From: Candidatus Limnocylindria bacterium
GTDB taxonomy: Bacteria; Chloroflexota; Limnocylindria; QHBO01
Assembly: GCA_036556325.1 (NCBI GenBank)
Contig: DATBJR010000049.1
Coordinates: 24,538 to 88,537 of the forward strand
Reading direction: 5' to 3'
Length of the DNA stretch: 64,000 nt
Positions 1 through 64,000 of this stretch are shown piece after piece. Under the pieces are notes generated by a model, which worked only from the letters and a program-made list of their open reading frames with translations, did not search any database and had not been told where the DNA came from. Within the stretch, counting starts at the first letter, position 1, and every line of letters starts with the position of its first letter. The position numbers were made by a program, and so were the translations under genes.

Positions 1-780
1 CTGCATACCGAGATCTACGACGTGCTCGGGCCGAGCCTGGTGGCGGGTGCGCGCATCGGCGACGACGTCGCGTTCTACCGGAAGCTTGCCGCCGAAACGG
101 GGGGCCCGATCCTTGACGTGGGGTGCGGCACTGGCCGGGTGGCCGTGGCGCTCGCGTCGGACGGTCACGAAGTGGTCGGTGTCGACCTGTCTGGGCCGAT
201 GCTTCGCCAGGCCGAAGCACGGCGAGCGGCGCTGCCGGACGACGTGGCGGCGCGCCTCTCCTTCCGCCAGGCGGACATGATGACGCTCGACCTCGGCCGC
301 GACTTCGCCCTGGTGCTGACTCCTTCTCGGGTCTTCCAGTTCGCCCTCACCACTGACGCGCAGCGCCAGGCCCTGGCCGCGCTGCGATCCCACCTGCTGC
401 CCCGGGGCCGGCTCGTCCTGGACCTGTTCGATCCACGGCTCGACTTCGTCGTGCCGAGCGACGACGTCACGCCGCGGGGAGGCGAGGTCGTTCATCCCAC
501 CAGCGGGAACCGCGTCAGGTGGGAGGTCGCTCGGCGGATGCCGGATCCGGCGCGGCAGCTCATCGTCGAGGACTGGACATTCAGGGAGCTCGACGCTGCC
601 GGGGCGGTGCTGCGCAGCGACACCGAGCGGCTCACCCTGCGCTGGTCGCTGCGGAGCGAGATGCGGCTCCTCTTCGAGCTGACGCGCTTGGCGGTGATTG
701 CCGAGTACGGCGATTTTTCGGGCGGTCCGCCCGCCTACGGCGGCGAGCAGGTCTGGATCCTGGCCAGCGCGGGTCGCTAG
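1..780 (+). CDS. Class I SAM-dependent methyltransferase (5' end probably truncated by window edge)
   Basis: Reading frame is open back to nt 1 (LHTEIYDV...). SAM-binding motif I ILDVGCGTGRV is followed by the acidic loop VVGVDLS. Sensible, non-shadow amino-acid composition. Confidence 0.8.
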   Translation: MHTEIYDVLGPSLVAGARIGDDVAFYRKLAAETGGPILDVGCGTGRVAVALASDGHEVVGVDLSGPMLRQAEARRAALPDDVAARLSFRQADMMTLDLGRDFALVLTPSRVFQFALTTDAQRQALAALRSHLLPRGRLVLDLFDPRLDFVVPSDDVTPRGGEVVHPTSGNRVRWEVARRMPDPARQLIVEDWTFRELDAAGAVLRSDTERLTLRWSLRSEMRLLFELTRLAVIAEYGDFSGGPPAYGGEQVWILASAGR

Positions 781-892
781 CGGACGCTCGGCGGCCCGCC
801 GCCTTGACGCTGTGTCGATGCCCATTTCGAGCATGGGGCTTCCGGCCGTTAGACTCAACACATCTACCCCGACGCTGGAGGACCGCGCGTCC

Positions 893-2605
893 GTGACCCC
901 TACCGATCCCAACGCCGCCATCAACGCCATCGCCGACCGCTTCTTCGAGGGCGTGCTCGAGCGCGACCCGATCTTCGCCACCATCCTGGGCGACAACCGC
1001 TGGGACGACCGCCTGCCGAACATCGGCGCGGAGGGCCGGGCGGAAGAGGAGCGGGTGTATCGGGCCCTGCTGGAGGAGGTCGAGGCGGTTTCAGCGGACG
1101 GCCTGGAGCCAGAGCAGGTCATCACCCGCGACATGCTGCTGCTGGTGGCCCGCAACCAGCTCGAGGCGCAGGAGCGGAAGCTCTACCAGATGGCCATCAA
1201 CCACATCAGCGGCGTGCAGCTGATGCCGGTGATGGTGGCGCAGTACCAGATCGCCGATTCGCCGGAGGCGCTGGAGAAGCTGCTGGCTCGTTTCGCCGCT
1301 TATCCCACCGCGGTGGAGCAGTACATCGAAACCCTGAACGAAGGCCTGGCCGATGGGCGCACCGGGGCGTCGGTGCCGGTCCGCAAGCAGATCGAGCAGA
1401 TCGAGCGCCTGCAGGGGACGCCCACCGAAGGGTTCCCGGCGGTGACCCTGGCGCACGTGGCGGACGACGACGCCCGCGCGCGGGTGGCGGCCGCCGTGGA
1501 CGAGCACGTCAAGCCGGCGCTGCAGAGGCTGCGGGACTTCCTCGCCGACGAGTACGAGCCCCACGCCCAGCCGGAGCCCGGCCTGGGCCACGTGCCGGAC
1601 GGTCAGGATCTGTATCGGCTCGCCATCCGCATGCAGACCACGGTGGCGACCACCGCCGAGGAGGTCCATGCCTTTGGCCTGGAGGACCTGCGCCGGATCG
1701 AGGCCGAGATGGACGAGATCGCGCATCGGCTGGGGCACGAGGATCGGCATGCGCTGAAGGCGGCGCTGGGGACGGACCCGACCAACCACACCGACGCGCG
1801 GCAGGCGATCGTGGACCTCGCAAAGAGCCAGACGGAGCGCGCCTACGCCGAAGCGCCGAAGTACTTCGGGCGGCTGCCTTCCGCCAACTGCATCGTGGTG
1901 CCGGTGGAGGCGTACCGCGAGCGGGAGACACCCCCCGCCTTCTACATGCAGCCCTCGCTCGATGGCTCGCGGCAGGGCCAGTACTACATCAACACCTACC
2001 AGCCCGAGGAGCGGCAGCTCCACAAGATCGCCGCCATCACCTTCCACGAGGCGACGCCCGGGCACCACTTCCAGATCGCCATCGAGATGGAGCTCGGCGG
2101 ACTGCCACGCTTCCGGACTCTCGGCGGCCGGATGGCGGGCGTGGCCTATGTCGAGGGCTGGGGCCTGTACTGCGAGCGCCTGGCCGATGAGATGGGCCTC
2201 TACCTGGACGACCGCGAGCGACTGGGCATGCTGGACGCGCAGGCGTTCCGTGCGTCGCGGCTCGTGGTGGATTCCGGGCTGCATGCCATGGGCTGGGATC
2301 GCGAGCAGGCCATCGCGTTCATGCACGAGCGGGGCACGCTGCCGATGGTCGACGCCGAGATCGAGGTGGACCGCTACACGGTCTGGCCCGGCCAGGCCCT
2401 GGCCTACAAGATGGGGCAGCGCGAGATCGAGCGAGCGCGGCGTGAGGTGTCGGAGAAGATGGGCGAGCGCTTCGACCTGCGCGCATTCCATGACGAGGTG
2501 CTGGGCCACGGGTCGCTGCCGCTCGCGACGCTGCGCCGGGAGATTCCGAACTGGGTCGAGGCGGCCGTCTCGGCGCGCGAGGGCGAGGGAGCCGGCACCC
2601 GCTGA
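893..2605 (+). CDS. DUF885 family protein (metallopeptidase-like)
   Basis: Signature HEATPGHHFQ and overall DUF885-like sequence. The ORF track starts at 698, but GTG 893 is preceded by GGAGGA (877-882). ATG 818 is an alternative start. Confidence 0.8.
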   Translation: MTPTDPNAAINAIADRFFEGVLERDPIFATILGDNRWDDRLPNIGAEGRAEEERVYRALLEEVEAVSADGLEPEQVITRDMLLLVARNQLEAQERKLYQMAINHISGVQLMPVMVAQYQIADSPEALEKLLARFAAYPTAVEQYIETLNEGLADGRTGASVPVRKQIEQIERLQGTPTEGFPAVTLAHVADDDARARVAAAVDEHVKPALQRLRDFLADEYEPHAQPEPGLGHVPDGQDLYRLAIRMQTTVATTAEEVHAFGLEDLRRIEAEMDEIAHRLGHEDRHALKAALGTDPTNHTDARQAIVDLAKSQTERAYAEAPKYFGRLPSANCIVVPVEAYRERETPPAFYMQPSLDGSRQGQYYINTYQPEERQLHKIAAITFHEATPGHHFQIAIEMELGGLPRFRTLGGRMAGVAYVEGWGLYCERLADEMGLYLDDRERLGMLDAQAFRASRLVVDSGLHAMGWDREQAIAFMHERGTLPMVDAEIEVDRYTVWPGQALAYKMGQREIERARREVSEKMGERFDLRAFHDEVLGHGSLPLATLRREIPNWVEAAVSAREGEGAGTR

Positions 2606-2628
2606 GCGGTCACGTCTGGACCGGGCCG

Positions 2629-3210
2629 ATGCGCGCGCCCGAGCGCATCACGCTTGCGGGCCGCCATGTCCGCCTGGAGCCGATGGAGGAGCGCCACCGC
2701 GACGACCTCCTGGCGGCGGCTGCCCAGGCTCCCGAGACCTTCCGCTACCTGTTCGTCGACCTGTCGGTCGGGGAGCCGGCCTGGGCACGCTACTACGCCG
2801 ACGCGATGAAGCCGGAGTACGTCTCGTGGGCGACGGTGGATGCGGCGACCGGCCGCGCGGTGGGCTCCACCCGCTTCCTGGACATCGCGCCCGAGCACGG
2901 CCGGCTGGAGATCGGCTGGACCTGGATCGCGCCGTCGCACCAGCGCACCGTCGTCAACACCGAGGCGAAGCTGCTGCAGCTGGGCTACGCCTTCGACGAG
3001 CTGGGCGCGAACCGCGTGGCGCTCAAGACCGACCTGCGCAACGAGCGGTCGCAGGCCGCGATCGCCCGCATCGGCGGCGTGCGCGAAGGGGTGCTGCGCG
3101 AGCAGTTCCGCATGCCCGATGGCTACATGCGCAGCAGCGTCTACTTCTCGATTTTGGCCGCCGAATGGCCGGCGGTGAAGGCACGCCTGGAAGCTCGGCT
3201 GGCCGGGTGA
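2629..3210 (+). CDS. GNAT family N-acetyltransferase (RimJ/RimL-like)
   Basis: 193 aa. Typical RimJ-like layout: RLEPMEERH..., NTEAKLLQLGYAFDELGANRVALKTD, NERSQAAIARIGGVREGVLR. Confidence 0.85.
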   Translation: MRAPERITLAGRHVRLEPMEERHRDDLLAAAAQAPETFRYLFVDLSVGEPAWARYYADAMKPEYVSWATVDAATGRAVGSTRFLDIAPEHGRLEIGWTWIAPSHQRTVVNTEAKLLQLGYAFDELGANRVALKTDLRNERSQAAIARIGGVREGVLREQFRMPDGYMRSSVYFSILAAEWPAVKARLEARLAG

Positions 3211-4334
3211 CGCTGCGCGTCAGCTGGGCGCAGGCGCTCGCGTGGCGGATGCGCCGCCACTTCCTGGAGCCAGCGGTCGACGTGACGCCGGCCGAGGTCG
3301 TGCGCCGCCTGTGCGGGGTGCAGGCCCAGGTCGCCTCGTCGGCCGAGCTGGCCATCCGGCTGCGGCAGGGCCGCTCATCGCCCGGCGAGGTGGCCGCGGC
3401 CCTGGCGAGCGGCGAGCTGATCAAGACCTGGGCGATGCGCGGCACGCTCCACTACCTGACCCCAGAGGAGGCGGGGATCTACCTCTCGCTGCTGGCCGCC
3501 GGCCGTTCGTGGGAAGTCCCCAGCTGGCAGAAGTACTTCGGCATGCGGCCGGGGGACTACGATGAGATGCGGCTGGTGGCGCGCGATGCGCTGGACGGTC
3601 GCGCGCTGACCCGTGAGGAGCTCGCGGCGGAGATGGTGAAGCGGCCGCGGCTGCGCCACATCGGGACCGAGATGGCATCGGGCTGGGGGACGCTCCTGAA
3701 GCCGCTGGCGTGGCAGGGCGACCTCTGCTTCGGTCCGTCGCGTGGCAACCGGGTGACGTTCGTCCGCCCGGACCAGGCCTCGAGCCGATGGGCCGGCATC
3801 CCCGACGCCGACGCGGCCGCGCCGCGCGCCATCATGGCCTACCTCGGAGCCTATGGCCCCGCGACGGTTGATGGCTTCGGCCGATTCATCTCCCGCGGTC
3901 GCGTGGCGAAACGCTCGCTGCGCGCCTGGTTCGCCGCGCTCGGGTCCCGGGTCGTGGAGGTGGACGTCGACGGCGAGGCCACGTTGCTCCTGGCTGAGCA
4001 CGCCGAGGAGCTGGCGGCGACGCGACCGTCGCAGGAGCTCCGGCTGCTGGGCGGCTTCGACGGGTGGGTGCTGGGGCCTGGAACCGAGGACACGCACATC
4101 ATTCCGTCGCCGCACCGGCGCGCGGTCAGCAGGCAGAGTGGGTGGATCGCGCCAGTCGTCGTGCTTGGCGGCGTCGTGGCCGGGACCTGGGAGCTGGCTG
4201 GCGACGTGGTCCGCATCGGCTGGTTCAGCGGACGGCGGCGGCCCGCCCGCGCGACCCTCGCCGCCGGGGTGGCGCGGCTGAGGGCGATCCTGGGCCGCGA
4301 GCTGGACATGGAGGTCGCTAGCATTCCGGCATGA
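3207..4334 (+). CDS. Winged-helix HTH_42 (AlkZ/YcaQ family) DNA glycosylase-like protein
   Basis: This is the C-terminal 375 aa of the 790-aa track ORF. GTG 3207 overlaps the GNAT stop (GTGA). N-terminal CGVQAQ motif and IKTWAMRGTLHY are typical of the DUF1006/HTH_42 family. Confidence 0.75.
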   Translation: MTLRVSWAQALAWRMRRHFLEPAVDVTPAEVVRRLCGVQAQVASSAELAIRLRQGRSSPGEVAAALASGELIKTWAMRGTLHYLTPEEAGIYLSLLAAGRSWEVPSWQKYFGMRPGDYDEMRLVARDALDGRALTREELAAEMVKRPRLRHIGTEMASGWGTLLKPLAWQGDLCFGPSRGNRVTFVRPDQASSRWAGIPDADAAAPRAIMAYLGAYGPATVDGFGRFISRGRVAKRSLRAWFAALGSRVVEVDVDGEATLLLAEHAEELAATRPSQELRLLGGFDGWVLGPGTEDTHIIPSPHRRAVSRQSGWIAPVVVLGGVVAGTWELAGDVVRIGWFSGRRRPARATLAAGVARLRAILGRELDMEVASIPA

Positions 4335-4918
4335 GCAAGGGCCGGCTCGAGGCCTTCAGCGATGGCGTGATCGCCATCATCATCACGATCATGGTGCTCG
4401 AGCTGCGCCCACCCGAGGGCGTAGAGCTTGCCGACCTGTCGCAGCTCGGCCCCACCTTCGCCATCTACGCGCTCAGCTTCGCGCTGCTCGGCACCTACTG
4501 GGCCAATCACCATCACCTCTTCCACACCGCGCACGTGGTGAACGGAGTGGTGCTGTGGGCGAACCTCCACCTGCTCTTCTGGCTCTCGCTCTTCCCGCTC
4601 GGGACGGCCTGGGTCGGCGACTCCGGCTTCGCGCCCGTGCCGGTCGCCGCCTACGGCGCCCTGATGCTGCTCGCCGCCATCGCCTACTACGGCGTGGTGC
4701 GCGCGCTGATCGCCTGCCCTGGCCAGCCCGGCACGCTGGCAGCGGCCGTCGGGCGCGACGTCAAGGGCAAGGTGTCGCCCGTCCTGTTCGCGGCCGCCAT
4801 TCCGCTAGCGCTCGTCGCGCCGTGGGCTTCATTGGCCGTCTACGCCTTCGTGGTGGTGCTGTGGATCGTGCCGGACCGGCGCCTGGAGCGTGCGACCGAC
4901 GGTCGCCAGCCCGGCTAG
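4331..4918 (+). CDS. TMEM175/DUF1211 family potassium channel-like membrane protein
   Basis: RLEAFSDGVIAIIITIMVLEL carries the RxxxFSD signature in TM1. About six hydrophobic helices. ATGA overlap with the upstream gene. Confidence 0.8.
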   Translation: MSKGRLEAFSDGVIAIIITIMVLELRPPEGVELADLSQLGPTFAIYALSFALLGTYWANHHHLFHTAHVVNGVVLWANLHLLFWLSLFPLGTAWVGDSGFAPVPVAAYGALMLLAAIAYYGVVRALIACPGQPGTLAAAVGRDVKGKVSPVLFAAAIPLALVAPWASLAVYAFVVVLWIVPDRRLERATDGRQPG

Positions 4919-6288
4919 GGGCGCCACTCCTGCGACAGGTCGTAGTCCGGGTCCGGTTTCTCCTCCGGGGGACGGTCGCCCTCGGGGACGTGCCGCAGGT
5001 TCAACCGCACCCGGTACCACAGCGACGAGCGTCCGCGCATGCCGTCCACCAGCACGTCGTCCTCGGCGAGGTGCTTGGCCGCGGCCGGGTGGCGCCGCTT
5101 CCAGCGTTCGAGGCCGTCGAGCGCATCCGCCTTCTTCTTGGCCTGGCTGATCACGACCAGCGGCTGTGACGAGCGGCGGCGCCCGGTGGGCGGAACCGAG
5201 CCGTCGCCGCGGCGTGCCGGCGAGGGCGGCATGGCCTGTGGCTGGTCGCCCGCGCGCGCACCGGGTGCCGCGCCCTCCGGCCACGGCATGCGGCGCTTCG
5301 AGGGCTGCACCCGCGGCGGCTCACCCGGCTGCTTGACGTAGTTCGGTGGCCAGGGTGCGTCGCCCAGGCCTGACGCCTCGTCCCGCGCGGCCAGGTCCAG
5401 GAGGGCCTCCAGGGAGCCCACCGCCCCGTCGATGCCCGCACCCACGTCGCCGAGCCGCGCATAGCGGTCGGGCACGGTCCGCAGGGTGAAGTCGTCGAGC
5501 TCGGCGTCTGGCACCTCGTCCCAGGTCATCGGCGCGGAGACGGTCGCGGCCGGCAGCGGCCGCACCGAGTAGGCCGACGCCACCGTCCGGTCCTTGGCGT
5601 TCTGGTTGTAGTCGATGAACACGCCGTGGCGCTCCTCCTTCCACCACTTCGAGGTGGCGATGGACGGCGCCCGGCGCTCGACCTCGCGGGCCATGGCCAG
5701 CGCCGCGCGGCGGACTTCGCTGAATCCCCAGCGCCGCTCGATCCGCGCGTAGACGTGGATGCCGCGCGACCCCGAGGTCTTGGGGAAGGCCGTCAGCCCG
5801 TGGTCGGCGAAGACGTCGCGGACCACCAGCGCGACGCTGCGCACGTCGGCCCAGGGCACGCCCGGACCCGGGTCGAGGTCGGCGCGGATCTCGTCGGGGT
5901 GCTCGAGGTCGTCGGCCCGGACCGGGTGCGGGTTGAGGTCGACGCAGCCCAGGTTCACGACCCAGGCCAGCGCTGCCCGGTTGGTGACGACGACCTCGTC
6001 GGCGGTGCGCCCCGACGGGAAAAACAGCTCCACGGTGGAGACGAAATCCGGGACCGACTTCGGCGCCCGCTTCTGGAAGAACGCCTCGCCGGTGATCCCG
6101 TCGACGAAGCGCTTCAGCGCCATCGGCCGATTGAAGACGCCGAGCAGGGCGCCATCGGCCACGGCCAGGTAGTAGTCGACCAGCTCGCGCTTGGTGATGC
6201 CGGCCTCGGGGAAGTACAGCTTGTTCGGGTTCGAGATCGTCACCTCGAAGCCGTCAAGCTCCAGCTGGACCGATGGGTCCTTCGGCAT
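4915..6288 (-). CDS. Stand-alone LigD-type NHEJ primase-polymerase domain protein with ~150-aa uncharacterised C-terminal extension
   Basis: N-terminal ~300 aa match the LigD polymerase pattern (ISNPNKLYFPE, KRFVDGI..EAFFQKR, LGCVDLNPHP, FPKTSGSRGIHVY, IDYNQN). There is no ligase or phosphoesterase domain and no ku gene nearby. Confidence 0.85.
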   Translation of the reverse strand: MPKDPSVQLELDGFEVTISNPNKLYFPEAGITKRELVDYYLAVADGALLGVFNRPMALKRFVDGITGEAFFQKRAPKSVPDFVSTVELFFPSGRTADEVVVTNRAALAWVVNLGCVDLNPHPVRADDLEHPDEIRADLDPGPGVPWADVRSVALVVRDVFADHGLTAFPKTSGSRGIHVYARIERRWGFSEVRRAALAMAREVERRAPSIATSKWWKEERHGVFIDYNQNAKDRTVASAYSVRPLPAATVSAPMTWDEVPDAELDDFTLRTVPDRYARLGDVGAGIDGAVGSLEALLDLAARDEASGLGDAPWPPNYVKQPGEPPRVQPSKRRMPWPEGAAPGARAGDQPQAMPPSPARRGDGSVPPTGRRRSSQPLVVISQAKKKADALDGLERWKRRHPAAAKHLAEDDVLVDGMRGRSSLWYRVRLNLRHVPEGDRPPEEKPDPDYDLSQEWRP

Positions 6289-6337
6289 CGGATCAGCCTA
6301 CCCTGTCCGGGCACACCATTTGCGGAGGCGGCCCGGC

Positions 6338-7384
6338 ATGGTGGATCGGCTCAAGCGCCTCGCATCCTCGGTCGACACGTGGTTGCAGCGGCACCGCTGG
6401 ACGCGCGTCCTCCGGCGCGCCGCCATCGGCTTCGTCCAGCACGGCTCGCTCCAGTACGCCGGCAGCATGGCCTACTTCTCGATCCTCTCCGTCTTCCAGC
6501 TCCTGGTGCTGGGCATCGTGGTGCTCAGCTACTTCGTGGGTCAGGGCCAGGCGCGCCAGTTCGTGATCGACCAGGTGCGCGCCGGATCGCCGCTGGATGC
6601 AAACACCATCGGCGGAGTGATCGATGCCGTGATCGCCGCGCGCGCCGGCATCAGCGTCTTCGGCGTGATCTTCCTGGCCTGGGGAGCGCTCGGCATCTTC
6701 TCGGCCATCACCCAGGGGGTGGGCCGCGCGTTTGCGGCCACTGATCCGCGCCCGTTCTGGCAGGACAAGCTCATCGGCCTGGTGCTGATGCTGATCACCG
6801 GCGTGCTGGGCATCGCATCGGTGGCCATCGGCATCCTGACCGGGATTCTGCAATCGGCCACCCAGGACGTGCTGCGGGCGGTGCCCGGTGGCTACCTGGC
6901 GCTCACCGCCATCGGCTTCGTGACGCCGATCCTCCTGATCTTCGTCGCCTTCCTGGTCCTCTACCGCCTGGTGCCGAACCGGCAGGTCACGTGGCGCGAG
7001 GCGCTGCCCGGCGCGATTGCCGCGACCGTCTTCTGGACCGTCCTGCGCATCGGCTTCACCTACTACGCGACGAACATCGCCAAGTACGACACCGCCTTCG
7101 GGCCGATCTCCGCCACCATCTCGCTGCTCGTCTTCCTCTACTTCGCCAGCGTGGTCGTGCTCCTGGGCGCCGAGGTGGCACGCGCCGACCTCCTGGAGGA
7201 CGTCGGCCCGGAGCAGGCGCAGGTCCCCGTGCCGATGGGCCCGGTGGTGAGCGTGACAGCCGCCGCGCGTCCCGCCGCCGCGCCGCCCGAGCAGCGGGTC
7301 CCGGCCTGGGCACTGGCGGTCGGCAGTGCCGTGGCGGCGCTCGTGGTGCGCATCCTGGCCGGCCGGCGCGCGCCGCGCGACTGA
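6338..7384 (+). CDS. YihY/BrkB (ribonuclease BN-like) family membrane protein
   Basis: Internal ATG 6338 (MVDRLKRL...). The track ORF start at 6191 overlaps the LigD-type polymerase gene. AGSMAYFSILSVFQLL and the multi-TM profile are typical of YihY. Confidence 0.8.
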   Translation: MVDRLKRLASSVDTWLQRHRWTRVLRRAAIGFVQHGSLQYAGSMAYFSILSVFQLLVLGIVVLSYFVGQGQARQFVIDQVRAGSPLDANTIGGVIDAVIAARAGISVFGVIFLAWGALGIFSAITQGVGRAFAATDPRPFWQDKLIGLVLMLITGVLGIASVAIGILTGILQSATQDVLRAVPGGYLALTAIGFVTPILLIFVAFLVLYRLVPNRQVTWREALPGAIAATVFWTVLRIGFTYYATNIAKYDTAFGPISATISLLVFLYFASVVVLLGAEVARADLLEDVGPEQAQVPVPMGPVVSVTAAARPAAAPPEQRVPAWALAVGSAVAALVVRILAGRRAPRD

Positions 7385-7438
7385 GGGCGCTGCTTCCCGT
7401 CGCTGAAGCACGCCGGGAGCGCGATCGGGCGCGAAAGA

Positions 7439-7455
7439 GTAGTACGGTGTAGTAC
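7439..7455. promoter_or_regulatory. Direct repeat GTAGTAC-N3-GTAGTAC in the AT-richer leader upstream of the M23 peptidase gene
   Basis: Read directly: GTAGTACGGTGTAGTAC at 7439-7455, two copies 10 bp apart, about 40 nt upstream of ATG 7493. Function unknown. Confidence 0.2.
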
Positions 7456-7492
7456 ATTCGACCCCGTCACGCGGCCGAAGTGCCCGGCTAGC

Positions 7493-8923
7493 ATGGCAAA
7501 TCGAGCACGTCGGGAGGCGGCTGGGCACGATGGAACACTCCTTGATGAGCGCCGCATGAGGGCACGATCTCGACTGGCCGTCATGCTGATGGCGCTGCTG
7601 ACGGTCGGGATGATGGTCATCGGCAGCGACCCGCAGCACCGGGCCCTGGCCGCGGATCCCGTCTCACAGGCAAAGGCTGAACGGGCCTCGATCGAGGCCG
7701 AGCTGGCTGCGCAGCGCGCCAAGCTCGACGAGCTGCGGGCCACCTCCGCCACGCTGTCGCGCCAGCTGGACGCCGCCCAGCATGAGCTCGAAAACGCCAC
7801 CGCCCAGTACGAGCGGGTGGTCGGGCTGCTGCAGGCCGTGCGCGCCGACATCGCCGACATCACCGTCCGGCTGCAGGACCTGCGCGCGCGCATCGCCCGC
7901 ATGGACCATCGACTGTGGGTCGTCTCGCAGGAGGTTGCGGCCCAGACCTCGGAGCTCCAGGCGCGGGAGGCGCTGCTGCAGGACCACCTCCGCTCGGCGT
8001 ACGAGCAGAGCCAGACCTCGCTGCTCGAGATCATCCTCAACGCCCCGAACCTGGACGAGGCGACCAACCAGGTTGGCTACCTGCTGACCGTGTCGGACCA
8101 GGACAAGGCGCTGGCCGCCGAGATCCGGGCGCTGCGCGAGGAGCTGCTCGTCAAGCAGCAGACCCTGAGTGAGGGTCGCGCTGCGCTGCGCGAGGCGCGA
8201 ATCGCCGCCTCGGCCGAGCGCCGCCACCTGGTCGTGCGCAAGGCGCAGCTGCAGGACCTGGAGGCGCGCGCCGCGAAGCTCAAGGCGGCGGCCGAGAAGC
8301 AGCGCGCGGCGCAGGAGGCGGCGCTGAATGCCGCGCTGAAGGCCAAGGGCAACGTCAAGCAGCAGATCGCCGACAACGAGCGCGCCTTCGAGCAGGCGAA
8401 CCAGCTCGTACACCGCCTGGTCGCGGAGCAGAATGCCATCGAGCAGGCCCGCCGCCTGGCGGAGGAAGCGGCGCGGCGGCAGGCCAAGCAGCTCTCGGCG
8501 CTCGGTTTCCGCTGGCCGGAGATCGGCGCGCGGGTCACCCAGGAATGGGGCCCCACCAGCTTCACCATGGAGCCGGCCTACACGTATCGTGGCGTCTACT
8601 ACCCGCACTTCCACGGCGGGCTTGACATGGTCGCCGGCTGCGGTTCGCCGATCCTGGCCGCCAAGGCGGGCGTGGTGGTCGCCTCCGGGCAGCCGCTGTG
8701 GCCGTACGACCCGGGCTACGGCGTGGTCATCGATCACGGCGGCGGGATCCAGACCTGGTACTGGCACATCACCACCCAGATCGTGGTGCGCCCTGGCCAG
8801 GTGGTGAACACCGGCCAGCTCATCGGCTACGAGGGAACCACCGGCTTTTCGACCGGCTGCCACCTGCACTTCGCCACCAACGTGAACGGCGTCTGGGAGA
8901 ACCCGCGGGCCTACCTGCCCTAG
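7493..8923 (+). CDS. M23 family metallopeptidase with long N-terminal coiled coil (EnvC-like murein DD-endopeptidase)
   Basis: Signal/TM segment, then ~300 aa of heptad-like A/E/Q/L/R-rich sequence. C-terminal M23 motifs HFHGGLD (HxxxD) and GCHLHF (HxH). Confidence 0.85.
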   Translation: MANRARREAAGHDGTLLDERRMRARSRLAVMLMALLTVGMMVIGSDPQHRALAADPVSQAKAERASIEAELAAQRAKLDELRATSATLSRQLDAAQHELENATAQYERVVGLLQAVRADIADITVRLQDLRARIARMDHRLWVVSQEVAAQTSELQAREALLQDHLRSAYEQSQTSLLEIILNAPNLDEATNQVGYLLTVSDQDKALAAEIRALREELLVKQQTLSEGRAALREARIAASAERRHLVVRKAQLQDLEARAAKLKAAAEKQRAAQEAALNAALKAKGNVKQQIADNERAFEQANQLVHRLVAEQNAIEQARRLAEEAARRQAKQLSALGFRWPEIGARVTQEWGPTSFTMEPAYTYRGVYYPHFHGGLDMVAGCGSPILAAKAGVVVASGQPLWPYDPGYGVVIDHGGGIQTWYWHITTQIVVRPGQVVNTGQLIGYEGTTGFSTGCHLHFATNVNGVWENPRAYLP

Positions 8924-8947
8924 GCGCGACGCGGCAGCGCCCGGCCG

Positions 8948-11137
8948 TTATGCGGTGATGGCCGTCTCCGCGACGCGCACCGCCGGCCGATACAGCTCGT
9001 CCACGTACTCGATCAGCATCCGCGCGGTGCTGAACTGCCAGATCGACGCCACCACGGCCGCCCGCATGGTCTCGAGCCAGGCGTGCGGCACGTCCTCGTC
9101 GTCCCGGTCGAAGAAGCGCGGCACGATCTCATCCTCCAGCAGCCGGTAGAGCGACTCGGCATCGGCGGCGTCCTGCGCCTCCTCGTCGCCCGTCGGCTCG
9201 CGCTGGCCGATGGCCCAGCCGTTGTGGCCGTTGTATCCCTCGTCCCACCAGCCATCCAGGATGCTGACGCTGGGCACCGCGTTCATGGCCGCCTTCATGC
9301 CGGAGGTGCCCGACGCTTCGAGCGGCCGGCGCGGGTTGTTGAGCCAGATGTCCACCCCGGCAACCAGGAAGCGGGCGATGCGGATGTCGTAATCCTCGAC
9401 GATGAACACCCGATTGCGCAGCCGGTCGGAGCGGGACAGCTCGAAGATGCGCTGGATGACGCGCTGGCCGGGGCGGTCGGCGGGGTGCGCCTTGCCGGCC
9501 ATCACGATCTGCACCGGTCGCTCGGCGTGTGAGAGCAGCCGGGCCAGGCGGTCCTCGTCGCGGAACAGCAGGTCGGCGCGCGTGTAGGTCGCGAAGCGCC
9601 TGGCAAAGCCGATGGTCATGGCCTTCGGGTTCAGCGCGTGCTCGACCTCGCGCAGCTGGTCGGGTGACTCGCCATGACGCGCGAACTGGCGTGCCAGCCG
9701 GCTGGCGATGAAGTCGGTCAGCTCCCGCTTCTGCTGCATGTGGCCCGCCCACAGGTCGTCATCGGCAATCGCCGCCACGCCGTGGAGGCCGTCCGGCGAG
9801 GCATGGTCCGCAGCCAGGAAGGTGCCCAGGGCGCGCTCGTAGAGACGCCGGATCGGCCGCCCCAGCCAGGTGGCGACGTGCACGCCGTTGGTGATGGCGG
9901 TGATCGGGTGGCCGGCAACCTCCGCCCAGGTGGCGGTGGCCGTCTCCGCGTGGAGCCGGCTGACGGCGTTCGCTCCGCTGGCGTGCCGCAGCACGAAGGC
10001 GGTCATGTCGAACGGTGCGTTCGGATCGTCGGTGCGGCCCCGGCCCAGCTCCAGCAGCTCGTCGGCCGGCATGCCGGTGGCATCGAGCCACGGCGCCAGG
10101 TTCTTGACCAGCAGGCCACGGTCGAATGTTTCGTTGCCGGCGGGCACCGGTGTGTGGATGGTGAACACGGCATTGCGGCCGACCTGCCGCAGGGCCTCCT
10201 CGGCGGCCAGGCCCGTCTCCCGGTCCAGCAGCTGGCGAGCGCGCTCGAGGAGGAGGAACGCCGAATGACCCTCGTTGAGATGCCAGACCGACGGCTCGAT
10301 GCCCAGCGCGTCCAGTGCTCGCACACCGCCGATGCCCAGGATCAGCTCCTGGCACAGGCGCATCTCCCGCCCGCGGACGTAGAGGATGTGAGTGATCGGC
10401 CGATCCGGGCCGGCATTGGCGGGCAGGTCGGTGTCCAGCAGGAGCACCGGCACCCGGCCCACCTGCGCCACCCAGACGGCGGCGTGCACCTGGCGATCAT
10501 TGAAATCGACGCTGACCTGGAGGGCGGAGCCGCTCGGGCCGCGCGCCCGCCGCAGCGGCAGCATACCGGGATCGATGTCCGGCTGGGCGTGCTCCTGGTG
10601 CCCATCGGCGTCGATCTGCTGGCGGAAGTACCCTCGCCGATATAGGAGGCCCACGCCCACGAACGGGATGGCCGCATCCGAGGCCGACTTGCAGTGATCG
10701 CCGGCCAGGATGCCCAGGCCGCCCGAGTAGATCTGCATCGACTCGTGGAAGCCGTATTCGGCGCAGAAATAGGCGACGGGCCCCGGCAGGGCCCGTTCGG
10801 GAGTTTCGGCAACCTGGCGCTGGTACCACGAGTCGTTGCCGTTGGCCATGTAGCGATGGAACTCGTCCAGCAGCCGGCTGGCGTCGACGAGAAAGTCCTC
10901 GTCGGCCGCGACCTCTTCCCACCGAGCCGCGTGCATGCCGTTCAGCACCGCGATCGGGTTGCGGTGGCGGGCCCAGGCGGCAGGGTCGAGCCGCGAGAAC
11001 AGGGCGCCGGCACGCGGCGTCCAGCTCCACCACAGGTTGTAGGCCAGCTCGTCCAGCCCTTCCAGGCCGGGTGGCAGGTTGAAATCGGCTCCGGGCAGCG
11101 TCGGCAGACGAACCGATGTGCCCACTGGGCGGCTCAT
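8948..11137 (-). CDS. glgP: Alpha-glucan phosphorylase (GT35)
   Basis: 729 aa. EASGTSGMKAAMN carries the PLP-lysine motif. ILAGDH and WHLNEGH are motifs of the alpha-glucan family phosphorylases. Confidence 0.9.
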   Translation of the reverse strand: MSRPVGTSVRLPTLPGADFNLPPGLEGLDELAYNLWWSWTPRAGALFSRLDPAAWARHRNPIAVLNGMHAARWEEVAADEDFLVDASRLLDEFHRYMANGNDSWYQRQVAETPERALPGPVAYFCAEYGFHESMQIYSGGLGILAGDHCKSASDAAIPFVGVGLLYRRGYFRQQIDADGHQEHAQPDIDPGMLPLRRARGPSGSALQVSVDFNDRQVHAAVWVAQVGRVPVLLLDTDLPANAGPDRPITHILYVRGREMRLCQELILGIGGVRALDALGIEPSVWHLNEGHSAFLLLERARQLLDRETGLAAEEALRQVGRNAVFTIHTPVPAGNETFDRGLLVKNLAPWLDATGMPADELLELGRGRTDDPNAPFDMTAFVLRHASGANAVSRLHAETATATWAEVAGHPITAITNGVHVATWLGRPIRRLYERALGTFLAADHASPDGLHGVAAIADDDLWAGHMQQKRELTDFIASRLARQFARHGESPDQLREVEHALNPKAMTIGFARRFATYTRADLLFRDEDRLARLLSHAERPVQIVMAGKAHPADRPGQRVIQRIFELSRSDRLRNRVFIVEDYDIRIARFLVAGVDIWLNNPRRPLEASGTSGMKAAMNAVPSVSILDGWWDEGYNGHNGWAIGQREPTGDEEAQDAADAESLYRLLEDEIVPRFFDRDDEDVPHAWLETMRAAVVASIWQFSTARMLIEYVDELYRPAVRVAETAITA

Positions 11138-11253
11138 GGACCTTCGATGCTACCGGATGCCTTCGCTCCGGAATGACATCTGCCTGCAGGCGTCGCGGCC
11201 GGTCAACGCCGATTGGGCATCTCGACAGGGCGTATTACCCTATCGGCCCCGTG

Positions 11254-13968
11254 ATGGATGGCTACTCGGTCAAGGATGCGGCGCTTGTCCTCGGAATCCC
11301 GGAGCGCCGGGTGTGGGAGCTCATCGCTCGCGGCGTGCTCGCCAGCTCGCGCGAGGGTCCCGATGGCATGCGCGTGTTCCTGCAGCCGCGCGTCGCGCCG
11401 GTGGACGCTGGCGGCGCTGATCCGCGCCGCTACCGAGCCGATGAACCCGAGACGCCTCCTCGCCAGAACGGCAACGGTGGCTCGCATGAGATGAGCCCGT
11501 TCCGAGAGCTCCTGACCGAGTTTCGCAGCCTGACCGAACGCTATGGCCAGGCCCTGCTGGCGCTGGGTGAGGCACGCGGTGAGGTCGCGTCGCTGCGCAG
11601 CCGGGTCGAGCTGCTCGAGGCCCGGATGGACCTGCGTCTGCCGGGCACACGCCCCGCGTCCACGGTGGCCTGGGAGATCCCGGCCTATCCCCCGGGCGAG
11701 CCGCCGGGCGAGGGAGCAGCACCGGCCGACGAAGCGCCCCCTGCGGCAGCCGCCGAAGCGCCTGCCGCGGAGCCCCAGGGCGAACCCGAGCTGGATTCCG
11801 GCGAAGAGCCGGAAGCCAGCGTCGCGCCCGAGGTGGAGGTGCTGGCCTCGGCGGCGGCGGACGTCGGCGCTGCAGAGGAAACGGCGCCGGAAGCCACCAC
11901 TGTGGCGGAGGACGCGGGTCCCCCCGATTCCGCGACCGCGGAGCCCTCCGCAGCGCGCCAGCGACGGGCGGAGTCGCGGCGTCGGAAGATCAAGGGCGGC
12001 CGTTCGGCGCTGGCCGGGATCGCGGAGGCCCTGGCCCGTGCCGAGGACCCCACCCTCGCCGAGCTACCCGGCGCCGAGGAGGCGGCCGAGGCGCTTGCGG
12101 CCCTCCAGCGCGAGACGGACATGGGCCGCGAAGCGGTCGGTGAAGAGGCTTCGGTGGCCGAAGCCGCCACATCGGACCAACCAGCCGCCCCGGAGGAGAT
12201 GCCGTTCGAGCCCCAGCCATCGGCATCCGAAGCCAGGTTCGAGGCAGTGACCGGCCAGGAGCCGGGCCAATCCGAGGAGCCAGCTGAGCTGGACGAGCCG
12301 GAGCTCTACGCGACGGTTTCGATGCCGGCCATCAGCGTTCCCGCCGCCGGGCTGGTGGCGGATGAGGAAGGAGCTTCTGGGCTGCCCGAGGAGGAGCCGA
12401 TCGTCGAAACGGAGGTCATGGAGGTGTCCTTCGAGGCAGCGGCTGAGCCCGAGAAAGCCGCGCCCGCCGTCGAGCCGGTTGCGGAAGAGCCCCTGCCACC
12501 AGAACCGCCGCACGAGCTGGTGGCGGCGCCGGGCTCCCCATATTCGACCGCAGTCATCGAGCCAGACTGGTTCGCGGACGGTGACTTCACCTGGCTCGAA
12601 GCGGCGCAGGCCGAGGCTCGCGACCAGCCGGCCACGACCGAGGCCGAGCCGATGGCGGAGGCGGAGCCGATGGCCGAATCGGCGGCAGAACCCGAGCCGA
12701 CCCCTGAACCGGCCGAGCCGATGGCGCGGGCGGAGCGGATGCCGGAGGCGGAGCCGATGGCGGAAGCGGCAGCAGAACCCGAGCCGATCCCTGAGCCGGC
12801 CGAGCCGATGGCGGACGCGGAGCCGATGCCGGAGGCGGAGCCGATGGTCGAGCCCAGCGCAACCGGTACCGCCGCCCCCGCGCAGGAAGACTTCGAGCCA
12901 ACGGCGCACGACGAGCTGCGGGCCGAGCAGGAGGCGCGGGCAGCGATCCAGGACGCCTTCACGGAGCCCGCCGAACCCGAGCCGACAGCGTCCACGCCAG
13001 TGGCCTTCGATACGACCGCCGCGGAGGCGACCGACGAGCTTGCCGCCGAGCCGGTGGCCGATGCAGCCGCCGAGCCAGGCGAAGAGGCAGCCGCCGAGCA
13101 TGCCGAAGAGGCAGCCGCCGAGCCAGGCGAAGAGGCAGCCGCCGAGCCAGCCGAAGAGGCAGCCGCCGAGGCGCCGCAGCAGGCGATCCAGGACGCCTTC
13201 AGTGAGCCTGGCCCATCGGTTCCCGGAGCGCCGATCGATGACGCAGCTGCGGTCCGTGCGGACGTTGTGGAGTATGCCGAAGCGCCGAGCGAGCTCGGTG
13301 AGCAGGAGGCTGATGCTCCGGGAGCCGCCATCGAGGAGTCGACCGCCAGTAGCGAACCGCCGCCGGACGAAGCCGCGAGAGCGGAGATCTATCAGCCGGC
13401 CGACGCGGTCGATCAAGGCGCGCTGGCACCCGTCGAGACCACCGAGGACGGTGCGCCCGAGCCGATGGCGTCCTCGGCAGGGGAGCCTGGCGGCGCAGCC
13501 ACTGCCGCGGCACCAGCCGCTCCGCGTCAGCGCGGCGAGGAAGAGCTGATGTGGCTCGGTGACGAGTTCGAGGAGGCGGGCCTCGAGATCGCGACGCGGG
13601 GTTGGCGGAGCGCGGATGCCCCCGCCAGGGCGCCAGAGAGGCCGGTCCTCGAGCTCTCGGATGCCGAGCTGGCGCAGCTCGCCGCGGACGAGGGCTGGGA
13701 TGCCGCCGAGGTGGAGGCGATTCGCAGCCTGCTCGGCCGGCCGAACGCCGCCGCACCCTCGCCTGCTGTTGCAGAGCGCCCGGTTGCCGGGCCACCGCCG
13801 GCGCCAGGTGTGGCAGGCAGCCAGTCACCGGCTCCCGCGGAAGGTGCCCCGCCGATGCCACCACGGCGCCATTCGATGTCGTCCATGAGCGATCCGCAGT
13901 GGCTCAAGGGGCGGCGCGGCCCCGCGGCCACGGCCTATCGTCGCTTGCGCAGGCTCTTCCCGGGCTGA
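11254..13968 (+). CDS. Excisionase/MerR-like HTH protein with coiled coil, ~750-aa hyper-acidic A/E/P repeat region and basic C-terminal tail
   Basis: Start at ATG 11254 (GTG 11251 is an alternative). HTH_17-like YSVKDAALVLGIPERRVWELIARGVL. Short coiled coil follows. The rest is low-complexity acidic sequence with in-frame tandem repeats. It ends in the basic WLKGRRGPAATAYRRLRRLFPG. Confidence 0.6.
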   Translation: MDGYSVKDAALVLGIPERRVWELIARGVLASSREGPDGMRVFLQPRVAPVDAGGADPRRYRADEPETPPRQNGNGGSHEMSPFRELLTEFRSLTERYGQALLALGEARGEVASLRSRVELLEARMDLRLPGTRPASTVAWEIPAYPPGEPPGEGAAPADEAPPAAAAEAPAAEPQGEPELDSGEEPEASVAPEVEVLASAAADVGAAEETAPEATTVAEDAGPPDSATAEPSAARQRRAESRRRKIKGGRSALAGIAEALARAEDPTLAELPGAEEAAEALAALQRETDMGREAVGEEASVAEAATSDQPAAPEEMPFEPQPSASEARFEAVTGQEPGQSEEPAELDEPELYATVSMPAISVPAAGLVADEEGASGLPEEEPIVETEVMEVSFEAAAEPEKAAPAVEPVAEEPLPPEPPHELVAAPGSPYSTAVIEPDWFADGDFTWLEAAQAEARDQPATTEAEPMAEAEPMAESAAEPEPTPEPAEPMARAERMPEAEPMAEAAAEPEPIPEPAEPMADAEPMPEAEPMVEPSATGTAAPAQEDFEPTAHDELRAEQEARAAIQDAFTEPAEPEPTASTPVAFDTTAAEATDELAAEPVADAAAEPGEEAAAEHAEEAAAEPGEEAAAEPAEEAAAEAPQQAIQDAFSEPGPSVPGAPIDDAAAVRADVVEYAEAPSELGEQEADAPGAAIEESTASSEPPPDEAARAEIYQPADAVDQGALAPVETTEDGAPEPMASSAGEPGGAATAAAPAAPRQRGEEELMWLGDEFEEAGLEIATRGWRSADAPARAPERPVLELSDAELAQLAADEGWDAAEVEAIRSLLGRPNAAAPSPAVAERPVAGPPPAPGVAGSQSPAPAEGAPPMPPRRHSMSSMSDPQWLKGRRGPAATAYRRLRRLFPG
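12643..12846 (+). repeat. In-frame tandem repeat: eight copies of a 12-nt GC(G/C)GAGCCGATG (AEPM) unit organised in an ~87-nt (29-aa) higher-order repeat
   Basis: Copies read at 12643, 12661, 12712, 12731 (degenerate), 12748, 12799, 12817 and 12835. The 87-nt offsets are 12661->12748, 12712->12799 and 12748->12835. Confidence 0.85.
13040..13171 (+). repeat. In-frame 24-nt tandem repeat (GCAGCCGCCGAGCCAGGCGAAGAG, AAEPGEEA), about 5.5 copies
   Basis: Units at 13064, 13088, 13112 and 13136, plus a partial unit at 13160 and a degenerate copy at 13040. Confidence 0.85.
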
Positions 13969-13992
13969 TCCGGGATATCGGCCCGCGCCGGC

Positions 13993-14706
13993 TCAGCCTG
14001 CCGCCGCCGCGGCAAGCTCCGGGAGCTCGTCGCGCAGCGCCTTCAGGTCGTCGTCCTCGAGCGAGAACTCGCCGAGGTCCGGACGCTTGGCGAAGGCCAC
14101 CCGCAGCAGGGAGCGGGCCTCTTCCAGCCGGCCGGCCAGTGCGTGGTAGCAGGCGAGGTTGTACAGCGCCGTACCGCGGTCGAGGTCGGGCAGCTCCATC
14201 GCGCGCAGGCCATCTTCCAGGTCAGCCGCGAAGCGCTCGACCCGGGCCGTGTCGAGCGGCACGCCCGCGTCCTGCAGCCAGGCGAAGTGCGGCAGGGCAT
14301 GGAATGGCCCGTTCCCGAACGTCGTGGCCAGCAGCTGGCTGAAGTCGGCAATCGCGTCAGGATGCGAGTCCGAGACCTCGCGCACCAGTCGCTCGCTGAC
14401 CTCATCGGCCTCCTGGACGATCGCGTCCCAGCTCCAGTCTGCGCGTGCAGCACGAAAGGCCGCGTTGATCTCATCGGTCTCACCCGGCGGACCGGGGTCC
14501 GGCTCCCGGCCCTGGCGGGCGGCTTTCAGCCGGTTGGCCTGGCGCGCCTTCCACGCCGTGAGATGTGCCTGGAAGTCCTTCGGCGTCCAGTCGCCTGGGC
14601 GGATGGGTGTTTCCCGGACCGCCGGGTCAAGCGCGCCGAACACGTCGATCTCCGCCTCTCGCGTCAGGCGCAGCAGGTCGGCGAGACCGTTGATCAGGTT
14701 CGTCAT
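13993..14706 (-). CDS. Hypothetical protein (DinB/ClbS-like helical N-terminal region, TPR-like C-terminus)
   Basis: 237 aa with normal composition. DWTPKDFQAHLTAWKARQ resembles DinB/DUF1706-type helical bundles. ALYNLACYHALAGRLEEARSLL looks like a TPR motif. Function not assignable. Confidence 0.55.
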   Translation of the reverse strand: MTNLINGLADLLRLTREAEIDVFGALDPAVRETPIRPGDWTPKDFQAHLTAWKARQANRLKAARQGREPDPGPPGETDEINAAFRAARADWSWDAIVQEADEVSERLVREVSDSHPDAIADFSQLLATTFGNGPFHALPHFAWLQDAGVPLDTARVERFAADLEDGLRAMELPDLDRGTALYNLACYHALAGRLEEARSLLRVAFAKRPDLGEFSLEDDDLKALRDELPELAAAAAG

Positions 14707-14721
14707 TGCCGTCTCCTCAGA

Positions 14722-16191
14722 TCAGGGGCCCGGCCCCAGGTGGTAGCCCAGCCGCCTGGGCAACGCCGTGAGCTGGCGCAGCCACCACGGCGCCTGGCGT
14801 CCGGCGAGCTCCTGCGTTTCCCGCCGGACGATGGCCGCGCGCAGCACGCGAGCGCCAATGTACCGGAACGGTTCCGGGGGCAGCCGAGCTGGTGGCGGCC
14901 CAACAGGGCCAAGCCTGGTCACCGGCTCGTCGGAGCCGAGCGCCAGTGCCGCCAGGATGCGCCCCGCCAGGTGGGACGGCGCCACGCCATTGCCGGAGAA
15001 GCCCACCGCGTAGTACACGGGCCAGTCACGGACCGCGCCGATGCGGGGCAGGTGGTCGCCGGCGACGTCGATGGGTCCGCCCCAGGCATCGGTCAGGCGA
15101 AGCTCGCGAAGCGTCGGAAACAGGGTCCGGAAGGCGCCTGCGGCACGCCTGGCTGACCCGATGTCGTCGGTGAAGACGGAGCCGATGCGTCCGTCGTAGC
15201 CCGGCAGCCCGCCTCCGGACCCAATGGCGATGCGCCGGTCGCGCGTCACGTGGAAGTACTCGACGTTGAATCGTGCCGTGTAGATCGACTCGCCGCCGGT
15301 CCAGCCCAGCCCGGACAGCTGCACCTCCGACAGCGGTTCGCTGCGCACCATGTAGCTCCCCCAGGCGAGGGCCGCCCGGCGCAGCGGAGGCCAACCGATC
15401 GACCACGCGTTCGCCGCCAGCACCACCTGCCGTGCTCGAACCCGGTGGGTGCCGGCCGCGCTTGCCGCCGTCAGGCGGACCGCGGCCCCGTCGCGATGGA
15501 ACCCCGGCTCGACGCGGGTGCCCTCGTGGATCTGGACGCCGCGCTGCAGGGCCACCCGCCGGAGGCCACGGGCCAGCATGGCTGGCTGCACCGTCGCGCC
15601 GTCGCGCATCAGCGCTCCGCCCCGGAACTCGGGTGAGCGGCAACGGGCCGCCACCTGCGCCGGGGTGAGCGCGACGAGCTCGTCGCCAACGCCAAGCTCG
15701 CTGGCCACGCGCACCGAGCCGAGCGGCCGATCGTCGTGGAGCGACGTCGTCGACACCACCAGCATGCCCTGCCCTCGGTAATGGGCATCCACGTCGTTGG
15801 CAGCGCACCATGCACCGATCTCGCGCACCGACCGCGACACCTCGCGGGCTGCTTCCAGCGCGCGTTCGGGCCCGTATAGCGCGACCAGCGTGTCGAGCTC
15901 GTCCCACCAGGCGTTCACGAAGCCGCCATTGCGGCCGGAGGGGCCTCCGCCGCAGATGTCCTGCTCCAGCAGCACGATGCCCAGGTCCGGCGCCCGCTCG
16001 CGCAGCTGCAGCGCGGTCCACAGGCCGGTGTAACCGCCGCCCACGATGGCGACGTCAGCCTCCACCGCGGCACCGGGCGGGCGGAGCGGCTCCGGATCGC
16101 CCTCCGCGGCCAGCGCCTCACGCAGCCACGGGCTGCGCTGCCCGCGGCCGGGTCGCAGCTCCAGGTCGGCTCTCGTCAGCACGTCATCCAT
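14722..16191 (-). CDS. FAD-dependent oxidoreductase (DAO family)
   Basis: Dinucleotide-binding motif DVAIVGGGYTGLWTAL...LLE, followed by GPSGRNGGF. 489 aa. Confidence 0.85.
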   Translation of the reverse strand: MDDVLTRADLELRPGRGQRSPWLREALAAEGDPEPLRPPGAAVEADVAIVGGGYTGLWTALQLRERAPDLGIVLLEQDICGGGPSGRNGGFVNAWWDELDTLVALYGPERALEAAREVSRSVREIGAWCAANDVDAHYRGQGMLVVSTTSLHDDRPLGSVRVASELGVGDELVALTPAQVAARCRSPEFRGGALMRDGATVQPAMLARGLRRVALQRGVQIHEGTRVEPGFHRDGAAVRLTAASAAGTHRVRARQVVLAANAWSIGWPPLRRAALAWGSYMVRSEPLSEVQLSGLGWTGGESIYTARFNVEYFHVTRDRRIAIGSGGGLPGYDGRIGSVFTDDIGSARRAAGAFRTLFPTLRELRLTDAWGGPIDVAGDHLPRIGAVRDWPVYYAVGFSGNGVAPSHLAGRILAALALGSDEPVTRLGPVGPPPARLPPEPFRYIGARVLRAAIVRRETQELAGRQAPWWLRQLTALPRRLGYHLGPGP

Positions 16192-16283
16192 GTCCGTTCG
16201 CAGATTGTGCGTCGCCGGCTCTTCTGGCGGCCATCAAGGGCCATGCGCAGGAGGCCGTCCTGCTGAGCTCGACCGCAATGGCT

Positions 16284-16349
16284 TGACGTCGAACAATTCC
16301 TCGACATAGAATCGTTCGCGTGACGCGAACTATTAACGAAACGCGAACC
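16284..16349 (+). promoter_or_regulatory. Sigma-70-like promoter and palindromic operator of the marR-MFS operon; predicted leaderless transcript
   Basis: -35 TTGACG (16284-16289), 18-nt spacer, -10 TAGAAT (16308-16313). Perfect inverted repeat GTTCGCG-TGA-CGCGAAC (16315-16331) spans the GTG start (16320). An extra CGCGAAC half-site lies at 16343-16349. Confidence 0.5.
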
Positions 16350-16808
16350 ACCGGCCAGGAGAGTGGCACGGCCCGGGCGCTGCTCGACGAGCTGACGGAG
16401 CTCGTCGTCGGCGAGCGGACCGCCTACATGACCCATGCCCACCAGCGCTCGCTGAGCCTGGCGCACATGTTCCTGATGGCCAAGATCCATGCGCACGGGC
16501 CCATGCCCATGACCCGGGTGGCGGAGCTCATCGGCTCCGGCCTGCCCACGGCGACGGGCCTGATCAACCGCATGGAGGAGCGCGGTCTCGTGCGCCGCGA
16601 CCATGACACGCGTGATCGCCGCGTGGTGCTCGTCAGCCTGACCGATCGGGGTGCGGCCGACATCGCCGCACTGAACGACGCGCGGCGGCAGCGGCTGTGC
16701 GCGGCGATCGAGCAGCTCTCCGGCAAGGACCAGGCAGTCCTGCTGACCGGGATCCGCGCCCTGCGCGTCGCCTTCCAGCATCTCAACGAAGGAGATTCCA
16801 CCCCGTGA
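16320..16808 (+). CDS. MarR family transcriptional regulator
   Basis: Winged-HTH region MTRVAELIGSGLPTATGLINRMEERGLVRRDHDTRDRRVVLVSLTDRG. 162 aa. Its stop overlaps the MFS gene start. Confidence 0.85.
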   Translation: MTRTINETRTTGQESGTARALLDELTELVVGERTAYMTHAHQRSLSLAHMFLMAKIHAHGPMPMTRVAELIGSGLPTATGLINRMEERGLVRRDHDTRDRRVVLVSLTDRGAADIAALNDARRQRLCAAIEQLSGKDQAVLLTGIRALRVAFQHLNEGDSTP

Positions 16809-18460
16809 CGTCCACGTCAGCCACCGAGGCGATGCCCCTCAACCAGGCGCCGGTGAAGGTCGAGTCGCGCGCGCGCTTCGAGATCCTCGGCGCGGTGATG
16901 CTCGCCCTGTTTCTTTCCGCCCTCGACCAGACGATCGTGGGCCCCATCCTGCCGCGGATCGTCAGCGACCTCAACGGCATCGATTACTACACCTGGGTGG
17001 TCACCGCCTACCTCCTGACCAGCACCGTGACGGTGCCGATCTACGGCAAGCTGTCGGACCTCTTCGGGCGCAAGCCGATGCTGATGGTCGGCATCGGGCT
17101 CTTCCTGGTCGGCTCGATGCTGTCGGGCCTCTCGCAGACCATGTGGCAGCTGGTCATGTTCCGGGCCATCCAGGGTCTCGGCGCCGGCGCGCTCTTCCCC
17201 ATCAGCCTCGCCGTCATCGGTGACCTGTTCACGCCCCGCGAGCGAGGCCGATACCAGGGTCTGTTCGGCGCCGTCTTCGGCATTGCCTTCCTGGTGGGCC
17301 CGTTCCTGGGTGGCACCATCACCGACCACTGGTCATGGCACTGGGTGTTCTACGTCAATCTGCCCATCGGCCTGATCGCGCTGGCCGTCATCTGGCATCT
17401 GCTGCCGACGGTGCGTCGCCCGAACGCCACCCGCAACATCGACTACGCGGGCGTGCTCACCTTCGCCGCCGGCGTGGTCCCGATCCTCGTCGGCCTGACC
17501 AACGCGCAGAACGGCGATTGGGGTTCAGCCGGCGTATGGGGCCTCCTCCTGGTCGGCATCGCCTTCCTGGCGGTCTTCGTCTGGGTCGAGTCCCGGGCCA
17601 AGGAGCCGATGATTCCGCTCCACCTGTTCCGCAACCGAACGTTCTCGATCTCGATGATCGCCGTCTTCACCGCCATGTTCGGCTTCTTCGGGGCGGTGGT
17701 CTTCCTGCCGCTCTGGTTCCAGGTCGTGCAGGGCGCAAGCGCCACCGAATCGGGCTACAAGCTGCTGCCGTTCCTCTTCGGGCTCATCCTGAGCTCCATC
17801 GCGAGCGGCCAGATCGTGAGCCGCACCGGCCATTACAAGTGGCTCGCGGCCGGCGCCCTGACGCTGGCCGCCATCGGCGTGGCGCTGATGACCAACATCC
17901 GGACCGATACGCCGGATCTGACGCTCTGGAGCTGGATGTTCCTCGCCGGTCTGGGCATCGGCCCGTCGATGGCGGTGTTCACGATCATCGTCCAGAACGC
18001 CGTCCCCTTCGCGGAGCTGGGCGCCGCCACCAGCGACCTCACCCTGTTCCGCCAGATCGGTGGCACGGTTGGCCTGACGTTCGCGTTCACCCTGTTCCGC
18101 AACTTCCTGAGCTGGGACGCGATTCGCACCCAGCTCATCGCGGCCGGGGCTCCGGCGCAGTTCGTACCGGCCACGGCCCCAGCTGGCTTTGACACCGGGC
18201 AGCTGACGAACGTGGCCGGCAACGGCCCGGACTTCATGACGCAGGTTCCCGCGGCCCTGCAGGCCATCGTGACCAAGGGCTTCCACGAGGCCTTCAGCAT
18301 CGCGCTCGGCAACAGCATGTGGCTAGGCGTCGGTGCCCTGGTGGTCGCGGTGCTGAGCGTCGTGCTGCTCCACGAGGCGCCGTTGCGCCATCACATCGGC
18401 GAGACGGACGAGAGCAACCCCCGCTCGGAAGGTCGCGCACCCATGGCCGCCTTCGACTGA
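16805..18460 (+). CDS. MFS transporter, DHA2 (EmrB/QacA-like, 14-TMS) family
   Basis: GTG 16805 overlaps the marR stop (GTGA). LDQTIVGPILPRI, motif A GKLSDLFGRKPML, and a ~14-helix hydrophobic profile. Confidence 0.85.
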   Translation: MTSTSATEAMPLNQAPVKVESRARFEILGAVMLALFLSALDQTIVGPILPRIVSDLNGIDYYTWVVTAYLLTSTVTVPIYGKLSDLFGRKPMLMVGIGLFLVGSMLSGLSQTMWQLVMFRAIQGLGAGALFPISLAVIGDLFTPRERGRYQGLFGAVFGIAFLVGPFLGGTITDHWSWHWVFYVNLPIGLIALAVIWHLLPTVRRPNATRNIDYAGVLTFAAGVVPILVGLTNAQNGDWGSAGVWGLLLVGIAFLAVFVWVESRAKEPMIPLHLFRNRTFSISMIAVFTAMFGFFGAVVFLPLWFQVVQGASATESGYKLLPFLFGLILSSIASGQIVSRTGHYKWLAAGALTLAAIGVALMTNIRTDTPDLTLWSWMFLAGLGIGPSMAVFTIIVQNAVPFAELGAATSDLTLFRQIGGTVGLTFAFTLFRNFLSWDAIRTQLIAAGAPAQFVPATAPAGFDTGQLTNVAGNGPDFMTQVPAALQAIVTKGFHEAFSIALGNSMWLGVGALVVAVLSVVLLHEAPLRHHIGETDESNPRSEGRAPMAAFD

Positions 18461-18480
18461 ACGACGGCTACCATCTGCGC

Positions 18481-19071
18481 ATGACCGACTACGGTCCGGG
18501 GACCGCGCTGATCGTGGTGGACGTCCAGAACGACTTCGCCGACCCGGCTGGCAGCCTGTCCGTCAGCCGGGCCGCGCACATCCTGCCCCGGATCAACGCC
18601 GAGATCGCGGCCGCCCGTCTCGCCGGCTCACCGGTGTACTACACGCAGGACTGGCATCCGGCTTCCACTCCGCACTTCGCCAAGGACGGTGGCATCTGGC
18701 CGGTGCACTGCGTCGCCGGGACGTGGGGCGCGGAGCTGCATCCGGACCTGCGCGTCGACGGTCAGATCGTCCGCAAGGGCGCCAACGGCGAGGATGGCTA
18801 CTCGGGCTTCAGCATGCGCGACCCGGTCACCGGCGCGGAGGTCCCCACGCCCCTGGAGGGCATGCTCCGCGACGCCGGCGTGACGCGCGTGGTCATCAGC
18901 GGTCTGGCCACCGACTACTGCGTCAACGCCACCGCCCTCGACGCGCGGCGGCTCGGGTTCGAGACGGTCGTCCTGCGGCGCGCCGTCGCTGCTGTCAACC
19001 TTGAGCCCGGTGACGACGAACGGGCCCTGGCCGAGATGGCGACCGCCGGGGCCCATCTCCAGGACGAGTAG
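18481..19071 (+). CDS. pncA: Nicotinamidase/pyrazinamidase (isochorismatase family)
   Basis: ALIVVDVQNDF (catalytic Asp), QDWHP metal site, GLATDYCV (catalytic Cys). Internal ATG 18481. Confidence 0.8.
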   Translation: MTDYGPGTALIVVDVQNDFADPAGSLSVSRAAHILPRINAEIAAARLAGSPVYYTQDWHPASTPHFAKDGGIWPVHCVAGTWGAELHPDLRVDGQIVRKGANGEDGYSGFSMRDPVTGAEVPTPLEGMLRDAGVTRVVISGLATDYCVNATALDARRLGFETVVLRRAVAAVNLEPGDDERALAEMATAGAHLQDE

Positions 19072-19075
19072 GCCT

Positions 19076-19264
19076 CTAGGGACGGCCTCGGCGGCGAGAC
19101 CAGGCGACCAGCGCGGCCCCGCCAACCACCAGCGCGCCGCCGATCCAGGCCCAGGTCGGGTCGTTGGTCATGTAGCTGCCCGGCAGGATGCCGATGCCCT
19201 GCAGGAAGAACGTCGCGCCGGCCAGGATGGCAAGCCCGCCCAGGATGGTCGGCAGCGTCCGCAT
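19076..19264 (-). CDS. Small two-TM membrane protein (62 aa)
   Basis: Only the last 62 codons of the 297-aa track ORF look protein-like (MRTLPTILGGLAILAGATFFLQGIG...). The rest is shadow sequence. Confidence 0.45.
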   Translation of the reverse strand: MRTLPTILGGLAILAGATFFLQGIGILPGSYMTNDPTWAWIGGALVVGGAALVAWSRRRGRP

Positions 19265-19293
19265 CGGCTCAGGATATTGGGCATCCGCCACTC

Positions 19294-19321
19294 TTGCGAC
19301 GGCACCGATCGAGCGTATACT
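19294..19321 (+). promoter_or_regulatory. Candidate sigma-70 promoter upstream of the zinc-ribbon gene
   Basis: -35 TTGCGA (19294-19299), 16-nt spacer, -10 TATACT (19316-19321). This would give a ~150-nt 5' UTR. Confidence 0.3.
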
Positions 19322-19477
19322 CGCGGGCGAGTCGGGCCGCCACCGAGCGGCGCCAGCAGCCTTCCGTCCCCTCCCACCACGTCCCAGCGTCGGCTCGCGG
19401 AGTAGCGGCAAGACCCGTGGCCGGCGCCAGCCCAGGCGGGCTCCCGGCGTGGCAATCACTCTTGTGGGAGTTTCCGC

Positions 19478-19801
19478 GTGGCCTACACCGATCAGGTGAT
19501 CAACTGCTCCGACTGCGGCATCGACTTCGTGTTCTCCGCCTCCGAGCAGGAGTTCTTCGCGCAGAAGGGGTTCACCTCTGCGCCCAAGCGCTGCCCCTCC
19601 TGTCGCGCCCAGCGTCGCGCCTCGGGCGGCGGCTCGAGCTACGGCAGCAGCGGCGGCTACTCGGACAGCTATAGCCGCGGGCCGCGCGAGATGTTCGACG
19701 CGGTGTGCGCGCGCTGCGGCAAGGACACCCAGGTGCCATTCCGGCCGACCGGCGCTCGCCCGGTCTACTGCAGCGACTGCTTCCGGCTGATGCGCGGGTA
19801 G
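19478..19801 (+). CDS. CxxC-x17-CxxC zinc-ribbon domain protein
   Basis: Two zinc-ribbon halves (CSDCG...CPSC and CARCG...CSDC) separated by a G/S/Y-rich linker. GGGAG lies 7 nt upstream of GTG 19478. Confidence 0.75.
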   Translation: MAYTDQVINCSDCGIDFVFSASEQEFFAQKGFTSAPKRCPSCRAQRRASGGGSSYGSSGGYSDSYSRGPREMFDAVCARCGKDTQVPFRPTGARPVYCSDCFRLMRG

Positions 19802-19824
19802 TCCACCAGGGGCCGATGCAGCCT

Positions 19825-19862
19825 GCGGCGCCACCGCCTCGGCGGGGCGCCGCTTTTGGGTT
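19825..19862 (+). terminator. Rho-independent terminator after the zinc-ribbon gene
   Basis: GCGGCGCC(A)CCGCC-TC-GGCGG(G)GGCGCCGC forms a stem-loop (19825-19853), followed by TTTTGGGTT. Confidence 0.6.
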
Positions 19863-20105
19863 CCAGCTCCTTCTCGGGGGCTGGACGGCTGGAGACATCG
19901 GCAGGCGGAACCCCGCCATTTCCCCAGAATCCCCTGATATTCACGCGCCTTTGCCCCTTCCGCGGGCATGCTGATGACCTGACCTGCCAGGGGCCACGGC
20001 TGCCCAGGGGCGAACGTGCCGGTGGCCCGGAAGATGGGCCCGAGCCCAGGGCTCGTATCATGGGAGCCTCAACGATCGGCAGGGAACTTGCGGGAGCTCG
20101 TCAAC

Positions 20106-21968
20106 GTGTCGAACCACGAGCAGAACCAATGGCGCGAGCTGGGGCAGCAGCTGCGCGTCGACTCCATCAGATCCAGCTCGGCGGCCGGGTCGGGCCACCC
20201 CACCTCGTCGATGTCGGCGGCCGATCTGATGGCGGTGCTGATCAGCAAGTACCTGCACTATGACTTCGGCAGCCCCCAGGACGCGCGCAACGACCACCTG
20301 ATCTTCTCGAAGGGCCATGCGTCGCCGCTGCTCTACGCGATCTACAAGGCGGCGGGCGCCATCACCGATGAGGAGATGCTGACGTTCCGCCAGCTGGGCA
20401 GCCGGATCGAGGGTCACCCCACCCCGGTCCTGCCGTACGTCGATGTGGCCACCGGGTCACTGGGCCAGGGCCTGCCGATCTCGGTGGGCGTGGCCTACGC
20501 CGGCAAGTACCTCGACCGCCTGCCATACCGGGTGTGGTGCCTGTGCGGCGATTCGGAGATGGCCGAGGGCTCGATGTGGGAAGCGTTCGAGGCGGCCGGC
20601 TTCCATGGGCTGGACAACCTGACCGCCATCATCGACGTCAACCGCCTGGGCCAGACCGGCGAGACGATGCACGGCTGGGACCTGGACGCGTATGCCACGC
20701 GGGCGCGCGCCTTCGGCTGGGAGGCAATCGAGATCGACGGCCATGACGTCGAGCAGATCGATGCCGCCCTCGGCCAGGCGAGCAACGGCGGCGGCCGGCC
20801 GACGGTCATCGTCGCCAGGACGGAGAAAGGGCACGGCGTGGCGGCCGTCGCCAACAAGAACGGTGCGCACGGCAAGCCGGTCCCCGACGAGGCGGAGGCC
20901 ATCGCCGAGCTGGGTGGGGAGCGCAACATCTCGGTGCAGGTCGCCAGGCCCACCGGCGACGGGAAGCCCCACACCTTCGAGGCGAGCGGTGAGCTCAACC
21001 TGCCGAAATACGAGATCGGGACCAAGGAGGCCACCCGCAAGGCGTACGGAGACGCGCTCGTGGCGCTGGGCAACGCTCGGGGCGACGTGATCGTCATCGA
21101 CGGTGAGGTCGGCAACTCGACGTACTCCGAGGAGTTCAAGGAGGCGCATCCGGAGCGCTTCGTCCAGGCCTACATCGCCGAGCAGCAGCTGCTGTCGTAC
21201 GCGGTGGGCTTCCAGGTGCGCGGCTGGCGGCCCTTCGCCGCCACCTTCGCGGCCTTCCTGTCGCGCGCCTACGACTTCGTGCGCATGGCGGCGGTGAGCC
21301 GGGCCAACATCGTGCTCGCCGGCTCGCATGCCGGGGTCAGCATCGGCGAGGACGGTCCGTCGCAGATGGCGCTGGAGGACCTCGCCTCGCTGCGGGCCGT
21401 CCACGGCAGCACCGTGCTGTATCCATCGGATCCCAACCAGGCAGCCGAGCTGCTCGCCGCCGCGGCGGATCGCGAGGGCATCGTCTTCATGCGCACCACG
21501 CGCGAGAAGACGCCGGTCATCTACCAGCCGGGAGAACGCTTCGAGATCGGTGGCAGCCGGGTGGTCCGTCAGGGCGACGACGATGCGGTGACGCTCATCG
21601 GCGCCGGGGTCACGCTCCACGAGGCGCTGAAGGCGGCCGACCTGCTGGCGGAAGAGGGGATCGCCGTGCGGGTGATCGACCTCTACTCGATCAAGCCGGT
21701 GGACGAGGCAACCGTTCGGGCGGCCGCGCGCGAAACGGGCGGCATCGTGACGGTCGAGGACCATTTCCCCGAGGGCGGACTCGGCGACGCGGTGCTGGAG
21801 GCCCTGGCCGAGGAGCCGGGGCGGGCCGTCGTTCGCAAGCTGGCCGTTCGGATCATGCCCGGCTCGGCCACGCCCGCCGAACAGCTCGAGGCAGCCGGCA
21901 TTGATGCGGAGCACATTGCAGCCGCTGCCCGTGAACTCATCCGGACGGGCACGGCAGCCCAGGCGTAA
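20106..21968 (+). CDS. tkt: Transketolase (short ~620-aa form)
   Basis: GSGHPTSSMS, ThDP motif GDSEMAEGSMWEA...NLTAIIDVNR, and a C-terminal transketolase domain. GTG 20106 chosen as start. Confidence 0.9.
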   Translation: MSNHEQNQWRELGQQLRVDSIRSSSAAGSGHPTSSMSAADLMAVLISKYLHYDFGSPQDARNDHLIFSKGHASPLLYAIYKAAGAITDEEMLTFRQLGSRIEGHPTPVLPYVDVATGSLGQGLPISVGVAYAGKYLDRLPYRVWCLCGDSEMAEGSMWEAFEAAGFHGLDNLTAIIDVNRLGQTGETMHGWDLDAYATRARAFGWEAIEIDGHDVEQIDAALGQASNGGGRPTVIVARTEKGHGVAAVANKNGAHGKPVPDEAEAIAELGGERNISVQVARPTGDGKPHTFEASGELNLPKYEIGTKEATRKAYGDALVALGNARGDVIVIDGEVGNSTYSEEFKEAHPERFVQAYIAEQQLLSYAVGFQVRGWRPFAATFAAFLSRAYDFVRMAAVSRANIVLAGSHAGVSIGEDGPSQMALEDLASLRAVHGSTVLYPSDPNQAAELLAAAADREGIVFMRTTREKTPVIYQPGERFEIGGSRVVRQGDDDAVTLIGAGVTLHEALKAADLLAEEGIAVRVIDLYSIKPVDEATVRAAARETGGIVTVEDHFPEGGLGDAVLEALAEEPGRAVVRKLAVRIMPGSATPAEQLEAAGIDAEHIAAAARELIRTGTAAQA

Positions 21969-21983
21969 GGAGGCGAGACGATC

Positions 21984-23087
21984 ATGAATGCGCTGCAGCG
22001 GCTGCATGCCGAGCAGGACCAGAGCCCCTGGATCGACTTCATCGACCGGCAGCTGATCGAATCCGGACGGCTCGCCGAGTTCGTGGCCGACGGCATCCGG
22101 GGTCTGACCAGCAACCCGACGATCTTCGGCAAAGCGGTCGCCACCGGCCAGTACGACGAGCTCATCAAGCGCGAGATCGACGCGGGCCACGACAGCCGGG
22201 CGATCTACGAGGCGATCGCGATTGGCGACGTCAGCGACGCTGCGGATGTCCTGCGCTCGGTCTACGACGAGTCGGACGGGACCGATGGCTTCGTGTCCAT
22301 CGAGGTGGAGCCCGACCTGGCCGATGACTCCCAAGCGACGCTGGAGCGGGCGCGTCACCTCTTCGGCCGCGTCAACCGGCTGAACGCCTTCGTCAAGATC
22401 CCGGCCACCCCGGCCGGCCTGCCGGCGATCGAAGATGCCATCGCCGAGGGCATCAACATCAACATCACGCTCATGTTCAGCGTCGACGTGTACCGCGACG
22501 TCGCCCGCGCCTACCTCAATGGACTGCGACGTCGCCTGGAGCGCGGCGAGGACATCAGCCGCATCGCCTCCGTCGCCAGCTTCTTCGTCAGCCGGGTCGA
22601 CACGAAGGTCGACAAGGCGCTGGACGCCATCGGCACCGATGCCGCCCGTGACCTGCGCGGGCGAGCCGCGATCGCCAACGCCAAGCTCGCGTACGCCGCC
22701 TACCAGGAGATCTTCGACGGGCCGGAGTTCGCAGAGCTGCGCGACGCTGGGGCGCGCGTGCAGCGCTGCCTGTGGGCCAGCACCTCGACGAAGAACCCGG
22801 ACTACCGCGACGTCCTGTACGTGGAGGAGCTCATCGGCCCACGCACGGTCAACACGATGCCGCTGGAGACGATCGAGGCCTTCAATGACCACGGGCGGCT
22901 GGAGCGCACGCTGGATGCCGGCCTGGACGAGGCGCATGAGCTGCTGCGCCAGGTGGAGCAGCAGGGGATCAGCATGCAGACAGTCACCGATGAGCTGATC
23001 CAGGAGGGCGTGGCCGCGTTCGCCAAGTCCTTCGTCGAGCTGATCGAGGCGATCGACAGCCAGCGCAAGGCACTCACACCGGCATGA
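21984..23087 (+). CDS. tal: Transaldolase (long actinobacterial-type)
   Basis: 367 aa. QSPWIDFI, GLTSNPTIF, and the Schiff-base lysine context AFVKIPAT. Confidence 0.9.
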   Translation: MNALQRLHAEQDQSPWIDFIDRQLIESGRLAEFVADGIRGLTSNPTIFGKAVATGQYDELIKREIDAGHDSRAIYEAIAIGDVSDAADVLRSVYDESDGTDGFVSIEVEPDLADDSQATLERARHLFGRVNRLNAFVKIPATPAGLPAIEDAIAEGININITLMFSVDVYRDVARAYLNGLRRRLERGEDISRIASVASFFVSRVDTKVDKALDAIGTDAARDLRGRAAIANAKLAYAAYQEIFDGPEFAELRDAGARVQRCLWASTSTKNPDYRDVLYVEELIGPRTVNTMPLETIEAFNDHGRLERTLDAGLDEAHELLRQVEQQGISMQTVTDELIQEGVAAFAKSFVELIEAIDSQRKALTPA

Positions 23088-24775
23088 GCCACGGCCCGCT
23101 GGATGCGGCGATCGCCGAGCGGCTCGCGCGGTGGGACGATGAGCGAGTCGCCGAGCGCCTGTGGGCCAAGGACGGCAGCCTGTGGGCGGGATCCGGGAAG
23201 CCGGCCCAAGAGCTGACCCGCTGGCTCGGCTGGCTGGACCTGCCGGCCAGCATGGGCGGTCGGGTGGCCGAGCTCGAGCACCTGGCGCGTGACGTCCGCG
23301 AGGACGGTTACGCCCGCGCAGCCGTGCTCGGCATGGGCGGGTCGAGCCTCGCTCCCGAGCTCTTCGCCCGGACCTTTCCGGGCAGCGGCCTGGGGCTGCG
23401 CATCCTCGATTCCACCCACCCCGACGCCGTGCGCGAGTTTCGCGACTGGGCACAGGCGAGCCGGACCCTCTTCTGCGTCAGCAGCAAGTCGGGATCGACG
23501 ACCGAGCCGAACGCCTTCCACGCCGCCATGTCGGCCTTTGCGCCGGCGCTCGACTTCCTGGCGATCACCGACCCGGGCAGCTCGCTGGCCGACGTGGCCC
23601 GCGGCCAGGAGTTCCGGGGCATCGTCGACGGGCCACCCGACGTCGGCGGGCGCTACTCAGCGCTCTCGGTGTTCGGGCTGGTGCCGGCCGTCCTGCACGG
23701 CGTCGACCTCGACGCGCTCCTCGGCCGGGCGCAGGCCATGGCCGATGCCTGTCATCGACCCGCATCGGCGAATCCCGGGCTGCGGCTCGGCGCGTTCATG
23801 GGCGAGGCCGCCCTGGCGGGCCGCGACAAGCTGACGATCATCGCCACCCGGCGGCTGGCGAGCTTCGGTGACTGGGCCGAGCAGCTCATCGCGGAGAGCA
23901 CCGGCAAGGCGGGGCGCGGGATCGTGCCCATCGTCGGGGAACCGCTGCAGGATGCCGAACGCTATGGCGCCGACCGGGCCTTCGTGGTGATCACCCTCGA
24001 CGAGCCCGCCGCCCCGGAGCTGGCCGAGCTGGCCGAGCTGGCTGACCTGGCGTCGGCGCTCGAAGGCCTGGGCCACCCGGTGACTCGCATCGGCATCGGC
24101 GACCCGTACGAGCTGGGCGGCGAGTTCGTGCGCTGGGAGGTGGCCACCGCCGCCGCCGGGATCATCCTGGAGATCGATCCGTTCGACCAGCCGAACGTGC
24201 AGGAGAGCAAGGACGCCACGCGCGAGCTGCTCGAGGCGTTTCGCGCGGACGGGCGGCTGCCGGCCGCCGTGCCGCTCGCCGAGCGCGATGGTATCTCTGC
24301 GTATGGTGATCCTGGCGTCCTCGGCGCACCAGGCGACCCAGTGGCGGCCGTGACCGAGCTGCTGGGCAGAGTCGGGGCCGGCGATTACATCGCGCTGCTC
24401 GCCTACCTGCCGCGCACAACGGTCGAGGTCGAGCGACTGCAGCGCATCCGGGCGCAGCTCGGGGCGGGAAGCGGCTTGGCCACGACCCTGGGCTTCGGAC
24501 CGCGGTTCCTGCATTCGACCGGCCAGCTGCACAAGGGCGGACCACCCAGCGGCGTCTACCTGCAGCTCACCGCGGAACCGGAGCGCGACCTGCCCATCCC
24601 GGGCTGGGCCGAGACGTTCGGGACGCTGGTGGCGGCCCAGGCGCTCGGGGACCTGCGGTCGCTGCAGGCCCGCGGCCGACGCGCATTGCGACTGCACGGC
24701 GCGGATACCGACACGTTGCTCACCGCGCTGGAGTCAATGGTTTCCGGCGCGCTGAGCGCCGGCATCGGCAGCTGA
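23084..24775 (+). CDS. pgi: Glucose-6-phosphate isomerase
   Basis: SSKSGSTTEP and GGRYSALSVFGL motifs. ATGA overlap with tal. Confidence 0.85.
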   Translation: MSHGPLDAAIAERLARWDDERVAERLWAKDGSLWAGSGKPAQELTRWLGWLDLPASMGGRVAELEHLARDVREDGYARAAVLGMGGSSLAPELFARTFPGSGLGLRILDSTHPDAVREFRDWAQASRTLFCVSSKSGSTTEPNAFHAAMSAFAPALDFLAITDPGSSLADVARGQEFRGIVDGPPDVGGRYSALSVFGLVPAVLHGVDLDALLGRAQAMADACHRPASANPGLRLGAFMGEAALAGRDKLTIIATRRLASFGDWAEQLIAESTGKAGRGIVPIVGEPLQDAERYGADRAFVVITLDEPAAPELAELAELADLASALEGLGHPVTRIGIGDPYELGGEFVRWEVATAAAGIILEIDPFDQPNVQESKDATRELLEAFRADGRLPAAVPLAERDGISAYGDPGVLGAPGDPVAAVTELLGRVGAGDYIALLAYLPRTTVEVERLQRIRAQLGAGSGLATTLGFGPRFLHSTGQLHKGGPPSGVYLQLTAEPERDLPIPGWAETFGTLVAAQALGDLRSLQARGRRALRLHGADTDTLLTALESMVSGALSAGIGS

Positions 24776-24832
24776 GCGCCGGCTCGGCGCGGGGCGCATC
24801 GGCCCGGGAGTCCAGGAAGGAGTCACAGTCAG

Positions 24833-25765
<933 letters not shown>

Positions 25766-25772
25766 TGGACCG

Positions 25773-27377
25773 ATGACCACCACGGGCAGCCGCCCCACCG
25801 TTGACCTCTCTGGTGACGGCGTGGGGCGGACGCTCGCCAACCCGCTGCGAGAGGGGCTTCGCGCCGGCCGCATGCCGGAGCCCTGCACCATGGTTATCTG
25901 TGGCGCGACCGGCGACCTCACCGAACGCAAGCTCGGACCGGCGCTCTACAACCTGCTGCTCGGCGGGTTCCTGCCGCCCGAGTTCACGGTGGTCGGCTTC
26001 GCGCGTCGCGACATGAGCGACGACGACTTCCGCGCGCACCTGCGCCAGGGCGTCGATCGGTTCAGCCGCAACCGGCCGATCAAGGAGTCGATCTGGGACT
26101 CCTTCGCCCAGGGCATCGTCTACCACCAGGGCGATTTCGACAGCCCGGACGCCTGGCAGTCACTGAGCGGCCTGCTGGATCGAATCGACCGCGATCGCGG
26201 CACGGCCGGGAACCGGCTCTTCTACCTGGCGGTGCCGCCCACGCTGTACCCGGAGATCGTCCACCAGCTCGGGCAGGCTGGCCTGGCGGCCAGCGGCGAG
26301 GCGCGACCGGACGGCCGGAAGGGATGGTCCCGGGTGATCGTGGAGAAGCCGTTCGGCTTCGACCTGGTCAGTGCCCGTCGCCTCAACCAGGAGATCAGGC
26401 AGGTCTTCGCCGAGGACCAGATCTACCGCATCGACCACTACCTGGGCAAGGAGACGGTCCAGAACCTGGCCGTCTTCCGGTTCGGCAACGGCCTGTTCGA
26501 GCCCATCTGGAATCGGCGCTACATCGACTCGGTGCAGATCACCGTGGCCGAGACGGTCGGGGTCGAGGGCCGTGGGGAGTTCTACGACCAGACCGGCGCC
26601 CTGCGCGACATCGTTCAGAACCACGCCCTCCAGCTGCTGGCCATGTTCGCCATGGAGCCGCCGGTCGAGTTCCGGGCCCAGGACCTGCGCGACGAGAAGC
26701 TGAAGGTGCTGCGCGCCGTGCACGAGATGTCGCCGGAGGACGTGGCCCAGAACGTGGTCCGCGGCCAGTATGTTTCGGGCTGGGTGGAAGGCGTGAAGAT
26801 GCCCTCGTACCGCGACGAGCCGGAGATCGCGCCGGATTCCGACACGGAGACCTACGTGGCCCTCAAGCTCGAGATCACCTCGTGGCGCTGGGCCGGCGTG
26901 CCGTTCTACCTCCGCACCGGCAAGGCGCTGCCGACGCGCGCGACCGAGGTGGCGGTGCAGTTCAAGTCGCCGCCGCTGGCCCTCTTCCAGCGGGCGGGTG
27001 CGCCGACCGTCGAGCCGAACATCCTGGCCATCCGTATTCAGCCCGACGAGGGGATCCTGCTGCGCTTCGGCGCTAAGGTGCCGGGACAGGGCATGCAGAT
27101 CCGCAGCGTCAACATGGACTTCCGTTACGGCTTCACCTTTGCGGTCGATTCCCCGGACGCCTACGAGACCCTGCTGCTGGATGCCATGGTCGGGGATGCC
27201 AGCCTCTTCACGCGCGACGACGAGGTGGAGCGAGCGTGGGAGATCCTGGATCCGATCCTGAAGGCCTGGCAGGCGGGCGATGGTGGCCCGGTCCACTTCT
27301 ACGGCGCGGGGTCATGGGGACCACCGGCCGCCGACGAGATGCTGGCCCGCGACGGTCGCAGCTGGCGCCACCCGTGA
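25773..27377 (+). CDS. zwf: Glucose-6-phosphate 1-dehydrogenase
   Basis: ICGATGDLTERKL NADP motif and RIDHYLGKE active-site motif. 534 aa. Confidence 0.9.
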   Translation: MTTTGSRPTVDLSGDGVGRTLANPLREGLRAGRMPEPCTMVICGATGDLTERKLGPALYNLLLGGFLPPEFTVVGFARRDMSDDDFRAHLRQGVDRFSRNRPIKESIWDSFAQGIVYHQGDFDSPDAWQSLSGLLDRIDRDRGTAGNRLFYLAVPPTLYPEIVHQLGQAGLAASGEARPDGRKGWSRVIVEKPFGFDLVSARRLNQEIRQVFAEDQIYRIDHYLGKETVQNLAVFRFGNGLFEPIWNRRYIDSVQITVAETVGVEGRGEFYDQTGALRDIVQNHALQLLAMFAMEPPVEFRAQDLRDEKLKVLRAVHEMSPEDVAQNVVRGQYVSGWVEGVKMPSYRDEPEIAPDSDTETYVALKLEITSWRWAGVPFYLRTGKALPTRATEVAVQFKSPPLALFQRAGAPTVEPNILAIRIQPDEGILLRFGAKVPGQGMQIRSVNMDFRYGFTFAVDSPDAYETLLLDAMVGDASLFTRDDEVERAWEILDPILKAWQAGDGGPVHFYGAGSWGPPAADEMLARDGRSWRHP

Positions 27378-28684
27378 GCGACGGGCGCGGCCGTCCGCCC
27401 CGCGGCGCGGCGGCGGAACGCAGCACGGCGGCGGAGCAGGAGCTCGCCGTCCATCGCCGGCTGATGCGCTTCGGCGATCACGAGTCGCGGGTCGCGCCGG
27501 TCTGGTCGGAGAAGGACACCAGCGTGGCGGCCGTCGAGGGGCATCTCGCCAGCCTCTGGACGCTCGCCGGCGACGATGGTCCGCGCGTGACGGAGAAGGG
27601 GATGCCTCACGCACGCGCCTCGGTGCTGAACCTGATCGTGACCGTTCCGGACGAGCTGTCGGCCGATCGGGTGGTGTCGACCCTGCTGGGCCTGGGCTTC
27701 CGGCACCCGTCACGCGCCATCGTGCTTGCCGCCAACCCGCGGGCCGGTGGTCCCGCGGTGGATGCCTCGGTCAGCGCGCACTGCCACGCGATCCACGACG
27801 CGGACGAGCAGGTCTGCTACGAGGAGGTCGTGCTCACCGTCCGCGGCGAGGCTGCCGAGCACCTGGACGGCGTCGTCGCTCCGCTGCTCATCCACGACCT
27901 GCCGACCCTGGTCTGGTGGCCGGGCGATCCGCCCTTCGCCGACCCGATCTTCGACCAGCTGGTGGAGATGGGCGATCGGCTCATCCTGGACAGCAGCGAT
28001 TTCGGCGACCTCCTGTTCGGGCTCCGGCGGCTGTCGACCCTGCGGCGGCGCAGCGGCATCGCCGACCTCTCTTGGAAGCGGTTGGGCTGGTGGCAGGAGC
28101 TGACGGCCCAGTTCTTCGATGCGCCGCGCTTCCGTCGGTATCTCCCGAACCTCAACCGGGTGATCATCCGCTACGCGCTGGCACCGGCAACCGGATCAGC
28201 CCCGCAGCCCGAGCCGGAGTTCCCGGCACCGGGAGTTTCCAGCCCGATTGCCCAGGCGATGCTGTACGCGTCATGGATCGCCTCGCGGCTGGACTGGAAG
28301 CGACACAGCACCGTCCAACCGCTGGCCAATGGGCACCTGCAGCTGACGCTGGAAGGTCGCTACGCGATGGTGGAGCTGCGGATCGAGGGCGAGCCGACGA
28401 ACGTCGCGCCCGAGGGTGACCTGCTCTCGGTCCGGCTCCGTGCCCGCGGGGAGACGGGTGCGGCCGAGTTCATCATCGACCGCGATGGCGACGAGGCGAT
28501 CGTCGCGTCGAACGCGGACGGCATGACCGCCCAGCTGCGCCGCGTGCGAATGGAGCTGCCCACCGACAGCGAGCTGCTGGCCTCGACCATGGTCGCCGGC
28601 ACGCACGAGCCGGTGTACGAGGCCGCCGTCCGCGCGGCGGGGGTCCTCCTGGCCGCGGCTCGGCCGGTCGAGGAGGCCGGGTGA
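27374..28684 (+). CDS. opcA: OpcA, glucose-6-phosphate dehydrogenase assembly/effector protein
   Basis: Lies directly downstream of zwf, with GTG 27374 overlapping the zwf stop. OpcA-like size and pattern (ASVLNLIV, HPSRAIVL, TLVWWPG). A later start near 27464 is possible. Confidence 0.8.
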   Translation: MSDGRGRPPRGAAAERSTAAEQELAVHRRLMRFGDHESRVAPVWSEKDTSVAAVEGHLASLWTLAGDDGPRVTEKGMPHARASVLNLIVTVPDELSADRVVSTLLGLGFRHPSRAIVLAANPRAGGPAVDASVSAHCHAIHDADEQVCYEEVVLTVRGEAAEHLDGVVAPLLIHDLPTLVWWPGDPPFADPIFDQLVEMGDRLILDSSDFGDLLFGLRRLSTLRRRSGIADLSWKRLGWWQELTAQFFDAPRFRRYLPNLNRVIIRYALAPATGSAPQPEPEFPAPGVSSPIAQAMLYASWIASRLDWKRHSTVQPLANGHLQLTLEGRYAMVELRIEGEPTNVAPEGDLLSVRLRARGETGAAEFIIDRDGDEAIVASNADGMTAQLRRVRMELPTDSELLASTMVAGTHEPVYEAAVRAAGVLLAAARPVEEAG

Positions 28685-29454
28685 CCCGCGAGTTCATCGT
28701 CCTGGACGATGCGAACGCCGTGGCCACCGCAACCGCAGAACGCCTCATCGCCGCCGGCGAGGAGGCGATCGCGCGCCACGGGCGGTTCTTCCTGGCCCTG
28801 ACGGGCGGCTCCACCCCGCTGATGGTGTGCCCGCTGCTGGTCGTCCCGCCGCTGGTCAACGCCCTGGACTGGTCGAAGGTCGAGTTCTTCTTCGGCGACG
28901 AGCGGGCAGTCCCGTCGCGCCATCCCGAGTCGAACTACAACCTGGCCCGCACTGCGCTGCTCGACTACCTCCCCCGCGTGCGGCCCGGACAGGTGCACCG
29001 CATGCTCGGCGAGGCGGCGGATCTCGACGCGGCCAGCCGTGCCTACGAGGCGCTCATTGCCCGGACGCTCGGGGCGCCACACGGCGCCATCTCCTCCTTC
29101 GATCTGATCTGGCTGGGCATGGGACCCGACGGCCATACCGCCTCCCTCTTCCCCGACACTGCCGCGATGCAGGAGCGGAGCCGCTGGGTCGTTGCCAACT
29201 GGGTGCCGAAGCTGGATGCCTGGCGCATGACCATGACCTACCCACTTCTCAACGCGGCACGCGAGGTGAACTTCGTGGTCACCGGCGCCGACAAGGCGGC
29301 GGCCCTCGCCGCGGTCCGCGATGGCTCCGCAGCGGTGCCCGCCGCCGCAGTCGAGGCCGCTCGCACGGTGTGGTACGTCGATCGGGCCGCGGCCCAACAG
29401 GCCGAGCCCGCAGCATCCACCGGCGAGGCACCCGGCCGCGCGGCGAGCGGCTAG
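28681..29454 (+). CDS. pgl: 6-phosphogluconolactonase
   Basis: LALTGGSTP, FFGDERAVP and LGMGPDGHTASLFP motifs. GTGA overlap with opcA. Confidence 0.85.
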   Translation: MTREFIVLDDANAVATATAERLIAAGEEAIARHGRFFLALTGGSTPLMVCPLLVVPPLVNALDWSKVEFFFGDERAVPSRHPESNYNLARTALLDYLPRVRPGQVHRMLGEAADLDAASRAYEALIARTLGAPHGAISSFDLIWLGMGPDGHTASLFPDTAAMQERSRWVVANWVPKLDAWRMTMTYPLLNAAREVNFVVTGADKAAALAAVRDGSAAVPAAAVEAARTVWYVDRAAAQQAEPAASTGEAPGRAASG

Positions 29455-29464
29455 GCTGCCGCCG

Positions 29465-29728
29465 ATGGCGTGGCTCTTCCTGGTGGCGGCGGTGGTCTGC
29501 GGGGCGGCGGCCTACGCGGTCGGCTGGCCGGCGTGGAGTGGCTACCGCCAGCGCGAGGCGCGCGACGCCAATGCCGAGCGTTACCTGGCCTGGCGGGGTC
29601 GCGCCGCCTCCCCCGTCGAGGCGGAGGGGAGCGGACCGACGCGCGCCGAGCGACGCCGCATCTGGTTGGCCGGCCTGCTGGCCGGTGCCGCGTTCGCGCT
29701 CGTGCTGGCCTTCCTGCTCGCCTCCTGA
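29465..29728 (+). CDS. Small two-TM membrane protein (87 aa)
   Basis: Internal ATG 29465. Hydrophobic N- and C-terminal helices flank a charged loop. No recognisable family. Confidence 0.45.
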   Translation: MAWLFLVAAVVCGAAAYAVGWPAWSGYRQREARDANAERYLAWRGRAASPVEAEGSGPTRAERRRIWLAGLLAGAAFALVLAFLLAS

Positions 29729-29732
29729 GCCG

Positions 29733-30077
29733 ATGCGGGTCGAGCTCCTCTACACGGAGGCCGATCCCCACTACATGACCCTCCGCCAGCGGCTGGCTGA
29801 GGTGCTGTCGGAGGACGCCTTCGAGACGCCGATCCAGATGATCGCGGTCAGCTCCCCGGAGGACGCCGAGCTGCTGGGCTTCAGTGGCTCGCCAACCGTC
29901 CGCATCGACGGCGCCGACATCTGGCCCGCGGACGACGGCGGCATCGGCCTTGCGCCCCGCCGCTACCCGGCGGACGATGACCTCGACGGCCCCCCAACCG
30001 AACGCCTGCCGGGCAAGGCGCTCATCCGGCGTGCCGTTGAACGCGCTCGCGGCTGGAGCCACGGCCGGGCGCCCTGA
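29733..30077 (+). CDS. Thioredoxin-fold-like small protein (no CxxC)
   Basis: 114 aa. The GSPTVRIDG pattern is typical of thioredoxin-like/glutaredoxin-like small proteins. This is the internal ATG of a long shadow ORF. Confidence 0.45.
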   Translation: MRVELLYTEADPHYMTLRQRLAEVLSEDAFETPIQMIAVSSPEDAELLGFSGSPTVRIDGADIWPADDGGIGLAPRRYPADDDLDGPPTERLPGKALIRRAVERARGWSHGRAP

Positions 30078-30142
30078 GCCGCCGCCCGCTCAGCGCCGCC
30101 GGCTGGCTGGCGGTAGACTCGGCCGACCATGGGATTGCGGCA

Positions 30143-30601
30143 GTGAGCGCCAGCAAGCGTCCGAGCACGTCGAGCCTGCGCCGCTTCATCACCTCGCGAC
30201 CCTACGTCACGGTCGCCGAGCTGCGGCGGCGGTTCGGCCTGGACGACCCCGACGCCATGGCCCTGCTGCAGCGCAACGGGACGGTTGCCTGGATCGGCCT
30301 CCCGGAGCGTGAGGCGGCCAAGCTGCAGGAGCTGTGGAACCGCGACGAGCTCGGCGTCGAGCTGTCGGTCGAGGTCAACGCCCCGGTCGCCGTCGGCGTG
30401 TACCCGATGCGCATCGCCCGCTTCGTCATCGACGCGAACGGCGGACCGACCGGCCATGCCGCGACGAACGGGCACTCTCCCGCGCCTCCGGGCCCGGAGC
30501 CGTTCGATCCCGCGCTGCGGCCGGCCGGATCCGCCCAGGTCGCTCCCTCGCACCGCGACGGGCTGCCGATCTACGCCCAGCGTGCCGACAACCCGCACTG
30601 A
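30143..30601 (+). CDS. Hypothetical protein
   Basis: 152 aa. Structured-looking N-terminal ~95 aa and a P/G/A-rich tail. No motif recognised. Confidence 0.4.
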   Translation: MSASKRPSTSSLRRFITSRPYVTVAELRRRFGLDDPDAMALLQRNGTVAWIGLPEREAAKLQELWNRDELGVELSVEVNAPVAVGVYPMRIARFVIDANGGPTGHAATNGHSPAPPGPEPFDPALRPAGSAQVAPSHRDGLPIYAQRADNPH

Positions 30602-30602
30602 G

Positions 30603-30947
30603 GTGCGGCGGGTCGTCATCGTGGGCCGTGACCTGATTGCCGCGACCCGGATCGCCGATGCTGCCGCGGCCGCCGGCTGCGACGCGGCCCGGGTGGACAC
30701 CCCGGACCAGCTGCCCGACGCATCGGAGATCGGCCTGGCCTTCGTCGACTGGGACGACCGGCAGGCGGACTGGGGCGCCAGCCTGCGGCGCTGGCGGGAC
30801 GCCGCAGACACCCCGGCTCCGCGCCTCCTGCTCTTCGGTTCGCACCGCGACGTGGCCGGTCATCGCGCGGCGCGAGCCAACGGCCTGGGACCGATGCTGG
30901 CGCGCTCGAAGCTGTTCGCATCGTTGCCGTCATTGCTGCGCGAGTGA
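30603..30947 (+). CDS. Stand-alone receiver (REC)-like domain protein with degenerate acidic pocket
   Basis: 114 aa. The pattern aligns by eye with CheY. RVVIVGRD matches beta1. LAFVDWD matches beta3, with an Asp at the phospho-acceptor position (compare CheY FVISDWNMP). LLLFGSH matches the beta4 Ser/Thr. MLARSKLF matches the beta5 Lys. The stop overlaps the first sulfotransferase start. Confidence 0.35.
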   Translation: MRRVVIVGRDLIAATRIADAAAAAGCDAARVDTPDQLPDASEIGLAFVDWDDRQADWGASLRRWRDAADTPAPRLLLFGSHRDVAGHRAARANGLGPMLARSKLFASLPSLLRE

Positions 30948-31864
30948 CGCACCGCGTGGCGCGGGTCCCGGACTTCTTCATCGTCGGCGCCCCGAAGGCC
31001 GGGACGACCGCGATGTACGAGTACCTGCGCGGTCACCCGGACCTGTTCCTGCCCGAGCGCAAGGAGCTGCGGTTCTTCGGCTCCGACCTCGACATTCGCG
31101 ATCGCACGCCGCTGACGACCGAGCAGTACCTCGACTACTTTGCCGATGCGCCGGCGGGCTCGCTGATCGGGACGGCTTATGTCTGGTACCTGTACTCGCG
31201 GTCGGCGGCGCAGGAGATCGCGGCCTTCAGCCCCGGCGCGCGGATCATCGCCATGCTGCGCAACCCGGTCGCCATGCTGCCGGCGCTGCATGCCGAACAC
31301 CTGACGAACGGGAACGAGGACATCCGCGACTTCACGGCCGCGCTCGACGCGGAGCCTGACCGGCGTGCCGGCCGGCGGATTCCGTCCCACGCCCACCTGC
31401 CGCAGGGCCTCTGGTACACCGATGTGCCGCGCTACGCCGAACAGCTCGAGCGGTACTTCGCGGCCTTCGGTCGCGATCGGGTGCGGGTGATCGTCTTCGA
31501 CGACTTCGTGGCGGACACGGCGGCCGTCTACCGCGACACGCTCCGCTTCCTGGGGGTGGACGACGGCTATCGGCCTCCGACCTTCACCGCGGTGAATGCG
31601 AACCGCCGGATCCGGTCCGAGCGCTGGCGCCATTTCCTGGCCCGCCCGCCGGAGCGGCTGCGGATCCTGATCCACCACCTCGTCCCGGCGCGGCTGCGAC
31701 GCGCGGCCTATGAGCGGGCAAAGGAGCTGAACGTCGTGGCGGCGCCCCGGGAACCCCTTCCGCCGGCGACGGCGGAGCGCCTGGCGGCGGCATTTGGTCC
31801 CGAGGTTGCGCACCTTTCCGCACTGCTCCGCCGCGATCTGACCACCCTCTGGCGGAGCAGTTGA
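30944..31864 (+). CDS. Sulfotransferase, Sulfotransfer_1 type (heparan-sulfate NDST/3-OST-like motif pattern)
   Basis: 5'-PSB loop FFIVGAPKAGTTAMYEYLRGHPDLF. 3'-PB segment RIIAMLRNPVAMLPALH. YAEQLERYF...RVRVIVFDDF...TLRFLGV parallels the NDST sulfotransferase domain layout. Confidence 0.8.
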   Translation: MTHRVARVPDFFIVGAPKAGTTAMYEYLRGHPDLFLPERKELRFFGSDLDIRDRTPLTTEQYLDYFADAPAGSLIGTAYVWYLYSRSAAQEIAAFSPGARIIAMLRNPVAMLPALHAEHLTNGNEDIRDFTAALDAEPDRRAGRRIPSHAHLPQGLWYTDVPRYAEQLERYFAAFGRDRVRVIVFDDFVADTAAVYRDTLRFLGVDDGYRPPTFTAVNANRRIRSERWRHFLARPPERLRILIHHLVPARLRRAAYERAKELNVVAAPREPLPPATAERLAAAFGPEVAHLSALLRRDLTTLWRSS

Positions 31865-32001
31865 CTGCACGCACCGGTACCACCGTCCCGGTTATTGCGC
31901 TAGTACTTCCGTTCAGGCAAAGTCGGGGTCGGAGTTATCGCTTCGTTATCAAGCGCTTATTTACTCGCTGATCCCGAGCATCAGTGCGAGGGGGAGGTTC
32001 A
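31865..32001 (+). promoter_or_regulatory. AT-rich promoter/regulatory region of the main biosynthetic operon, with 11-bp-phased TTAT(C/T) direct repeats
   Basis: Visibly the lowest-GC stretch I noticed. GTTATC at 31934 and 31945 and CTTATT at 31956 are spaced 11 bp apart. Candidate -35 TTATCG (31935-31940), 17-nt spacer, -10 TATTTA (31958-31963). RBS GGGGGAGG at 31989-31997. Confidence 0.4.
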
Positions 32002-32727
32002 TTGGCCGATACCATCCAGCACCGACGGGAGGCTCTGCAGGCAGCCGCCCTCTCGGCACTCCCGCTGCCCGAGCTGGAGTCGGTTCCCGCGCGACCGGAG
32101 GCCTTGACCGCCGTCCGCAAGCGCGCGGTTGACATCGCCGCCGCCGGGGTGCTGCTGCTCGCGTTCAGTCCCCTGTGGCTGCTCTGCGCCCTGCTCATCA
32201 AGCTGACGTCGCGCGGCCCGGTGATCTTCCGCCAGGAACGCATCGGCGCCGGCCAGCGGCCGTTCACCGTCTACAAATTCCGCACCATGCGGGTCGACAC
32301 ATCGGACGCGATCCACCGCGACTTCGTGACGCGCTACATCCTGGGCTCGCTGAGCCTGGACGCCGGTGCCTCCTACAAGCTGCCACGCGATCATCGGATC
32401 ACCGCGATCGGGCGCATCCTGCGCAAGCTCTCGCTCGACGAGGTGCCGCAGCTCGTCAACGTTCTGCGCGGGGAGATGTCGATCGTCGGGCCGCGGCCGC
32501 CGCTGCGCTACGAGGTGGAGAACTACGAGCCGTGGCAGCTCGGCCGCCTGGCCGTGCGGCCGGGCGTCACCGGCCTCTGGCAGGTGTCCGGCCGCAATCG
32601 GCTCAGCTTCGCGGAGATGTGCGAGCTCGACCTGCAGTACATCCAGTCGTGGAGCCTGCGCAAGGACCTGGCGATCATGGTTCGCACGCCGTGGGTCATG
32701 CTCGTGGACGCGGGAGGTGCCGAATGA
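32002..32727 (+). CDS. Priming phosphoglycosyl transferase (small bacterial sugar transferase, WbaP C-terminal/EpsL-like)
   Basis: PVIFRQERIG..RPFTVYKFRTM and DEVPQLVNVLRGEMSIVGPRPP motifs. One N-terminal TM. TTG 32002 preferred over GTG 31984 because of RBS spacing. Confidence 0.85.
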   Translation: MADTIQHRREALQAAALSALPLPELESVPARPEALTAVRKRAVDIAAAGVLLLAFSPLWLLCALLIKLTSRGPVIFRQERIGAGQRPFTVYKFRTMRVDTSDAIHRDFVTRYILGSLSLDAGASYKLPRDHRITAIGRILRKLSLDEVPQLVNVLRGEMSIVGPRPPLRYEVENYEPWQLGRLAVRPGVTGLWQVSGRNRLSFAEMCELDLQYIQSWSLRKDLAIMVRTPWVMLVDAGGAE

Positions 32728-33824
32728 GCGGCATCGTGCGCGCGGGCGTCATCGGCTGCGGCTACTGGGGCCCCAACCTCATCCGCAACTTCGCGCACCA
32801 CGATGACGCCACCGTGGCCATGGTGGCTGACGCGGTGCTCGAACGGGCCCAGCGGGTGGCGCGCATGTACAACGTGCCAGTGGCCACCACCGACGCCATG
32901 GACATCATCTCGTCGCCCGACATCGACGTGGTGGTCGTCGCCACCCCGGCTCGCACCCACGCGCCGCTGGCCAAGGCCGCCATCGAAGCGGGCAAGCATG
33001 TCCTGATCATGAAGCCGATGACGACGTCGGTCGAGGATGCAGAGGAGCTCGTCGCACTCGCCGAGCGCCGGGGCGTCCTGGTGGCCGTGGATCACACGTT
33101 CGTCTACACCGGTGCGGTGCGGATGATGCGCGACCTGGTGGAGAGCGGCGCCCTGGGCGAGATCTTCTACGTGGACAGCGTGCGCATCAACCTGGGTGTC
33201 TTCCAGTCGGACGTGAACGTCATCTGGGACCTGGCGCCGCACGACGTCAGCATCATCGACTACGTTCTCGGCGGCATCCTGCCGACGCAGGTCAGCGCGT
33301 TCGGCGCGGCGCATGCCGGCAGCCGGCGCGAGAACATCGCCTACCTGACCATGCGCTACGGTCCGAACGTGGTCGGTCACGTCCACGTGAACTGGCTCGC
33401 GCCGGCCAAGATCCGCCGCACGATCGTCGGTGGCTCGAAGCAGATGATCGTCTGGGACGACATGCAGCCGTCGGAGAAGCTGCTGATCTACGACAAGGGC
33501 GTGACCATCGCGCCGGATGATGATCCGGAGAAGGTCTACGAGGAGCTCGTGTCGTATCGCTCCGGCGACGTGCTGGCGCCCCGGCTCGATGACCGCGAGG
33601 CGCTGTCGGTCGAGGTGGACGAGGTGATCCGCTGCATCCGCCAGGGCGGCACGCCGATCTCCGACGGATCCGCCGGGCTGCGTGCCGTTCGCGTGCTCGA
33701 GGCGGCAGCCCGATCCGCGCGCGACGGGTCCCATCCCGTCGAGCTTGACGGCGGAAACCCGAATGCCGTCGTGCCGCTGCGGATCGTTCCCGAAACCGAG
33801 GCCCGGGCCGCATCGGCCAAGTAG
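32724..33824 (+). CDS. Gfo/Idh/MocA family NAD(P)-dependent sugar(-nucleotide) oxidoreductase
   Basis: VRAGVIGCGYWGPNLIRNF Rossmann motif. HVLIMKPM (EKP-like). ATGA overlap with the upstream gene. 366 aa. Confidence 0.85.
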   Translation: MSGIVRAGVIGCGYWGPNLIRNFAHHDDATVAMVADAVLERAQRVARMYNVPVATTDAMDIISSPDIDVVVVATPARTHAPLAKAAIEAGKHVLIMKPMTTSVEDAEELVALAERRGVLVAVDHTFVYTGAVRMMRDLVESGALGEIFYVDSVRINLGVFQSDVNVIWDLAPHDVSIIDYVLGGILPTQVSAFGAAHAGSRRENIAYLTMRYGPNVVGHVHVNWLAPAKIRRTIVGGSKQMIVWDDMQPSEKLLIYDKGVTIAPDDDPEKVYEELVSYRSGDVLAPRLDDREALSVEVDEVIRCIRQGGTPISDGSAGLRAVRVLEAAARSARDGSHPVELDGGNPNAVVPLRIVPETEARAASAK

Positions 33825-33902
33825 GCGAGACCCCCGGTCTCCGGCCCCGGCAGGGCGCGCGGTATGATCGGCGCTCGCCCGCGATCGCGATAGGAATCTG
33901 AC

Positions 33903-35012
33903 GTGGAGCTACGAACCCTCTTCCACATCGTCACCAGCCGCTGGTGGCTGGTGCTGCCGATCTTCGTGCTGACGCTTGCCGCCGCGATCGGGTTGACCAT
34001 CGTGCAGCAGCCGCTGTACAGCGCGTCATCCACGTTGGTCGTGGCGCCGTCGGTGACGGACCAGAACACGCTCGACGTCATCTCGCTGCTGTCCCGGCAG
34101 TCGGAGATCAGCGACACCTACGCCCAGATCGGCTCCAGCCGAACGGTGCAGGAGGCCGCCGCCAAGCAGCTCAGCCTGAGCGCGGCGGATCGGGCCGAGC
34201 TGCAGCTGGAGAGCGTCCTGGTCAGCGGCACGACGCTGCTCGAGATCACGGCCACCTCCCCGAACCCGGAGATCGCCGCCGATTACGCCAATGCTGTCTC
34301 GCAGCAGCTGGCGAGCTACGTGAACGCGCACTATGGCGTCTTTTCGGTCAGCGCCCTTGATCCGGCCGGCATTCCGAGCCGTCCCGTGTCGCCCGACGTT
34401 CCGCTCAACCTGGCGCTCGGCGTCGCCGGCGGGCTGGTGCTTGGCGTCGGCCTGGCGCTGGTCGCACACCTCGTCCAGCCGCAGGCCCGGGCGGGGCTGC
34501 GCGATATCGTCGATCCCGAGACCTGGGCCTTCAACGACTCGTACTTCGCCTACCGGCTCGCCCAGGAGATGAACCGCAGCACGCGCAGCCGGCAGACAAC
34601 CGCGGTGGCGCTCATCGACGTCAACCACGAGAACGCGCTCGACGACCTGATGCCCCGCGTCCGGACCGAGGCGTTCCGTCGGATCGCGACCCTGCTGGAC
34701 AGTCACGTCCGACCGGAGGACATCGTGGCGCGCCTGTACGGCAGCGTGTTCGGGATCGTCATGCCGGACACCAACGAGGAGCAGGCGGTGGCCATCGTCG
34801 AGGGCCTGCGCAGCCGGCTGGCGGGCCCCGCCTTCGGCACGACCGCGAACGGCGTCCCGGCCCATGCCAATCCGGCCGCCGGCGTGGTCGAATACCGCGA
34901 GGGATCGGGTGACGTGATGCAGCACGCACAGAGCGCGCTGCGAGCAGCCAAGGAAGGCCCCATCGGGCGAACAGAGGCGTTCTCGGCACTGTCGGTCCAG
35001 CCCGGGACCTGA
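33903..35012 (+). CDS. Polysaccharide co-polymerase (Wzz/PCP) fused to a degenerate GGDEF domain with retained RxxD I-site
   Basis: TM1 (aa 13-33), a ~135-aa external Wzz-like segment, then TM2 (aa 168-190). Residues ~204-360 align along their length with PleD-type GGDEF domains. The active site reads YGSVF (aa 279-283) instead of GG(D/E)EF. RPED (aa 270-273) sits at the canonical I-site distance. Confidence 0.75.
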   Translation: MELRTLFHIVTSRWWLVLPIFVLTLAAAIGLTIVQQPLYSASSTLVVAPSVTDQNTLDVISLLSRQSEISDTYAQIGSSRTVQEAAAKQLSLSAADRAELQLESVLVSGTTLLEITATSPNPEIAADYANAVSQQLASYVNAHYGVFSVSALDPAGIPSRPVSPDVPLNLALGVAGGLVLGVGLALVAHLVQPQARAGLRDIVDPETWAFNDSYFAYRLAQEMNRSTRSRQTTAVALIDVNHENALDDLMPRVRTEAFRRIATLLDSHVRPEDIVARLYGSVFGIVMPDTNEEQAVAIVEGLRSRLAGPAFGTTANGVPAHANPAAGVVEYREGSGDVMQHAQSALRAAKEGPIGRTEAFSALSVQPGT

Positions 35013-35014
35013 CG

Positions 35015-36562
35015 ATGGTCGACCGCCATGTGGTCCTGGCCGCCAAGGGCGGCGGGATGGTGTTCGCTGGGCGCCTTTTCGTGTGGGGCACGCGCTTCGG
35101 CATGGCCGTGCTCCTGGCGCGCCAGATGGGCGCGGACAGCTACGGGCTCTACAACGTCACCCTGACCATCGCCACCCTCGGTTCGGCGTTCTCGGTCATC
35201 GGCCTCGACTCCGCGCTGATTCGCTACGTGGCGGTCTATTCGCGGCGCATGGACCGCTTGGGCGTGCTCGGCACGCTGCGGGTCGGGATCGGCTTACCCA
35301 TGCTGGTGAGCGGCGGCGCGGCGCTCATCCTGCTGCTCCTGGCCGCGCCGGCGGCGCGCCTGGCGGGAGACGTCCGTTTGGAGCCCCTGATCCGGATCGG
35401 CGCGGTGCTGGTGCCGGCCATGGTGTCGAACTCGCTGCTGGCGGCGACCCTGCAGGGCGCCCAGCGCATCGGCTGGGCGGTGCTGGCCGAGCAGTTCGCG
35501 CAGCCGACGGTGCGCCTGGCGATCCTGCTCGTGCTCACCGTCATCGGCATGACCCCCGAGGGTGCGGTCATGGCCTCGACCCTGGCCACGCTGGCGGCGA
35601 CGGCGCTGCTGCTGTGGTTCGTCCAGCGCCAGATCTCGCTGGAGGGCATCGCCGGCGAGGTCCGCGCCGAACCGGGCACGATGCTCCGCTTCTCGCTGCC
35701 GGTGTACTTCTCGAACCTGGTCAACACCTTCGGCGGCAACCTGCAGACGCTGCTGCTCGGCGCCATGGCCTCGATGGCCAAGGCCGGCGTCTTCGGCATC
35801 GCCAACCAGGTGATGCTGGTGGGCGCGATCTTCCACTCGGCGGTCGTGCAGGCCGCCATGCCGATCTTCGCCGAGCTCCAGGACTCTGAAGACCGCAGCC
35901 GCCTCAACGCGCTGTATCGCACCACGTCGAAATGGACGTTCACCCTCAACCTGCCGTTCTTCCTGCTCGCCGTCCTCATGCCGGAGGCGCTGCTCGGGAT
36001 CTTCGGCAGCGACTTCACGAGCGGCGCGACCGCACTCACCATCCTGGCCTTCGCGTCCCTCACCAATGCCGCCACCGGCACCTCTGGCGCCATCCTGGAC
36101 ATGACCGGGCACACCAGCGTCAAGCTCGTCAACTCGACCGTGTCGGTGGGGCTGGCCATCGTCCTGAACCTGCTCCTGATTCCCTCCCTGGGTGTCACGG
36201 GCGCGGCGATCGCCTCGCTCGGATCGGTGGCCTCGGTCAACCTGCTGCGTGTGGGCGAGGTGGCCTGGCTCGTGCACGTCGGCCCCTACGACCGCAGCTG
36301 GGTCAAGCCCGTGATCGCGGGTATTGCCGCCGCCACGGTGGGATGGGCCCTGTTGCTCGGCCTGCAGAACGTCGCATCCCTGCTGGTGCGCAGCGGGGTG
36401 GCAGCGCTCGGCCTGGCGGCGACCTACGTGCTCGTGTTGCTCGTCCTGCGGCTCAGTGACGACGATCGGATCATCGTGTCGCGTGCGGCCCGCAAGTTCA
36501 CCCGGCGGCGGGGAGGTCCGGCGGGCCTGGCGCAGGCCAGCCCCGGCCGCGAGCCGACATGA
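35015..36562 (+). CDS. wzx: Wzx-type oligosaccharide flippase (polysaccharide biosynthesis protein, MOP superfamily)
   Basis: 515 aa with about 14 hydrophobic helices. Position is between the PCP and modification genes. Composition is typical of Wzx/RfbX-like proteins. Confidence 0.8.
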   Translation: MVDRHVVLAAKGGGMVFAGRLFVWGTRFGMAVLLARQMGADSYGLYNVTLTIATLGSAFSVIGLDSALIRYVAVYSRRMDRLGVLGTLRVGIGLPMLVSGGAALILLLLAAPAARLAGDVRLEPLIRIGAVLVPAMVSNSLLAATLQGAQRIGWAVLAEQFAQPTVRLAILLVLTVIGMTPEGAVMASTLATLAATALLLWFVQRQISLEGIAGEVRAEPGTMLRFSLPVYFSNLVNTFGGNLQTLLLGAMASMAKAGVFGIANQVMLVGAIFHSAVVQAAMPIFAELQDSEDRSRLNALYRTTSKWTFTLNLPFFLLAVLMPEALLGIFGSDFTSGATALTILAFASLTNAATGTSGAILDMTGHTSVKLVNSTVSVGLAIVLNLLLIPSLGVTGAAIASLGSVASVNLLRVGEVAWLVHVGPYDRSWVKPVIAGIAAATVGWALLLGLQNVASLLVRSGVAALGLAATYVLVLLVLRLSDDDRIIVSRAARKFTRRRGGPAGLAQASPGREPT

Positions 36563-38112
36563 CGGCGGCCGAATCCACGCGGCGGGAGATGCATCCTGCC
36601 TTTCCCGCCGACGCCCTGGCCCTGACTCGCCAGGTGTTCGGCGCGCTGAACGGCGCCGAGGTGCGGTACTGCCACTGGAAGAGCACGACCGCCCTGGCGC
36701 TGGGCCTGGCCGGTCGGACCGATCTCGACCTGCTGGTCGACCGAGAAGCCGCCGCCGTCTTCGGTGCGACCGTCCGGGCCGCCGGATTCAAGCCGTTCAT
36801 CTCGCATCCCAGCCGGCGCTACGTCGGCGTCGAGGACTGGCTTGGCCACGACACGGCGAGCGGACGGCTGGTCCACCTCCACGTCTACTACCGCCTGGTG
36901 CTCGGCGAGGACTATGTGAAGAACCACGTGCTGCCGATCGAGAAGGCGGTCCTTGACGACGTGGTCCTGCGCGACGGCGTCAAGGTGCCGGCGCCCGCCA
37001 CGGAGCTCGTCATCCTCGTCGTCCGGGCGCTGCTGAAGTACCGTCGCACCGATGCCGCCAAGGACGCCCTGCGGCTCGGGCGGCGCGGTGGCGTCCCGCC
37101 GAACGTGCGTCGCGAAGTGCAGGACCTCTCCGAGCGCGTCACGGCCGCAGAGCTGCGGGCCGCCGCGCAGCGGCTGATGCCGCAGCTGCCGCCGGCAGTC
37201 TTCACTGACTTCGTCGACGCGCTCCGCTCCGACCATCGCAACGCGGCAGCCCTGTTGCGCCTGCGGGGCGTCGCGCGACGCGCGCTGCGCGGCTTCGAGC
37301 GGCTTCCGGCGCACCGCGCCCTGGCCATCTCCGTGAGTGCGCGGCTGCAGCGCGCCCCCGGACTGCGGCGCGTGCTGCGCCCGCAATCGAAGGCGGACCT
37401 GCGGCGCAAGTCCTCCGCTGCCGGCGGCCTGACGGTGGCGCTCATCGGCCCCGATGGCGCGGGCAAGACGACGGTGATCGACGAGGTCGTGCGCTGGCTT
37501 GGTTGGCGCCTCAGCCTGCGGACCTCGTATCTCGGGACTGCACGGCCCTCGACCTCGACGGCGGCCGTGCAGGTGCTGAGCCGATACGCGCGGCGCCTCG
37601 CTCGCCGTCGCGAGGCAGGAGGGCGCGCCCCTTCCGGGTCGCTCGACCGCGTCGCCAGGCTGCTGGCAGCCACGCGCTACCTGGCCGAGGCACGCGACCG
37701 GGCCCGCCGCGCGCGCGAGGGACGCCGCCTGGCCGCGAACGGTACGCTGGTCCTCTTCGACCGCTATCCGTTGCCGTGGGTCAGGCTGGCCAATCGGCCG
37801 GTCGACGGGCCGCGGATCGCCGAGCTGCAGGAAGCCCGCGGCCGGGGCCTGCTCGGGATGCTGCAGCGGCGGGAGGAGGCCACCTACGCGGCCATGCCGG
37901 CCCCGGACCTGGTCATCCTGCTTGCCGTCGACCCCGAGGTGGCACTGGCCCGCAAGGGCAACCAGGACCGTGATGCGATCGTGGCCAAGGCGCGTGCCGT
38001 CCAGGAGGCCGCGGCCGGCGCGGATCGCGATGGGGTGGTGGTGGTCGATGCTGGCCAGCCGCTCGATACCGTCGTCGGCCAGGTCGAGGCGGCCATCTGG
38101 CAGCGGCTCTGA
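36559..38112 (+). CDS. Two-domain protein: NTP_transf_5-like nucleotidyltransferase-fold domain + thymidylate-kinase-like P-loop domain
   Basis: N-terminal part has YCHWKST...GRTDLDLLVD...VHLHVYY (polymerase-beta-like DxD pattern). C-terminal part has P-loop ALIGPDGAGKTT (aa 294-305), LVLFDRYP (DRY-like) and DLVILLAVDPEVALARK. ATGA overlap with wzx. Confidence 0.6.
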   Translation: MTAAESTRREMHPAFPADALALTRQVFGALNGAEVRYCHWKSTTALALGLAGRTDLDLLVDREAAAVFGATVRAAGFKPFISHPSRRYVGVEDWLGHDTASGRLVHLHVYYRLVLGEDYVKNHVLPIEKAVLDDVVLRDGVKVPAPATELVILVVRALLKYRRTDAAKDALRLGRRGGVPPNVRREVQDLSERVTAAELRAAAQRLMPQLPPAVFTDFVDALRSDHRNAAALLRLRGVARRALRGFERLPAHRALAISVSARLQRAPGLRRVLRPQSKADLRRKSSAAGGLTVALIGPDGAGKTTVIDEVVRWLGWRLSLRTSYLGTARPSTSTAAVQVLSRYARRLARRREAGGRAPSGSLDRVARLLAATRYLAEARDRARRAREGRRLAANGTLVLFDRYPLPWVRLANRPVDGPRIAELQEARGRGLLGMLQRREEATYAAMPAPDLVILLAVDPEVALARKGNQDRDAIVAKARAVQEAAAGADRDGVVVVDAGQPLDTVVGQVEAAIWQRL

Positions 38113-39875
38113 TGATCATCGAGCTGGCCGGCCCGGTCGGGGCCGGTAAATCGGCGGTTGCCCAGGGGCTGCCGGAGGCGCTGCGCGCCCGCGGGATCGC
38201 TGCGAGCAACCTCCACGAGATCGCGCGGCTCAACCGCCCACGAACGTGGCTATGGAGCACGTGGTTCGCGGTTCGCCATCCTCGCCTGACCTGGGTGGCC
38301 TGGCGAGCGGTGTCGGGGGCGCCGATCCCGTGGTGGCATCGGCGGCTCATCTTTGGCCTGACCGTGGGCGTGGGCGGTCGGATCGCGTACGCGCGGCGAC
38401 GGGTCCCTCGCGACCACATCGTGCTCGTTGACGAGGGACTGGTGCATCGGGCCGTGAACCTGTTCAGCTGGTACGGGCGCCCGCCGGAGCGCGCCGTCCG
38501 GCGCTACGTGGCGCTGGTGCCGCTGCCCGACGCCGTCATCCACGTCGACACCGATCCCGAGGCCGCCCGACGCCGCGTGCTGGCGCGTGGCCTGCCGCGC
38601 CGCCTGGTGGGTCGCTCGGAAACGGACGTCGCCGCGTTCGTGGGGCGAGCCCGGGACGTGGTGACGACGGCCATCGCGGCGTTGCAGCACCGCCCCGGAG
38701 CGACGGTGATCAAGGTGACCAACCGGCAATCGCTGCGGCGCTCGATCAGCAACGCTGCGCGCTCGACGAGCCGGCTCGTCACCGACGCCAGCCCCGGCCC
38801 GGGCAACCTGGTGCTAAGGCCGCGTTTCCCGATCGTTGCGCGACCGGACCGGGCGCTTGCCCGGCTTCGAATCCGGCGCTCGGGGGGCATCCCGGCCTCG
38901 CAGCTCGCCGCGGTCCTGGATCGCTACGGGCTGCACGCGACCGGCCGGCCTCGCGTCCTCTCGGCCCCGCGAGCGCGGGGCGCCACCGTCCGCGTCAGGA
39001 CGGCCGACGGCGAGGTCGTCGTCAAGCGCTATAAGCCGAATGTCGAGCCGTCGGTCCTGGCGATCGAGCACGCCGTCCTGGCCGCGCTGGCGGCGGACGA
39101 CTTCCCGGCCCCGCGGCTGCGAACGGCCCTGGACGGCACCTCGGGGGTGAGCCTGGACGGAGCGTGCTTCGCGGTGTCGGACGCCATCGGTGGATACCGC
39201 CACCCGCACGAGCTGGTCATGGCTCGCACCGATCGCCGCCAGCTCGAGGTGATTGCTGCACGCCTCCTCGCCAGGCTGCACGCGGCGCTGGAGGCCCTTG
39301 ACGTCCCGCCCTCCGCGACGCTCGGCTTTGCCGGCCGGGACGGTCCGCGGGTGCGCGACGTCGCCTGGTACACCGATCGGCTGGCGGATGCCCCTGCGCC
39401 CCGGCGCGTCCGCGCGTGGGTGCATGGCGCGCTGTGGGAGCTGTACGAGCGATTCCAGGCCGAGGGGCTGCCCACCACGGTGGTGCATGGCGACTACGGG
39501 CCGTACAACCTGCTCATCCGGCCCGGTCGCGTGCCGGTCGTGGTCGACTTCGAGCTCGCGCGCCGCGACTGGCGCCTGGTTGACCTGGCGACCGGCATCG
39601 GCTGGTTCGCGCAGCGGCGTCGAACGTTCGACGCCGCCGCCGGGCGCCGGTTCCTCGAGGCCTACCGCCAGGCCAGCGCCATCAGGGACGACGAGCTGCA
39701 GCGGCTGCCCCAGGTCGCTGCGTTCCTGGCGCTGCAGCGCGCCGTCATCGCCTGGTCGCGAACCGCCGAGGGGGGCCTGCTCGATTGGGACGCCGAGGCT
39801 CGCTGGCGCATCGTCGCGGCCGAGGACCTGCTTGCCGGGCGCCACCCGCTGAACGCGGTGCTGCGCCGATGGTGA
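38112..39875 (+). CDS. Two-domain protein: P-loop NTPase/kinase-like domain + aminoglycoside-phosphotransferase (APH/choline-kinase)-fold kinase domain
   Basis: Walker A ELAGPVGAGKS (aa 4-14) and Walker B-like IVLVDEG. C-terminal part has VVVKRYK (ATP lysine), catalytic VVHGDYGPYNLL (aa 457-468) and VVDFELA (DFE metal-binding motif). TGATG junction with the upstream gene. Confidence 0.7.
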   Translation: MIIELAGPVGAGKSAVAQGLPEALRARGIAASNLHEIARLNRPRTWLWSTWFAVRHPRLTWVAWRAVSGAPIPWWHRRLIFGLTVGVGGRIAYARRRVPRDHIVLVDEGLVHRAVNLFSWYGRPPERAVRRYVALVPLPDAVIHVDTDPEAARRRVLARGLPRRLVGRSETDVAAFVGRARDVVTTAIAALQHRPGATVIKVTNRQSLRRSISNAARSTSRLVTDASPGPGNLVLRPRFPIVARPDRALARLRIRRSGGIPASQLAAVLDRYGLHATGRPRVLSAPRARGATVRVRTADGEVVVKRYKPNVEPSVLAIEHAVLAALAADDFPAPRLRTALDGTSGVSLDGACFAVSDAIGGYRHPHELVMARTDRRQLEVIAARLLARLHAALEALDVPPSATLGFAGRDGPRVRDVAWYTDRLADAPAPRRVRAWVHGALWELYERFQAEGLPTTVVHGDYGPYNLLIRPGRVPVVVDFELARRDWRLVDLATGIGWFAQRRRTFDAAAGRRFLEAYRQASAIRDDELQRLPQVAAFLALQRAVIAWSRTAEGGLLDWDAEARWRIVAAEDLLAGRHPLNAVLRRW

Positions 39876-40879
39876 CCGACGGAGGTCCGATCTACATCGG
39901 CGGCCCGGATCGCTGCGGCAAGACGCTCGTCGCCGCGCTCCTCGGATCCCACAGCCGCATCGCCATTCCGATCGTCGGCTCCAACCTGTGGACCTACTTC
40001 GACGGCCAGTACGGCGATCTGGCCGATGACCGTAACCTCGACCGCTGCCTCGACGCGCTGGGACGATACAAGCACGCGCGGTTCCTGGGGCTTGACCTGC
40101 CGCGCCTGCGCGAGGAGCTCCGCGCCGGAGTGCCGAGCTACGCGAACCTGTTTGCGCTCGTCCATCGGCATTTCGCCGAGCGCGCCGGTAAGCCGCGCTG
40201 GGGTGACCAGAGCGGCCTGGTGGAGCGGTACGCGGACAAGATCTTCGCCGCGCTGCCGGACGTCCGCTTCATCCACATGGTCCGTGACCCGCGCGATCGC
40301 TACGAGGGCTCGCTGGCCTACTTTCCGACCGCGCGCGGCCGTGCCGGAGCCGCGGTCGCGCGCTGGCGCTACTCGGTCGACCTCGGCGAACGGAACCTTC
40401 GGCGCTGGCCGGATCGATACCGGCTGGTCCGCTATGAGGATCTCGTCCACAGCCCCGCCGAGGTCGTCGCCGAGCTGTGCGAGTTCATCGGCGAGCGGTT
40501 CGAGCCGGCGATGATGGACGTTCCGGACGCACCGACCTACCGGGCCAAGCTGCTCGCCGGCGCGGGTGGCGGCCCCCTCATCACGGCGGGGCACATCGGT
40601 GACTACCGGGGCCGCATCCCGCCGCACGAGCTGGCGTTCATGCAGGGCCGGCTCCGCGCAAGGATGCTCCGACACGGGTACCGGCCGGATGCCATCCCGA
40701 TGTCGGCGAGCGAGCGCGCCAGGTACCGGCTGGCCCAGTGGCCGGGCATGGCGGCACGCATGATCGCCTGGGATGTCATCGAGAGGATCCAGCATCGGCT
40801 GCCGGGATTGGTGGGCCGCCGCCCACCAGCCTCAAAGCTCGTTGACCCGGCGCAACACTACCGGGTGGCTGGTGAGTGA
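39869..40879 (+). CDS. Sulfotransferase (Sulfotransfer_3-like, subfamily A)
   Basis: PSB loop IYIGGPDRCGKTLVAALL. RFIHMVRDPRDRYEGSL. Paralogous by eye to 45863-46840 and 46847-47701. The ATG overlaps the upstream stop. Confidence 0.8.
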   Translation: MVTDGGPIYIGGPDRCGKTLVAALLGSHSRIAIPIVGSNLWTYFDGQYGDLADDRNLDRCLDALGRYKHARFLGLDLPRLREELRAGVPSYANLFALVHRHFAERAGKPRWGDQSGLVERYADKIFAALPDVRFIHMVRDPRDRYEGSLAYFPTARGRAGAAVARWRYSVDLGERNLRRWPDRYRLVRYEDLVHSPAEVVAELCEFIGERFEPAMMDVPDAPTYRAKLLAGAGGGPLITAGHIGDYRGRIPPHELAFMQGRLRARMLRHGYRPDAIPMSASERARYRLAQWPGMAARMIAWDVIERIQHRLPGLVGRRPPASKLVDPAQHYRVAGE

Positions 40880-40903
40880 CACCCCGCAGCGGTCCGGTAA
40901 GAT
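40876..40903 (+). promoter_or_regulatory. Candidate promoter for the secreted beta-propeller/CBM gene
   Basis: -35 GTGACA (40876-40881), 16-nt spacer, -10 TAAGAT (40898-40903). RBS GAGGGGAG upstream of GTG 40947. Confidence 0.3.
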
Positions 40904-40946
40904 GCCTCGATAGTCCCATTGTGCCGTGGTACCTGAGGGGAGTCTT

Positions 40947-42839
40947 GTGTCCCGAGCCCTATCCGTCCTCGTCTCGCTGGCGCTCGTCGGCGCCGTGCTC
41001 GTTGCCACGCCGGCCGCCACCGGGCAGTCACGCGCAGCCGGCTGGGGGTTCATCCGTCTCGAGCACATCCTGGAGGCGCATGACCTCGGCATCGTGAAGC
41101 CGGGCCCCCTGGCCTGGGACGCAGGCGCCAGCGCGCTGGAGATCACCGACCGCGTCACCGGCGCGGGCAAGCTGGTCACCACCCGCGGGGCCGCGCACGG
41201 CAACCTGCCGCGCCTCCAGGCGCCCCATGGGCGCTCGCTCTCGGCGACCGATCCGTCCAGCGGCCACCTCTTCACGTTGGACCTGCGGAACGGCGTCCTG
41301 GTGGAGGCCTCGGCCGGCGGCCAAATACTCTCGCAGCGCAACGTGGCCAACTTCAGGCTCCAGGGCGTGGAAGGGATGACCGTCGCGCCGACCTCGGATA
41401 CCACCGATCCCAGCAGCTTCTCGAGCCTCTACGTCTCGGTGGCGAATGCCTCTGACGGCAGCTCGGCTACCGGACCCGGCGTGCTGGAGCTGGCCCTGTC
41501 GGCGCAGCCGATCTCGGCGCTCGTTTCCAGCGTTCCCGACAACGTGGGGCACCTGATCAAGACCATTGACACCGTCGGGCCCAACTGGAATCCGTTCAGC
41601 CCCGATCCGTCCGGCCTCGCCTACGACACCACCAGGGGCACCCTCGTGGTCGATGACGGCGAGATCGAGGAGGAGCAGGTCAACGATTACCCCTATCCCG
41701 GCCACAACGTGTGGGACGTCAACCCGGTCACCGGCGCCGGCACGGGGATCATGGACACCACGACAGCCAGTCCGAACAACAACGAGCCGGTCGGCGCCGC
41801 GTATGACAAGGTCCGAGACGAGCTCTATCTCTCGCGGGACGGCTCCAAGTCCCGGGTGTGGGCCTACCGGCGCGCCGGCAACCAGTGGGTCGGGCGTGAC
41901 AGCATCGACCTGGCCGCCTTCGGGCTGGGCGACGCCGAAGGCCTGGCGTTCGCCAACAACCAGCTCTTCGTCGCCGATGGGTCGGACAAGGACGTATGGG
42001 TCATCGGTGCCGGGACCGATGGGATCGTCGCCACCAGCGACGACGTGGTGGTCCGGCACTTCGACACCGCCTCGTTCGGGATCTCGAACCCGGAGGGCAT
42101 CGGCGTCGACTTCAACACCGGCAACCTGTGGATCCTGAGCCACAACGGCGCCGAAGGAATGATCGAAACCACGCAGTCCGGCACGCTGGTGAGCACCACC
42201 CATTACGACTTCGCCACCAACAACCCCGGCGGCGTGGACATCGGGCCCTCGTCCTCGACCACGGACGCGTCGAACGTGATGAGCGCCTGGATCGCGCAGC
42301 GCGGCGTCGACAACAACACCGATCCGAGCGAGAAGGACGGCAAGATCTTCGAGGTCGCGATCCAGACCGGCTCTCCGCCGCCGCCGCCGGGCGACCTCGT
42401 GCAGAACGGCGATTTCGAGAGCGGGACGGTCGGCACCGCGCCCCCGTCCTGGACGACGAATACGAACTTCACCGCATCGAACGCGGTCGTGCACGGAGGC
42501 AGCCTCTCGGGTCGCCACTTCTCGAACGCGGACGCCGGCTACAAGATCGAGCAGACGGTGGCCGCCAGCCCGGGGACCTACGACTTCAGCGCCTGGGCCA
42601 ACCCGGTCGTGACCTCGGACGCCTTCAGCGTCGCCTTCAAGGTGCAATGGCGCACGGACACCAAGGCCCTGACGACGGTGACGGTGGGCAAGGTGAACAA
42701 GCAGACGACTGCAGGCTGGAAGCAGTTCACGCAGACCCTCACCGCGCCGGCGGGGACCACCAAGGTCAAGATCTCCATGGTCGTCGGCAGCCTGAAGACC
42801 ACCGTCTACGTGGACGACATCAGCCTGACCGCGCCGTGA
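40947..42839 (+). CDS. Secreted protein: signal peptide + beta-propeller-like repeats + C-terminal CBM4_9/galactose-binding-like carbohydrate-binding module
   Basis: Signal peptide SRALSVLVSLALVGAVLVATPAATGQS. Recurring PSGLAYD / AEGLAF / PEGIGVD blade-like motifs. PPPPP linker. C-terminal NGDFESG...GWKQF...VYVDDISL is typical of CBM4_9-type jelly rolls. Confidence 0.7.
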   Translation: MSRALSVLVSLALVGAVLVATPAATGQSRAAGWGFIRLEHILEAHDLGIVKPGPLAWDAGASALEITDRVTGAGKLVTTRGAAHGNLPRLQAPHGRSLSATDPSSGHLFTLDLRNGVLVEASAGGQILSQRNVANFRLQGVEGMTVAPTSDTTDPSSFSSLYVSVANASDGSSATGPGVLELALSAQPISALVSSVPDNVGHLIKTIDTVGPNWNPFSPDPSGLAYDTTRGTLVVDDGEIEEEQVNDYPYPGHNVWDVNPVTGAGTGIMDTTTASPNNNEPVGAAYDKVRDELYLSRDGSKSRVWAYRRAGNQWVGRDSIDLAAFGLGDAEGLAFANNQLFVADGSDKDVWVIGAGTDGIVATSDDVVVRHFDTASFGISNPEGIGVDFNTGNLWILSHNGAEGMIETTQSGTLVSTTHYDFATNNPGGVDIGPSSSTTDASNVMSAWIAQRGVDNNTDPSEKDGKIFEVAIQTGSPPPPPGDLVQNGDFESGTVGTAPPSWTTNTNFTASNAVVHGGSLSGRHFSNADAGYKIEQTVAASPGTYDFSAWANPVVTSDAFSVAFKVQWRTDTKALTTVTVGKVNKQTTAGWKQFTQTLTAPAGTTKVKISMVVGSLKTTVYVDDISLTAP

Positions 42840-42858
42840 TCCCGCGCCGCCCTCAGCG

Positions 42859-43767
42859 GTGACCACCGTGCCAGCGTGGCCGGATACGGCCAGGGAGGCG
42901 CTGCGCGGCACGCCGGTCCAGACTGCCTGGCGCTCGCTCGTCTTCCGTGCCGGTGCGCGCCGCGAGCGTCAGGCCCTGGACGGGGTGCGAACGTACTGCC
43001 TCTTCCTGGGGCACGCTCGCAGCGGTCACAGCGTCATCGGAGCGCTGCTGGACGCCCATCGGCAGATCGCCATCTCGGACGAGTTCGACGCCCTGCGCTA
43101 CCTCGAGGCGGGCTTCACGCGCGGCCAGCTGCTCTACGGGTCGCTGGAGATTGCGCGGCGCCAGGCGGCCAACCTGCGCCGCAAGCAGGGTCGGGGGGGC
43201 ACGACCTACTCCTACCACGTGCCCGATGGCTGGCAGGGTCGCGCCGATGACCTGCGTGTGGTGGGCGACAGTCGCGCCGGCTGGACGACGCGCCGCCTGG
43301 CGGCCGATCCGGGGCTGCTCGACCGGCTGCAGCAGCGGATGGCGCCCAGCGAGCTGCGCTTCGTGCACGTCGTCCGCAACCCCTACGACAACATCGCGAC
43401 GATGATGCTGCGCGGCGAGCGCAGCTTCGAGAGCGCGTTCGGCCAGTACGCCGCCAACTGCGAGGCGATCGGGCCGCTCAGCGAGCGCATCGGCGCGGAG
43501 CGGGTGCTGCAGGTGCGCCACGAGGCGCTGATCGCCGATCCACGCGCGACCCTGGCCGAGCTGTGCATCTTCCTGGGCGTCGAGGCGGACGAACCGTACC
43601 TCGCCGCTGCGTCAGCGCAGGTCTACCGATCGCCGGCGCGCAGCCGCCGCGAGATCGAATGGCGGCCTGACGACGAGCGGCGGGTGGACGAGCTGATCCG
43701 GCGCTTCGCCTTCCTGGCCGGCTACGGGCGGGACGACGAGCCGGAGGCCGCGGCCGCATCGGGATAG
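42859..43767 (+). CDS. Sulfotransferase family protein (subfamily C)
   Basis: PSB-like loop LFLGHARSGHSVIGALLDAH. RFVHVVRNPYDNIATMM as the 3'-PB-like segment. 302 aa. Confidence 0.7.
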   Translation: MTTVPAWPDTAREALRGTPVQTAWRSLVFRAGARRERQALDGVRTYCLFLGHARSGHSVIGALLDAHRQIAISDEFDALRYLEAGFTRGQLLYGSLEIARRQAANLRRKQGRGGTTYSYHVPDGWQGRADDLRVVGDSRAGWTTRRLAADPGLLDRLQQRMAPSELRFVHVVRNPYDNIATMMLRGERSFESAFGQYAANCEAIGPLSERIGAERVLQVRHEALIADPRATLAELCIFLGVEADEPYLAAASAQVYRSPARSRREIEWRPDDERRVDELIRRFAFLAGYGRDDEPEAAAASG

Positions 43768-44696
43768 AGCCGGCCGAAGACCGGCTGCGCGGCACGTACG
43801 ATGGCCTGAGCATCCCCGTGGTCGAGTGCGGCACGCCACCGCTCGTCCAAGCGCACGTCGGACGGCGCCGACAGCCGCATCTGGTTTCCCAGCATGTGCT
43901 GCTCCTCGCCGATCGGCCGCAGCTCCGCGTCCGGGTCGACGCCGACGAAGCCGAAGGCAGCGCGCAGCGTTCCGCTGACGTCAGCGCACAGGTCCTCGTA
44001 GCGGATCCGCAGCTGACGCTCCCGCGGCAGCTCGCGCAGCTGTTGCTCGATGCTGTCGTTGGTCCGCGCCCACTCGCTGGCAATGCGCGGCAGCGGGTCG
44101 CTGCGCTTTCCGCGACGCAGGGTCGACTCCACCACGCCGCGGACGTCGCGGACGAGGTGGATGACGCGCGGCCGGACGGGCAGATAGCGTTCGAGGTACC
44201 GGATGCGCAGCCGCTCCTTGGAGGCATCGACGAAGACGGATGCCTCGGTCAGGTCCATCACCGCATTGGCCAGCGTCCAGCTGCGGGCGCCGACCTGGCG
44301 CATGTCGGCGGCCACGCCCAGCGGCGCGAGCGCCCGGTCCCGCAGCCGCTCGAGCGCCGGCCAGCGCAGGGAGCGCGCCTGGATGCGAGCCAGCGGCCCG
44401 TGGTGCGTCGTGTCGAAGCCGAGCTCGAAATCGGCCAGGTCCAGGTTGCCCATGCCCTTCGCTGCCACCCGCTCGCGAAGGCGCGACCAGAAGTCGCAGT
44501 CCACCATCCGCCGGCCGCAGGAGCAGCGGAAGGTATCCATCTGCCCGGCGCGCCGGCGGCCGGACACGTCGCTGATGGTCGCCACGGCCGGATGGCTGGC
44601 CAGCAGGAAGGAGAGCAGCGTCGAGCCGGAGTAGGGGCTCGAGGCCAGGAACACGTACCCGCGGCGTTCGCCGTCGTGCGCCGGTGCTCGCGTCAT
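43722..44696 (-). CDS. Sulfotransferase family protein (subfamily C, with Cys-rich insert)
   Basis: Internal ATG 44696. YVFLASSPYSGSTLLSFLLASHP PSB loop. CSCGRRMVDCDFW cysteine motif. VIHLVRDVRGVVES. Confidence 0.75.
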   Translation of the reverse strand: MTRAPAHDGERRGYVFLASSPYSGSTLLSFLLASHPAVATISDVSGRRRAGQMDTFRCSCGRRMVDCDFWSRLRERVAAKGMGNLDLADFELGFDTTHHGPLARIQARSLRWPALERLRDRALAPLGVAADMRQVGARSWTLANAVMDLTEASVFVDASKERLRIRYLERYLPVRPRVIHLVRDVRGVVESTLRRGKRSDPLPRIASEWARTNDSIEQQLRELPRERQLRIRYEDLCADVSGTLRAAFGFVGVDPDAELRPIGEEQHMLGNQMRLSAPSDVRLDERWRAALDHGDAQAIVRAAQPVFGRLYPDAAAASGSSSRP

Positions 44697-44728
44697 GCGA
44701 CCGGGGCGACTCCGGAACAAGCGCGGTT

Positions 44729-44746
44729 GTCGCGCCTGGGCGCGAC
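44729..44746. promoter_or_regulatory. Perfect palindrome GTCGCGCC-TG-GGCGCGAC in the divergent sulfotransferase intergenic region
   Basis: Read directly. 8-bp arms, centred about 40 nt upstream of the minus-strand gene start (44696). Confidence 0.25.
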
Positions 44747-44917
44747 GGCATACAGTTCGCGGACCGCCCAGCGCCGGGCGTGCACGGCGGCGCGGAGGGG
44801 CTCCACGGACTCGCATGGGAGACGACGGCGGACGATCATGGGCACTCCTGCAGCAGGCGGCGTGGCTGGCGGAGCCGGAGGGTACCACCGCGTCCGCGCG
44901 ATCGCCGGTGAGCCCCG

Positions 44918-45853
44918 TTGAGCTCGCAGGTTCGATCGGCCCCTCCTGCGGAGGCCATCTTCGTGGTCGGCGTGCATCGGAGCGGCACGACCCTCATGCG
45001 CAGCATCCTCAACGCATCGTCGCTGGTCGCCATCACCAACGAGAACCATTACTTCGGGCATCTGGCGACCGAGCGGGGCGTCGACGCGGCGGTGCGCCGC
45101 CTCGGCGATCTGCGCGACGACGCGGTCGTCGACCGCGTGGCGTCGGAGATCTACGACCGCGTGGCCAGGCGTCGCTGGTTCCGTGACCCCAGTCGCGCCT
45201 GGGTCTGGCTGACCCGTAACGTTCCGCGCGAGGAGTTCCACCAACGCCTGCTCGCGTCCGACCGCGGCGAGCGAGCCGTCTTCGACACGTTGCTGCGCCT
45301 TTACGCGGAGCGGCGCGGCAAGACCGTCATCGGCGAAAAGACGCCAGCCCACGTGCGCCACGGCGACACGCTGCTGCGCTGGTACCCCAGCGGAAGGATC
45401 GTGCACATGCTGCGCGACCCGCGGGCGATCTACGTCTCCGATCTCAGGCGGCGGCGCCAGGTGCCGGGATCGGCGCCGTACCGGGTCCTGAACCACGTCC
45501 CGGGCGGCCTGGCCGCCGTGCTGCTGGTGCAGACGACCCTCGCCTGGCTCGACAGCGTGGCCCGGCTGCGCGAGAACAGCCGACGCTTCCCGGGCCGCTA
45601 CCTGGTGGTGCGCTTCGAGGACCTCGTCACGGCGCCGCGGGCGACGGTGGAGCGCCTCTGCGAGTTCGTGGGTGTTCCCTTCGAGGAAGCCATGCTGGAC
45701 CGCGTGGTCGAGAGCCACGGCCAGGCGCTCGGCAGCCGGGGCTTCGATGCGGCGGCGGCCGACCGCTGGCGCACCCAGCTGTCGCCGCTCGCCCGTCGCT
45801 GGTTCCGCCTCTGGCTGGGGACGCGAATGCGCTCGCTCGGGTACGTGGACTGA
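44918..45853 (+). CDS. Sulfotransferase (Sulfotransfer_3, TPST-like subfamily B)
   Basis: FVVGVHRSGTTLMRSILN...ITNENHYF resembles the TPST PSB region GVPRSGTTLMRAML...CGEETRVI. IVHMLRDPRAIYVSDL. The TTG start at 44918 is uncertain. Confidence 0.8.
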   Translation: MSSQVRSAPPAEAIFVVGVHRSGTTLMRSILNASSLVAITNENHYFGHLATERGVDAAVRRLGDLRDDAVVDRVASEIYDRVARRRWFRDPSRAWVWLTRNVPREEFHQRLLASDRGERAVFDTLLRLYAERRGKTVIGEKTPAHVRHGDTLLRWYPSGRIVHMLRDPRAIYVSDLRRRRQVPGSAPYRVLNHVPGGLAAVLLVQTTLAWLDSVARLRENSRRFPGRYLVVRFEDLVTAPRATVERLCEFVGVPFEEAMLDRVVESHGQALGSRGFDAAAADRWRTQLSPLARRWFRLWLGTRMRSLGYVD

Positions 45854-45862
45854 GCCGCCCAC

Positions 45863-46840
45863 TCAGGCGGCCTGGTCGGCCACCATGGTGTCGGCCGACG
45901 GCGCGCGCCCGGTCAGGTCGTACCAGCGCTCCCGTGCCCGCCACAGCGCCATCTTCGCCGCGTTGACCGGGACGGTCCCGAGCGCGAACGCCAGGCGCTC
46001 CGACCCATCCAGCCGCGTGCCCGCGTCCTCGTAGCCCAGCGAGCGCATCTCGTCGCCTGCGGTGCGCTGCACGAAGGCGATCTCGCGCGGGCTCAGGACG
46101 TCGCGGAAGCGGCCGATCGATCGCGGCGAGATCTCGCCAGCCGAGAAGCGGCCGAAGGAGCTGTTGCCGCCCGCGTCACGGAAGTCGGCGGCGCCCGCCA
46201 TGCCGAGCATCGACGGGTCGAAGGGCTCACCGATGAACTCGCACACGGCTCTCAGCTCGCCCTCCGGATCGCGCACGAGGTGCTCGTACTGGAGGAAGCG
46301 GTACTGGCGCGGGTAGCGCTCGACGTTGCGCCGTCCGAGCTCGACCGAGGCGAGCCAGGCGGCGGTGGCCGAGCCCACGCCCCCGCGCCTCGACTTCCAG
46401 CGCTTGACGGCCGACGCGTACCGATCGCGTGGATCGCGCAGCATGTGGAGGATCCGCGCTTCGGGGAAGCATTCGAAGACACGATCCGCGTAGCGCTCGG
46501 TGTGCAGCGACTTGTCGCCCCAGCGCGGGCGACCGACGCGCTCGGCGTGCTGCGACTCCAGCAGGTCGAACAGGCGACAGTACGAACGCTCGCCGGCCCG
46601 GAAGTCCGCCTCGAGCCGATCGAAGTCCGGCTCGAGCTTGCGGTGGCGCCGATACTGGCGCATCTCGGCCAGGATGCGTCGCAGCGCCTCGTCCTGGCCC
46701 AGGTCGCCGAACCGACCGTCGAAGTAGGTCCACCAGTTCGTGCGGCGGGTCATGGCGATGCGCGGATGCGAGGCGAGCAGCGCGAAGATCAGGCTCGTGC
46801 CCGTGCGCTCCAGCCCACCGATCAGGATCGGACCCGACAC
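45863..46840 (-). CDS. Sulfotransferase (Sulfotransfer_3-like, subfamily A)
   Basis: ILIGGLERTGTSLIFALLASHP. RILHMLRDPRDRYASAV. Alignable by eye with 39869-40879 over most of its length (WTYFDG.FGDL, RPRWGD.S, ERYAD..F). Confidence 0.8.
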   Translation of the reverse strand: MSGPILIGGLERTGTSLIFALLASHPRIAMTRRTNWWTYFDGRFGDLGQDEALRRILAEMRQYRRHRKLEPDFDRLEADFRAGERSYCRLFDLLESQHAERVGRPRWGDKSLHTERYADRVFECFPEARILHMLRDPRDRYASAVKRWKSRRGGVGSATAAWLASVELGRRNVERYPRQYRFLQYEHLVRDPEGELRAVCEFIGEPFDPSMLGMAGAADFRDAGGNSSFGRFSAGEISPRSIGRFRDVLSPREIAFVQRTAGDEMRSLGYEDAGTRLDGSERLAFALGTVPVNAAKMALWRARERWYDLTGRAPSADTMVADQAA

Positions 46841-46846
46841 GTCAGC

Positions 46847-47701
46847 TCACTCCCATGCCAATGACGGCCCCAGGTGGCGCGATCGTCGTCGCCAGGACAG
46901 CTGGCCCAGCTGCCAGCGGGAGGCATCGGCCAACCGCTGCGGAAGCATACCGGCCCGACCGGCAACCGGCCGCAATGCGTACCCGTGGGCCCGCATCTCC
47001 GGGCTCGCGTGGGCCTGCACGAATGCGATGTCACGCTCCGCCAGGGGCTCGCCCGGGGATGGGGGCAGTGTGCCGATCAGCGCCGGATCGAACGCCTCGC
47101 CGACGAAGGCGCACATCTCGCGCAGGGTCCGCTCCGGGTCGCCGGCCAGGTCCTCGTAGCGAACGACGCGGAACGCGTCTGGCCGCTGCGCCACGCCCGT
47201 GGTACCGGCGCGCGCAGACGCGATCCAGGCGGCCGTTTCGGCGCCCAGGCCGCCGCGGCCGACGGTCCCACGCGCCAGCATCTCGGCGTACCGGTCGCGC
47301 GGATCGCGGACGAGCTGGACGATCCGCGCCTCGGGCAGCTCCTCCAGCACCCGGCTCGCCCCGAGCTCCAGCAGGGCCTCCTGCAGCCCCCATCGGCTCG
47401 TGCCCGCTCGCTCACAGACCTGTCGCCCGAGCTCGCGTACCAGCGCCGCGAAGTCGCCGCCGGAGGCTGACGCGGACAGGCGGTCGCGGTCCAGCGGCGA
47501 CGTCATGGCCCCGCTCGCCTCGAGGGCTTCGATGACGCGCTGACGACCCTCGGGACCGCCGGCGAACCAGCCGCGCAGCCGCGTCCACAGCTCGACGTGA
47601 CGAACGATGTGGATCGAGGGGTGCGCCTCGAGCATCCCCCGAAGCGCTGTCTTGCCGCTGTGGTCGAGGCCCGCCAACAGGATCGGCGCGGCCTCCCTCA
47701 C
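46847..47701 (-). CDS. Sulfotransferase (Sulfotransfer_3-like, subfamily A)
   Basis: GTG 47701 overlaps the wzy-like stop (GTGA). ILLAGLDHSGKTALRGMLEAHP. RIVQLVRDPRDRYAEML. Confidence 0.75.
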   Translation of the reverse strand: MREAAPILLAGLDHSGKTALRGMLEAHPSIHIVRHVELWTRLRGWFAGGPEGRQRVIEALEASGAMTSPLDRDRLSASASGGDFAALVRELGRQVCERAGTSRWGLQEALLELGASRVLEELPEARIVQLVRDPRDRYAEMLARGTVGRGGLGAETAAWIASARAGTTGVAQRPDAFRVVRYEDLAGDPERTLREMCAFVGEAFDPALIGTLPPSPGEPLAERDIAFVQAHASPEMRAHGYALRPVAGRAGMLPQRLADASRWQLGQLSWRRRSRHLGPSLAWE

Positions 47702-49164
47702 GGGCGCAGCGGGGCGGGGACGGTCCAGCCGATGCGGACAACCTCTTCGGGCCGCGAGCCGCGGGTCAGCACGACGTGGATCAGGCCGAGGCACAGCCAC
47801 CACAGCGAGGTGCCCCAGGTGCTGGAGTGGAGCATGTCCATGAAGTTCATGACCACGAACTCATGGCCGAGGGCGAGCCACATCGCGATCAGCAGCGCCC
47901 CGTGTAGTGGGTCGCGACTGGTCACCTGGCGCCAGCGGCGCAGCGTGAGCCAGAGGAGCCACGCCACCGGGAAGAGGTAGAGGATCAGCGCCGGCAGGCC
48001 GTTTTCGGCGGCCAGGGCCAGGAAGGTGTGATGCGCGCTTCCCTCCTGGGCGGGCATGTTGCCGACCCGGACCTTCAGCGACTCGTCGAACAGCTCGAAG
48101 TTGTCGTAGCCGAAGCCGAGAGCCGGCCGCAGCTGGATCATGCGGATGGCCGCGTTGTTCGTCACCAGCCGCGATTCGGCGGTGTCCGCATCGGCGAACC
48201 GGGTCGCCGCGAACGCGGCGATCGCGCCGCCGCTGGCCACCACCAGGACGACCAGCACGATGCCGAACAGGCCACCGAGCTTGGCTGCCACGCCACGCCG
48301 GAAGATCAGCAGGCCCAGCAGCACGGCCGCAGCCCCGAGCCAGGATCCCCGCGAGAAGGAGATGGCCACGCCGATGAACGCCATCGCGATCACGGCAAAC
48401 AGCCCCCAGCGGGCCAGCTCGCTGCGGCGGACCTCCAGGAAGGCGACAGCCATCATGGCACCGACCATCAGCGTCGCCGTGTACGGTGCCGGGCCGCGCA
48501 CCGTACCGACCGTTCGTTCGCCGGCTCGTCCCAACCACTCAGCGGGCAGCACCGATGGCGCCAGCCAGCTGAGCGCGCCAACCGCGAACTGGAGCACCAC
48601 CAGGCCGATGAACATCCACAGCAGCCATTGGAGCTCCCGCTCGCGCGGTTCGGTGACGCGGATGAGCCAATACAGCGCAATGGGAATGACCAGCTTGTCG
48701 TAGAAGTTCGCCATCTCGCGCACCGGGTTGCCGGTGAGCAGCTGGACGTTGACAAAGGCGAGGATGAGGAATCCGACAATCGCCACATCGGTCAGGCTCA
48801 GGCGGAAGTAGCTGCGACTCAGGCCGAGCATCCGGTACGCCAGGGCGACGATGAGCATGACCGGGACGAGCAGCCGCTCGATCAACCATGTCTCCGGCCC
48901 TGACGCCGGTCCGGCCACCGCCGTGCCGCCGCCAACGGCGAACAACGGCTCCAGGGCGACGTACACCAGCACCGCCGTCCACGGGTAGCGGAAGAGGAGA
49001 ATGACGAGGGGCAGGGCCACGGCGACGACGAACGTCGTGCGGTCGTGCCCCTGCGCGGCCAGCCATCCGACGACCAAGGCGAGGACGACGCCGGTCGCGA
49101 CCAGCGGCCAGCCAACGCGGCCGGGTCCGCGGAACGTGGCGAGCGGTTGGCGAGCGACGGCCAT
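47698..49164 (-). CDS. wzy: O-antigen ligase/polymerase (Wzy_C) family membrane protein
   Basis: Ten or more TM helices. Large loop with GSAHHTFLALAAENGLPAL, matching the aHN.yL...E.G pattern of the Wzy_C/O-antigen ligase domain. Start at ATG 49164 preferred. Confidence 0.75.
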   Translation of the reverse strand: MAVARQPLATFRGPGRVGWPLVATGVVLALVVGWLAAQGHDRTTFVVAVALPLVILLFRYPWTAVLVYVALEPLFAVGGGTAVAGPASGPETWLIERLLVPVMLIVALAYRMLGLSRSYFRLSLTDVAIVGFLILAFVNVQLLTGNPVREMANFYDKLVIPIALYWLIRVTEPRERELQWLLWMFIGLVVLQFAVGALSWLAPSVLPAEWLGRAGERTVGTVRGPAPYTATLMVGAMMAVAFLEVRRSELARWGLFAVIAMAFIGVAISFSRGSWLGAAAVLLGLLIFRRGVAAKLGGLFGIVLVVLVVASGGAIAAFAATRFADADTAESRLVTNNAAIRMIQLRPALGFGYDNFELFDESLKVRVGNMPAQEGSAHHTFLALAAENGLPALILYLFPVAWLLWLTLRRWRQVTSRDPLHGALLIAMWLALGHEFVVMNFMDMLHSSTWGTSLWWLCLGLIHVVLTRGSRPEEVVRIGWTVPAPLRP

Positions 49165-49259
49165 GTGAGGAACGGTCCAGCTGCTGCGTCGAAGCCGCAG
49201 TGTACCGGCGCATGACCCGAAATGCCGCATCGGGCACGCCGGATGGCAACATTGTGGTG

Positions 49260-50450
49260 ATGGATGGCACCGTGTTGCATCTGCTGGCCAACCTGGATCG
49301 CGGCGGCGCGCAGGAAGTGGTGCGCACGCTGGTCGCGGCGCTGCCGCCGACCGGCTGGCGCCCGCTGGTCGCGACCTTCCGCGACGGGCCCCTGCGGGCC
49401 GAGATCGAGCAGACCGGAATCGGGGTGCGGGTGCTCCCGGGCCGGACGCGGTCGGTCGGGGCGCCGCTCCAAGCGCTGGCTGAGATCGGCGCCATCCGCC
49501 GGGAGCTGGCGCGCGTCACCCGCCAGGATGGAGTGGACGTCGTCCAGACCCACCTGCTCGGCAGCCTGGACTTCGTGGCGCTGGCCGCGCGGGCCGGCGA
49601 CCGCCAGGCCCTGCTGTGGACAGTCCACAACGCCATCCTCGACCTGCGAGCCGACCAGCTGCCCGCTGGCCAGCGCTGGCTGCTGAGCGGGAAGCGGGCC
49701 GCGTACCGGTTCGCCTATCGGCTCGGTGGGCGGCTGGCGGACGGCTTCGTGGCCGTCTCGGATGACGTCGCATCGGCGATCACCGCCGCCTACCGGCCAC
49801 CTCGCGAGCGGCTGTTCGTCATTCCCAATGGCGTCGAAATGGCCCGCTACGCCAGCCGTGACGCCCGTGCCGCGACCCGTGCCGATCTGGGGCTCGCGCC
49901 CGACGCCAGGCTGCTGATCGTCGTGGCCAAGCTGTTCGCGCAGAAGGGCCACGCGGTGCTGCTCGATGCGCTCGGCTCCGTCGCCCTGCGTGCCGGCGAC
50001 GTCGTCCTGCTGGTGGGTGAGGGGCCCGAGCGCGAGCACCTGGAGCGCGTGGCGCGGGATCGCGGGCTGCGCGCCGTCCGGTTCGCGGGCAACCGCCCGG
50101 ACGTCCCCGCCCTCCTGGCGGCCAGCGACCTGTTCGTGCTGCCGTCGCTGTGGGAGGGCCTGCCCATGGCGCTGCTCGAGGGGATGGCGTCCGGTCTGCC
50201 GGTGGTCGCCACCGACGTCGCCGGCAGCCGCCAGGTGGTCGTCCCCGGCGAATCCGGCGTGCTTGTCCCGCCCGGTGACGCGCCGGCCCTGGCCAGCGCC
50301 ATCAACGCATTGCTCGACGACGACGGACAGCGCTCACGCCTGGCCCAGGGAGCCCGGCAAAGGGTGAAGGCCGAGTTCAGCTCGGCGCGCCAGGCGGAGC
50401 GACACGCGGCGGCGTACGAGGCTGTTCAGGCTCGTCGTCAGCGGCGGTAG
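49260..50450 (+). CDS. Glycosyltransferase family 4 (GT-B)
   Basis: LVGEGPEREHLE..., LFVLPSLWEGLPMALLEGMASGLPVVATDVAG (EX7E region). Internal ATG 49260. Confidence 0.85.
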   Translation: MDGTVLHLLANLDRGGAQEVVRTLVAALPPTGWRPLVATFRDGPLRAEIEQTGIGVRVLPGRTRSVGAPLQALAEIGAIRRELARVTRQDGVDVVQTHLLGSLDFVALAARAGDRQALLWTVHNAILDLRADQLPAGQRWLLSGKRAAYRFAYRLGGRLADGFVAVSDDVASAITAAYRPPRERLFVIPNGVEMARYASRDARAATRADLGLAPDARLLIVVAKLFAQKGHAVLLDALGSVALRAGDVVLLVGEGPEREHLERVARDRGLRAVRFAGNRPDVPALLAASDLFVLPSLWEGLPMALLEGMASGLPVVATDVAGSRQVVVPGESGVLVPPGDAPALASAINALLDDDGQRSRLAQGARQRVKAEFSSARQAERHAAAYEAVQARRQRR

Positions 50451-51346
50451 CCGAATTCCTCCAGGTCGCGGCCGCAGAGGAGCGACAGCCAGCGTTCCGT
50501 GCTGCGGGGAAGCCGCCCGCGCCAGCGCTCGGCCGCCGCGCGGTCGATGCCCGCGCCGGATCGCTTGGGCGCGTAGCTCGAGTTGTGGACGACCTGGTCG
50601 AGCATGTCGGGCTGGAACGGAATGCCGATGAAGTCGCAGAGATCGGCGACGACCCGCTCCGGATCGGCCAGCAGGTCCTCGAAGCGCTGCAGCCGGTAGC
50701 GGTCCGGGTACGCGGCGGCGTAGCGCCGGTGGAGCCGGGCCATCTGCCGCCAGCGAAACGCCAGCGCAGTGCTGGCGTACAGCTCGAACAACGGCCCGCT
50801 GCGACGCGCCAGCCGGCCCCATCGGCCGAGGGCCTCGTCGCGTTCCTTCTGCCGCAGCGAGACGTAGATCGCCCGCGGGTCGCGAAAGGTGTGCACGACG
50901 CGCGCCCCTGGGAACCAGGCGAGCAGCGTCGGCACCGCGGTGATGTGCTCCGGCGTCTTGTCGCCGGCAACCGGCCGTCCGCCGGCAAAGGTCCGCATGG
51001 CGGCCTCGAAGAGCCCGCGTTCCGAGCGCTCGCCCTCGCGCAACGCCCGCTCGAACGCCACCCGGTCGACCGTCGCCGCGAACCGCGACCAGAAGCTCTT
51101 GCCTCGCGATGCGTAGACCGCGTCCACGACGCGCGCGAGGCCGGCGTCGGTCCGCAGGTCGCCGGCCGCGGCGAACCGCTCCGCGGCCCCCCGCCGGCCA
51201 TCGGCCGGCGAGCGCCTGCCCAGGAAGTGGGTCTCGCCGGCGAGGCGCACCAGCGGCGAGCGGTTGAGGATGCGGTGCGTCAGCGTCGAGCCGGTCCGTG
51301 GCAGGCCGGCGATGAAGACGTGCGTCGCCGTCGTGGTGTCGGGCAT
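50438..51346 (-). CDS. Sulfotransferase (Sulfotransfer_3, TPST-like subfamily B)
   Basis: VFIAGLPRTGSTLTHRILN...AGETHFLG. VVHTFRDPRAIYVSL. 302 aa. Confidence 0.8.
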   Translation of the reverse strand: MPDTTTATHVFIAGLPRTGSTLTHRILNRSPLVRLAGETHFLGRRSPADGRRGAAERFAAAGDLRTDAGLARVVDAVYASRGKSFWSRFAATVDRVAFERALREGERSERGLFEAAMRTFAGGRPVAGDKTPEHITAVPTLLAWFPGARVVHTFRDPRAIYVSLRQKERDEALGRWGRLARRSGPLFELYASTALAFRWRQMARLHRRYAAAYPDRYRLQRFEDLLADPERVVADLCDFIGIPFQPDMLDQVVHNSSYAPKRSGAGIDRAAAERWRGRLPRSTERWLSLLCGRDLEEFGYRR

Positions 51347-51490
51347 GGGGCCCTATTGTGCCCGGCGCCGGCGGTCGAGCCAGGGTCATCCGCGTGATCG
51401 ACAGGCCGCATCTGCAAGAATGGCGCGGTCCCAGGCCCGGCCGAGTCGCGGCCGCCGGGCGCGAACCAAGCGCGAGGGAGGCGTCAGCGC

Positions 51491-52720
51491 GTGCTCCGGC
51501 TCACCTATCTCCATGGCCGATATCCAGTCCTGACCGAGACGTTCATCGACCGGGAGATCCAGCGCCTTCTCGACCGCGGGGTCGATCTGCGGATCGTCTC
51601 CATCCGTCGACCCAGCGACGATCTGTCGGCGACGCAACGGGAGATGAGCCAACGTGTCGAATACCTCCTGCCCGCGGCGCCGCACCGGGTCGCCACCGCC
51701 ATGGCGTGGGGCCTCTTCCGCCATCCCCGGACGTTCCTCTGGACGCTGGCCTGGCTGCTGTCGCGGCGCCATCCGCCCGGGACGCGGAGCCGGACCGCCC
51801 TGCATTTCGTCACCGGTGTCTATGCCGCCTGGCGGCTGCGCGATCGGCGCGGAGTGCACATCCACGCGCACTTCGTGGATCGGGCTGCCACGGTGGCACT
51901 GGTGGCGTCACGGTTGCTCGGGACGAGCTACAGCGTCACGGCCCATGCCCAGGAGATCTACGTCAACCCGGTCCTGCTCAGGGAGCGCATCAGCGAGGCC
52001 GCCTTTGCGGTGACCTGCACCGAGTACAACCTTCGGCACCTGCGCACCGAGCTCGGTGCCAGGGCGACACGGCGGCTGCATCGGCTGTACCACGGCATGG
52101 ACCTGGCGGTGGATCGCGAGGCCGATGGCGACGGTGCCGAGCGCGACCCGCGGCTCATCATCTCCATTGCCCAGCTGTGGGAGCGCAAGGGCCTGCGCTA
52201 CCTGGTGGAGGCCTGCGGCGTGCTGCGCGACCGCGGGGCCGACTTCCGCTGCGAGATCGTGGGCGACGGGCCGCAGCGTGGCGAGCTGCAGTCGCTCATC
52301 AAGCGCCTCGACCTCGTCGACCGGGTGGTGCTGACAGGCCCGCAGCCGTATCCGGAGGTCGTTCGGCGCTACCGGCGGGCGAGCGTGTTCGTCCTGCCCT
52401 GCATCGTCACCGAGGAGGGCGACCGCGACGGGATCCCGAACGTGATCCTGGAGGCCATGGCCAGCCGCCTGCCGGTCGTGTCGACGGCGGTGTCCGGCAT
52501 TCCCGAGGTGATCCACGACGGCGAGACCGGCCTCGTGGTGCCACAGCGCGACCCCGCCGCGATCGCCGACGCCGTCGCGCGCCTGGAAGCCGACCCTGGT
52601 CTGGCCGCGGCCATCGGCGAACGCGCCAACACGCTCGTCCGCGCCGAGTTCGACCCGGAGCGCAACGTGGGCCGCCTGCTCGAGCTGTTCGAGGCGGTTG
52701 GCGGCACCCCGGCGCCGTGA
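51491..52720 (+). CDS. Glycosyltransferase family 4 (WcaL-like)
   Basis: ERKGLRYLVEA..., IVGDGPQRGEL, VFVLPCIVTEEGDRDGIPNVILEAMASRLPVVSTAVSGIPE. Confidence 0.8.
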   Translation: MLRLTYLHGRYPVLTETFIDREIQRLLDRGVDLRIVSIRRPSDDLSATQREMSQRVEYLLPAAPHRVATAMAWGLFRHPRTFLWTLAWLLSRRHPPGTRSRTALHFVTGVYAAWRLRDRRGVHIHAHFVDRAATVALVASRLLGTSYSVTAHAQEIYVNPVLLRERISEAAFAVTCTEYNLRHLRTELGARATRRLHRLYHGMDLAVDREADGDGAERDPRLIISIAQLWERKGLRYLVEACGVLRDRGADFRCEIVGDGPQRGELQSLIKRLDLVDRVVLTGPQPYPEVVRRYRRASVFVLPCIVTEEGDRDGIPNVILEAMASRLPVVSTAVSGIPEVIHDGETGLVVPQRDPAAIADAVARLEADPGLAAAIGERANTLVRAEFDPERNVGRLLELFEAVGGTPAP

Positions 52721-53760
52721 CCACAGGCGAGCCGTCCAGCGCTCCGGCCTGGGCCGCGCAGGCGGCATTCGTCGTCTGGTCCCCGCGGTACAAGGGCACG
52801 CGCAGCGCCTGGATCGCCTCCGAGGTCGGCATGCCGGAGCCGGAGTACATGGCGCCGACCGCGGGTCGCGGATGGCGAGCTGCTCCGCTGAAGTACCCCC
52901 GGCAGCTCCTCTCGACGCTGGTGACGCTGGTGCGGCGGCGGCCTCGGGTCGTGTTCGTGCAGTCGCCCCCCAGCTTCGCCACCTGGACGGCCGCGCTGTA
53001 CGCCGCCATGGCGCGCGCCGCGCTGGTGATCGATGCGCACAGCGACGCGTTCGAGCGCGGCATCTGGACCCGGCCCCGCTGGCTGAACGCGGCCGTGGCG
53101 CGACGCGCGGCGGTCACCATCGTCACCGGGCCGCATTGGGCCGAGGTCATCGCCGGGATGGGCGGTCGCGCGGCCATCGTCCCGGCCGTGCCGACTCCGC
53201 TCACGGTCGGCGAGCCACCGCCGATGTCCGGCTTCAACGTGGCGGTGGTCACCACCTGGGCGGCGGATGAGCCGATGGAGGCCATCTTCGCCGCGGCGCG
53301 CGCCTGCCCGGCGGCGACCTTCCACGTCACGGGTCGGCCGCGTGCCATCGAGCGCTACGGGCCCGATCTGCCGGCCAACGTGCGACTCACCGGGTTCCTG
53401 GACGAGCCCGCCTACAACGGGCTGCTGGCCAGGGCGGACGCGGTCATGTGCCTGACGACGCGTGACCACACCATGCAGAACGGCGCCGCCGAGGCGCTCT
53501 ACCTGGGCACACCGATCATCACCAGCGACTGGGCCGTCCTGCGCGACTACTTCCGCCGCGGCACGATCCACGTTGACAACTCGGCCGAGGGCATCGCCGC
53601 CGCGGTCCAGCGCATGATGGACGAGGGCCCGGCGCTGCGGGCCGAGGTACGGGCGCTGCGCGACGAGATCGCCGACCGCTGGCAGCGCGACCGCGGCGCG
53701 ATCGTGGCCGCGGTGGACGACCAGCTTCGGAAGGTCGGCCGCGCGGCCTCTGGCCGCTAG
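52717..53760 (+). CDS. Putative GT-B fold glycosyltransferase
   Basis: GTG 52717 overlaps the upstream stop (GTGA). C-terminal VMCLTTRDHTMQNGAAEALYLGTPIITSD resembles the GT1/GT4 donor-binding region. The N-terminal half is not recognisable. Confidence 0.55.
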   Translation: MTTGEPSSAPAWAAQAAFVVWSPRYKGTRSAWIASEVGMPEPEYMAPTAGRGWRAAPLKYPRQLLSTLVTLVRRRPRVVFVQSPPSFATWTAALYAAMARAALVIDAHSDAFERGIWTRPRWLNAAVARRAAVTIVTGPHWAEVIAGMGGRAAIVPAVPTPLTVGEPPPMSGFNVAVVTTWAADEPMEAIFAAARACPAATFHVTGRPRAIERYGPDLPANVRLTGFLDEPAYNGLLARADAVMCLTTRDHTMQNGAAEALYLGTPIITSDWAVLRDYFRRGTIHVDNSAEGIAAAVQRMMDEGPALRAEVRALRDEIADRWQRDRGAIVAAVDDQLRKVGRAASGR

Positions 53761-54001
53761 GCGTTCGTCCGGGGGACGACGCTGGTACGACGGGCCCAGC
53801 GGATGGGGTGGTCCGCATCGGTCCGGTGCGGAGCGGAGCGGTCGATCGGCCCGCTTCGCCGACGCGAGCGCTGCCGCGCAGGACTCATTCGCTACTGCGG
53901 CGCGGCGTGCTGGGCACGTAGGGTCCTCGAACCATTGCCAGCCGCGGCGCGTCGGTCGGGTCCCCTCGACCACCGCGCACGCCGAGACGGAGTGACCTAG
54001 C

Positions 54002-55675
54002 ATGCGCTACAAGTCGATGCCGCTCGCCACCCGGACCTCCACCCCCGAACCGCCGGCAGCTCCTCCGACTCGATCGCCCAGACCACACCCGTGGTGGGTC
54101 GATTGGCTGCTCACCGTTCCCATCCTGCTGCTGATTCCCGTAATCCTGGTGCCGTACCTGGTGCATGGCGCGGGCCCCAGCCTTTCGCTCGAAGGTCCGG
54201 CGGTGGCCGGCCACAAGCTTGTCATCGCGGGGAGCGGTTTCCCGAGCGGCAGGAAGGTCTGGCTGGCCTGGGACGCGGCCGAGGTCGCCTGGCTGCCGGT
54301 TCCCAAGGTCAAGGGTGACGGCACGTTCGTCGTGAGTGCGGCGCTGCCGCCAGCAACCACGGCCGGTGATCACGTGCTCGCGGCGGAGCTCGCCCGCGGC
54401 AATGGCAAGGGCCCCGAATCCCGCAACGGCGTCCTGGCGTCGCTCACGGTTGAGGTGACGGCCGCGGAAGCGACGCCCACGCCCACCCAACGCGCGACAC
54501 CCACGCCCAAACCGAGCGGGAGCGCGAGTCCCAGGGCCACGGCCCGACCGAGCAGCACACCGCAGCCGACCCCGTCCATCGGCGGTGGCCCGGCGGTGGG
54601 TTATGGCGCGGGGACGACCGGCGGGGCCGGTGGACGCCACGAAATCGTCACCACCCTGGCTGATTCGGGGCCGGGCTCGCTGCGGGCCGCGCTCGAGGCC
54701 TCCGGCCCGCGGTTCATCACGTTCGATGTCGGCGGCACCATCAGCCTGCGCGGCAGCATCCACGTCAAGAACCCGTACGTCACGGTCGCAGGCGAGACGG
54801 CGCCGCGCCCCGGCATCACCGTGCGCGGCGGCTCATTGCTGGTGCGAACCTCCGAGGTCATCCTGCGGGACCTGCGCCTGCGCCCGGGCGACCAGGTGGA
54901 CGATCCGAATGACGTCGACGCGCTGACGCTGAACGGCGTCAACGCCTCGGTCAGCAACGTGCTGGTCGACCACGTGACGATGCTGTGGGGCCCGGACATC
55001 GGCGGCCTCGCGGTCCTGGGCGACGTCCGGGACGTGACGGTCCAGAACTCGATCATGGGCGAGGGCCTCTACCTCTCGGCGCATGCCGAAGGCACGGCCA
55101 GCCAGGGCGGTCACAGCATGGCCGCCAACGTCACCCAGCTGGATCCCGACCTGCCGGCACCGCGCCGCATCACGTTCTGGCGCGACCTCTTCACGACCTC
55201 GGACACGCGCATGCCGCGGTTCCAGGGCGCCGAGTGCGTCGACGTGGTGAACAACGTGATCTACAACTGGGGCATCAAGCCGGCGCACGGCAACCCGCGG
55301 AGCCTGAACCTGGTCAACAACTGGTTCCGCGCCGGGCCATTGACCGACAACGACCTGTTCTGGCTGGTGCAGACCAGCATCGTGACGCCGCACATCTTCG
55401 ACAACTCCGTCTACACCTCCGGCAACGTGGCCGATGGCGTCCGCGGCGGCCGCGAGAGCTCGGCCACGGTTTACGCCGATACGCCGCGCTGCGGCGGCCT
55501 CTCGGTCGCCGCCGGCGACCCTGGTGACGCGTATGCAGCGGTCCTCGACCATGCCGGCGCCACCGCTCCGATCCGCGACGAGGTGGACCGCCGGATCGTC
55601 GCCAACGTCGTCAACCGCGCCGGGCAGTATTTCAACGGAGCCGGCTACCCCGGGCCGAATCCGTACTGGCCGTAA
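54002..55675 (+). CDS. Membrane-anchored pectate-lyase-like right-handed beta-helix enzyme (putative polyuronate lyase)
   Basis: N-terminal TM (WWVDWLLTVPILLLIPVILVPYLV), an Ig-like segment and a T/P-rich linker. Then GYGAGTTGGAGG...LADSGPGSLRAALE...VTVAGETAP..GITV...LRDLRLRPGD, typical of pectate-lyase-type beta-helices. Confidence 0.6.
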   Translation: MRYKSMPLATRTSTPEPPAAPPTRSPRPHPWWVDWLLTVPILLLIPVILVPYLVHGAGPSLSLEGPAVAGHKLVIAGSGFPSGRKVWLAWDAAEVAWLPVPKVKGDGTFVVSAALPPATTAGDHVLAAELARGNGKGPESRNGVLASLTVEVTAAEATPTPTQRATPTPKPSGSASPRATARPSSTPQPTPSIGGGPAVGYGAGTTGGAGGRHEIVTTLADSGPGSLRAALEASGPRFITFDVGGTISLRGSIHVKNPYVTVAGETAPRPGITVRGGSLLVRTSEVILRDLRLRPGDQVDDPNDVDALTLNGVNASVSNVLVDHVTMLWGPDIGGLAVLGDVRDVTVQNSIMGEGLYLSAHAEGTASQGGHSMAANVTQLDPDLPAPRRITFWRDLFTTSDTRMPRFQGAECVDVVNNVIYNWGIKPAHGNPRSLNLVNNWFRAGPLTDNDLFWLVQTSIVTPHIFDNSVYTSGNVADGVRGGRESSATVYADTPRCGGLSVAAGDPGDAYAAVLDHAGATAPIRDEVDRRIVANVVNRAGQYFNGAGYPGPNPYWP

Positions 55676-55756
55676 GGACGTGGCGGCAGTCAGTGCAGCG
55701 GCGCGACGCCGAGCGCGCTACCGTGCACGTCCACACCACGGGATGACGGAGGTTGC

Positions 55757-57082
55757 ATGTCCTTGACTCGGCTCAGCGTCTTCGGGCTCGGCTACGTGGG
55801 CGCCGTGACCAGCGCCTGCCTGGCCGACCTGGGCGTCGAGGTTACCGGCGTTGACCTGAACCCGCTGAAGGTCGACACCATCAACGCCGGCCGCAGCCCG
55901 ATCGTGGAGGGCGGCCTCGACGAGCTGATCGCCGCCGGCGTCGCCGCGGGACGGCTGCGCGCGACACCGGATGCCGAAGCGGCCGTGCTCAATAGCGACA
56001 TCTCCATGATCTGCGTGGGCACCCCCAGCCATGCCAACGGCAGCCTGGACCTCACGGCCGTCCAACGCGTGGCGGAAACCGTCGGGGCGGCCATCGCTCG
56101 CAAGGGGGCGTGGCACCTGGTCGTGGTCCGGAGCACGATGCTGCCGGGCAGCACCGAGGAGCAGGTGGTGCCGCTGCTCGAGCGCCACTCCGGCCTGCGG
56201 GCGGGCACGGATTTCGGGGTCTGCTACAACCCGGAATTCCTCCGCGAGGGCAGCTCGATCGAGGACTTTCACCATCCGCCGTTCACCATCATCGGCAGCG
56301 ACGATCCACGCGCCGCAGCCGCTGCCGCCGCTCCGTATGCCGCCCTGCAGGGCGAGGTGATCACGACCTCCATCCGCGCGGCGGAGATGGTCAAGTACGT
56401 CTGCAACGCCTTCCACGCGCTGAAGGTGACGTTCGCCAACGAGGTCGGGCTGATCGCGTCGGCGCACGGGGTCGACAGCCACGAGGTGATGGACATCATC
56501 GGCCGCGACCACAAGCTGAACATCTCGACGGCCTACCTGCGACCGGGCTTCGCCTTCGGCGGGTCCTGCCTGCCGAAGGACCTGCGGGCGCTGACCCATG
56601 ACGCGAAGCGCAATGACCTGGAGGTGCCGGTGCTGTCGGCCATCCTGCCCAGCAACGAGCAGCACGTCGCGCGCGCGTACGAGCTCGTGCGAGCCACCGG
56701 CGCCCGCCGCATCGGCGTCTTGGGCCTCAGCTTCAAGGCCGGCACCGATGACCTGCGCGAGAGCCCGCTGGTCGCGCTGGTGGAGCGCCTGATCGGCCGC
56801 GGCTACGACGTGCGAGTGCACGATCCGAACGTCGCCTACGCCAACCTGCACGGCGCGAATCGCGCGTACATCGAGCAGGAGATCCCGCACATCGTCTCCA
56901 TCCTCACCGAGACCGCCGACGATCTGCTGCAGCACAGCGAGGTGGTCATCATCGGCAACGGCGATCCCGAGCACGTCCGCACTCTGCAGCGGCTGCGTGA
57001 CGGGCAGCAGGTCATCGACCTCGTCCGTCCCAGGGGCATGGAGCCGATGGATCCCGCTCACTACACCGGCATCGCCTGGTAG
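55757..57082 (+). CDS. Nucleotide-sugar 6-dehydrogenase, GDP-mannose 6-dehydrogenase (AlgD)-like
   Basis: LSVFGLGYVGAVTSACLADLG..., INAGRSPIVE, ICVGTPSHANGSLDL and VVRSTMLPGS parallel AlgD. Catalytic Cys lies in FGGSCLPKD. GGAGG RBS. Confidence 0.8.
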   Translation: MSLTRLSVFGLGYVGAVTSACLADLGVEVTGVDLNPLKVDTINAGRSPIVEGGLDELIAAGVAAGRLRATPDAEAAVLNSDISMICVGTPSHANGSLDLTAVQRVAETVGAAIARKGAWHLVVVRSTMLPGSTEEQVVPLLERHSGLRAGTDFGVCYNPEFLREGSSIEDFHHPPFTIIGSDDPRAAAAAAAPYAALQGEVITTSIRAAEMVKYVCNAFHALKVTFANEVGLIASAHGVDSHEVMDIIGRDHKLNISTAYLRPGFAFGGSCLPKDLRALTHDAKRNDLEVPVLSAILPSNEQHVARAYELVRATGARRIGVLGLSFKAGTDDLRESPLVALVERLIGRGYDVRVHDPNVAYANLHGANRAYIEQEIPHIVSILTETADDLLQHSEVVIIGNGDPEHVRTLQRLRDGQQVIDLVRPRGMEPMDPAHYTGIAW

Positions 57083-57099
57083 GTCGGACGACCTCGCCG

Positions 57100-57354
57100 A
57101 TGCGGGGCACCGGGCGACCCGCTAGGGTTCGCGACGTGACCCCCGACCGCGTCCTGGCGTGGCTGATGGCCGTTGTCCTGGCCGCCGTTGGCGGTGCCGC
57201 GGTAGCCGTGCCGCTGACCCTGCTGGTGCGCGCCTGGCTTAGTGACTGGCCCAACGGCTCGTGGGCGGCGGTGATCGCCATCGGCTACCTGGCCTGGGCC
57301 GCGACCTCGCTGGGGATCAGCGCCTACTGGCTGCGGCGGCAGGCAGGCCGATGA
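57100..57354 (+). CDS. Small two-TM membrane protein
   Basis: Two hydrophobic helices. The stop overlaps the epimerase start (ATGA). Start uncertain (ATG 57100 or GTG 57136). Confidence 0.4.
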   Translation: MRGTGRPARVRDVTPDRVLAWLMAVVLAAVGGAAVAVPLTLLVRAWLSDWPNGSWAAVIAIGYLAWAATSLGISAYWLRRQAGR

Positions 57355-58370
57355 GCCGCTCCATGCCGAATCGGCGGGCGGTGGTCACCGGCGGCGCTGG
57401 CTTCGTCGGCAGCACCCTGGTGGATCGCCTGCTGTCCGACGGATGGGAGGTCGTGGCGCTCGACAACTTCGATGAGTCGACCTACGGTCGTGCCGCGAAG
57501 CTCCGCAACCTGGCTGGCGCCCTGGCCGCACCGGCATTCGAGCTGCGCGAGGTCGACACCCGCGACGCGGCCGCGGTCATGACCGCGCTGCGCGACGTGG
57601 CACCCGGCGTCGTTTTCGACCTGGCGGCACGTGCGGGGGTCCGCCCGTCGATCGCCGACCCCGGGGCGTACGTGGCCACCAACGTCGCCGGGTTCCAGAA
57701 CACGCTGTCGGCCGCCGCCGCGGTCGGAGCTCGGGTCGTCTTTGCCTCGTCGAGCTCGATCTACGGCGACGACGACCGTCGCCCGTTCGTGGAGGACCAG
57801 GCCCGCGGGCGGCCGGAGTCGCCCTACGGGGCCACCAAGATCGCCGGCGAGGCGCTGGCCTTTGCCCACGGGCGGGCCACCGGGCTGCCGGTCGGCGTCG
57901 CGCGGCTGTTCACCGTCTACGGCCCGCGGCAGCGGCCGGACCTCGCCATCCACGCCTTCGCGCGACGCATCCTGGCGGGGGAGCCGGTGGTGCTGTTCGA
58001 CGAGGGACGCGGGTTGCGCGACTACACCTTCGTGACCGACGTCGTCGAGGCGCTGGTCCGACTATCGGACGCTGAGGACCGGTATCTGGTGGTCAACGTC
58101 GGCAGCGATCGGCCGATCCTGACCTCGCAGGTCATCGACGAGCTGGAGCGGGCGCTGGGCACCGTCGCGACCCGTGAGCTGGCACCGGCCCAACCTGGCG
58201 ACGTGCCGGCCACGCACGCCGACGTCAGTCGAGCGCGCAGCACGCTCGGCTGGTCGCCGCGGGTCCCGTTCGCGGAGGGCATCGACCGGTTCTGTGTCTG
58301 GCTGGTCGCTGAACAGGCAGCGGACCCCGATCAGGCCTCGGTCATCGAGGCGCGGCCCACGCCGACGTAG
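57351..58370 (+). CDS. NAD-dependent nucleotide-sugar epimerase/dehydratase (SDR; UDP-glucuronate/UDP-glucose 4-epimerase-like)
   Basis: VVTGGAGFVGSTLV (GxxGxxG), DNFD, ASSSSIYG, YGATKIAGE (YxxxK). Confidence 0.85.
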   Translation: MSRSMPNRRAVVTGGAGFVGSTLVDRLLSDGWEVVALDNFDESTYGRAAKLRNLAGALAAPAFELREVDTRDAAAVMTALRDVAPGVVFDLAARAGVRPSIADPGAYVATNVAGFQNTLSAAAAVGARVVFASSSSIYGDDDRRPFVEDQARGRPESPYGATKIAGEALAFAHGRATGLPVGVARLFTVYGPRQRPDLAIHAFARRILAGEPVVLFDEGRGLRDYTFVTDVVEALVRLSDAEDRYLVVNVGSDRPILTSQVIDELERALGTVATRELAPAQPGDVPATHADVSRARSTLGWSPRVPFAEGIDRFCVWLVAEQAADPDQASVIEARPTPT

Positions 58371-59659
58371 CGCAGCCCGGCGGCCCGCACCGCACCGGGC
58401 TCGAGCGCGTTGCGCGCGTCGAACAGCAGGTCACCCTTCATCACCTCGGCCAGGGCTGCCGGGCTGAGCGTGACGTATTCCGGCCACTCGGTGGCGAGCA
58501 CGACCGCATCGGCTCCGCTAGAGGCCTCCAGCGGCCCGGCGCAGATCGTCAGCCACGGCGCCTGTCGCGACACGGCCGCGGCGGCCTTGGGATCGCAGCC
58601 CACCACCGTTGCTCCCCGATCGCGGAGCACCGCGGCCAGGGCCAGGGCCGGGGAGTCGCGGATGTCATCCGTCCCCGGCTTGAAGGCGAGTCCCAGGAGT
58701 GCCACCCGGCGGCCGGCGACCTGGCCGTCGAGATCCGCTGCCAGGCGATCCGCGGCGAGGCCCGGCTGGCCCGCATTCACCGCGTCCACGGCCCCGGCCA
58801 GTGCGAGCTCCACGTCACGCTGGCGGCCCATGGCGATCATGGAGCGCACGTCCTTGGGCAGGCACGAGCCTCCGTAGCCGATGCCGGGGCGGAGGTAGTC
58901 GCCGCCGATGCGTGGATCGGACGAGATGCCGCGGAGCACGTCGTCGATCACCGCGCCGGTGGCGTCGCACAGCATGGCCAGCTCGTTGATGAAGCTGATC
59001 CGGGTGGCCAGGTAGGCATTGGCGGCGTTCTTGGTGAGCTCCGCGCTCTCGGCGTCGACCACCAGGATAGGGGCTTCCAGCGGGCGGTAGAGCGTCGACA
59101 GCAGCTCCGCGTGGTCGTCGTCGCCCAGGTCCGCTCGGCCGACCACCACCCGCGACGGGTGCAGGAAGTCCTCGAGGGCGCGCCCGGTCCGCAGGAATTC
59201 GGGGTTGGCGAGCACCGGCACCGACCAGTCGAGGCCACGGGCAGCGAGGGCTTGGTTCAGCGCGCGCTCCGCGGCACGGGTCGTGCCAACCGGCACGGTA
59301 CTGCGCAGCGCAACCACCACGGGATGATCCAGTGCCTGGCCCAGCGTGTCGAAGACGCTGTGCACGGCAGCGAGGTCCGCCTCGCCGGTCGGGGCCGACG
59401 GGGTCCCGACGCAGACCAGCACAACGTCGGCGTCGCGGAGGGCCTCCTCGGCGTCGAGCGTGAAGCGCAGGCGCCCATCGCTCTGCTGGAGGGTCAGCTC
59501 CGACTGGAGGCCCGGCTCGTAGTAGGGGGCCTCCCCGCGCTCGAGCGAGTGGAGCTTTTCGGCGTCCACTTCCAGCCCCACCACGCGCTGGCCGAGCCGA
59601 GCCAGGCAGGTGGCGGTGACAAGGCCCACGTAGCCAAGGCCGATGACGGCGATCTGCAT
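58331..59659 (-). CDS. ugd: UDP-glucose 6-dehydrogenase
   Basis: Internal ATG 59659. MQIAVIGLGYVGLVTATCLA, GEAPYYEPGL, catalytic Cys in GYGGSCLPKD. 442 aa. Confidence 0.85.
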   Translation of the reverse strand: MQIAVIGLGYVGLVTATCLARLGQRVVGLEVDAEKLHSLERGEAPYYEPGLQSELTLQQSDGRLRFTLDAEEALRDADVVLVCVGTPSAPTGEADLAAVHSVFDTLGQALDHPVVVALRSTVPVGTTRAAERALNQALAARGLDWSVPVLANPEFLRTGRALEDFLHPSRVVVGRADLGDDDHAELLSTLYRPLEAPILVVDAESAELTKNAANAYLATRISFINELAMLCDATGAVIDDVLRGISSDPRIGGDYLRPGIGYGGSCLPKDVRSMIAMGRQRDVELALAGAVDAVNAGQPGLAADRLAADLDGQVAGRRVALLGLAFKPGTDDIRDSPALALAAVLRDRGATVVGCDPKAAAAVSRQAPWLTICAGPLEASSGADAVVLATEWPEYVTLSPAALAEVMKGDLLFDARNALEPGAVRAAGLRYVGVGRASMTEA

Positions 59660-59807
59660 CTGCGTTCCCTTGATGGCAATGTCGGATGAGTACGGGGACC
59701 GGATGATAGCGAGTGCGGCCAGCAGCATCGGACCGGGGAGGGTGCACTGCTGGCCGGATGGTGGATAATCCACGCTCCGCGCTCGTCCTTCGTTCAAGGG
59801 GTGCCCC

Positions 59808-61013
59808 ATGGCAGCAGCCGCCCGCCGGCATTGCATGGTCGTCGACAACGTGTATCCCGATCCGCGCGTGGAGCGCGAGGCGAATGCCCTGCTGGAGCGC
59901 GGCTACTGGGTCGACGTCGTCTGCCTGCTCAGCCCCGGTCTGCCCCGCCGCGAGCGCATCGGCCGCCTCACGATCCATCGGCTGCCGATCAAGCGGCGAC
60001 GTGGCGCCTCGGCGCTGACGCAGCTGTGGGAGTACCTGGCCTTCGCGGCCTGGGCGACCGCGCTGGTCGCGGTCCGGCACCTCCGGACGCCGTACGACGT
60101 CGTGCAGGTGCACAACGTCCCCGATTTCCTCGTCTTCAGTGCCGTGGTGCCGAAGCTGGCGGGCGCCGGCGTGATCCTGGATCTCCACGACCTGATGCCA
60201 GAATTCTTCGCCAGCCGCTTCGGCCGTGACCTGAGCTCCAGGTTGGGACGGGCAGTGCTCTTCCAGGAGCGGCTGTCGACGGCCTTTGCCGACGAGGTGA
60301 TCACCGTCACCGACCTCTGGCGTTCGCGGCTGATCCGTCGCGGCGTGCCGGCCGAGAAGGTCCACGTCGTCATGAACCTGCCGGACCCGCACGAATACCC
60401 CATGCGCGAGCCGGTCGTGCGACGCACGGACGGTCCATTGACCGTCGTCTACCACGGGACATTGACACGCCGCTACGGGATCGACGTCCTGCTCATGGCG
60501 TTCGCGCTGGCTCGCCCCCGCGTCCCGCTGCGGTTGCTCATCCACGGGCGTGGCGAGTACCGCGACGAGGCGATGCAGCTTGGCGAGCAGCTGGGCCTGG
60601 GGGACACGGTGCGATGGAGCACGGGCCACCTGTCGACGACGGCGCTCGCCTCCCTGATCAGCCACGGCGACATCGGAGTGGTGCCCAACCGCAACGATGT
60701 ATTCACCGACGAGATCCTGCCCACCAAGCTGATGGAGTACGCCGCGCTCGGGATCCCGACCATCGCGTCGCGATCCACGGCGGTCGAGAGCTACTTCACC
60801 GACGAGATGGTCCGCTTCGTCGAGCCGGGCGATGCCGAGGCCATGGCCGAGGCGCTGGTGGAGCTCGCCACCGATCCGGACCGACGCGCTACGCTGGCGA
60901 CCAACGCGCAGCGCTTCTCACGACAATTCCAATGGGCCGATCAGGCAGCCGCCTACGAGGCGCTCGTGCACCGGCTCGGAGGGGAAAAGCCCGCGACGAT
61001 GGAGACCGCATGA
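59808..61013 (+). CDS. Glycosyltransferase family 4 (GT-B)
   Basis: VYHGTL..RYGIDVLL, IHGRGEYRDE, and PTKLMEYAALGIPTIASRS (EX7E-like region). Confidence 0.8.
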   Translation: MAAAARRHCMVVDNVYPDPRVEREANALLERGYWVDVVCLLSPGLPRRERIGRLTIHRLPIKRRRGASALTQLWEYLAFAAWATALVAVRHLRTPYDVVQVHNVPDFLVFSAVVPKLAGAGVILDLHDLMPEFFASRFGRDLSSRLGRAVLFQERLSTAFADEVITVTDLWRSRLIRRGVPAEKVHVVMNLPDPHEYPMREPVVRRTDGPLTVVYHGTLTRRYGIDVLLMAFALARPRVPLRLLIHGRGEYRDEAMQLGEQLGLGDTVRWSTGHLSTTALASLISHGDIGVVPNRNDVFTDEILPTKLMEYAALGIPTIASRSTAVESYFTDEMVRFVEPGDAEAMAEALVELATDPDRRATLATNAQRFSRQFQWADQAAAYEALVHRLGGEKPATMETA

Positions 61014-62104
61014 TCCCGATTGCCCGCCCCGTGCTTGGGGAAGAAGAGAAGGCGCTGGTGTGGAGCGCCATGGAGGCCGGCCAGCTGGCGCAGGGCGCCA
61101 GGGTGGCCGAGTTCGAGGAGCGCTTCGCGCGCTTCGTCGGCGCCGAGCACGCGGTGGCGGTCAGCTCCGGCACCACCGCCATCCATCTCGCCCTGCTGGC
61201 GGCCGGCATCGGCGCCGGCGACGAGGTCATCACCGTCTCGTTCACGTTCACCGCCAGCGCCAGCGGCATCCTGCACGCCGGGGCCCGGCCAGTCTTCATC
61301 GACGTCGACCCGGTCAGCTTCACCATGGACCCGGCGCAGATCGAGGCGGCCATCACGCCCCGGACGCGCGCCGTGATGCCGGTCAGCCTCTACGGCAACC
61401 CGGCGGACCTGCCCGCGATCATGGAGATCGCCAATCGCCACGGCCTGCGCCTGATCGAGGACGCCTGCCAGGCGCACGGCGCCTCGCTCGACGGGCGTCG
61501 CAGTGGCGCGTGGGGGACCGCCGTCTTCAGCTTCTACCCGACCAAGAACATGACCACCGGGGAAGGCGGGATGATCACCACCGACGATGCCGAGCTGGCC
61601 GAACGCGCGAGCCTGCTCCGAGCGCACGGCATGCGGGAGCGCTACAAGCCGGAGATGCTGGGCTACAACTTCCGGATGACCGATCTCGGAGCCAGCATCG
61701 GCCTGGCGCAGCTCGACAAGCTGCCGGCGGCCAATGCCCGTCGCCGGGCGATCGCCGACCGCTACGACCGCGAGCTGCAGGGGGTCATGACGCCCCAGCG
61801 GCGGCCGAACGCCGAGCATGCCTTCCACCAGTACACGCTGCGCGTCGCGCAACGCGACCGGTTCCTGGCGCGCCTGGCCGAGCTCGGCGTCGGCGCCAAC
61901 GTCTACTACCCGGTGCCGGTCCATCGCCAGACGCCGTTCCTCGAGGTCGCGGGTCAGCCGCTGCTGCCGGTCACCGAGATGCTCACCGACCAGATCATCT
62001 CCATCCCGGTCTACCCGAATCTGACCGATGACGAGGTCACGACCATCATCGGCGCCGTCAACCAGGTCGCAGGCGAGATCGGGGAGCGCCTGCCGAGCGA
62101 GTGA
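61010..62104 (+). CDS. DegT/DnrJ/EryC1/StrS family PLP-dependent sugar aminotransferase
   Basis: IPIARPVLGEEE, AVSSGTTAIHLAL, and PLP lysine in SFYPTKNMTTGEGG. ATGA overlap with the upstream GT. Confidence 0.9.
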   Translation: MIPIARPVLGEEEKALVWSAMEAGQLAQGARVAEFEERFARFVGAEHAVAVSSGTTAIHLALLAAGIGAGDEVITVSFTFTASASGILHAGARPVFIDVDPVSFTMDPAQIEAAITPRTRAVMPVSLYGNPADLPAIMEIANRHGLRLIEDACQAHGASLDGRRSGAWGTAVFSFYPTKNMTTGEGGMITTDDAELAERASLLRAHGMRERYKPEMLGYNFRMTDLGASIGLAQLDKLPAANARRRAIADRYDRELQGVMTPQRRPNAEHAFHQYTLRVAQRDRFLARLAELGVGANVYYPVPVHRQTPFLEVAGQPLLPVTEMLTDQIISIPVYPNLTDDEVTTIIGAVNQVAGEIGERLPSE

Positions 62105-62790
62105 CCATGCTGATCGGCTCCGGACGCGCGTCATCGGGCCAGGGCCCGGTCTGCGATCGCTGCGGCCGGCCGGAGCCCGATCGCTATCGCTTCTGCCCGG
62201 AATGCGAGCTGTTCGTGTGCGCCCAGTGCTGGGACCCGGAGAGCGGTGTCTGTCTCAGCTCGTCACGTCCGAACCTGCCGGCCCCCGGCCTGCTGCCGAT
62301 TTCGATCAGGAACACCATCGGCCAGCGCTCGGCCGGTGTCTCCATGAGCGCGAGCCGGGTCGGCCAGGCGCTCGTCGGGCGCGGCGCACGGCGCCCGGAC
62401 CCTGCGCCCCGCGCATCGGGCGTGGCTGCAGCTCGGCCCTCGCGGGCGAAGGCGCAGGTTGCGCCGGTAGGCATGCTGGCCGTCGTCGCAGCGGGCGTGC
62501 TCTTCGCGGTGGCGCTCTTCGCGGTTCCAGCGCTCGTGCGACTGGGGTCGGATGGGCCGCAGGCCTCGGTTCCTCCCGCGGTCGCCACCCGGGAGAGCGG
62601 AGTGCAGGGCGGGACGTCAACCAAACAGACAGCCCGGAAGTACGTGGTGCGGCCCGGGGACACGCTGCGATCGATCGCTGCCCGGCTCTACGGCAACGAG
62701 GATCGCTGGTCCGATCTGTACCGGGCCAATCGCAAGGTCATCGACGATCCGGACGCGCTCGGGGTGGGCACCACCCTCACCGTGCCGTAG
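62101..62790 (+). CDS. Zinc-ribbon / TM / LysM domain protein
   Basis: N-terminal CDRCG...CPEC...CAQC zinc-ribbon cysteines. Central TM MLAVVAAGVLFAVALFAV. C-terminal LysM YVVRPGDTLRSIAARLYG...LGVGTTLTVP. GTG overlaps the DegT stop. Confidence 0.7.
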   Translation: MTMLIGSGRASSGQGPVCDRCGRPEPDRYRFCPECELFVCAQCWDPESGVCLSSSRPNLPAPGLLPISIRNTIGQRSAGVSMSASRVGQALVGRGARRPDPAPRASGVAAARPSRAKAQVAPVGMLAVVAAGVLFAVALFAVPALVRLGSDGPQASVPPAVATRESGVQGGTSTKQTARKYVVRPGDTLRSIAARLYGNEDRWSDLYRANRKVIDDPDALGVGTTLTVP

Positions 62791-62820
62791 GCCGCAGCGA
62801 GCGCCTCCCGGGACGCCGGG

Positions 62821-64000
62821 TCAGGGGCGGACCGTCGTCTCCTGGCCGCCTGGCGTGTCTCGCACCTGGACGCCCATGGCCGCGAGCTCGTCCCGTAATC
62901 GGTCGGAGGTCGTGAAATCGCGCGCGGCCCGCGCCGCCGCCCGCTGGTCCAGCAGCTCGGCGGCGCCTGCCGGGAGCTCACCCCCGGTCTCGACGGGGGC
63001 GTCCAGGGAGAGTCCCAGCACCCGGTCGAAGTCGAGCAGCAGCGCCCGGCGCTGGGGCGGCGTCAGGTCATCGGCAGATGCCACCGTGTGGGCGACGGCC
63101 AGCGCGGCCGGCAGGCCGAGGTCCTCCGAGATTGCCTCCACGAAGCGCGTGCGATGGGCAGCCATCGGCGCATTGCCAAGGTCGACATCGGCGCCCTCCA
63201 AAGCGCCGGCGGCCACCGCACGGCGCAGGCGCCGCAGGCCGGCCGATGCGGCGACCATGGCCTCCTCGGTGAAGTCGAGCTTCGAGCGATAGTGCGCGGT
63301 GAGGGCCAGGTAACGGAATGCGAGCGGCTCGAAGCCCTTGTCGGGCAGGTCGCTGACCCGGATCACGTTCCCCGCGGACTTCGCCATCTTCGCGTCGGCC
63401 AGCGTCAGGAACTCGCCGTGCATCCAGATGCTGACCACCGGATGGCCGAGCACCCCCTCCGACTGCGCGATCTCGTCCTCGTGATGCGGGAACTTCAGGT
63501 CGATCCCGCCGGTGTGGATGTCGAATCGCTCGCCGAGGTACTTGATCGACATGGCCGAGCACTCGATATGCCACCCCGGGAAGCCCTCGCCCCAGGGTGA
63601 CGGCCACGTCATGAGCCGGGCGGGCTCCGCCGCCTTCCAGAGCGCGAAGTCCTCCGGGTCGCGCTTGTCGCTCTCCACGTCCACCCGATGTCCGGCGCGC
63701 AGCTGGTCCAGGCGCTGCCCGGAGAGGCGGCCGTAGCCCGGGAACTCGCTGACGTCGTAGTAGACGTTGCCGTCGACCTCGTAGGCCAGGCCGCGTTCCA
63801 GCAGCGTCCGCGTCATGGCCACCATCTCCGGGATATGGTCGGTGGCGCGCGGCATGATGTCGGCGGGCGGCATGTTCAGCAGCGCTTCATCTTCGAGCCA
63901 GGCGTCGGTGTAGAACGCGGCGATCTCCATGGGCGACTTGCCCTCGACCTCGGCGGCCAGCAGGATCGGGTCCTCGCCGGTGTCCCGCATGTGGCCGACG
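62821..64000 (-). CDS. cysS: Cysteine--tRNA ligase (N-terminus beyond window edge)
   Basis: FDIHTGGIDLKFPHHEDEIAQS and KMAKSAGN (KMSKS) motifs. The HIGH region is expected upstream of nt 64000. Confidence 0.9.
   Translation of the reverse strand, partial: VGHMRDTGEDPILLAAEVEGKSPMEIAAFYTDAWLEDEALLNMPPADIMPRATDHIPEMVAMTRTLLERGLAYEVDGNVYYDVSEFPGYGRLSGQRLDQLRAGHRVDVESDKRDPEDFALWKAAEPARLMTWPSPWGEGFPGWHIECSAMSIKYLGERFDIHTGGIDLKFPHHEDEIAQSEGVLGHPVVSIWMHGEFLTLADAKMAKSAGNVIRVSDLPDKGFEPLAFRYLALTAHYRSKLDFTEEAMVAASAGLRRLRRAVAAGALEGADVDLGNAPMAAHRTRFVEAISEDLGLPAALAVAHTVASADDLTPPQRRALLLDFDRVLGLSLDAPVETGGELPAGAAELLDQRAAARAARDFTTSDRLRDELAAMGVQVRDTPGGQETTVRP

Follow-up and report, generated by a model that had tools for sequence, protein, structure and literature searches.

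The window analyzed here is a stretch of 64,000 nt from assembly GCA_036556325.1 (contig DATBJR010000049.1, positions 24,538–88,537, forward strand). Its host is Candidatus Limnocylindria bacterium, an uncultured, high-GC member of the Chloroflexota from soil. This assignment agrees with an earlier note on this DNA, which had suggested a high-GC monoderm-type bacterium. The GC content of the window is about 70%, and coding frames were picked via third-position GC. A polysaccharide locus of ~32 kb occupies positions 30603–62790, bounded by pgl (28681–29454) on the left and cysS (62821–63990, −) on the right. Two small conserved ORFs lie at its left end. The first (30143–30601, +, 152 aa, high GC3) has no match in a Pfam profile search; it is 68–80% conserved in the related loci L089 and L091, where it is also located between pgl and the first sulfotransferase gene (ST1). 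The second (30603–30947, +, 114 aa) overlaps the start of ST1 by 4 nt.

The complete Wzx/Wzy toolkit described in the earlier note was recovered with Pfam profiles. The priming polyprenyl-phosphate glycosyl-1-phosphate transferase (PGT; 31984–32727, +) is of the small Bac_transf type and has one TM segment (PF02397, 215 bits; TIGR03025, 279 bits). The polysaccharide co-polymerase (33903–35012, +; Wzz/GNVR, two TM segments; PF02706, PF13807, PF00990) also contains a fused, degenerate GGDEF domain whose RxxD I-site is intact, and RPED-IVARL-YG(S/T)VF is conserved in L089 and L091. The Wzx-type flippase (35015–36562, +; Polysacc_synt, PF01943/PF13440) contains at least seven TM segments, the Wzy-type polymerase (47698–49230, −; Wzy_C, PF04932, 55.9 bits) at least eight. 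Four glycosyltransferases are GT4-type enzymes. Two of these are GT4 enzymes (49200–50450, +, PF00534 with 129.7 bits and PF13439; 59808–61013, +, PF00534 with 75.8 bits and PF13579), one is a GT-B enzyme (51491–52720, +; PF13692, 127.9 bits) and one a divergent GT-B enzyme (52717–53760, +; PF13692, 40.3 bits; orthologs 49–76%).

Both dehydrogenases of the locus match UDPG_MGDP, and PDB sequence matches bear out their earlier assignments. The AlgD-like GDP-mannose 6-dehydrogenase (55757–57082, +) matches 1mfz over its full length with 490 bits and is predicted to produce GDP-mannuronic acid. The Ugd-like UDP-glucose 6-dehydrogenase (58331–59848, −) matches the UDP-glucose dehydrogenases 4a7p/2y0e with 332 bits and would yield UDP-glucuronic acid. 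The epimerase, oxidoreductase and aminotransferase named before were likewise found by the SDR, GFO_IDH_MocA and DegT profiles. The SDR nucleotide-sugar epimerase/dehydratase (57261–58370, +; PF01370) is a candidate UDP-GlcA 4-epimerase; its PDB neighbors include MoeE5 and the B. cereus UDP-GlcA 4-epimerase but also a dTDP-glucose 4,6-dehydratase. The Gfo/Idh/MocA sugar oxidoreductase (32724–33824, +) is UDP-GlcNAc 3-dehydrogenase-like (NF040723, 165.8 bits, under the equivalog cut-off), and the sugar aminotransferase (61010–62104, +) is of the DegT/PseC/ArnB type (PF01041, 425.5 bits).

A membrane-anchored polysaccharide lyase resembling pectate lyase PelZ and VexL is encoded at 54002–55675 (+; NF041900, 148.7 bits; one N-terminal TM segment). 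It matches pectate lyase 9buj with an E-value of 1e-23 and the Vi-antigen lyase VexL (6fi2) partially, with an E-value of 4e-7 over ~70 residues. Because the locus holds such a lyase, a uronate polymer is supported, and the earlier description of the product as uronic-acid-rich is strengthened.

Additional conserved proteins accompany this set. A dTMP-kinase-like P-loop domain follows an unassigned N-terminal domain in the protein at 36559–38112 (+), which is conserved in L009, L089 and L091. The adjacent two-domain kinase (38112–39875, +) combines an N-terminal P-loop with a C-terminal APH/ePK-like small-molecule kinase (PF01636, 86.6 bits), and its GxxGxGK and HGDxxxxN..D motifs are invariant. 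The nearest folds of its model (pLDDT 89) are homoserine kinase II, YihE, AmiN and NahK. Just 54 relatives of this kinase were found; all four with an organism name are from Limnocylindria. A secreted or anchored NHL-repeat/NTTRR-F1 protein (40926–42839, +) has orthologs of 53–69% in L007, L008, L089 and L091. The zinc-ribbon/LysM protein at 62101–62790 (+; PF01476) has a TM segment, and its start overlaps the DegT stop.

Interspersed among the core polysaccharide genes are eight sulfotransferase (ST) genes: ST1 (30944–31864, +), ST2 (39869–40879, +), ST3 (42859–43767, +), ST4 (43722–44696, −), ST5 (44918–45853, +), ST6 (45863–46840, −), ST7 (46847–47701, −) and ST8 (50438–51346, −). The extents of ST4 (ATG start, ~324 aa) and ST7 (GTG start) were revised to those given here; the rest of the toolkit lies at the coordinates of the earlier note. 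Several ST genes are predicted to be translationally coupled to core genes, with overlapping junctions between the kinase stop and the ST2 start (7 nt) and between the Wzy stop and the ST7 start (4 nt).

In the hmmscan comparison with Pfam sulfotransferase profiles that the earlier note had suggested, all eight ORFs exceed the gathering cut-off of PF13469 (Sulfotransfer_3, 27 bits), with 50.5, 80.5, 49.0, 52.4, 110.8, 107.1, 67.3 and 107.8 bits for ST1 to ST8. An HMM made from the eight STs has exactly eight matches in the window, all at 30.9–51.3 kb, and no further match in the remaining ~43 kb. As claimed before, a 5′-PSB-type loop and a 3′-PB segment are present in each. In the alignment the loops of ST1 to ST8 are PKAGTT, DRCGKT (GPDRCGKT), ARSGHS (GHARSGHS), PYSGST, HRSGTT (RSGTT), ERTGTS, DHSGKT (LDHSGKT) and PRTGST. 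The 3′-PB segment (RNP/RDPR/RDVR) is in register in all eight, for example RNPYDNI in ST3 and RDVRGV in ST4. The usual catalytic Lys/Arg of the 5′-PSB loop is replaced by Tyr in ST4 and by His in ST7, and the usual 3′-PB serine is missing from ST1 and ST7. ST4 carries a Cys-rich insert; its PF13469 match covers only the C-terminal half of the profile, and its loop is visible in the alignment. ST1 belongs to a heparan-sulfate-ST-like subfamily (PF00685, 24.3 bits). Among PDB sequences it matches the bacterial ST 3rnl with 142 bits and, weakly, HS 3-OST and the N-sulfotransferase domain of NDST. No TM or signal segments are predicted in any of the eight STs.

The structure prediction for ST8, the sole ST modelled (pLDDT 87.8), also agrees with the assignment. 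The model displays a predicted TPST-like sulfotransferase fold, and its 50 best PDB neighbors are all PAPS sulfotransferases, including TPST1/2, CurM-ST, Stf9, Stf1 and HS 3-OSTs. The ST8-clade profile matches TPST (E-value 1e-16), and the nearest solved relatives of the clade are protein-tyrosine sulfotransferases rather than carbohydrate STs. Closeness of the clade to TPST1/2, CurM-ST and mycobacterial Stf enzymes, together with the locus-encoded secreted proteins (40926–42839 and 62101–62790), would fit a role of some or most STs on non-glycan acceptors. These could be lipids, small molecules or, in a RaxST/TPST-like manner, tyrosines of proteins that are secreted or located at the cell surface, with the STs merely co-located with polysaccharide genes. 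Such a role is quite improbable. PF13469 is a broad family and the identity of the ST8 model to TPST is just 17–18%. Tyrosine sulfation, where known in bacteria and eukaryotes, targets peptides requiring dedicated export, whereas the STs are predicted to be cytoplasmic and no RaxX/RaxB-like genes were seen at the locus. Furthermore, STs have stayed interleaved with the Wzy and GT genes across a long evolutionary span, and ST-containing Wzx/Wzy clusters already characterized sulfate glycan (synechan, PMC8205485).

The eight STs are 25–41% identical among themselves and are ancient paralogs that have diverged deeply. Every ST has an ortholog of its own, with 58–84% identity in close relatives (ST1, 77% in L089; ST4, 68–75%; ST7, 58–61%, close relatives only), and orthologs of ST2, ST3, ST5, ST6 and ST8 are 50–65% identical in other Limnocylindria. 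The ST2 orthogroup is present in 6 loci, ST3 in 8, ST5 and ST6 in 12 each and ST8 in 15. In all seven orthogroups examined (of eight), the group-specific loop and motif signature is kept and the PAPS-binding motifs are strictly conserved. The divergence of the paralogs and the conservation of orthologs with group signatures therefore indicate long-term purifying selection on distinct enzymes, which strengthens the regiospecific sulfation proposed earlier. At least four related MAGs carry the entire locus in synteny at this pgl-proximal position, between pgl and cysS (GCA_036556695.1, represented by L089 plus L012, and those of L007, L008 and L091).

The number of STs differs among these relatives, as L007 and L091 each have an extra Sulfotransfer_2-like gene, and individual STs need not act on every repeat. 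This variation and the limitation of ST7 to close relatives would also fit a sulfated polysaccharide of modest average sulfation, on which the eight STs give variable, sub-stoichiometric patterns like heparan-sulfate 'codes' or act as alternative enzymes for different conditions. Sub-stoichiometric action is known for many STs of eukaryotic GAGs. The ST genes form part of several transcription units and occupy both strands, so differential expression is possible. However, the retention of five of the eight orthogroups across Chloroflexota orders, with motifs intact, and the coupling of several STs to core genes argue for constitutive joint action, and modest, variable sulfation appears rather unlikely.

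As to the sulfate donor, a Pfam search of the called genes of the window yielded no domain of an APS kinase, an ATP sulfurylase, a PAPS reductase or CysQ, in agreement with the earlier statement that genes for PAPS synthesis, sulfate transport and PAP phosphatase are absent from it; a crude motif scan of the related loci found none either. The STs might accordingly be largely non-functional for want of PAPS, or their fold might serve another reaction, for example PAPS-independent chemistry, mere binding or a transient sulfation that creates a leaving group, as in CurM/OLS. The closest folds include CurM-ST/OLS-ST, for which sulfate is the leaving group, and the loop residues of ST4 and ST7 are non-canonical. 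This is nevertheless extremely unlikely. PAPS genes are usually unlinked housekeeping genes, strict conservation of PAPS-binding motifs in each examined orthogroup is unexpected for decaying genes, and eight paralogs kept across orders imply function.

Based on the directly observed gene content, motifs, synteny and ST orthogroup conservation, and on the modelled fold of ST8, it is fairly likely that the locus directs synthesis of a Wzx/Wzy-dependent, uronic-acid-containing heteropolysaccharide of this Limnocylindria bacterium, with sulfate at several distinct positions. Judging from family assignments, GDP-ManA (AlgD-like) and UDP-GlcA (Ugd-like) would be made in the cytoplasm, as would probably UDP-GalA, via the SDR epimerase, and also an amino sugar via the oxidoreductase and DegT. 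The small PGT and the four GT-B enzymes may assemble, on polyprenyl phosphate, a repeat with five sugars at most. Since the STs have no TM or signal segments and PAPS is cytoplasmic, the eight soluble, divergent PAPS-type enzymes would act on the lipid-linked repeat before its export, each adding sulfate at a different position. Wzx would then flip the repeat unit, and Wzy and the Wzz-type co-polymerase would polymerize it; the cytoplasmic degenerate GGDEF domain of the latter, with its RxxD I-site kept, probably senses c-di-GMP. The membrane-anchored pectate-lyase/VexL-like enzyme may trim or release the polyuronate.

By cluster content, synechan (xss) of Synechocystis sp. PCC 6803 is similar in being a Wzx/Wzy-dependent EPS cluster with STs inside. 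These STs are also cytoplasmic and of distinct bacterial subfamilies (PMC8205485). With two STs and eight GTs, synechan carries 2 sulfates per 8 neutral sugars, so that ST gene number agrees with product stoichiometry (PMC8205485). The ratio of STs to sugar transferases is 2:8 in xss and 8:5 here. The xss cluster lacks the uronic-acid precursor genes and lyase of this locus, whereas the XssQ/R/S regulators were not found here, and its host is a diderm cyanobacterium needing OPX, unlike this Chloroflexota host. The wps-1 cluster of Actinoplanes missouriensis, a monoderm of a different phylum, is by description also a Wzx/Wzy cluster with STs of different families; it has two STs, and sulfation is predicted but chemically unshown (PMC13390465, 2026). 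Its protein-kinase-like WpsI has the P-loop/APH kinase as counterpart, and a GH26 hydrolase and a methyltransferase take the place of lyase and uronate dehydrogenases. Pontiella sulfatireligans F21, with one ST in a putative sulfated-GAG cluster and three candidates in the genome, produces an EPS that reacts as sulfated GAG-like, mostly N-sulfated (PMC7356697). There too a GT-rich cluster includes a PF13469 ST and a sugar aminotransferase, but the host is a diderm of the Kiritimatiellota and the description names no Wzy/PCP/uronate set.

In the Vi antigen system a nucleotide-sugar 6-dehydrogenase and a 4-epimerase (TviB/TviC) likewise supply a polyuronate, and the locus-encoded depolymerase VexL, of pectate-lyase fold, is related to the lyase described above, with partial similarity. 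Vi antigen, however, is an ABC-transporter-dependent, O-acetylated homopolymer without sulfation. NodH, LpsS, KpsS and Stf0/Stf1/Stf9 are also bacterial STs that depend on PAPS and modify glycans or glycolipids, and Stf1 and Stf9 are structural neighbors of the ST8 model. The rhizobial and mycobacterial STs are single enzymes that place one sulfate on a lipo-oligosaccharide, LPS, capsular polysaccharide or trehalose, and NodH comes with dedicated PAPS genes (nodPQ), which this locus lacks. In the eukaryotic heparan sulfate/heparin machinery (NDST, 2-OST, 3-OST, 6-OST), a polymer of uronic acid and amino sugar is modified by several regiospecific PAPS STs; weak similarity links ST1 to 3-OST and to the N-sulfotransferase domain of NDST, and the ST8 model aligns to 3-OSTs. 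There the finished chain is modified in the Golgi lumen, whereas here modification presumably occurs in the cytoplasm on the lipid-linked repeat. No homologs of GAG synthase, N-deacetylase or C5-epimerase are present in this locus. The earlier term 'glycosaminoglycan-like' holds only loosely, as a GAG-type synthase is absent.

A literature search found no characterized multi-sulfotransferase equivalent, in line with the earlier note; described clusters or genomes have two or three STs. ST-dense loci like this one are typical of Limnocylindria, and arrays of 5–7 sulfotransferases recur in other Chloroflexota; thus the locus is not a singleton. Its eight STs exceed the count of any studied bacterial system found in the literature. 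We infer the density of sulfation from gene counts: because eight is far more than in any of those systems, the predicted product is probably a very highly sulfated, heparin-like slime.

The eight ORFs that the earlier note had read as PAPS-type sulfotransferases (ST1–ST8, at 30944, 39869, 42859, 43722, 44918, 45863, 46847 and 50438) all score above the curated Pfam cut-off of Sulfotransfer_3 (PF13469, 49–111 bits; cut-off 27 bits), and six of them also pass that of PF00685. A custom HMM built from the eight sequences yields exactly eight matches in the 64-kb window, all located at 30.9–51.3 kb. In a joint alignment, a 5'-PSB-type loop near the N-terminus and the RDP/RNP segment of the 3'-PB are in register in all eight proteins. 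The consensus used was P-K/R-x-G-T/S-T/S in a P-loop-like strand-loop-helix for the 5'-PSB, and the R-x7-S type for the 3'-PB. The canonical Lys/Arg of the 5'-PSB is found in six enzymes, with Tyr in ST4 and His in ST7. The Arg of the 3'-PB is present in all eight, and the downstream Ser/Thr is present in six of the eight (Ala in ST1, Glu in ST7). The Pfam match of ST4 is confined to profile positions 115–213, as expected for half a sulfotransferase. This reading was discarded, since the N-terminal PYSGST loop aligns with those of the other seven enzymes and the orthologs of ST4 are full-length (~322 aa).

ST8 is the one sulfotransferase that was modelled. The AF2 model (35-sequence alignment, pLDDT 87.8, pTM 0.87) has the sulfotransferase α/β fold, and each of its 50 best PDB matches by Foldseek is a PAPS sulfotransferase (TM ≤0.65). 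TPST1/2 rank first, followed by CurM-ST and OLS-ST, the mycobacterial Stf9 and Stf1, 3rnl and the heparan-sulfate 3-OSTs. A match of the ST8 sequence profile to TPST (E 1e-16) agrees with the Foldseek result. The resemblance to TPST could indicate that the enzymes act on acceptors other than glycans. This is improbable, as the identity to TPST is only 17–18% and the interleaving of the sulfotransferase genes with the Wzy and glycosyltransferase (GT) genes is kept. ST1 belongs to a different subfamily, scoring 142 bits to the bacterial sulfotransferase 3rnl, with weak matches to heparan-sulfate 3-OST and to the N-sulfotransferase domain of NDST (E 1e-4). None of the eight contains a hydrophobic segment; therefore all are cytoplasmic, at the site of PAPS. 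ST1–ST8 are predicted to be carbohydrate sulfotransferases that are diverged and apparently regiospecific.

Identity among the eight paralogs is 25–41%, and each has a one-to-one ortholog in close relatives (58–84% identity). Orthologs of ST2, ST3, ST5, ST6 and ST8 are also present in other Limnocylindria (50–65%); those of ST7 are confined to close relatives. The signature of the PAPS loop is specific to each group (for example GPDRCGKT, GHARSGHS, (E/D)R(T/S)GTS, LDHSGKT and PRTGST) and is kept in every orthogroup examined, each with a matching variant of the 3'-PB. This pattern has the look of long-maintained, non-redundant enzymes and is the best computational support available for regiospecific action. 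Translational coupling is observed between the upstream kinase-like gene and ST2 (-7 nt), Wzy and ST7 (-4 nt), and a small ORF and ST1 (-4 nt).

The GC content of the window is ~70%, so that spurious frames abound in a raw list of ORFs. Coding frames were picked by third-position GC, which gives 28 genes at 30.1–62.8 kb. Most gene coordinates of the earlier note hold; the starts of two genes were revised, namely ST4 (43722–44696) and ST7 (46847–47701, with a GTG start overlapping the Wzy stop). The locus is bordered on the left by the 6-phosphogluconolactonase gene (pgl), the end of a tkt-tal-gnd-zwf-opcA-pgl operon, and on the right by cysS. This pentose-phosphate operon (20016–29454, + strand) lies directly upstream of the locus and has a weakly PGI-like gene between tal and gnd. 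Its OpcA-containing arrangement is common to the window and the Limnocylindria MAG GCA_036556695.1. Further upstream, 19478–19801 (+) encodes a 107-aa protein with two treble-clef zinc fingers (PF13451, PF23477) that is unrelated to the locus.

The complete Wzx/Wzy toolkit and the precursor genes are recovered by Pfam matches where they had been placed before. The priming transferase (PGT) matches PF02397 (215 bits) and TIGR03025 (279 bits). The same locus contains the Wzx flippase (Polysacc_synt, PF01943/PF13440), the Wzy polymerase (Wzy_C, PF04932) and the Wzz-type co-polymerase (PCP; PF02706 and PF13807), a set with multi-TM topology. Four GT-B/GT4 transferases, two UDPG/MGDP dehydrogenases, an SDR epimerase, a Gfo/Idh/MocA oxidoreductase and a DegT aminotransferase complete it. 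Pfam detects no Wza/OPX or CapB/Wzc (BY-kinase) domain among the locus genes. An OPX exporter is not expected in a monoderm; a BY-kinase partner or an OPX is typical of diderm or Firmicute systems.

Several further genes were noted. Between ST2 and ST3, 40926–42839 (+) encodes a protein of 637 aa. An anchor or signal at its N-terminus and an NTTRR-F1 domain at its C-terminus are recognised, besides a weak NHL repeat; its orthologs are kept in relatives, where they are annotated as CBM_4_9 (weak). At the distal end, 62101–62790 (+) overlaps the DegT stop by 4 nt and encodes a zinc-ribbon/single-TM/LysM protein, a possible connection of the locus with peptidoglycan. Pfam matches are lacking for two small ORFs (30143–30601 and 30603–30947, +) that are kept between pgl and ST1 in two related loci (L089 and L091, 53–80%), and the second overlaps the start of ST1 by 4 nt.

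The 441-aa dehydrogenase at 55757 aligns over its full length with P. aeruginosa AlgD, a GDP-mannose 6-dehydrogenase (pdb entry 1mfz, 490 bits), and the 505-aa dehydrogenase at 58331 matches UDP-glucose dehydrogenases (332 bits). These PDB comparisons bear out the labels "AlgD-like" and "Ugd-like". UDP-glucose 6-dehydrogenase is the nearest NCBIfam family for both enzymes; for 55757 that assignment is reversed by the PDB comparison. The SDR enzyme is a candidate epimerase, with neighbours that include two UDP-GlcA 4-epimerases (MoeE5, BcUGAepi) as well as a dTDP-glucose 4,6-dehydratase. The oxidoreductase is nearest to UDP-GlcNAc 3-dehydrogenase with a score below the equivalog cut-off. Amino-sugar pathway genes are present in the locus, and no N-acetyltransferase is recognisable in it. 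The 557-aa product of 54002–55675 (+) has no Pfam match and is a TM-anchored homolog of the pectate lyase PelZ/9buj and a partial homolog of the Vi-antigen lyase VexL. Its substrate is probably the polymer of the locus itself. The predicted lyase is an independent indication of uronic acids in the product, in line with the uronic-acid-rich polymer proposed before.

The co-polymerase (33903–35012, +) combines its Wzz/GNVR part with a degenerate GGDEF domain on the cytoplasmic side. In this domain, YG(S/T)VF stands in for the active-site motif GG(D/E)EF, and the RxxD I-site is intact (RPED). Comparison with L089 and L091 identifies this domain as the best-conserved part of the protein. The intact I-site and the high conservation suggest c-di-GMP sensing, and the domain may serve as a c-di-GMP receptor in place of a BY-kinase.

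Wzx is followed by two kinase-like genes, 36559–38112 and 38112–39875 (both +), and these by ST2, with translational coupling along the series. The pair is kept with the locus even in the distant Limnocylindria loci L009 and L011. On its own, 36559 gives nothing significant in sequence comparison. The product of 38112 is a P-loop domain fused to an APH/ePK-like kinase, the catalytic residues of which are all invariant. Its family has 54 matches in 5.8 billion proteins, and the few with an organism name are all Limnocylindria. As a side lead, 38112–39875 represents a new two-domain kinase family, for which sugar kinase, polymer phosphorylation and PAPS supply are candidate roles. PF01583 (APS kinase) does not match the P-loop domains of the locus; the N-terminal P-loop profile matches APS and dTMP kinases over the Walker-A segment only.

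As stated in the earlier note, PAPS synthesis is not encoded in the window: none of the called genes contains a PAPS-pathway domain. In a crude search of related loci with regular expressions (1.5 Mb in total), no CysC, Sat, CysD, CysH or CysQ signature lies beside the sulfotransferase arrays of Chloroflexota, and the one CysD-like match is in an unrelated proteobacterial locus. Enzymes that are non-functional for want of PAPS, or that serve leaving-group chemistry, are nevertheless very improbable given the strict conservation of their motifs.

When 185,579 species genomes were scanned with the ST8 alignment, the closest relatives were in Candidatus Limnocylindria (Chloroflexota; best 76% identity), and the nearest genomes for ST8, the kinase and the flanking pgl and opcA are all of this group. 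An actinobacterial origin, to which the high GC and the tkt-tal-zwf-opcA-pgl operon had pointed, is rejected on these grounds. Identical copies of the window proteins (ATG-start genes) are found on short metagenome contigs only; ST5, taken from its TTG start, has no exact match. Both halves of the locus occur in one MAG (GCA_036556695.1, loci L089 and L012), where the left half likewise follows opcA-pgl. Gene by gene, the identity of the locus genes to this MAG (53–84%) is similar to that of the flanking housekeeping genes (69–75%). Three more long-contig MAGs (L007, L008, L091) share the arrangement. Bins with the locus are GCA_036556695.1 and the ENA entries ERZ25039555, ERZ25039510 and ERZ25039532. 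Thus, with the same chromosomal site and an identity like that of the flanking genes, the locus is chromosomal and vertically inherited in the lineage. In more distant Limnocylindria (L009–L011), the core comprises Wzx, the two kinase-like genes, Wzy, three GTs, the AlgD-like gene and orthologs of ST2, ST3, ST5, ST6 and ST8; L010 has seven sulfotransferases within 7.5 kb. Back-to-back arrays of 5–7 sulfotransferases are also present in Anaerolineales, Ca. Trichofilum and other Chloroflexota MAGs. The view of the locus as unique had to be given up accordingly: such loci are typical of the lineage, with sulfotransferase-dense relatives across Chloroflexota.

An extra gene for a 241-aa Sulfotransfer_2-like protein is located between the ST5 and ST4 orthologs in L007 (16504–17229) and L091 (15878–16603) and is absent from the window; the sulfotransferase content of the locus is therefore variable. 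This variability, together with the several transcription units, is what an enzyme set for diversity of sulfation patterns rather than for density would display. That is the less probable reading, and dense sulfation by regiospecific enzymes is preferred here. In L007 (2548–5687) and L008 (1573–5409), a pair of E1 alpha/beta TPP enzymes and hexapeptide-repeat/biotin-lipoyl proteins take the place of the AlgD-like gene, apparently as a cassette for precursors or modification that varies among relatives. Tandem arrays of 4–5 sulfotransferase-domain proteins were seen in Rhodanobacteraceae and other gammaproteobacterial MAGs (L044, L075, L035, L073); these are ~550 aa long and of another architecture than the ~300-aa Chloroflexota enzymes.

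Recent papers describe sulfated polysaccharides as essentially limited, among bacteria, to cyanobacteria (PMC13390465, PMC8205485). The synechan locus (xss) is a Wzx/Wzy cluster with two sulfotransferases and eight GTs, giving two sulfates per eight sugars, and its authors called two sulfotransferase genes in one EPS cluster unprecedented (PMC8205485). Both loci have sulfotransferase genes inside a complete Wzx/Wzy cluster, but the ratio of sulfotransferases to sugar transferases is inverted (8:5 here, 2:8 there). Precursors and phylum also differ, and the regulators XssS/XssR/XssQ, a two-component system with a STAND activator beside the xss cluster, have no counterpart: domains of histidine kinases, response regulators and STAND proteins are absent from all locus genes. 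In its mode of action the locus resembles synechan, but it is outside that system. Synechan has been transplanted into Synechococcus (PMC13125312). The wps-1 locus of Actinoplanes missouriensis, described in 2026, has two sulfotransferases and a kinase-like gene, with sulfation unverified, and the paper still calls bacterial sulfated polysaccharides cyanobacterial (PMC13390465). Pontiella sulfatireligans F21 has three candidate sulfotransferases and a mostly N-sulfated EPS (PMC7356697). These systems have two, two and three enzymes, and no characterised multi-sulfotransferase equivalent was found in the literature searched. A literature search on Limnocylindria, Chloroflexota or Anaerolineae with sulfotransferase and polysaccharide returned nothing relevant.

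AlgD is shared with the alg operon of alginate, but polymerisation here is of the Wzx/Wzy type and the lyase is pectate-lyase-like. No GT2 synthase (Alg8/Alg44), PilZ, AlgG or PL5 (AlgL) domain is present in the locus genes, and without Alg8/44 the locus is not an alginate system. The sugar transferases are GT4/GT-B enzymes and the PGT only, with no match to a GT2/GT45 glycosaminoglycan (GAG) synthase of the bifunctional KfiA/KfiC, PmHS or HAS type, which builds a HexNAc-HexA disaccharide backbone, so it does not qualify as GAG synthesis either. The term "glycosaminoglycan-like" therefore applies loosely. The locus is a sulfotransferase-decorated Wzx/Wzy polysaccharide system with an inverted sulfotransferase:GT ratio in Chloroflexota, a known kind in a new variant. 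The earlier interpretation has withstood all the tests that were feasible, and the finding is real; that the product is a sulfated polysaccharide is predicted from the genome of an organism not yet in culture.

The analysis directly shows the gene content, the motifs, the fold of one enzyme and the conservation. A pathway is proposed on this basis, in which the succession of steps, their stoichiometry and the presence of sulfate are inferred. GDP-ManA, UDP-GlcA, probably UDP-GalA and an amino sugar would be made in the cytoplasm, and the PGT and four GTs would build the repeat, with five sugars at most, on polyprenyl phosphate. Up to eight soluble sulfotransferases would then sulfate the lipid-linked unit, Wzx would flip it, and Wzy would polymerise it with the Wzz-type co-polymerase. 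Finally, the anchored lyase would trim or release the polymer. Were each of the sulfotransferases to act a single time on every repeat, the product could reach at most 1.6 sulfates per sugar.

Sulfated polysaccharides are of value as analogues of heparin and carrageenan and as metal- and water-binding matrices, and with ST1–ST8 the locus offers glyco-engineering a set of putative carbohydrate sulfotransferases from bacteria that are diverged and apparently regiospecific. The putative c-di-GMP-sensing co-polymerase and the new two-domain kinase family are two side leads. Limnocylindria and other Chloroflexota occur in large numbers in soils, fresh water and sludge. Chemical surveys of granular sludge and biofilms keep detecting GAG-like polymers that are sulfated, in part N-sulfated, and not yet assigned to makers or genes. 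The inverted ratio, the conserved chromosomal position in an uncultured lineage of wide distribution and the sulfotransferase-dense relatives across the phylum therefore make the locus a concrete genetic candidate for such polymers. More speculatively, Limnocylindria and other Chloroflexota might make heparin-grade, hypersulfated polyuronate matrices (at least ~1.5 sulfates per sugar; repeat of ≤5 sugars with ManA, GlcA/GalA and an amino sugar), possibly N-sulfated on an amino sugar that is not acetylated. In this proposal c-di-GMP would control polymerisation via the fusion of Wzz with the degenerate GGDEF domain, and the lineage-specific P-loop/APH kinase pair would either provide PAPS, in the role of a non-orthologous APS kinase, or phosphorylate. 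If true, this doubtful but far-reaching proposal would name a producer and the genetic basis of the "sulfated glycosaminoglycan-like" polymers of environmental biofilms.

Follow-up and report, generated by a model that had tools for sequence, protein, structure and literature searches.

A short polysaccharide co-polymerase fused to a degenerate GGDEF domain, a candidate c-di-GMP receptor within a Wzx/Wzy exopolysaccharide cluster of Chloroflexota

The PCP-dGGDEF gene of a Chloroflexota bacterium encodes a protein that joins a polysaccharide co-polymerase (PCP) to a degenerate GGDEF domain (dGGDEF). It is probably a short PCP of the Wzx/Wzy pathway with a built-in I-site receptor for c-di-GMP, through which the production of exopolysaccharide (EPS) would be switched. 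The gene lies in a stretch of 64,000 nucleotides, referred to here as the window, from Candidatus Limnocylindria bacterium (Chloroflexota; Limnocylindria; QHBO01; GCA_036556325.1, contig DATBJR010000049.1, positions 24,538-88,537 of the forward strand). The architecture and topology of the protein, its dead active site, the selective conservation of its I-site, its operon context, and the absence of a BY-kinase were all obtained by computation.

PCP-dGGDEF occupies positions 33903-35012 of the plus strand and encodes 369 amino acids from a GTG start codon, with an AGGA motif a few bases upstream. The GC values of 0.69, 0.48, and 0.90 at the three codon positions (GC3 0.90) mark a coding frame. 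Pfam recognizes Wzz, GNVR, and GGDEF in the product, and the NCBIfam matches (the CpsC-family PCP model TIGR01006 over residues 2-191 and GGDEF over residues 202-352) agree with this division. Full-length homologues number 46 among close relatives and exceed 100 among distant ones. At the downstream junction, the ATG of the flippase gene wzx is located 2 nt past the PCP-dGGDEF stop codon, and the two genes are translationally coupled.

The N-terminal half is a two-TM polysaccharide co-polymerase with both termini in the cytoplasm. Wzz (Pfam PF02706) matches residues 2-90 with 34.4 bits, above the curated cut-off of 25.5, and GNVR reaches 24.8 bits over residues 142-187, slightly under its cut-off of 27.7. 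Two hydrophobic segments (residues ~14-36 and ~166-192), with basic cytoplasmic flanks, enclose an external loop of ~130 amino acids. The first TM helix (33942-34010, plus strand) follows the cytoplasmic N terminus; its Kyte-Doolittle windows exceed 1.6, and the AF2 model places a helix at residues 14-34. The extracytoplasmic alpha/beta PCP domain (residues ~37-165; 34011-34397, plus strand) is short and of the CpsC/CapA type according to Pfam Wzz, TIGR01006, the model, and Foldseek. A proline-rich motif then leads into a glycine-rich second TM helix within the GNVR region (34374-34478, plus strand), which was recognized by the GNVR match and hydropathy and covers residues 166-191 in the AF2 model. 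The family shows little or no variation at the motif prolines P158, P161, P164, and P167 or at G173 and G177. The N-domain model has a pLDDT of 85 and a pTM of 0.69. When it was compared with the PDB by Foldseek, the top 50 matches were KpsE or Wzc only, with E-values down to 3e-8 and TMq up to 0.73.

The C-terminal half forms a cytoplasmic degenerate GGDEF domain (residues 203-351; 34509-34955, plus strand). PF00990 matches these residues with 62.4 bits (E 5.6e-17, cut-off 23.8), and TIGR00254 scores the same half at 54 bits against a cut-off of 37.4. A phmmer search of the PDB returned PleD, WspR, and 3ign. The dGGDEF model matches isolated GGDEF domains with TMt values of 0.82-0.86 in Foldseek, including 0.86 for 3ign and 0.85 for both 6tts and 4zmm, and all three of these structures are c-di-GMP complexes. 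In place of the catalytic signature GG(D/E)EF, the protein carries YGSVF (residues 279-283; 34737-34751, plus strand).

The catalytic residues were mapped by hand from the phmmer alignment to PDB chains (PleD numbering). E370 corresponds to S281, E371 to V282, N335 to D247, D344 to T255, and D329 to N241; D327 is retained as D239 in this protein, although not family-wide. One Mg2+ ligand (E370) and both guanine-reading residues (N335 and D344) are lost. Conservation was counted and ranked over 161 domain positions in 116 full-length cluster representatives sharing at most 50% mutual identity. None of the 116 has a canonical GG[DE]EF, and the motif is hypervariable. The catalytic positions rank between 58th and 152nd in conservation, and the equivalents of N335, D344, K442, and R446 are unconserved (ranks 92-152). 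These alignments predict that the domain is unable to make c-di-GMP. A search of the PDB with the family profile matched active cyclases and did not match PelD; a specific kinship to PelD or BcsE was found neither by this search nor by Foldseek.

The RxxD motif of the I-site is present as RPED (residues 270-273; 34710-34721, plus strand) and aligns with PleD R359-D362. Positions 34710-34751 encode RPEDIVARLYGSVF, in which RPED-IVARL-YGSVF has a spacing of exactly five residues. In the phmmer alignments to PDB chains, RPED pairs with RAID (359-362) of PleD and with RPSD of P. syringae WspR, and YGSVF pairs with GGEEF. R270, E272, and D273 are invariant in the 46 close homologues and in 22 diverse ones. 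Across the 116 representatives, the aspartate is found in 102, the arginine in 93 (with lysine in 5 more), and RxxD in 88, which leaves 28 (24%) without the strict motif. The aspartate ranks 4th and the arginine 8th in conservation among the 161 domain positions, and the glutamate inside the motif (RxED) is unusually conserved, at 74%. The I-site of the family is under selection. Degenerate GGDEF-only proteins mostly keep the I-site and have been proposed as effectors (PMC2952852); because this is common among such proteins, the retention of RxxD is expected rather than exceptional.

The first-pass annotation had read from the sequence a TM-loop-TM topology typical of a short PCP, a C-terminal region of the GGDEF type with YGSVF as its signature and altered metal and substrate residues, and RPED exactly five residues upstream. 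The profile scores, hydropathy, structural matches, and alignments given above bear out each of these points.

PleD has a third I-site arginine, R390, which aligns with Gly301 at an unconserved position (rank 139 of 161). By our own alignment, we take WspR to have a lysine there, and the R390 position may therefore not be universal. We equate R390 with R402 of PelD, which is described as indispensable for the binding of c-di-GMP (PMC8461298). Strict conservation of two other arginines, R303 and R305, is confined to the close family. E222, R225, and R228 are highly conserved and were considered as a family-specific secondary I-site. This candidate was downgraded, since 3ign and WspR share the same E..R..R pattern; these are generic positions of the GGDEF fold and do not provide specific evidence.

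A profile search gave 352 clusters with PCP-dGGDEF homologues at E<=1e-30, and every named member of the family is an uncultured Chloroflexota. A search for related loci with the close-family alignment returned only close Limnocylindria/Chloroflexota MAGs, and a homologous-protein search with a broad alignment added almost nothing outside the close family. The family spans at least two classes of Chloroflexota, organism names being available for only two of the distant clusters (Anaerolineales and Anaerolineae). The N- and C-terminal halves co-vary (Mantel r 0.33; 0 of 500 permutations), which is consistent with a single old fusion. Some members carry additional modules C-terminal to the dGGDEF domain, namely E3_binding, HTH, and long Pro/Ala tails. 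A full-text literature search found no description of a Wzz/PCP-GGDEF fusion and no report of c-di-GMP in Limnocylindria. The candidate papers from this search mention separate genes only. To the first-pass annotation the architecture was not known to have been described, and in the literature searched this still holds; it is not rare, however, but belongs to a large, uncharacterized family of Chloroflexota that the automatic annotation of JGI and NCBI mislabels as 'diguanylate cyclase'.

PCP-dGGDEF is located within a Wzx/Wzy cluster. Upstream are a priming phosphoglycosyl transferase (Bac_transf; 31984-32727, plus strand; PF02397, 215 bits) and a GFO/IDH/MocA sugar oxidoreductase (32724-33824, plus strand; PF01408 and PF02894). 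The true start of the latter was mapped to 32724, where it overlaps the Bac_transf stop codon (ATGA). Both are also upstream neighbours in the related loci L001, L003, L014, and L016. The Wzx-type flippase (35015-36562, plus strand; Polysacc_synt and Polysacc_synt_3) comes directly next here and in L001, L002, L003, L014, L015, and L016. It is followed by a soluble P-loop protein (36559-38112, plus strand) with a Walker A motif, GPDGAGKT, at residue 297 and a weakly dTMP-kinase-like C terminus. The next gene encodes a P-loop and APH/protein-kinase-fold phosphotransferase (38112-39875, plus strand; PF01636, 86.6 bits). Its NCBIfam matches are homoserine kinase, CotS, and SrkA-like models, and it is a conserved member of the cluster, with an APH gene present also in L001, L003, and L014. 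A Wzy-like polymerase of the O-antigen ligase family (PF04932, 55.9 bits) is encoded at 47698-49230 on the minus strand. The order Bac_transf, GFO/IDH/MocA, PCP-dGGDEF, Wzx is kept in related loci at 43-52% identity. At ~30% identity the first two genes are swapped, and PCP-dGGDEF followed by Wzx is unchanged. The cluster is rich in sulfotransferases, and its EPS is probably sulfated.

Eight BY-kinases searched by tblastn against the 64-kb window matched the Wzz half and nothing else, in line with the statement of the first-pass annotation that this locus has no BY-kinase. By Pfam, the PCP-dGGDEF protein has no BY-kinase P-loop domain, and no BY-kinase was found in the conserved clusters L001, L003, L014, and L016. 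Two neighbours were considered as disguised BY-kinases and rejected. The P-loop protein at 36559-38112 has no TM segment, no C-terminal tyrosine cluster, and no similarity to BY-kinases. The APH-fold protein at 38112-39875 likewise has no BY-kinase similarity and no tyrosine cluster, and shows a weak CotS/homoserine-kinase likeness. Among PCP-like homologues from outside the family, the 12 nearest include 10 with a BY-kinase-type P-loop domain at the position of the dGGDEF domain, which lends indirect support to the earlier proposal that the kinase module has been replaced. The accompanying statement that PCPs normally pair with, or are fused to, BY-kinases does not apply to all of them, as PCP-1 and PCP-3 do not pair with such kinases.

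Enzymes of c-di-GMP turnover were also looked for. Six GGDEF proteins searched by tblastn against the window and 16 related loci found the PCP-dGGDEF genes only. Pfam scans of the window ORFs selected by codon-position GC revealed no EAL or HD-GYP domain. Across the 64-kb window and ~0.25 Mb of related loci, no GGDEF, EAL, or HD-GYP enzyme was found. In some Chloroflexi, HD-GYP is prevalent, so c-di-GMP machinery does occur in the phylum.

We infer c-di-GMP binding, an activating direction, and an oligomer-switch mechanism. The predicted layout is a cytoplasmic N terminus, TM1, the external alpha/beta domain, TM2, a linker of ~10 residues, and the cytoplasmic dGGDEF domain. At raised levels of cellular c-di-GMP, R270 and D273 would bind an intercalated c-di-GMP dimer, probably assisted by nearby arginines, either R225/R228 on helix alpha1 or R303/R305. 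The ligand would alter the conformation or self-association of the dGGDEF domains beneath the PCP oligomer. The altered state would license both Wzy-dependent polymerization of the EPS, which is probably sulfated, and its export. Among the closest PCP relatives, this task falls to autophosphorylation cycles of a BY-kinase domain at the equivalent position. A more detailed proposal, which is tentative and somewhat doubtful as it stands, is that the BY-kinase ring has been replaced in Chloroflexota by one of dead GGDEF domains. Dimers of c-di-GMP would link the I-site of each subunit with the alpha1 arginines of its neighbour, in the manner of the Ip-Is cross-links in PleD and WspR, and thereby assemble or lock the PCP oligomer and switch polymerization on.

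Other explanations have to be weighed against the receptor reading. The dGGDEF domain may be a nucleotide-independent scaffold of which only the fold matters, oligomerizing the PCP or docking the flippase, priming transferase, or kinases, with R and D serving a structural role. The missing third I-site arginine, the quarter or so of representatives that lack strict RxxD, the additional interaction modules found after the domain in some members, and the absence of a cyclase nearby all speak for such a scaffold. It is nevertheless unlikely. Many active cyclases fold without RxxD, so the motif is not needed for the fold, and in this family it ranks among the best conserved positions, with free drift at the former active site. 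In addition, the characterized RxxD-keeping dGGDEF proteins of EPS operons all bind c-di-GMP (PMC8461298, PMC5422440, PMC4125290). Less probable again is that the domain senses another nucleotide, such as GTP, (p)ppGpp, cGAMP, or c-di-AMP, at the I-site or remnant active site and ties EPS to energy or stringent status. The PDB entries 9g85 and 9g86, in which PleD holds ppGpp/pppGpp plus c-di-GMP, make this conceivable, and the conserved RxED glutamate and missing R390 equivalent hint at a modified site. The RxxD geometry is, however, the canonical one for c-di-GMP, and the substrate site has lost its residues for guanine reading and phosphate binding (the N335, D344, K442, and R446 equivalents), which are also unconserved.

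The protein could also be an ordinary PCP-2b-type modulator of a BY-kinase whose gene lies elsewhere in the genome, the dGGDEF domain serving as an accessory input. PCP-2b kinases are normally encoded by the adjacent gene and are activated by a short cytoplasmic tail past TM2. Only 64 kb of the genome are visible, the N-terminal half is closest to CpsC-family and BY-kinase-fused PCPs, and in the distant locus L017 a receiver-ParA/AAA_31-type ATPase is encoded ~7 kb away. We consider this arrangement improbable, given that the window and the four conserved clusters carry no BY-kinase and that the dGGDEF domain fills the place of the tail after TM2. The least credible of these explanations is a true diguanylate cyclase that supplies c-di-GMP locally to the EPS machinery, perhaps by means of an unorthodox active site. 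It agrees with the database annotation and with a GGDEF score over threshold, but it would have to operate with YGSVF, with E370, N335, and D344 replaced, and in a family in which no representative has the signature.

The candidate c-di-GMP receptor resembles several known proteins. PelD is an inner-membrane protein with a degenerate GGDEF domain in the cytoplasm; this domain binds c-di-GMP dimers at RxxD and is needed for polymer formation (PMC8461298). PelD of Pseudomonas aeruginosa and of Gram-positive Pel systems is, like PCP-dGGDEF, a membrane protein of an EPS machine with a cytoplasmic degenerate GGDEF domain and RxxD. It differs in having four TM helices, a GAF domain, and dGGDEF, with no PCP domain, in a synthase-dependent pathway, and its essential R402 falls at a position taken as equivalent that is glycine in PCP-dGGDEF. 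YdaK of Bacillus subtilis and PssE of Listeria monocytogenes have degenerate signatures (SDERI and DKDDA, respectively) with RxxD five residues upstream, and are TM-anchored or operon-encoded post-translational c-di-GMP switches for EPS synthesis. PssE, encoded in an EPS operon, binds c-di-GMP with a Kd of 0.79 uM and is required for EPS (PMC4125290), and the R202A/D205A exchange in YdaK abolishes EPS (PMC5422440). Their N-terminal parts are plain TM anchors in GT2 synthase-dependent systems, whereas in PCP-dGGDEF the putative receptor is part of a Wzx/Wzy component. PCP-dGGDEF is best read as a variation on the PelD/PssE/YdaK theme, a class of receptors that also includes PopA, with a predicted I-site receptor placed inside the Wzx/Wzy pathway.

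PCP-2 proteins with a BY-kinase (Wzc; CapA/CapB, CpsC/CpsD, and EpsA/EpsB) share the two-TM PCP, a cytoplasmic regulatory module straight after TM2, the Wzx/Wzy cluster, and an N-domain fold that here matches Wzc. The nearest non-fusion homologues are Wzz and BY-kinase proteins of Actinobacteria, with 25-31% identity across the N-terminal half. PCP-dGGDEF differs in having no P-loop kinase domain, tyrosine cluster, or adjacent kinase gene; with a dGGDEF domain in the regulatory role, its input is predicted to be a second messenger and not phosphorylation. In Alg44, a single TM helix connects a PilZ c-di-GMP receptor domain to a co-polymerase-like domain in the periplasm. It sets a precedent for a receptor built into polymerization machinery, but the receptor is PilZ and not dGGDEF, the periplasmic part is MFP-like and not a PCP, and the pathway is synthase-dependent. 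The diguanylate cyclases PleD and WspR have the same fold and the same geometry of RxxD five residues before the signature, while all PCP-dGGDEF members examined have lost the catalytic signature along with the residues that bind metal and guanine.

The usual view is that BY-kinase phosphorylation and transcription act as the switches of Wzx/Wzy-dependent pathways. Direct, post-translational c-di-GMP control of EPS is documented in synthase-dependent systems, namely cellulose, alginate, Pel, PNAG, Pss, and Yda. No mention of Wzx, Wzy, or Wzc is made in a 2021 review of the c-di-GMP/EPS field (PMC8461298). If a ring of dGGDEF domains does replace the BY-kinase ring, a Wzx/Wzy-dependent pathway, here one for a sulfated EPS, would for the first time be found under direct post-translational control by c-di-GMP, and c-di-GMP binding would supplant tyrosine phosphorylation cycling as the oligomerization switch. 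A c-di-GMP-sensing co-polymerase would join two regulatory worlds and suggest how Wzx/Wzy systems without a BY-kinase are controlled. The sulfotransferase-rich cluster also predicts sulfated EPS outside cyanobacteria. Hundreds of database entries named 'diguanylate cyclase' are almost certainly not cyclases, and the counts of c-di-GMP synthases for Chloroflexota are inflated accordingly. The soluble domain of ~170 amino acids can be expressed alone, and it would therefore offer a simple way of testing how EPS and biofilms are regulated in abundant uncultured Chloroflexota of soil and freshwater. These findings suggest that a whole group of uncultured Chloroflexota may switch the production of its coat directly by c-di-GMP.

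The gene at 33903..35012 on the + strand encodes PCP-dGGDEF, a 369-aa protein with a GTG start in which a polysaccharide co-polymerase (Wzz/PCP) half is joined to a degenerate GGDEF half. Its codon-position GC content (0.69/0.48/0.90) singles out the true coding frame in a window that has 70% GC and is rich in shadow ORFs. An AGGA motif lies 5' of the start codon, and 2 nt separate the stop codon from the ATG of the next gene, wzx. Pfam places Wzz (PF02706) at residues 2-90 (34.4 bits, cut-off 25.5), GNVR at 142-187 (24.8 bits, slightly under the 27.7 cut-off) and GGDEF (PF00990) at 203-351 (62.4 bits, E 5.6e-17, cut-off 23.8). Independent NCBIfam alignments cover residues 2-191 with a chain-length determinant model of the CpsC family and 202-352 with models for GGDEF and PleD. 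Hydropathy reveals TM segments at ~14-36 and 166-192 with basic residues on their cytoplasmic flanks, and the GGDEF domain is therefore cytoplasmic. An AlphaFold2 model built from a 22-sequence family alignment (mean pLDDT 85) has GGDEF domains as its best PDB matches (3ign, TMt 0.86; 6tts, 0.85; 4zmm, 0.85), several of which hold c-di-GMP at the I-site, the inhibitory RxxD motif, in their crystals. A second model, restricted to residues 1-200 (pLDDT 85, pTM 0.69), matches PCP-family structures only, namely KpsE (PCP-3) and Wzc (PCP-2a); E-values are as low as 3e-8 and TMq values as high as 0.73. The Wzz-GGDEF fusion observed in the first-pass annotation is thus confirmed, with both Pfam models over their cut-offs and NCBIfam in agreement, and in the predicted folds each half matches its original assignment (PCP; GGDEF).

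The C-terminal half was aligned with 31 GGDEF chains by phmmer against the PDB (PleD numbering). The signature GGEEF (368-372) is replaced by YGSVF (279-283), which changes the Mg2+ ligand E370 to S281 and the signature Glu E371 to V282. The guanine readers N335 and D344 have become D247 and T255, and the acidic D329 is N241. The other Mg2+ ligand, D327, is kept as D239 in the protein of the window only, not family-wide. With the signature, one Mg2+ ligand and both guanine readers replaced, the domain is therefore no canonical cyclase, and the earlier description of it as catalytically dead holds. The I-site RPED (270-273) aligns with RAID 359-362 of PleD and RPSD of WspR; it stands five residues before YGSVF, and nt 34710-34751 translate to RPEDIVARLYGSVF, identical to the first reading. 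In PleD the primary I-site is completed by a further arginine, R390, with which G301 aligns. The neighbouring R392 corresponds to R303, and R305 lies one helical turn past position 301.

A word-indexed search found 46 Wzz+GGDEF homologues of the same architecture (42-94% identity, with locus L007 at 94%). Every named one comes from a 'Candidatus Limnocylindria' MAG and bears the label 'diguanylate cyclase', which places the window itself in a Limnocylindria genome. When 1.84 billion cluster representatives were searched exhaustively with a profile, 352 clusters reached E<=1e-30; of the 150 best, 116 span both halves and provide the full-length representatives of the wide family. The few distant members with organism names belong to Anaerolineales, Anaerolineae and 'Chloroflexi bacterium' MAGs, and distant loci have 47-55% GC versus 70% in the window; the family is therefore old and present in at least two Chloroflexota classes. 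It is widespread in uncultured Chloroflexota, all examples seen being uncultured, and databases systematically mislabel it as a cyclase. The N- and C-halves co-vary in pairwise identity (Mantel r 0.33, 0/500 permutations), which fits one fusion inherited as a unit. Some members extend beyond the dGGDEF domain: P0085, P0089 and P0079 carry an E3_binding (peripheral-subunit-binding) domain, P0083 carries a helix-turn-helix, and P0064, P0222 and P0026 have disordered, basic, Pro/Ala-rich tails of 200-300 aa with RRAR at the end. Such extensions hint that partners dock at the cytoplasmic end.

No close homologue departs from R270, E272 or D273, and the signature position drifts (YGSVF, YGTVF, EGTVF, GGTIF, DGTTF, DDMTF, GDGVF). 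None of the 116 representatives has GG[DE]EF; 88 retain RxxD, 102 the Asp and 93 the Arg (plus 5 with Lys). When the 161 domain positions were ranked by conservation across these representatives, the I-site Asp came 4th and the Arg 8th, in line with the intact I-site first proposed. Catalytic positions ranked 58th-152nd, including the Mg2+ ligands (108 and 111), guanine readers (92 and 138) and phosphate binders (145 and 152), and the R390 equivalent ranked 139th. E222, R225 and R228 are more conserved than the I-site Asp and Arg; these generic GGDEF-fold positions also occur in 3ign and WspR and were discounted as specific evidence. The motif is effectively R-x-E-D, with its Glu (E272, nt 34716-34718) present in 74% of the representatives at rank 12, above expectation for an RxxD 'x' position. 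Most degenerate GGDEF-only proteins keep the I-site, and an effector role has been proposed for them (Seshasayee et al., PMC2952852). A kept I-site with a lost active site is thus what one would expect of an effector, and no oddity.

The gene sits in a Wzx/Wzy-type cluster (~30.9-61 kb). Upstream are the priming transferase Bac_transf (31984-32727) and a GFO/IDH/MocA oxidoreductase (32724-33824, starting MSGIVRAG), whose ATG overlaps the Bac_transf stop codon (ATGA); a 549-aa ORF at 32175-33824 is a composite and was rejected as one gene, the true start being at 32724. Downstream lie Wzx (35015-36562), a soluble P-loop protein (36559-38112; Walker A GPDGAGKT, weak dTMP-kinase-like C terminus) and a P-loop (GPVGAGKS) protein with an APH/CotS/protein-kinase-fold phosphotransferase (38112-39875). 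These two conserved kinase-like genes are directly 3' of wzx, and the APH-fold gene recurs in the related loci L001, L003 and L014. The cluster also encodes a Wzy-like polymerase, three GT4 glycosyltransferases, two UDP-sugar dehydrogenases and one epimerase. An NHL-repeat/NTTRR-F1 protein (40926-42839) and a pectate-lyase-like protein (54002-55675; PelZ model 148 bits, far under the equivalog cut-off) are candidate polymer-processing or surface proteins. The order Bac_transf, GFO, PCP-dGGDEF, Wzx is found again in L001 and L003 (43% and 52% identity). Bac_transf and GFO are exchanged in L014 and L016 (~30% identity), where PCP-dGGDEF is still followed by Wzx, and the visible context of the distant L017 differs. 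Shortly upstream of the cluster, 20016-29454 holds a complete pentose-phosphate operon (transketolase, transaldolase, PGI-like, 6-phosphogluconate dehydrogenase, G6PD, OpcA and 6-phosphogluconolactonase); the lactonase gene is upstream in L001 and L003 too, and the neighbourhood is therefore conserved. Six sulfotransferase genes lie within 30944-31864, 42859-46840 and 50438-51346, and in L001, a related Limnocylindria locus (2526-6532, 17643-21140), ATP-sulfurylase, APS kinase and a DHH/DHHA1 phosphoesterase adjoin the cluster. The sulfotransferase and sulfur-activation genes predict a heavily sulfated EPS in Chloroflexota. The synechan paper describes sulfated EPS among bacteria as unique to cyanobacteria (PMC8205485).

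No BY-kinase is present in the locus, as had been noted: tblastn of the window with eight BY-kinases matched the Wzz half only. The P-loop protein at 36559-38112 lacks BY-kinase hallmarks, and that at 38112-39875 is not one by sequence. Ten of the 12 nearest PCP-like homologues outside the family have a BY-kinase-type P-loop domain after TM2, which lends indirect support to replacement of this module by dGGDEF. In L017, a receiver domain fused to a ParA/BcsQ/AAA_31-type ATPase is encoded at 1779-3044, ~7 kb upstream of PCP-dGGDEF; its Pfam families are ones that BY-kinases also match.

By analogy with PssE, YdaK and PelD, c-di-GMP would bind the I-site of the dGGDEF domain, which hangs ~10 residues below TM2. 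On binding, the cytoplasmic face of the PCP oligomer would adopt another conformation or associate with itself differently, and the changed face would license polymerisation and export; that c-di-GMP binds, in which direction it acts and that the oligomer is switched are all inferred. The domain is probably a c-di-GMP receptor, a case that the conserved RxxD favours and that is tempered by the lack of the third I-site arginine and by the absence of any GGDEF enzyme from the 64-kb window and ~0.25 Mb of related loci. These same two points leave some room for a ligand-independent scaffold, an unlikely reading given an I-site Asp and Arg among the best-conserved positions. It is doubtful that another nucleotide is bound; the guanine readers are replaced, and the RxxD spacing is the one known for c-di-GMP. 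Modulation of a distant BY-kinase is more improbable still: neither the window nor the conserved clusters of L001, L003, L014 and L016 have one. Least credible is a real cyclase, the database annotation notwithstanding, with the signature lost throughout the representatives.

The putative c-di-GMP receptor resembles PssE, YdaK and PelD, EPS-operon degenerate-GGDEF I-site receptors, in its predicted working; however, it is an orthologue of none of them and differs in N-terminal module and pathway type, and PelD was not among the PDB chains recovered with the family profile. Sequence, topology, fold and context all mark it as a PCP, but it lacks the coupled BY-kinase that defines PCP-2. It is similar in concept to Alg44, in which a co-polymerase is joined to a PilZ receptor. 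Full-text literature searches turned up no account of a Wzz/PCP-GGDEF fusion, as the first-pass annotation had supposed, and a 2021 review devoted to how c-di-GMP controls EPS nowhere mentions Wzx, Wzy or Wzc (PMC8461298). The original interpretation is supported as a candidate: the receptor principle is already established, and what would be new in these Chloroflexota is that an I-site receptor forms part of a Wzx/Wzy co-polymerase.

Follow-up and report, generated by a model that had tools for sequence, protein, structure and literature searches.

The polysaccharide locus carried by this stretch of Candidatus Limnocylindria DNA (64,000 nucleotides, referred to as the window) raises the question of what two adjoining, multi-domain putative enzymes are doing between a flippase and a sulfotransferase. 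The two genes, ORF1 and ORF2, and their neighbours are as follows.

33903..35012, + strand: Wzz chain-length determinant fused to GGDEF (Pfam Wzz, GNVR, GGDEF)
35015..36562, + strand: Wzx (MOP) flippase (Pfam Polysacc_synt, Polysacc_synt_3), coupled to ORF1 by ATGA
36559..38112, + strand: ORF1, 517 aa, ATG start; nucleotidyltransferase (NTase)-like, helical and thymidylate kinase (TMK)-like P-loop kinase domains
38112..39875, + strand: ORF2, 587 aa, ATG start; fusion of a P-loop kinase-like domain with an APH-fold kinase
39869..40879, + strand: sulfotransferase (ST; Pfam Sulfotransfer_3, 2.2e-22), start overlapping the ORF2 stop
40926..42839, + strand: secreted NHL-type beta-propeller protein (NHL and NTTRR-F1 matches, signal-peptide-like N-terminus)
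42859..43767, + strand: second sulfotransferase (Pfam Sulfotransfer_3), closing the block ORF1-ORF2-ST-NHL-ST

Both reading frames and their ATG starts are as given in the preliminary description, and both are coding: their codon usage, with GC3 values of 0.87 (ORF1) and 0.85 (ORF2), is that expected of real genes in a 70% GC genome, and full-length homologue matches reach E = 0, so the ORFs are not chance (357 homologues for ORF1, nearly all full length; 54 for ORF2, mostly 586–603 aa). The placement of the pair between flippase and sulfotransferase genes was borne out by the Pfam matches to Polysacc_synt upstream and Sulfotransfer_3 downstream, and every start/stop overlap described earlier was present in the junction sequences. 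ORF1 is translationally coupled to wzx, whose stop TGA (36560–36562) overlaps the ORF1 ATG at 36559 (ATGA); the ORF1 stop TGA (38110–38112) and the ORF2 ATG (38112–38114) have one base in common (TGATG); and the sulfotransferase gene begins with an ATG at 39869, 4 nt ahead of the stop codon of ORF2 at 39873–39875 (ATGGTGA). With eight sulfotransferases, Wzx, Wzy, the Wzz-GGDEF fusion and glycosyltransferases, the window's locus is predicted from its genes to be a heavily sulfated polysaccharide locus. The GGDEF signature of the Wzz fusion is degenerate but retains RxxD (RPED-IVARL-YGSVF), and the same fusion occurs in four other loci (L001, L031, L034, L038).

To set out what the two proteins are, their domains were delimited as listed here, and all of the motifs quoted previously were found at their noted positions in the translations.

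36616..36993, + strand: NTase core of ORF1, aa 20–145; putatively polymerase-beta-type, distantly NTP_transf_5-like
36994..37383, + strand: all-helical domain of ORF1, aa 146–275 (AF2 secondary structure, invariant columns)
37399..38109, + strand: TMK-like P-loop kinase domain of ORF1, aa 281–517 (Pfam Thymidylate_kin 1.7e-8, partial)
38112..38786, + strand: P-loop domain of ORF2, aa 1–225; NMP/deoxynucleoside-kinase-like
38817..39872, + strand: APH/choline-kinase-fold kinase of ORF2, aa 236–587 (Pfam APH 2.9e-24, 86.6 bits against a cutoff of 23.2)

The N-terminal domain of ORF1 contains the motif GRTDLDLLVD (aa 52–61), and W40-K41-S42, followed by 12 residues and D55-L-D57-L, fits the pattern hG[GS]-x9-13-Dh[DE]h. 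Across 71 homologues the S42-x12-D55xD57 motif is invariant, as are G52, D55, D57, H106 and H108, and in the AF2 model of ORF1 (pLDDT 91, pTM 0.86) the domain has an alpha-beta-alpha-beta-alpha-beta order with DxD on strand 2. The earlier assignment to an NTP_transf_5-like family holds at the level of the family, in which 26 of the 71 homologues match PF14907 (best E 1.8e-6), but not for the window's own protein, which drew no NTP_transf_5 match from Pfam at any E up to 1. The domain matched no PDB sequence, and two fold searches gave no direct structural match for it because the TMK domain dominated both. Motif and model together identify a predicted polymerase-beta-type nucleotidyltransferase that is distantly related to NTP_transf_5. 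The helical domain that follows (aa 146–275) matched no family and carries conserved charged residues (E149, R156, K160, Y161, D169, E186, R248).

The C-terminal domain of ORF1 has the thymidylate kinase fold (PF02223 / TIGR00041): the top 50 PDB matches in Foldseek were nearly all thymidylate kinases (best 4.3e-8), and the profile is collinear with TMK at the P-loop (GPDGAGKTT, aa 296–304, nt 37444–37470), the DR[YF] motif (FDRYP, aa 400–404) and the C-terminal helices. GxDGxGK[ST]T and DR[YF] are invariant in the family, with G297, D299, G300, G302, K303, T305, D401 and R402 unchanged. ORF1 nevertheless differs from thymidylate kinases in its NTase fusion, in a long, 60-residue helical hairpin (aa 332–393 in the AF2 model) that replaces the usual NMP-binding segment, and in the placement of its gene, which lies in polysaccharide loci and not in operons for nucleotide metabolism. 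A true dTMP kinase was rejected, with the equivalog model giving 31 bits against a cutoff of 83.25. Of the two putative kinases originally proposed, ORF1 is a nucleotidyltransferase-kinase fusion and not simply a kinase.

In ORF2 (AF2 model, pLDDT 89.4), the P-loop half carries GPVGAGKS (aa 7–14) and IVLVDEG (aa 103–109), and across 40 homologues the Walker A motif, D107-x-G109 and the R155/R159 lid are all invariant (G7, G10, G12, K13, D107, G109, R155, R159). Its profile matched TMK and APS kinase weakly and in the P-loop region only, and it aligned with the ORF1 kinase domain at an hhalign probability of 94.6%. The APH half has the full catalytic set of its fold, namely beta3 Lys, alphaC Glu, HxDxxxxN and DFE (HGDYGPYN, aa 459–466, nt 39486–39509; DFE, aa 479–481), and K305, E319, H459, G460, D461, N466 and D479 are conserved in the 40 homologues; by its residues, this domain is predicted to be catalytically intact. 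Small-molecule O-kinases predominate among its top Foldseek matches, which were homoserine kinase II (2ppq), YihE, NahK, AmiN, aminopropanol kinase, YtaA and choline kinases. Since YihE, a protein kinase, ranked second, a protein substrate is conceivable for this domain, while the choline kinase LicA provides a precedent for an APH-fold kinase in the service of glycan decoration. ORF2 differs from these enzymes in its extra N-terminal P-loop domain and in an identity of only 12–20%, and all of its NCBIfam equivalog scores fall far below cutoff (homoserine kinase, ~40 bits against 256–271; SrkA, 34 against 194). The expectation that neither protein would resolve to a well-characterised function thus agrees with the domain searches, and the catalytic motifs proved intact on alignment in both families.

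We then considered the genomic company that the two families keep. The ORF1 family comprises 1,675 representative clusters at 50% identity (E ≤ 1e-30). In relatives, a locus of the window's type recurs at 40–50% identity, with Bac_transf, a GFO-type oxidoreductase, Wzz-GGDEF, Wzx, ORF1, ORF2, Wzy, GT4 glycosyltransferases and 3–10 sulfotransferases each. More distant ORF1 homologues (27–38% identity) occur in Acidobacteriota, Actinomycetes, Gemmatimonadales and delta-, alpha- and gammaproteobacteria, and genes for Wzx, Wzy, Wzz, GT4 or sugar transferases accompany them in most of these loci. At least 14 of 19 such loci encode, close to the ORF1 homologue and as a rule immediately beside it, a P-loop protein of the ORF2 N-terminal type; in other phyla this domain is a stand-alone protein of ~240–265 aa. 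By these comparisons, the conserved core is ORF1 plus a ~240-aa P-loop protein equivalent to the N-terminal half of ORF2. The link to glycan loci suggested at the outset is strong and is kept across phyla.

This core tracks wzx rather than sulfotransferases. The flippase gene adjoins ORF1 homologues in seven loci (L003, L005, L010, L014, L031, L034, L039), and gene fusions were seen of Wzx to ORF1 (L036, a single metagenome-assembled contig), of GT2 to ORF1 and of ORF1 to the P-loop protein. In Chelatococcus daeguensis pTAD1, Wzc, an ORF1 homologue, a 255-aa 'AAA ATPase' and Wzx follow one another with overlapping stops and starts. In many loci the core occurs with neither APH kinase nor sulfotransferases, and the APH domain is a separable add-on, confined to sulfotransferase-rich loci of the window's type. 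One locus (L038) has the APH kinase and no ORF1, so the two halves are not strictly interdependent.

The substrate, the order of steps and the product of this module are what we infer from these observations. Of the three functional options in the preliminary description (tailoring, donor synthesis, regulation), none was refuted. Our best guess, a tentative one held at somewhat less than even confidence, is that the module tailors the lipid-linked repeat unit in the cytoplasm, giving it phosphoryl or nucleotidyl groups before it is flipped. The module would sit at the cytoplasmic membrane face and act on the undecaprenyl-diphosphate-linked repeat unit; as PAPS is cytoplasmic, the eight sulfotransferases must work in the cytoplasm too. 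The kinase domains would transfer phosphate from ATP to sugar hydroxyls, the NTase-fold domain would then add a nucleotidyl or glycosyl cap to the sugar phosphate, and the finished, highly anionic unit would pass to the co-inherited Wzx for flipping and to Wzy for polymerisation.

A precedent for such capping is found in the pseudomycoidin lasso cluster of Bacillus pseudomycoides, in which PsmK adds a phosphate and PsmN, an 'uncharacterised nucleotidyltransferase' with an essential DxD motif, puts a hexose onto it (PMC6993621). Likened by description, this kinase and NTase-fold enzyme working together are the closest working analogy for the ORF1 fusion; they differ in being separate proteins, in having a ribosomal peptide rather than the proposed glycan as substrate, and in that PsmK is an HPr-kinase homologue, unlike the TMK-like domain of ORF1. 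PsmN may be linked to the ORF1 N-terminal domain through PF14907. Among kinase-fold enzymes, WaaP, WbdD and KdkA phosphorylate lipid-linked sugars at the cytoplasmic face in LPS and O-antigen assembly, and WbdD is a chain terminator in ABC-transporter pathways. These three belong to other subfamilies and, unlike the module, are not known to have NTase or TMK-like partners. Compared with ORF2 by description only, the protein-kinase-like WpsI of Actinoplanes missouriensis is also encoded in a Wzx/Wzy cluster with sulfotransferases: in the putative sulfated-EPS cluster wps-1, deletion of wpsI gave the same abnormal-sporangium defect as deletion of the whole cluster, and no ORF1-like partner is described there (PMC13390465).

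Against glycan tailoring, TMK-type kinases normally act on nucleotides, not glycans, a habit that would suit a dedicated role in donor synthesis or salvage no less well. Here the module would make a nucleotide-activated donor for a transferase in the locus: the APH domain would phosphorylate a free sugar or amino alcohol, like NahK, AmgK or LicA, the NTase would convert the phosphate ester to the activated donor, and the two NMP-kinase-like domains would either regenerate NTP or produce a PAPS-like donor by 3'-phosphorylation, the latter as in the O-methyl-phosphoramidate pathway of Campylobacter. The structural neighbours of the APH domain, which include kinases of anomeric sugars and of small molecules (NahK, choline/ethanolamine kinases, aminopropanol kinase, homoserine kinase II), and the nucleotide-kinase (TMK/dNK) lineage of both P-loop domains are consistent with this, as are the many paralogous 'sulfotransferases' of the locus, whose donors are putative. 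We consider it unlikely all the same, because known sugar-1-phosphate nucleotidylyltransferases have a fold other than that of polymerase-beta nucleotidyltransferases, many loci carry the core without APH kinase or sulfotransferases, and the Wzx and GT2 fusions suggest work at a membrane-bound assembly line. The canonical PAPS enzymes, ATP-sulfurylase and APS kinase, are moreover already encoded in the same locus in relatives, which argues against the module replacing them; as the preliminary description held, neither ORF is a CysC, and Pfam gave no APS_kinase match for either.

A regulatory or energising role, in which the proteins would be ATPases or protein kinases leaving the glycan unmodified, appears more doubtful still. 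Its targets would be flipping by Wzx, polymerisation by Wzy/Wzz, or the Wzz-GGDEF protein as a c-di-GMP sensor. The tight linkage of the module to wzx and the PCP gene points this way, as do the YihE/RdoA-type protein kinases and CotS/YtaA among the best APH-domain structural matches and the pairing, in window-type loci, of a missing BY-kinase with a Wzz fused to a degenerate GGDEF. However, the P-loops are of TMK/dNK type and do not resemble MinD: both ORFs lack a Walker A' and a C-terminal tyrosine cluster, and Pfam gave neither of them an AAA_31 or CbiA match, in line with the original view that these are not BY-kinases. A bona fide tyrosine-kinase PCP directly adjoins the module in Chelatococcus and AAA_31/CbiA proteins are among its neighbours in other loci, which argues against the module replacing a BY-kinase, and a purely regulatory protein would give little reason for an NTase active site to be invariant.

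We regard it as improbable that the target of the kinases, and of the sulfotransferases on either side, is the neighbouring secreted NHL/PKD beta-propeller protein, or a peptide, in place of the polysaccharide. The five-gene order ORF1-ORF2-ST-NHL-ST is repeated in L037, as a block of a TMK-like gene, ORF2, ST, NHL/PKD protein and ST with no Wzx/Wzy genes within the 19 kb examined; this block, outside any visible Wzx/Wzy locus, also speaks against glycan tailoring. NHL/PKD homologues are further found close to a homologue of ORF1 or ORF2 in L004, L013, L023 and L038, and combinations of kinase, NTase and sulfotransferase are known from related lasso peptide clusters (PMC8498205). Yet an NHL/PKD homologue is missing from most ORF1 loci, both a precursor peptide and maturation machinery are absent, and the carbohydrate-binding-like C-terminal domain of the window's NHL protein fits an extracellular glycan-processing enzyme of a kind common in EPS loci. 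Finally, a pair of housekeeping enzymes present by chance, with ORF1 a thymidylate kinase and ORF2 a stress kinase of the RdoA/SrkA kind, is suggested by the JGI names of homologues ('thymidylate kinase', 'Ser/Thr protein kinase RdoA') and the partial Thymidylate_kin match, but is barely credible given the sub-cutoff dTMP-kinase and SrkA scores, an alignment restricted to the P-loop, DRY and C-terminal segments, the extra conserved NTase domain in a 517-aa protein and polysaccharide-locus synteny kept across phyla.

Taken together, these comparisons suggest that the window carries, in ORF1 and ORF2, its own form of a widespread, predicted cytoplasmic enzyme module tied genetically to the Wzx of Wzx/Wzy loci. 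What is new is the recurrence of the ORF1 and P-loop pair in such loci of many phyla, among them Chloroflexota, Acidobacteriota, Actinomycetes, Gemmatimonadota and Proteobacteria.

Both genes of the preliminary description were present on the + strand with ATG starts, ORF1 at 36559-38112 (517 aa) and ORF2 at 38112-39875 (587 aa), and all of the peptide motifs quoted for them were found in the translations at the nucleotide positions assigned to them. The three reported start/stop overlaps were likewise present: ATGA between wzx and ORF1, TGATG between ORF1 and ORF2, and ATGGTGA between ORF2 and the downstream sulfotransferase gene. Third-position GC bias was typical of real genes (0.87 for ORF1 and 0.85 for ORF2, in a window of ~70% GC), and metagenome assemblies contain proteins identical to both, the closest named relatives being from the Chloroflexota class Candidatus Limnocylindria. 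In public metagenome entries (P0001-P0174), members of the ORF1 family carry the name "thymidylate kinase" and those of the ORF2 family "Ser/Thr protein kinase RdoA (MazF antagonist)". These names are probably misleading, because they derive from partial domain matches.

The AF2 model of ORF1 (pLDDT 91, pTM 0.86) comprises an alpha/beta part (aa 20-145), an all-helical part (aa 146-275) and a five-stranded P-loop domain (aa 281-517) related to thymidylate kinase (TMK). Across an alignment of 71 sequences the P-loop, G297-P-D299-G-A-G-K303-T-T305 (GxxGxGK[ST]T with an acidic residue), was invariant, the invariant kinase residues being G297, D299, G300, G302, K303, T305, D401 and R402; the D401-R402-Y403 motif, invariant or nearly so, aligned with the DRF motif of Aquifex TMK. 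Pfam gave a partial Thymidylate_kin match (aa 442-506, E 1.7e-8, profile positions 111-182 of 185) besides weak matches to P-loop families, and Foldseek matched this domain to PDB thymidylate kinases (best 4.3e-8) and viral dTMP/deoxynucleoside kinases. Three segments of the kinase-domain profile (P-loop, DR[YF] motif, C-terminal third) were collinear with TMK, and in the model a helical hairpin of 60 residues (aa 332-393) stands in place of the usual dTMP-binding segment. A true dTMP kinase was ruled out by this architecture and by the equivalog score (TIGR00041, 31.0 bits versus a cutoff of 83.25); NF005923 gave 16.5 bits versus a cutoff of 193. Two sphingomonad loci, L024 (9656-11527, Sphingomonas gellani) and L026 (351-2003), carry two tandem genes for TMK-like domains without the nucleotidyltransferase domain; the kinase domain of ORF1 thus also occurs on its own, in duplicate.

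In the N-terminal part of ORF1, the same alignment showed W40-K41-S42, G52, D55, D57, H106 and H108 to be invariant. W40-K41-S42, followed after 12 residues by D55-L-D57-L, fits the motif hG[GS]-x9-13-Dh[DE]h with the usual G replaced by K. In the model, D55/D57 lie at the strand formed by residues 56-60, after the helix at 43-50, placing the DxD on strand 2 after the K-S turn, as in polymerase-beta nucleotidyltransferases. The NTP_transf_5-like assignment made for this domain held at the family level, where 26 of the 71 homologues matched PF14907 (best E 1.8e-6), but not for the window protein itself, which gave no match at E<=1. One example scored 19.8 bits versus a gathering threshold of 31.2; the domain is, as judged from its sequence, a distant relative of NTP_transf_5 outside the Pfam family membership. 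Its profile had no match among PDB sequences, and whole-model Foldseek searches of ORF1 (PDB, BFVD) were filled by TMK/deoxynucleoside kinases matching the C-terminal domain. A search with the N-domain profile alone returned just the ~500-aa architecture and shorter, probably partial, entries, with no informative new domain partners; a literature search on PF14907 and NTP_transf_5 found nothing relevant.

The C-terminal 350 residues of ORF2 form an APH-fold kinase (PF01636, 86.6 bits versus 23.2). The domain retains the HxDxxxxN (Brenner) motif, a DFE/DxG metal ligand, the Lys of beta3 and the Glu of alphaC; among 40 sequences H459, D461, N466, D479 and E319 were invariant and K305 was at least 90% conserved, the Gly between H459 and D461 being conserved as well. 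For this domain of the ORF2 model (pLDDT 89), Foldseek returned 2ppq, 1zyl, 4ocj and 6sui at E ~1e-10, the relatives found at E ~1e-10 to 1e-8 comprising homoserine kinase II, YihE, NahK, AmiN, aminopropanol kinase, YtaA and choline kinases. Every score against the NCBIfam equivalogs for homoserine kinase type II (ThrB_alt), SrkA and CotS lay far under its cutoff (40.7 versus 271, 40.6 versus 255.9, 34.2 versus 194 and 34.1 versus 172.7). The first 225 residues make up a P-loop domain of NMP/deoxynucleoside-kinase type; it carries Walker A, has D107-x-G109 behind strand 3 and a lid rich in Arg (R155/R159). This domain matched the ORF1 kinase domain with an hhalign probability of 94.6%, and its relationship to TMK and APS kinase is weak and limited to the region of the P-loop; solved APS kinases matched its profile over aa 3-58 only (E 4.5e-4 or weaker). 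Comparison of the P-loop domains with sulfotransferases gave hhalign probabilities of <=1%, indicating no relationship. Two related loci (L001 and L023) encode the halves of ORF2 separately, as a P-loop protein of 265 aa and an APH protein of 365 aa. Since catalytic residues are retained in all four domains of ORF1 and ORF2, all are probably active enzymes.

The two genes lie within a Wzx/Wzy exopolysaccharide locus at ~30.9-61 kb of the window (30944-61013) that is very rich in sulfotransferases, with eight Sulfotransfer_3 genes; the genome is Chloroflexota-like. It also encodes a Bac_transf priming transferase, a GFO-type sugar oxidoreductase, a Wzz-GGDEF protein, Wzx, Wzy, a secreted NHL beta-propeller protein, two UDP-sugar dehydrogenases and an epimerase/dehydratase. 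Neither ATP sulfurylase nor APS kinase is encoded in the 64-kb window; relatives keep both in the locus.

Features of the polysaccharide locus (coordinates, strand where assigned, description)
30944-31864, sulfotransferase (Sulfotransfer_3)
33903-35012, Wzz fused to a GGDEF domain; degenerate signature YGSVF versus GG[DE]EF
39869-40879, sulfotransferase (Sulfotransfer_3)
42859-43767, sulfotransferase (Sulfotransfer_3)
43722-44888, - strand, sulfotransferase (Sulfotransfer_3)
44918-45853, sulfotransferase (Sulfotransfer_3)
45863-46840, - strand, sulfotransferase (Sulfotransfer_3)
46847-47803, - strand, sulfotransferase (Sulfotransfer_3)
49200-50450, GT4 glycosyltransferase
50438-51346, - strand, sulfotransferase (Sulfotransfer_3)
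51491-52720, GT4 glycosyltransferase
52717-53760, + strand, GT-B-like gene, ~347 aa, GC3 0.93; resemblance judged by eye
54002-55675, + strand, protein without a family name, 557 aa; no Pfam or PADLOC match
59808-61013, GT4 glycosyltransferase

Several gene calls within the locus were refined. The + strand ORF 43818-44921 has no family match and was rejected as a shadow of the minus-strand gene 43722-44888, which has a coding-type GC profile and the Sulfotransfer_3 match. ORF 32175-33824 probably has its true start near 32724, given that residue 189 is the first of its GFO/IDH/MocA domain and that its counterpart in the related locus L031 has 367 aa. The GT-B-like gene, which had no PADLOC match, sits between a GT4 gene and ORF 54002-55675, and its reading frame stays open through the neighbouring GT4 gene, for which reason a GC3 filter at 0.85 did not report it as a gene of its own. 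A homologue of 54002-55675 (32% identity) occurs in a Methylococcales locus (L016, 14136-15287), ~3 kb from the ORF1 homologue. In the Wzz-GGDEF protein, the degenerate signature and an RxxD motif (RPED) five residues upstream of it suggest a PelD-like c-di-GMP receptor, not a cyclase, that would replace the usual tyrosine-kinase domain; the same fusion was seen again in four related loci (L001, L031, L034 and L038). Directly upstream of the polysaccharide locus is a complete pentose-phosphate operon (20016-29454) encoding transketolase, transaldolase, a PGI-like protein, 6-phosphogluconate dehydrogenase, glucose-6-phosphate dehydrogenase, OpcA and 6-phosphogluconolactonase.

Loci of the window's type were seen again in relatives at 36-50% identity, with the overlapping stops and starts kept too. 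Their typical members are a DHH/DHHA1 phosphatase, ATP-sulfurylase, APS kinase, a PF01663 phosphodiesterase, Bac_transf, a GFO-type oxidoreductase, Wzz-GGDEF, Wzx, ORF1, ORF2, Wzy and 3-10 sulfotransferases. A scan of species-representative genomes identified full-length ORF1 homologues (27-38% identity) in other phyla, their hosts including Acidobacteriota, Gemmatimonadales, Actinomycetes (cultured Modestobacter and Blastococcus), delta-proteobacteria, Pseudolabrys, Methylococcales and Sphingobium mellinum. Genes for Wzx, Wzy, Wzz, GT4 or sugar transferases are present in most such loci, and in at least 14 of 19 a ~240-aa P-loop ORF homologous to the ORF2 N-domain lies near the ORF1 homologue, usually adjacent. 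The APH domain was confined to sulfotransferase-rich loci of the window's type. Two loci depart from this overall picture: a sulfated locus with the APH kinase and without ORF1 (L038), and a run of [TMK-like without nucleotidyltransferase]-[ORF2]-[sulfotransferase]-[NHL/PKD]-[sulfotransferase] with no Wzx/Wzy locus visible around it (L037). The window's secreted NHL-type protein (40926-42839) has a carbohydrate-binding-like C-terminal domain (NTTRR-F1) and sulfotransferases on either side; homologues lie beside ORF1/ORF2 homologues in distant lineages (L037 10536-12026, L038 11881-13407, L023 11723-13066, L004 8012-8842 and L013).

An exhaustive ORF1-family profile search returned 6,074 representative clusters (50% identity) at E<=1e-3, 3,100 at E<=1e-10 and 1,675 at E<=1e-30, nearly all of 480-530 aa. 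Rare fusions (L036 157-3321; proteins P0386, P0354 and P0250) join the ORF1 architecture to Wzx (1,054 aa), a GT2 glycosyltransferase (726 aa) or a second P-loop domain (889 aa). Of these, the one with Wzx comes from one metagenome-assembled contig and could be an assembly or frameshift artefact. The single match in a plasmid search came from a cultured alphaproteobacterium, Chelatococcus daeguensis TAD1 (plasmid pTAD1, L039; NZ_CP018096.1 101294-104995), in an XrtA/PEP-CTERM-type EPS locus with the RefSeq gene order tyrosine-kinase PCP, ORF1 homologue (WP_071924605.1, 511 aa, "hypothetical protein"), P-loop protein (WP_145979828.1, 255 aa, "AAA family ATPase") and oligosaccharide flippase.

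Taken together, the distribution of homologues identifies ORF1 plus the P-loop protein as the conserved unit, or module, which tracks wzx, and the APH kinase as a separable addition that tracks sulfotransferase-rich loci, the window's ORF2 fusing one of each. The cautious interpretation of the preliminary description is supported and refined. PAPS and ATP are cytoplasmic, and Wzx flippases favour cognate, fully decorated units. Given the former, the translational coupling of these genes with wzx and the one homologue that is fused to Wzx, the reading that assumes least, which we hold tentatively, is that the module would tailor the lipid-linked repeat unit in an ATP/NTP-dependent step just before Wzx flipping. 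The preference of Wzx for decorated units would then explain the joint inheritance of wzx and module. Such tailoring is more probable than any of three rival roles: synthesis or salvage of a donor, regulation, or modification of the secreted protein encoded nearby. The module is also unlikely to replace PAPS enzymes or a BY-kinase, because canonical PAPS enzymes share the locus in relatives and a canonical BY-kinase adjoins the module in Chelatococcus. A PAPS-synthase analogue, with the nucleotidyltransferase as ATP sulfurylase and the P-loop domain as APS kinase, was rejected on the lack of an APS_kinase profile match and on the presence in related loci of canonical ATP-sulfurylase, APS kinase and DHH-type phosphatase beside ORF1/ORF2; PF01583 gave no match to either protein, in keeping with the earlier view that neither is a CysC APS kinase. 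Their separation from BY-kinases was borne out too, with no AAA_31 or CbiA match and C-termini that are not tyrosine-rich; a role as BY-kinase substitute was rejected, because the fold is wrong for it and a true tyrosine-kinase PCP adjoins the module in Chelatococcus. A defence system was dismissed, PADLOC yielding nothing meaningful (a single marginal P-loop match of ORF1 to mad3, E 2e-4, and no match of ORF2 to defence-system models).

A bolder version of the tailoring reading, which we consider improbable, is that the module represents a new glycan-tailoring class that builds a nucleotide-derived or glycosyl-phosphate phosphodiester substituent on the lipid-linked unit or, as a variant, makes a PAPS-like 3'-phosphonucleotide donor for some "sulfotransferase" paralogues. 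The transferase would here have a nucleotidyltransferase fold, not a glycosyltransferase fold, and recognition by the co-inherited (once fused) Wzx would partly depend on the modification. Were either version true, the Wzx/Wzy pathway of at least six phyla would gain a new enzymatic step. On the sequence evidence, the module is a widespread, catalytically intact, uncharacterised and putative variant of glycan-tailoring enzymology, and this evidence does not make it categorically new.

Bacterial capsules, O-antigens and exopolysaccharides are made mainly through the Wzx/Wzy pathway, whose accessory enzymes set the polymer chemistry. As described in the literature, the only characterised system found with comparable logic is PsmK/PsmN, in which a kinase places a phosphate on a peptide serine and this phosphate receives a hexose from an uncharacterised DxD nucleotidyltransferase (PMC6993621; PMC8498205). 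In a putative sulfated-EPS Wzx/Wzy cluster of Actinoplanes, the kinase-like WpsI is required for normal sporangium formation, and wpsI deletion gives the same defect as deletion of the whole cluster (PMC13390465). A recent paper still describes bacterial sulfated polysaccharides as exclusive to cyanobacteria (PMC13390465); a literature search on Limnocylindria sulfotransferases found nothing relevant, and the eight-sulfotransferase host locus adds to the evidence against a restriction of heavily sulfated exopolysaccharides to cyanobacteria.

Public annotation calls the module family simply "hypothetical protein", "thymidylate kinase" or "RdoA". The family defined here is large; its active sites are intact, and its synteny with wzx extends from Chloroflexota to Alphaproteobacteria. 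Cultured carriers of the module (Chelatococcus daeguensis TAD1, Modestobacter, Blastococcus and Sphingobium mellinum) make the question experimentally tractable, with genetics in Chelatococcus, and the module's reaction, once known, could uncover either a novel kind of glycan modification or a factor that sets flippase specificity.
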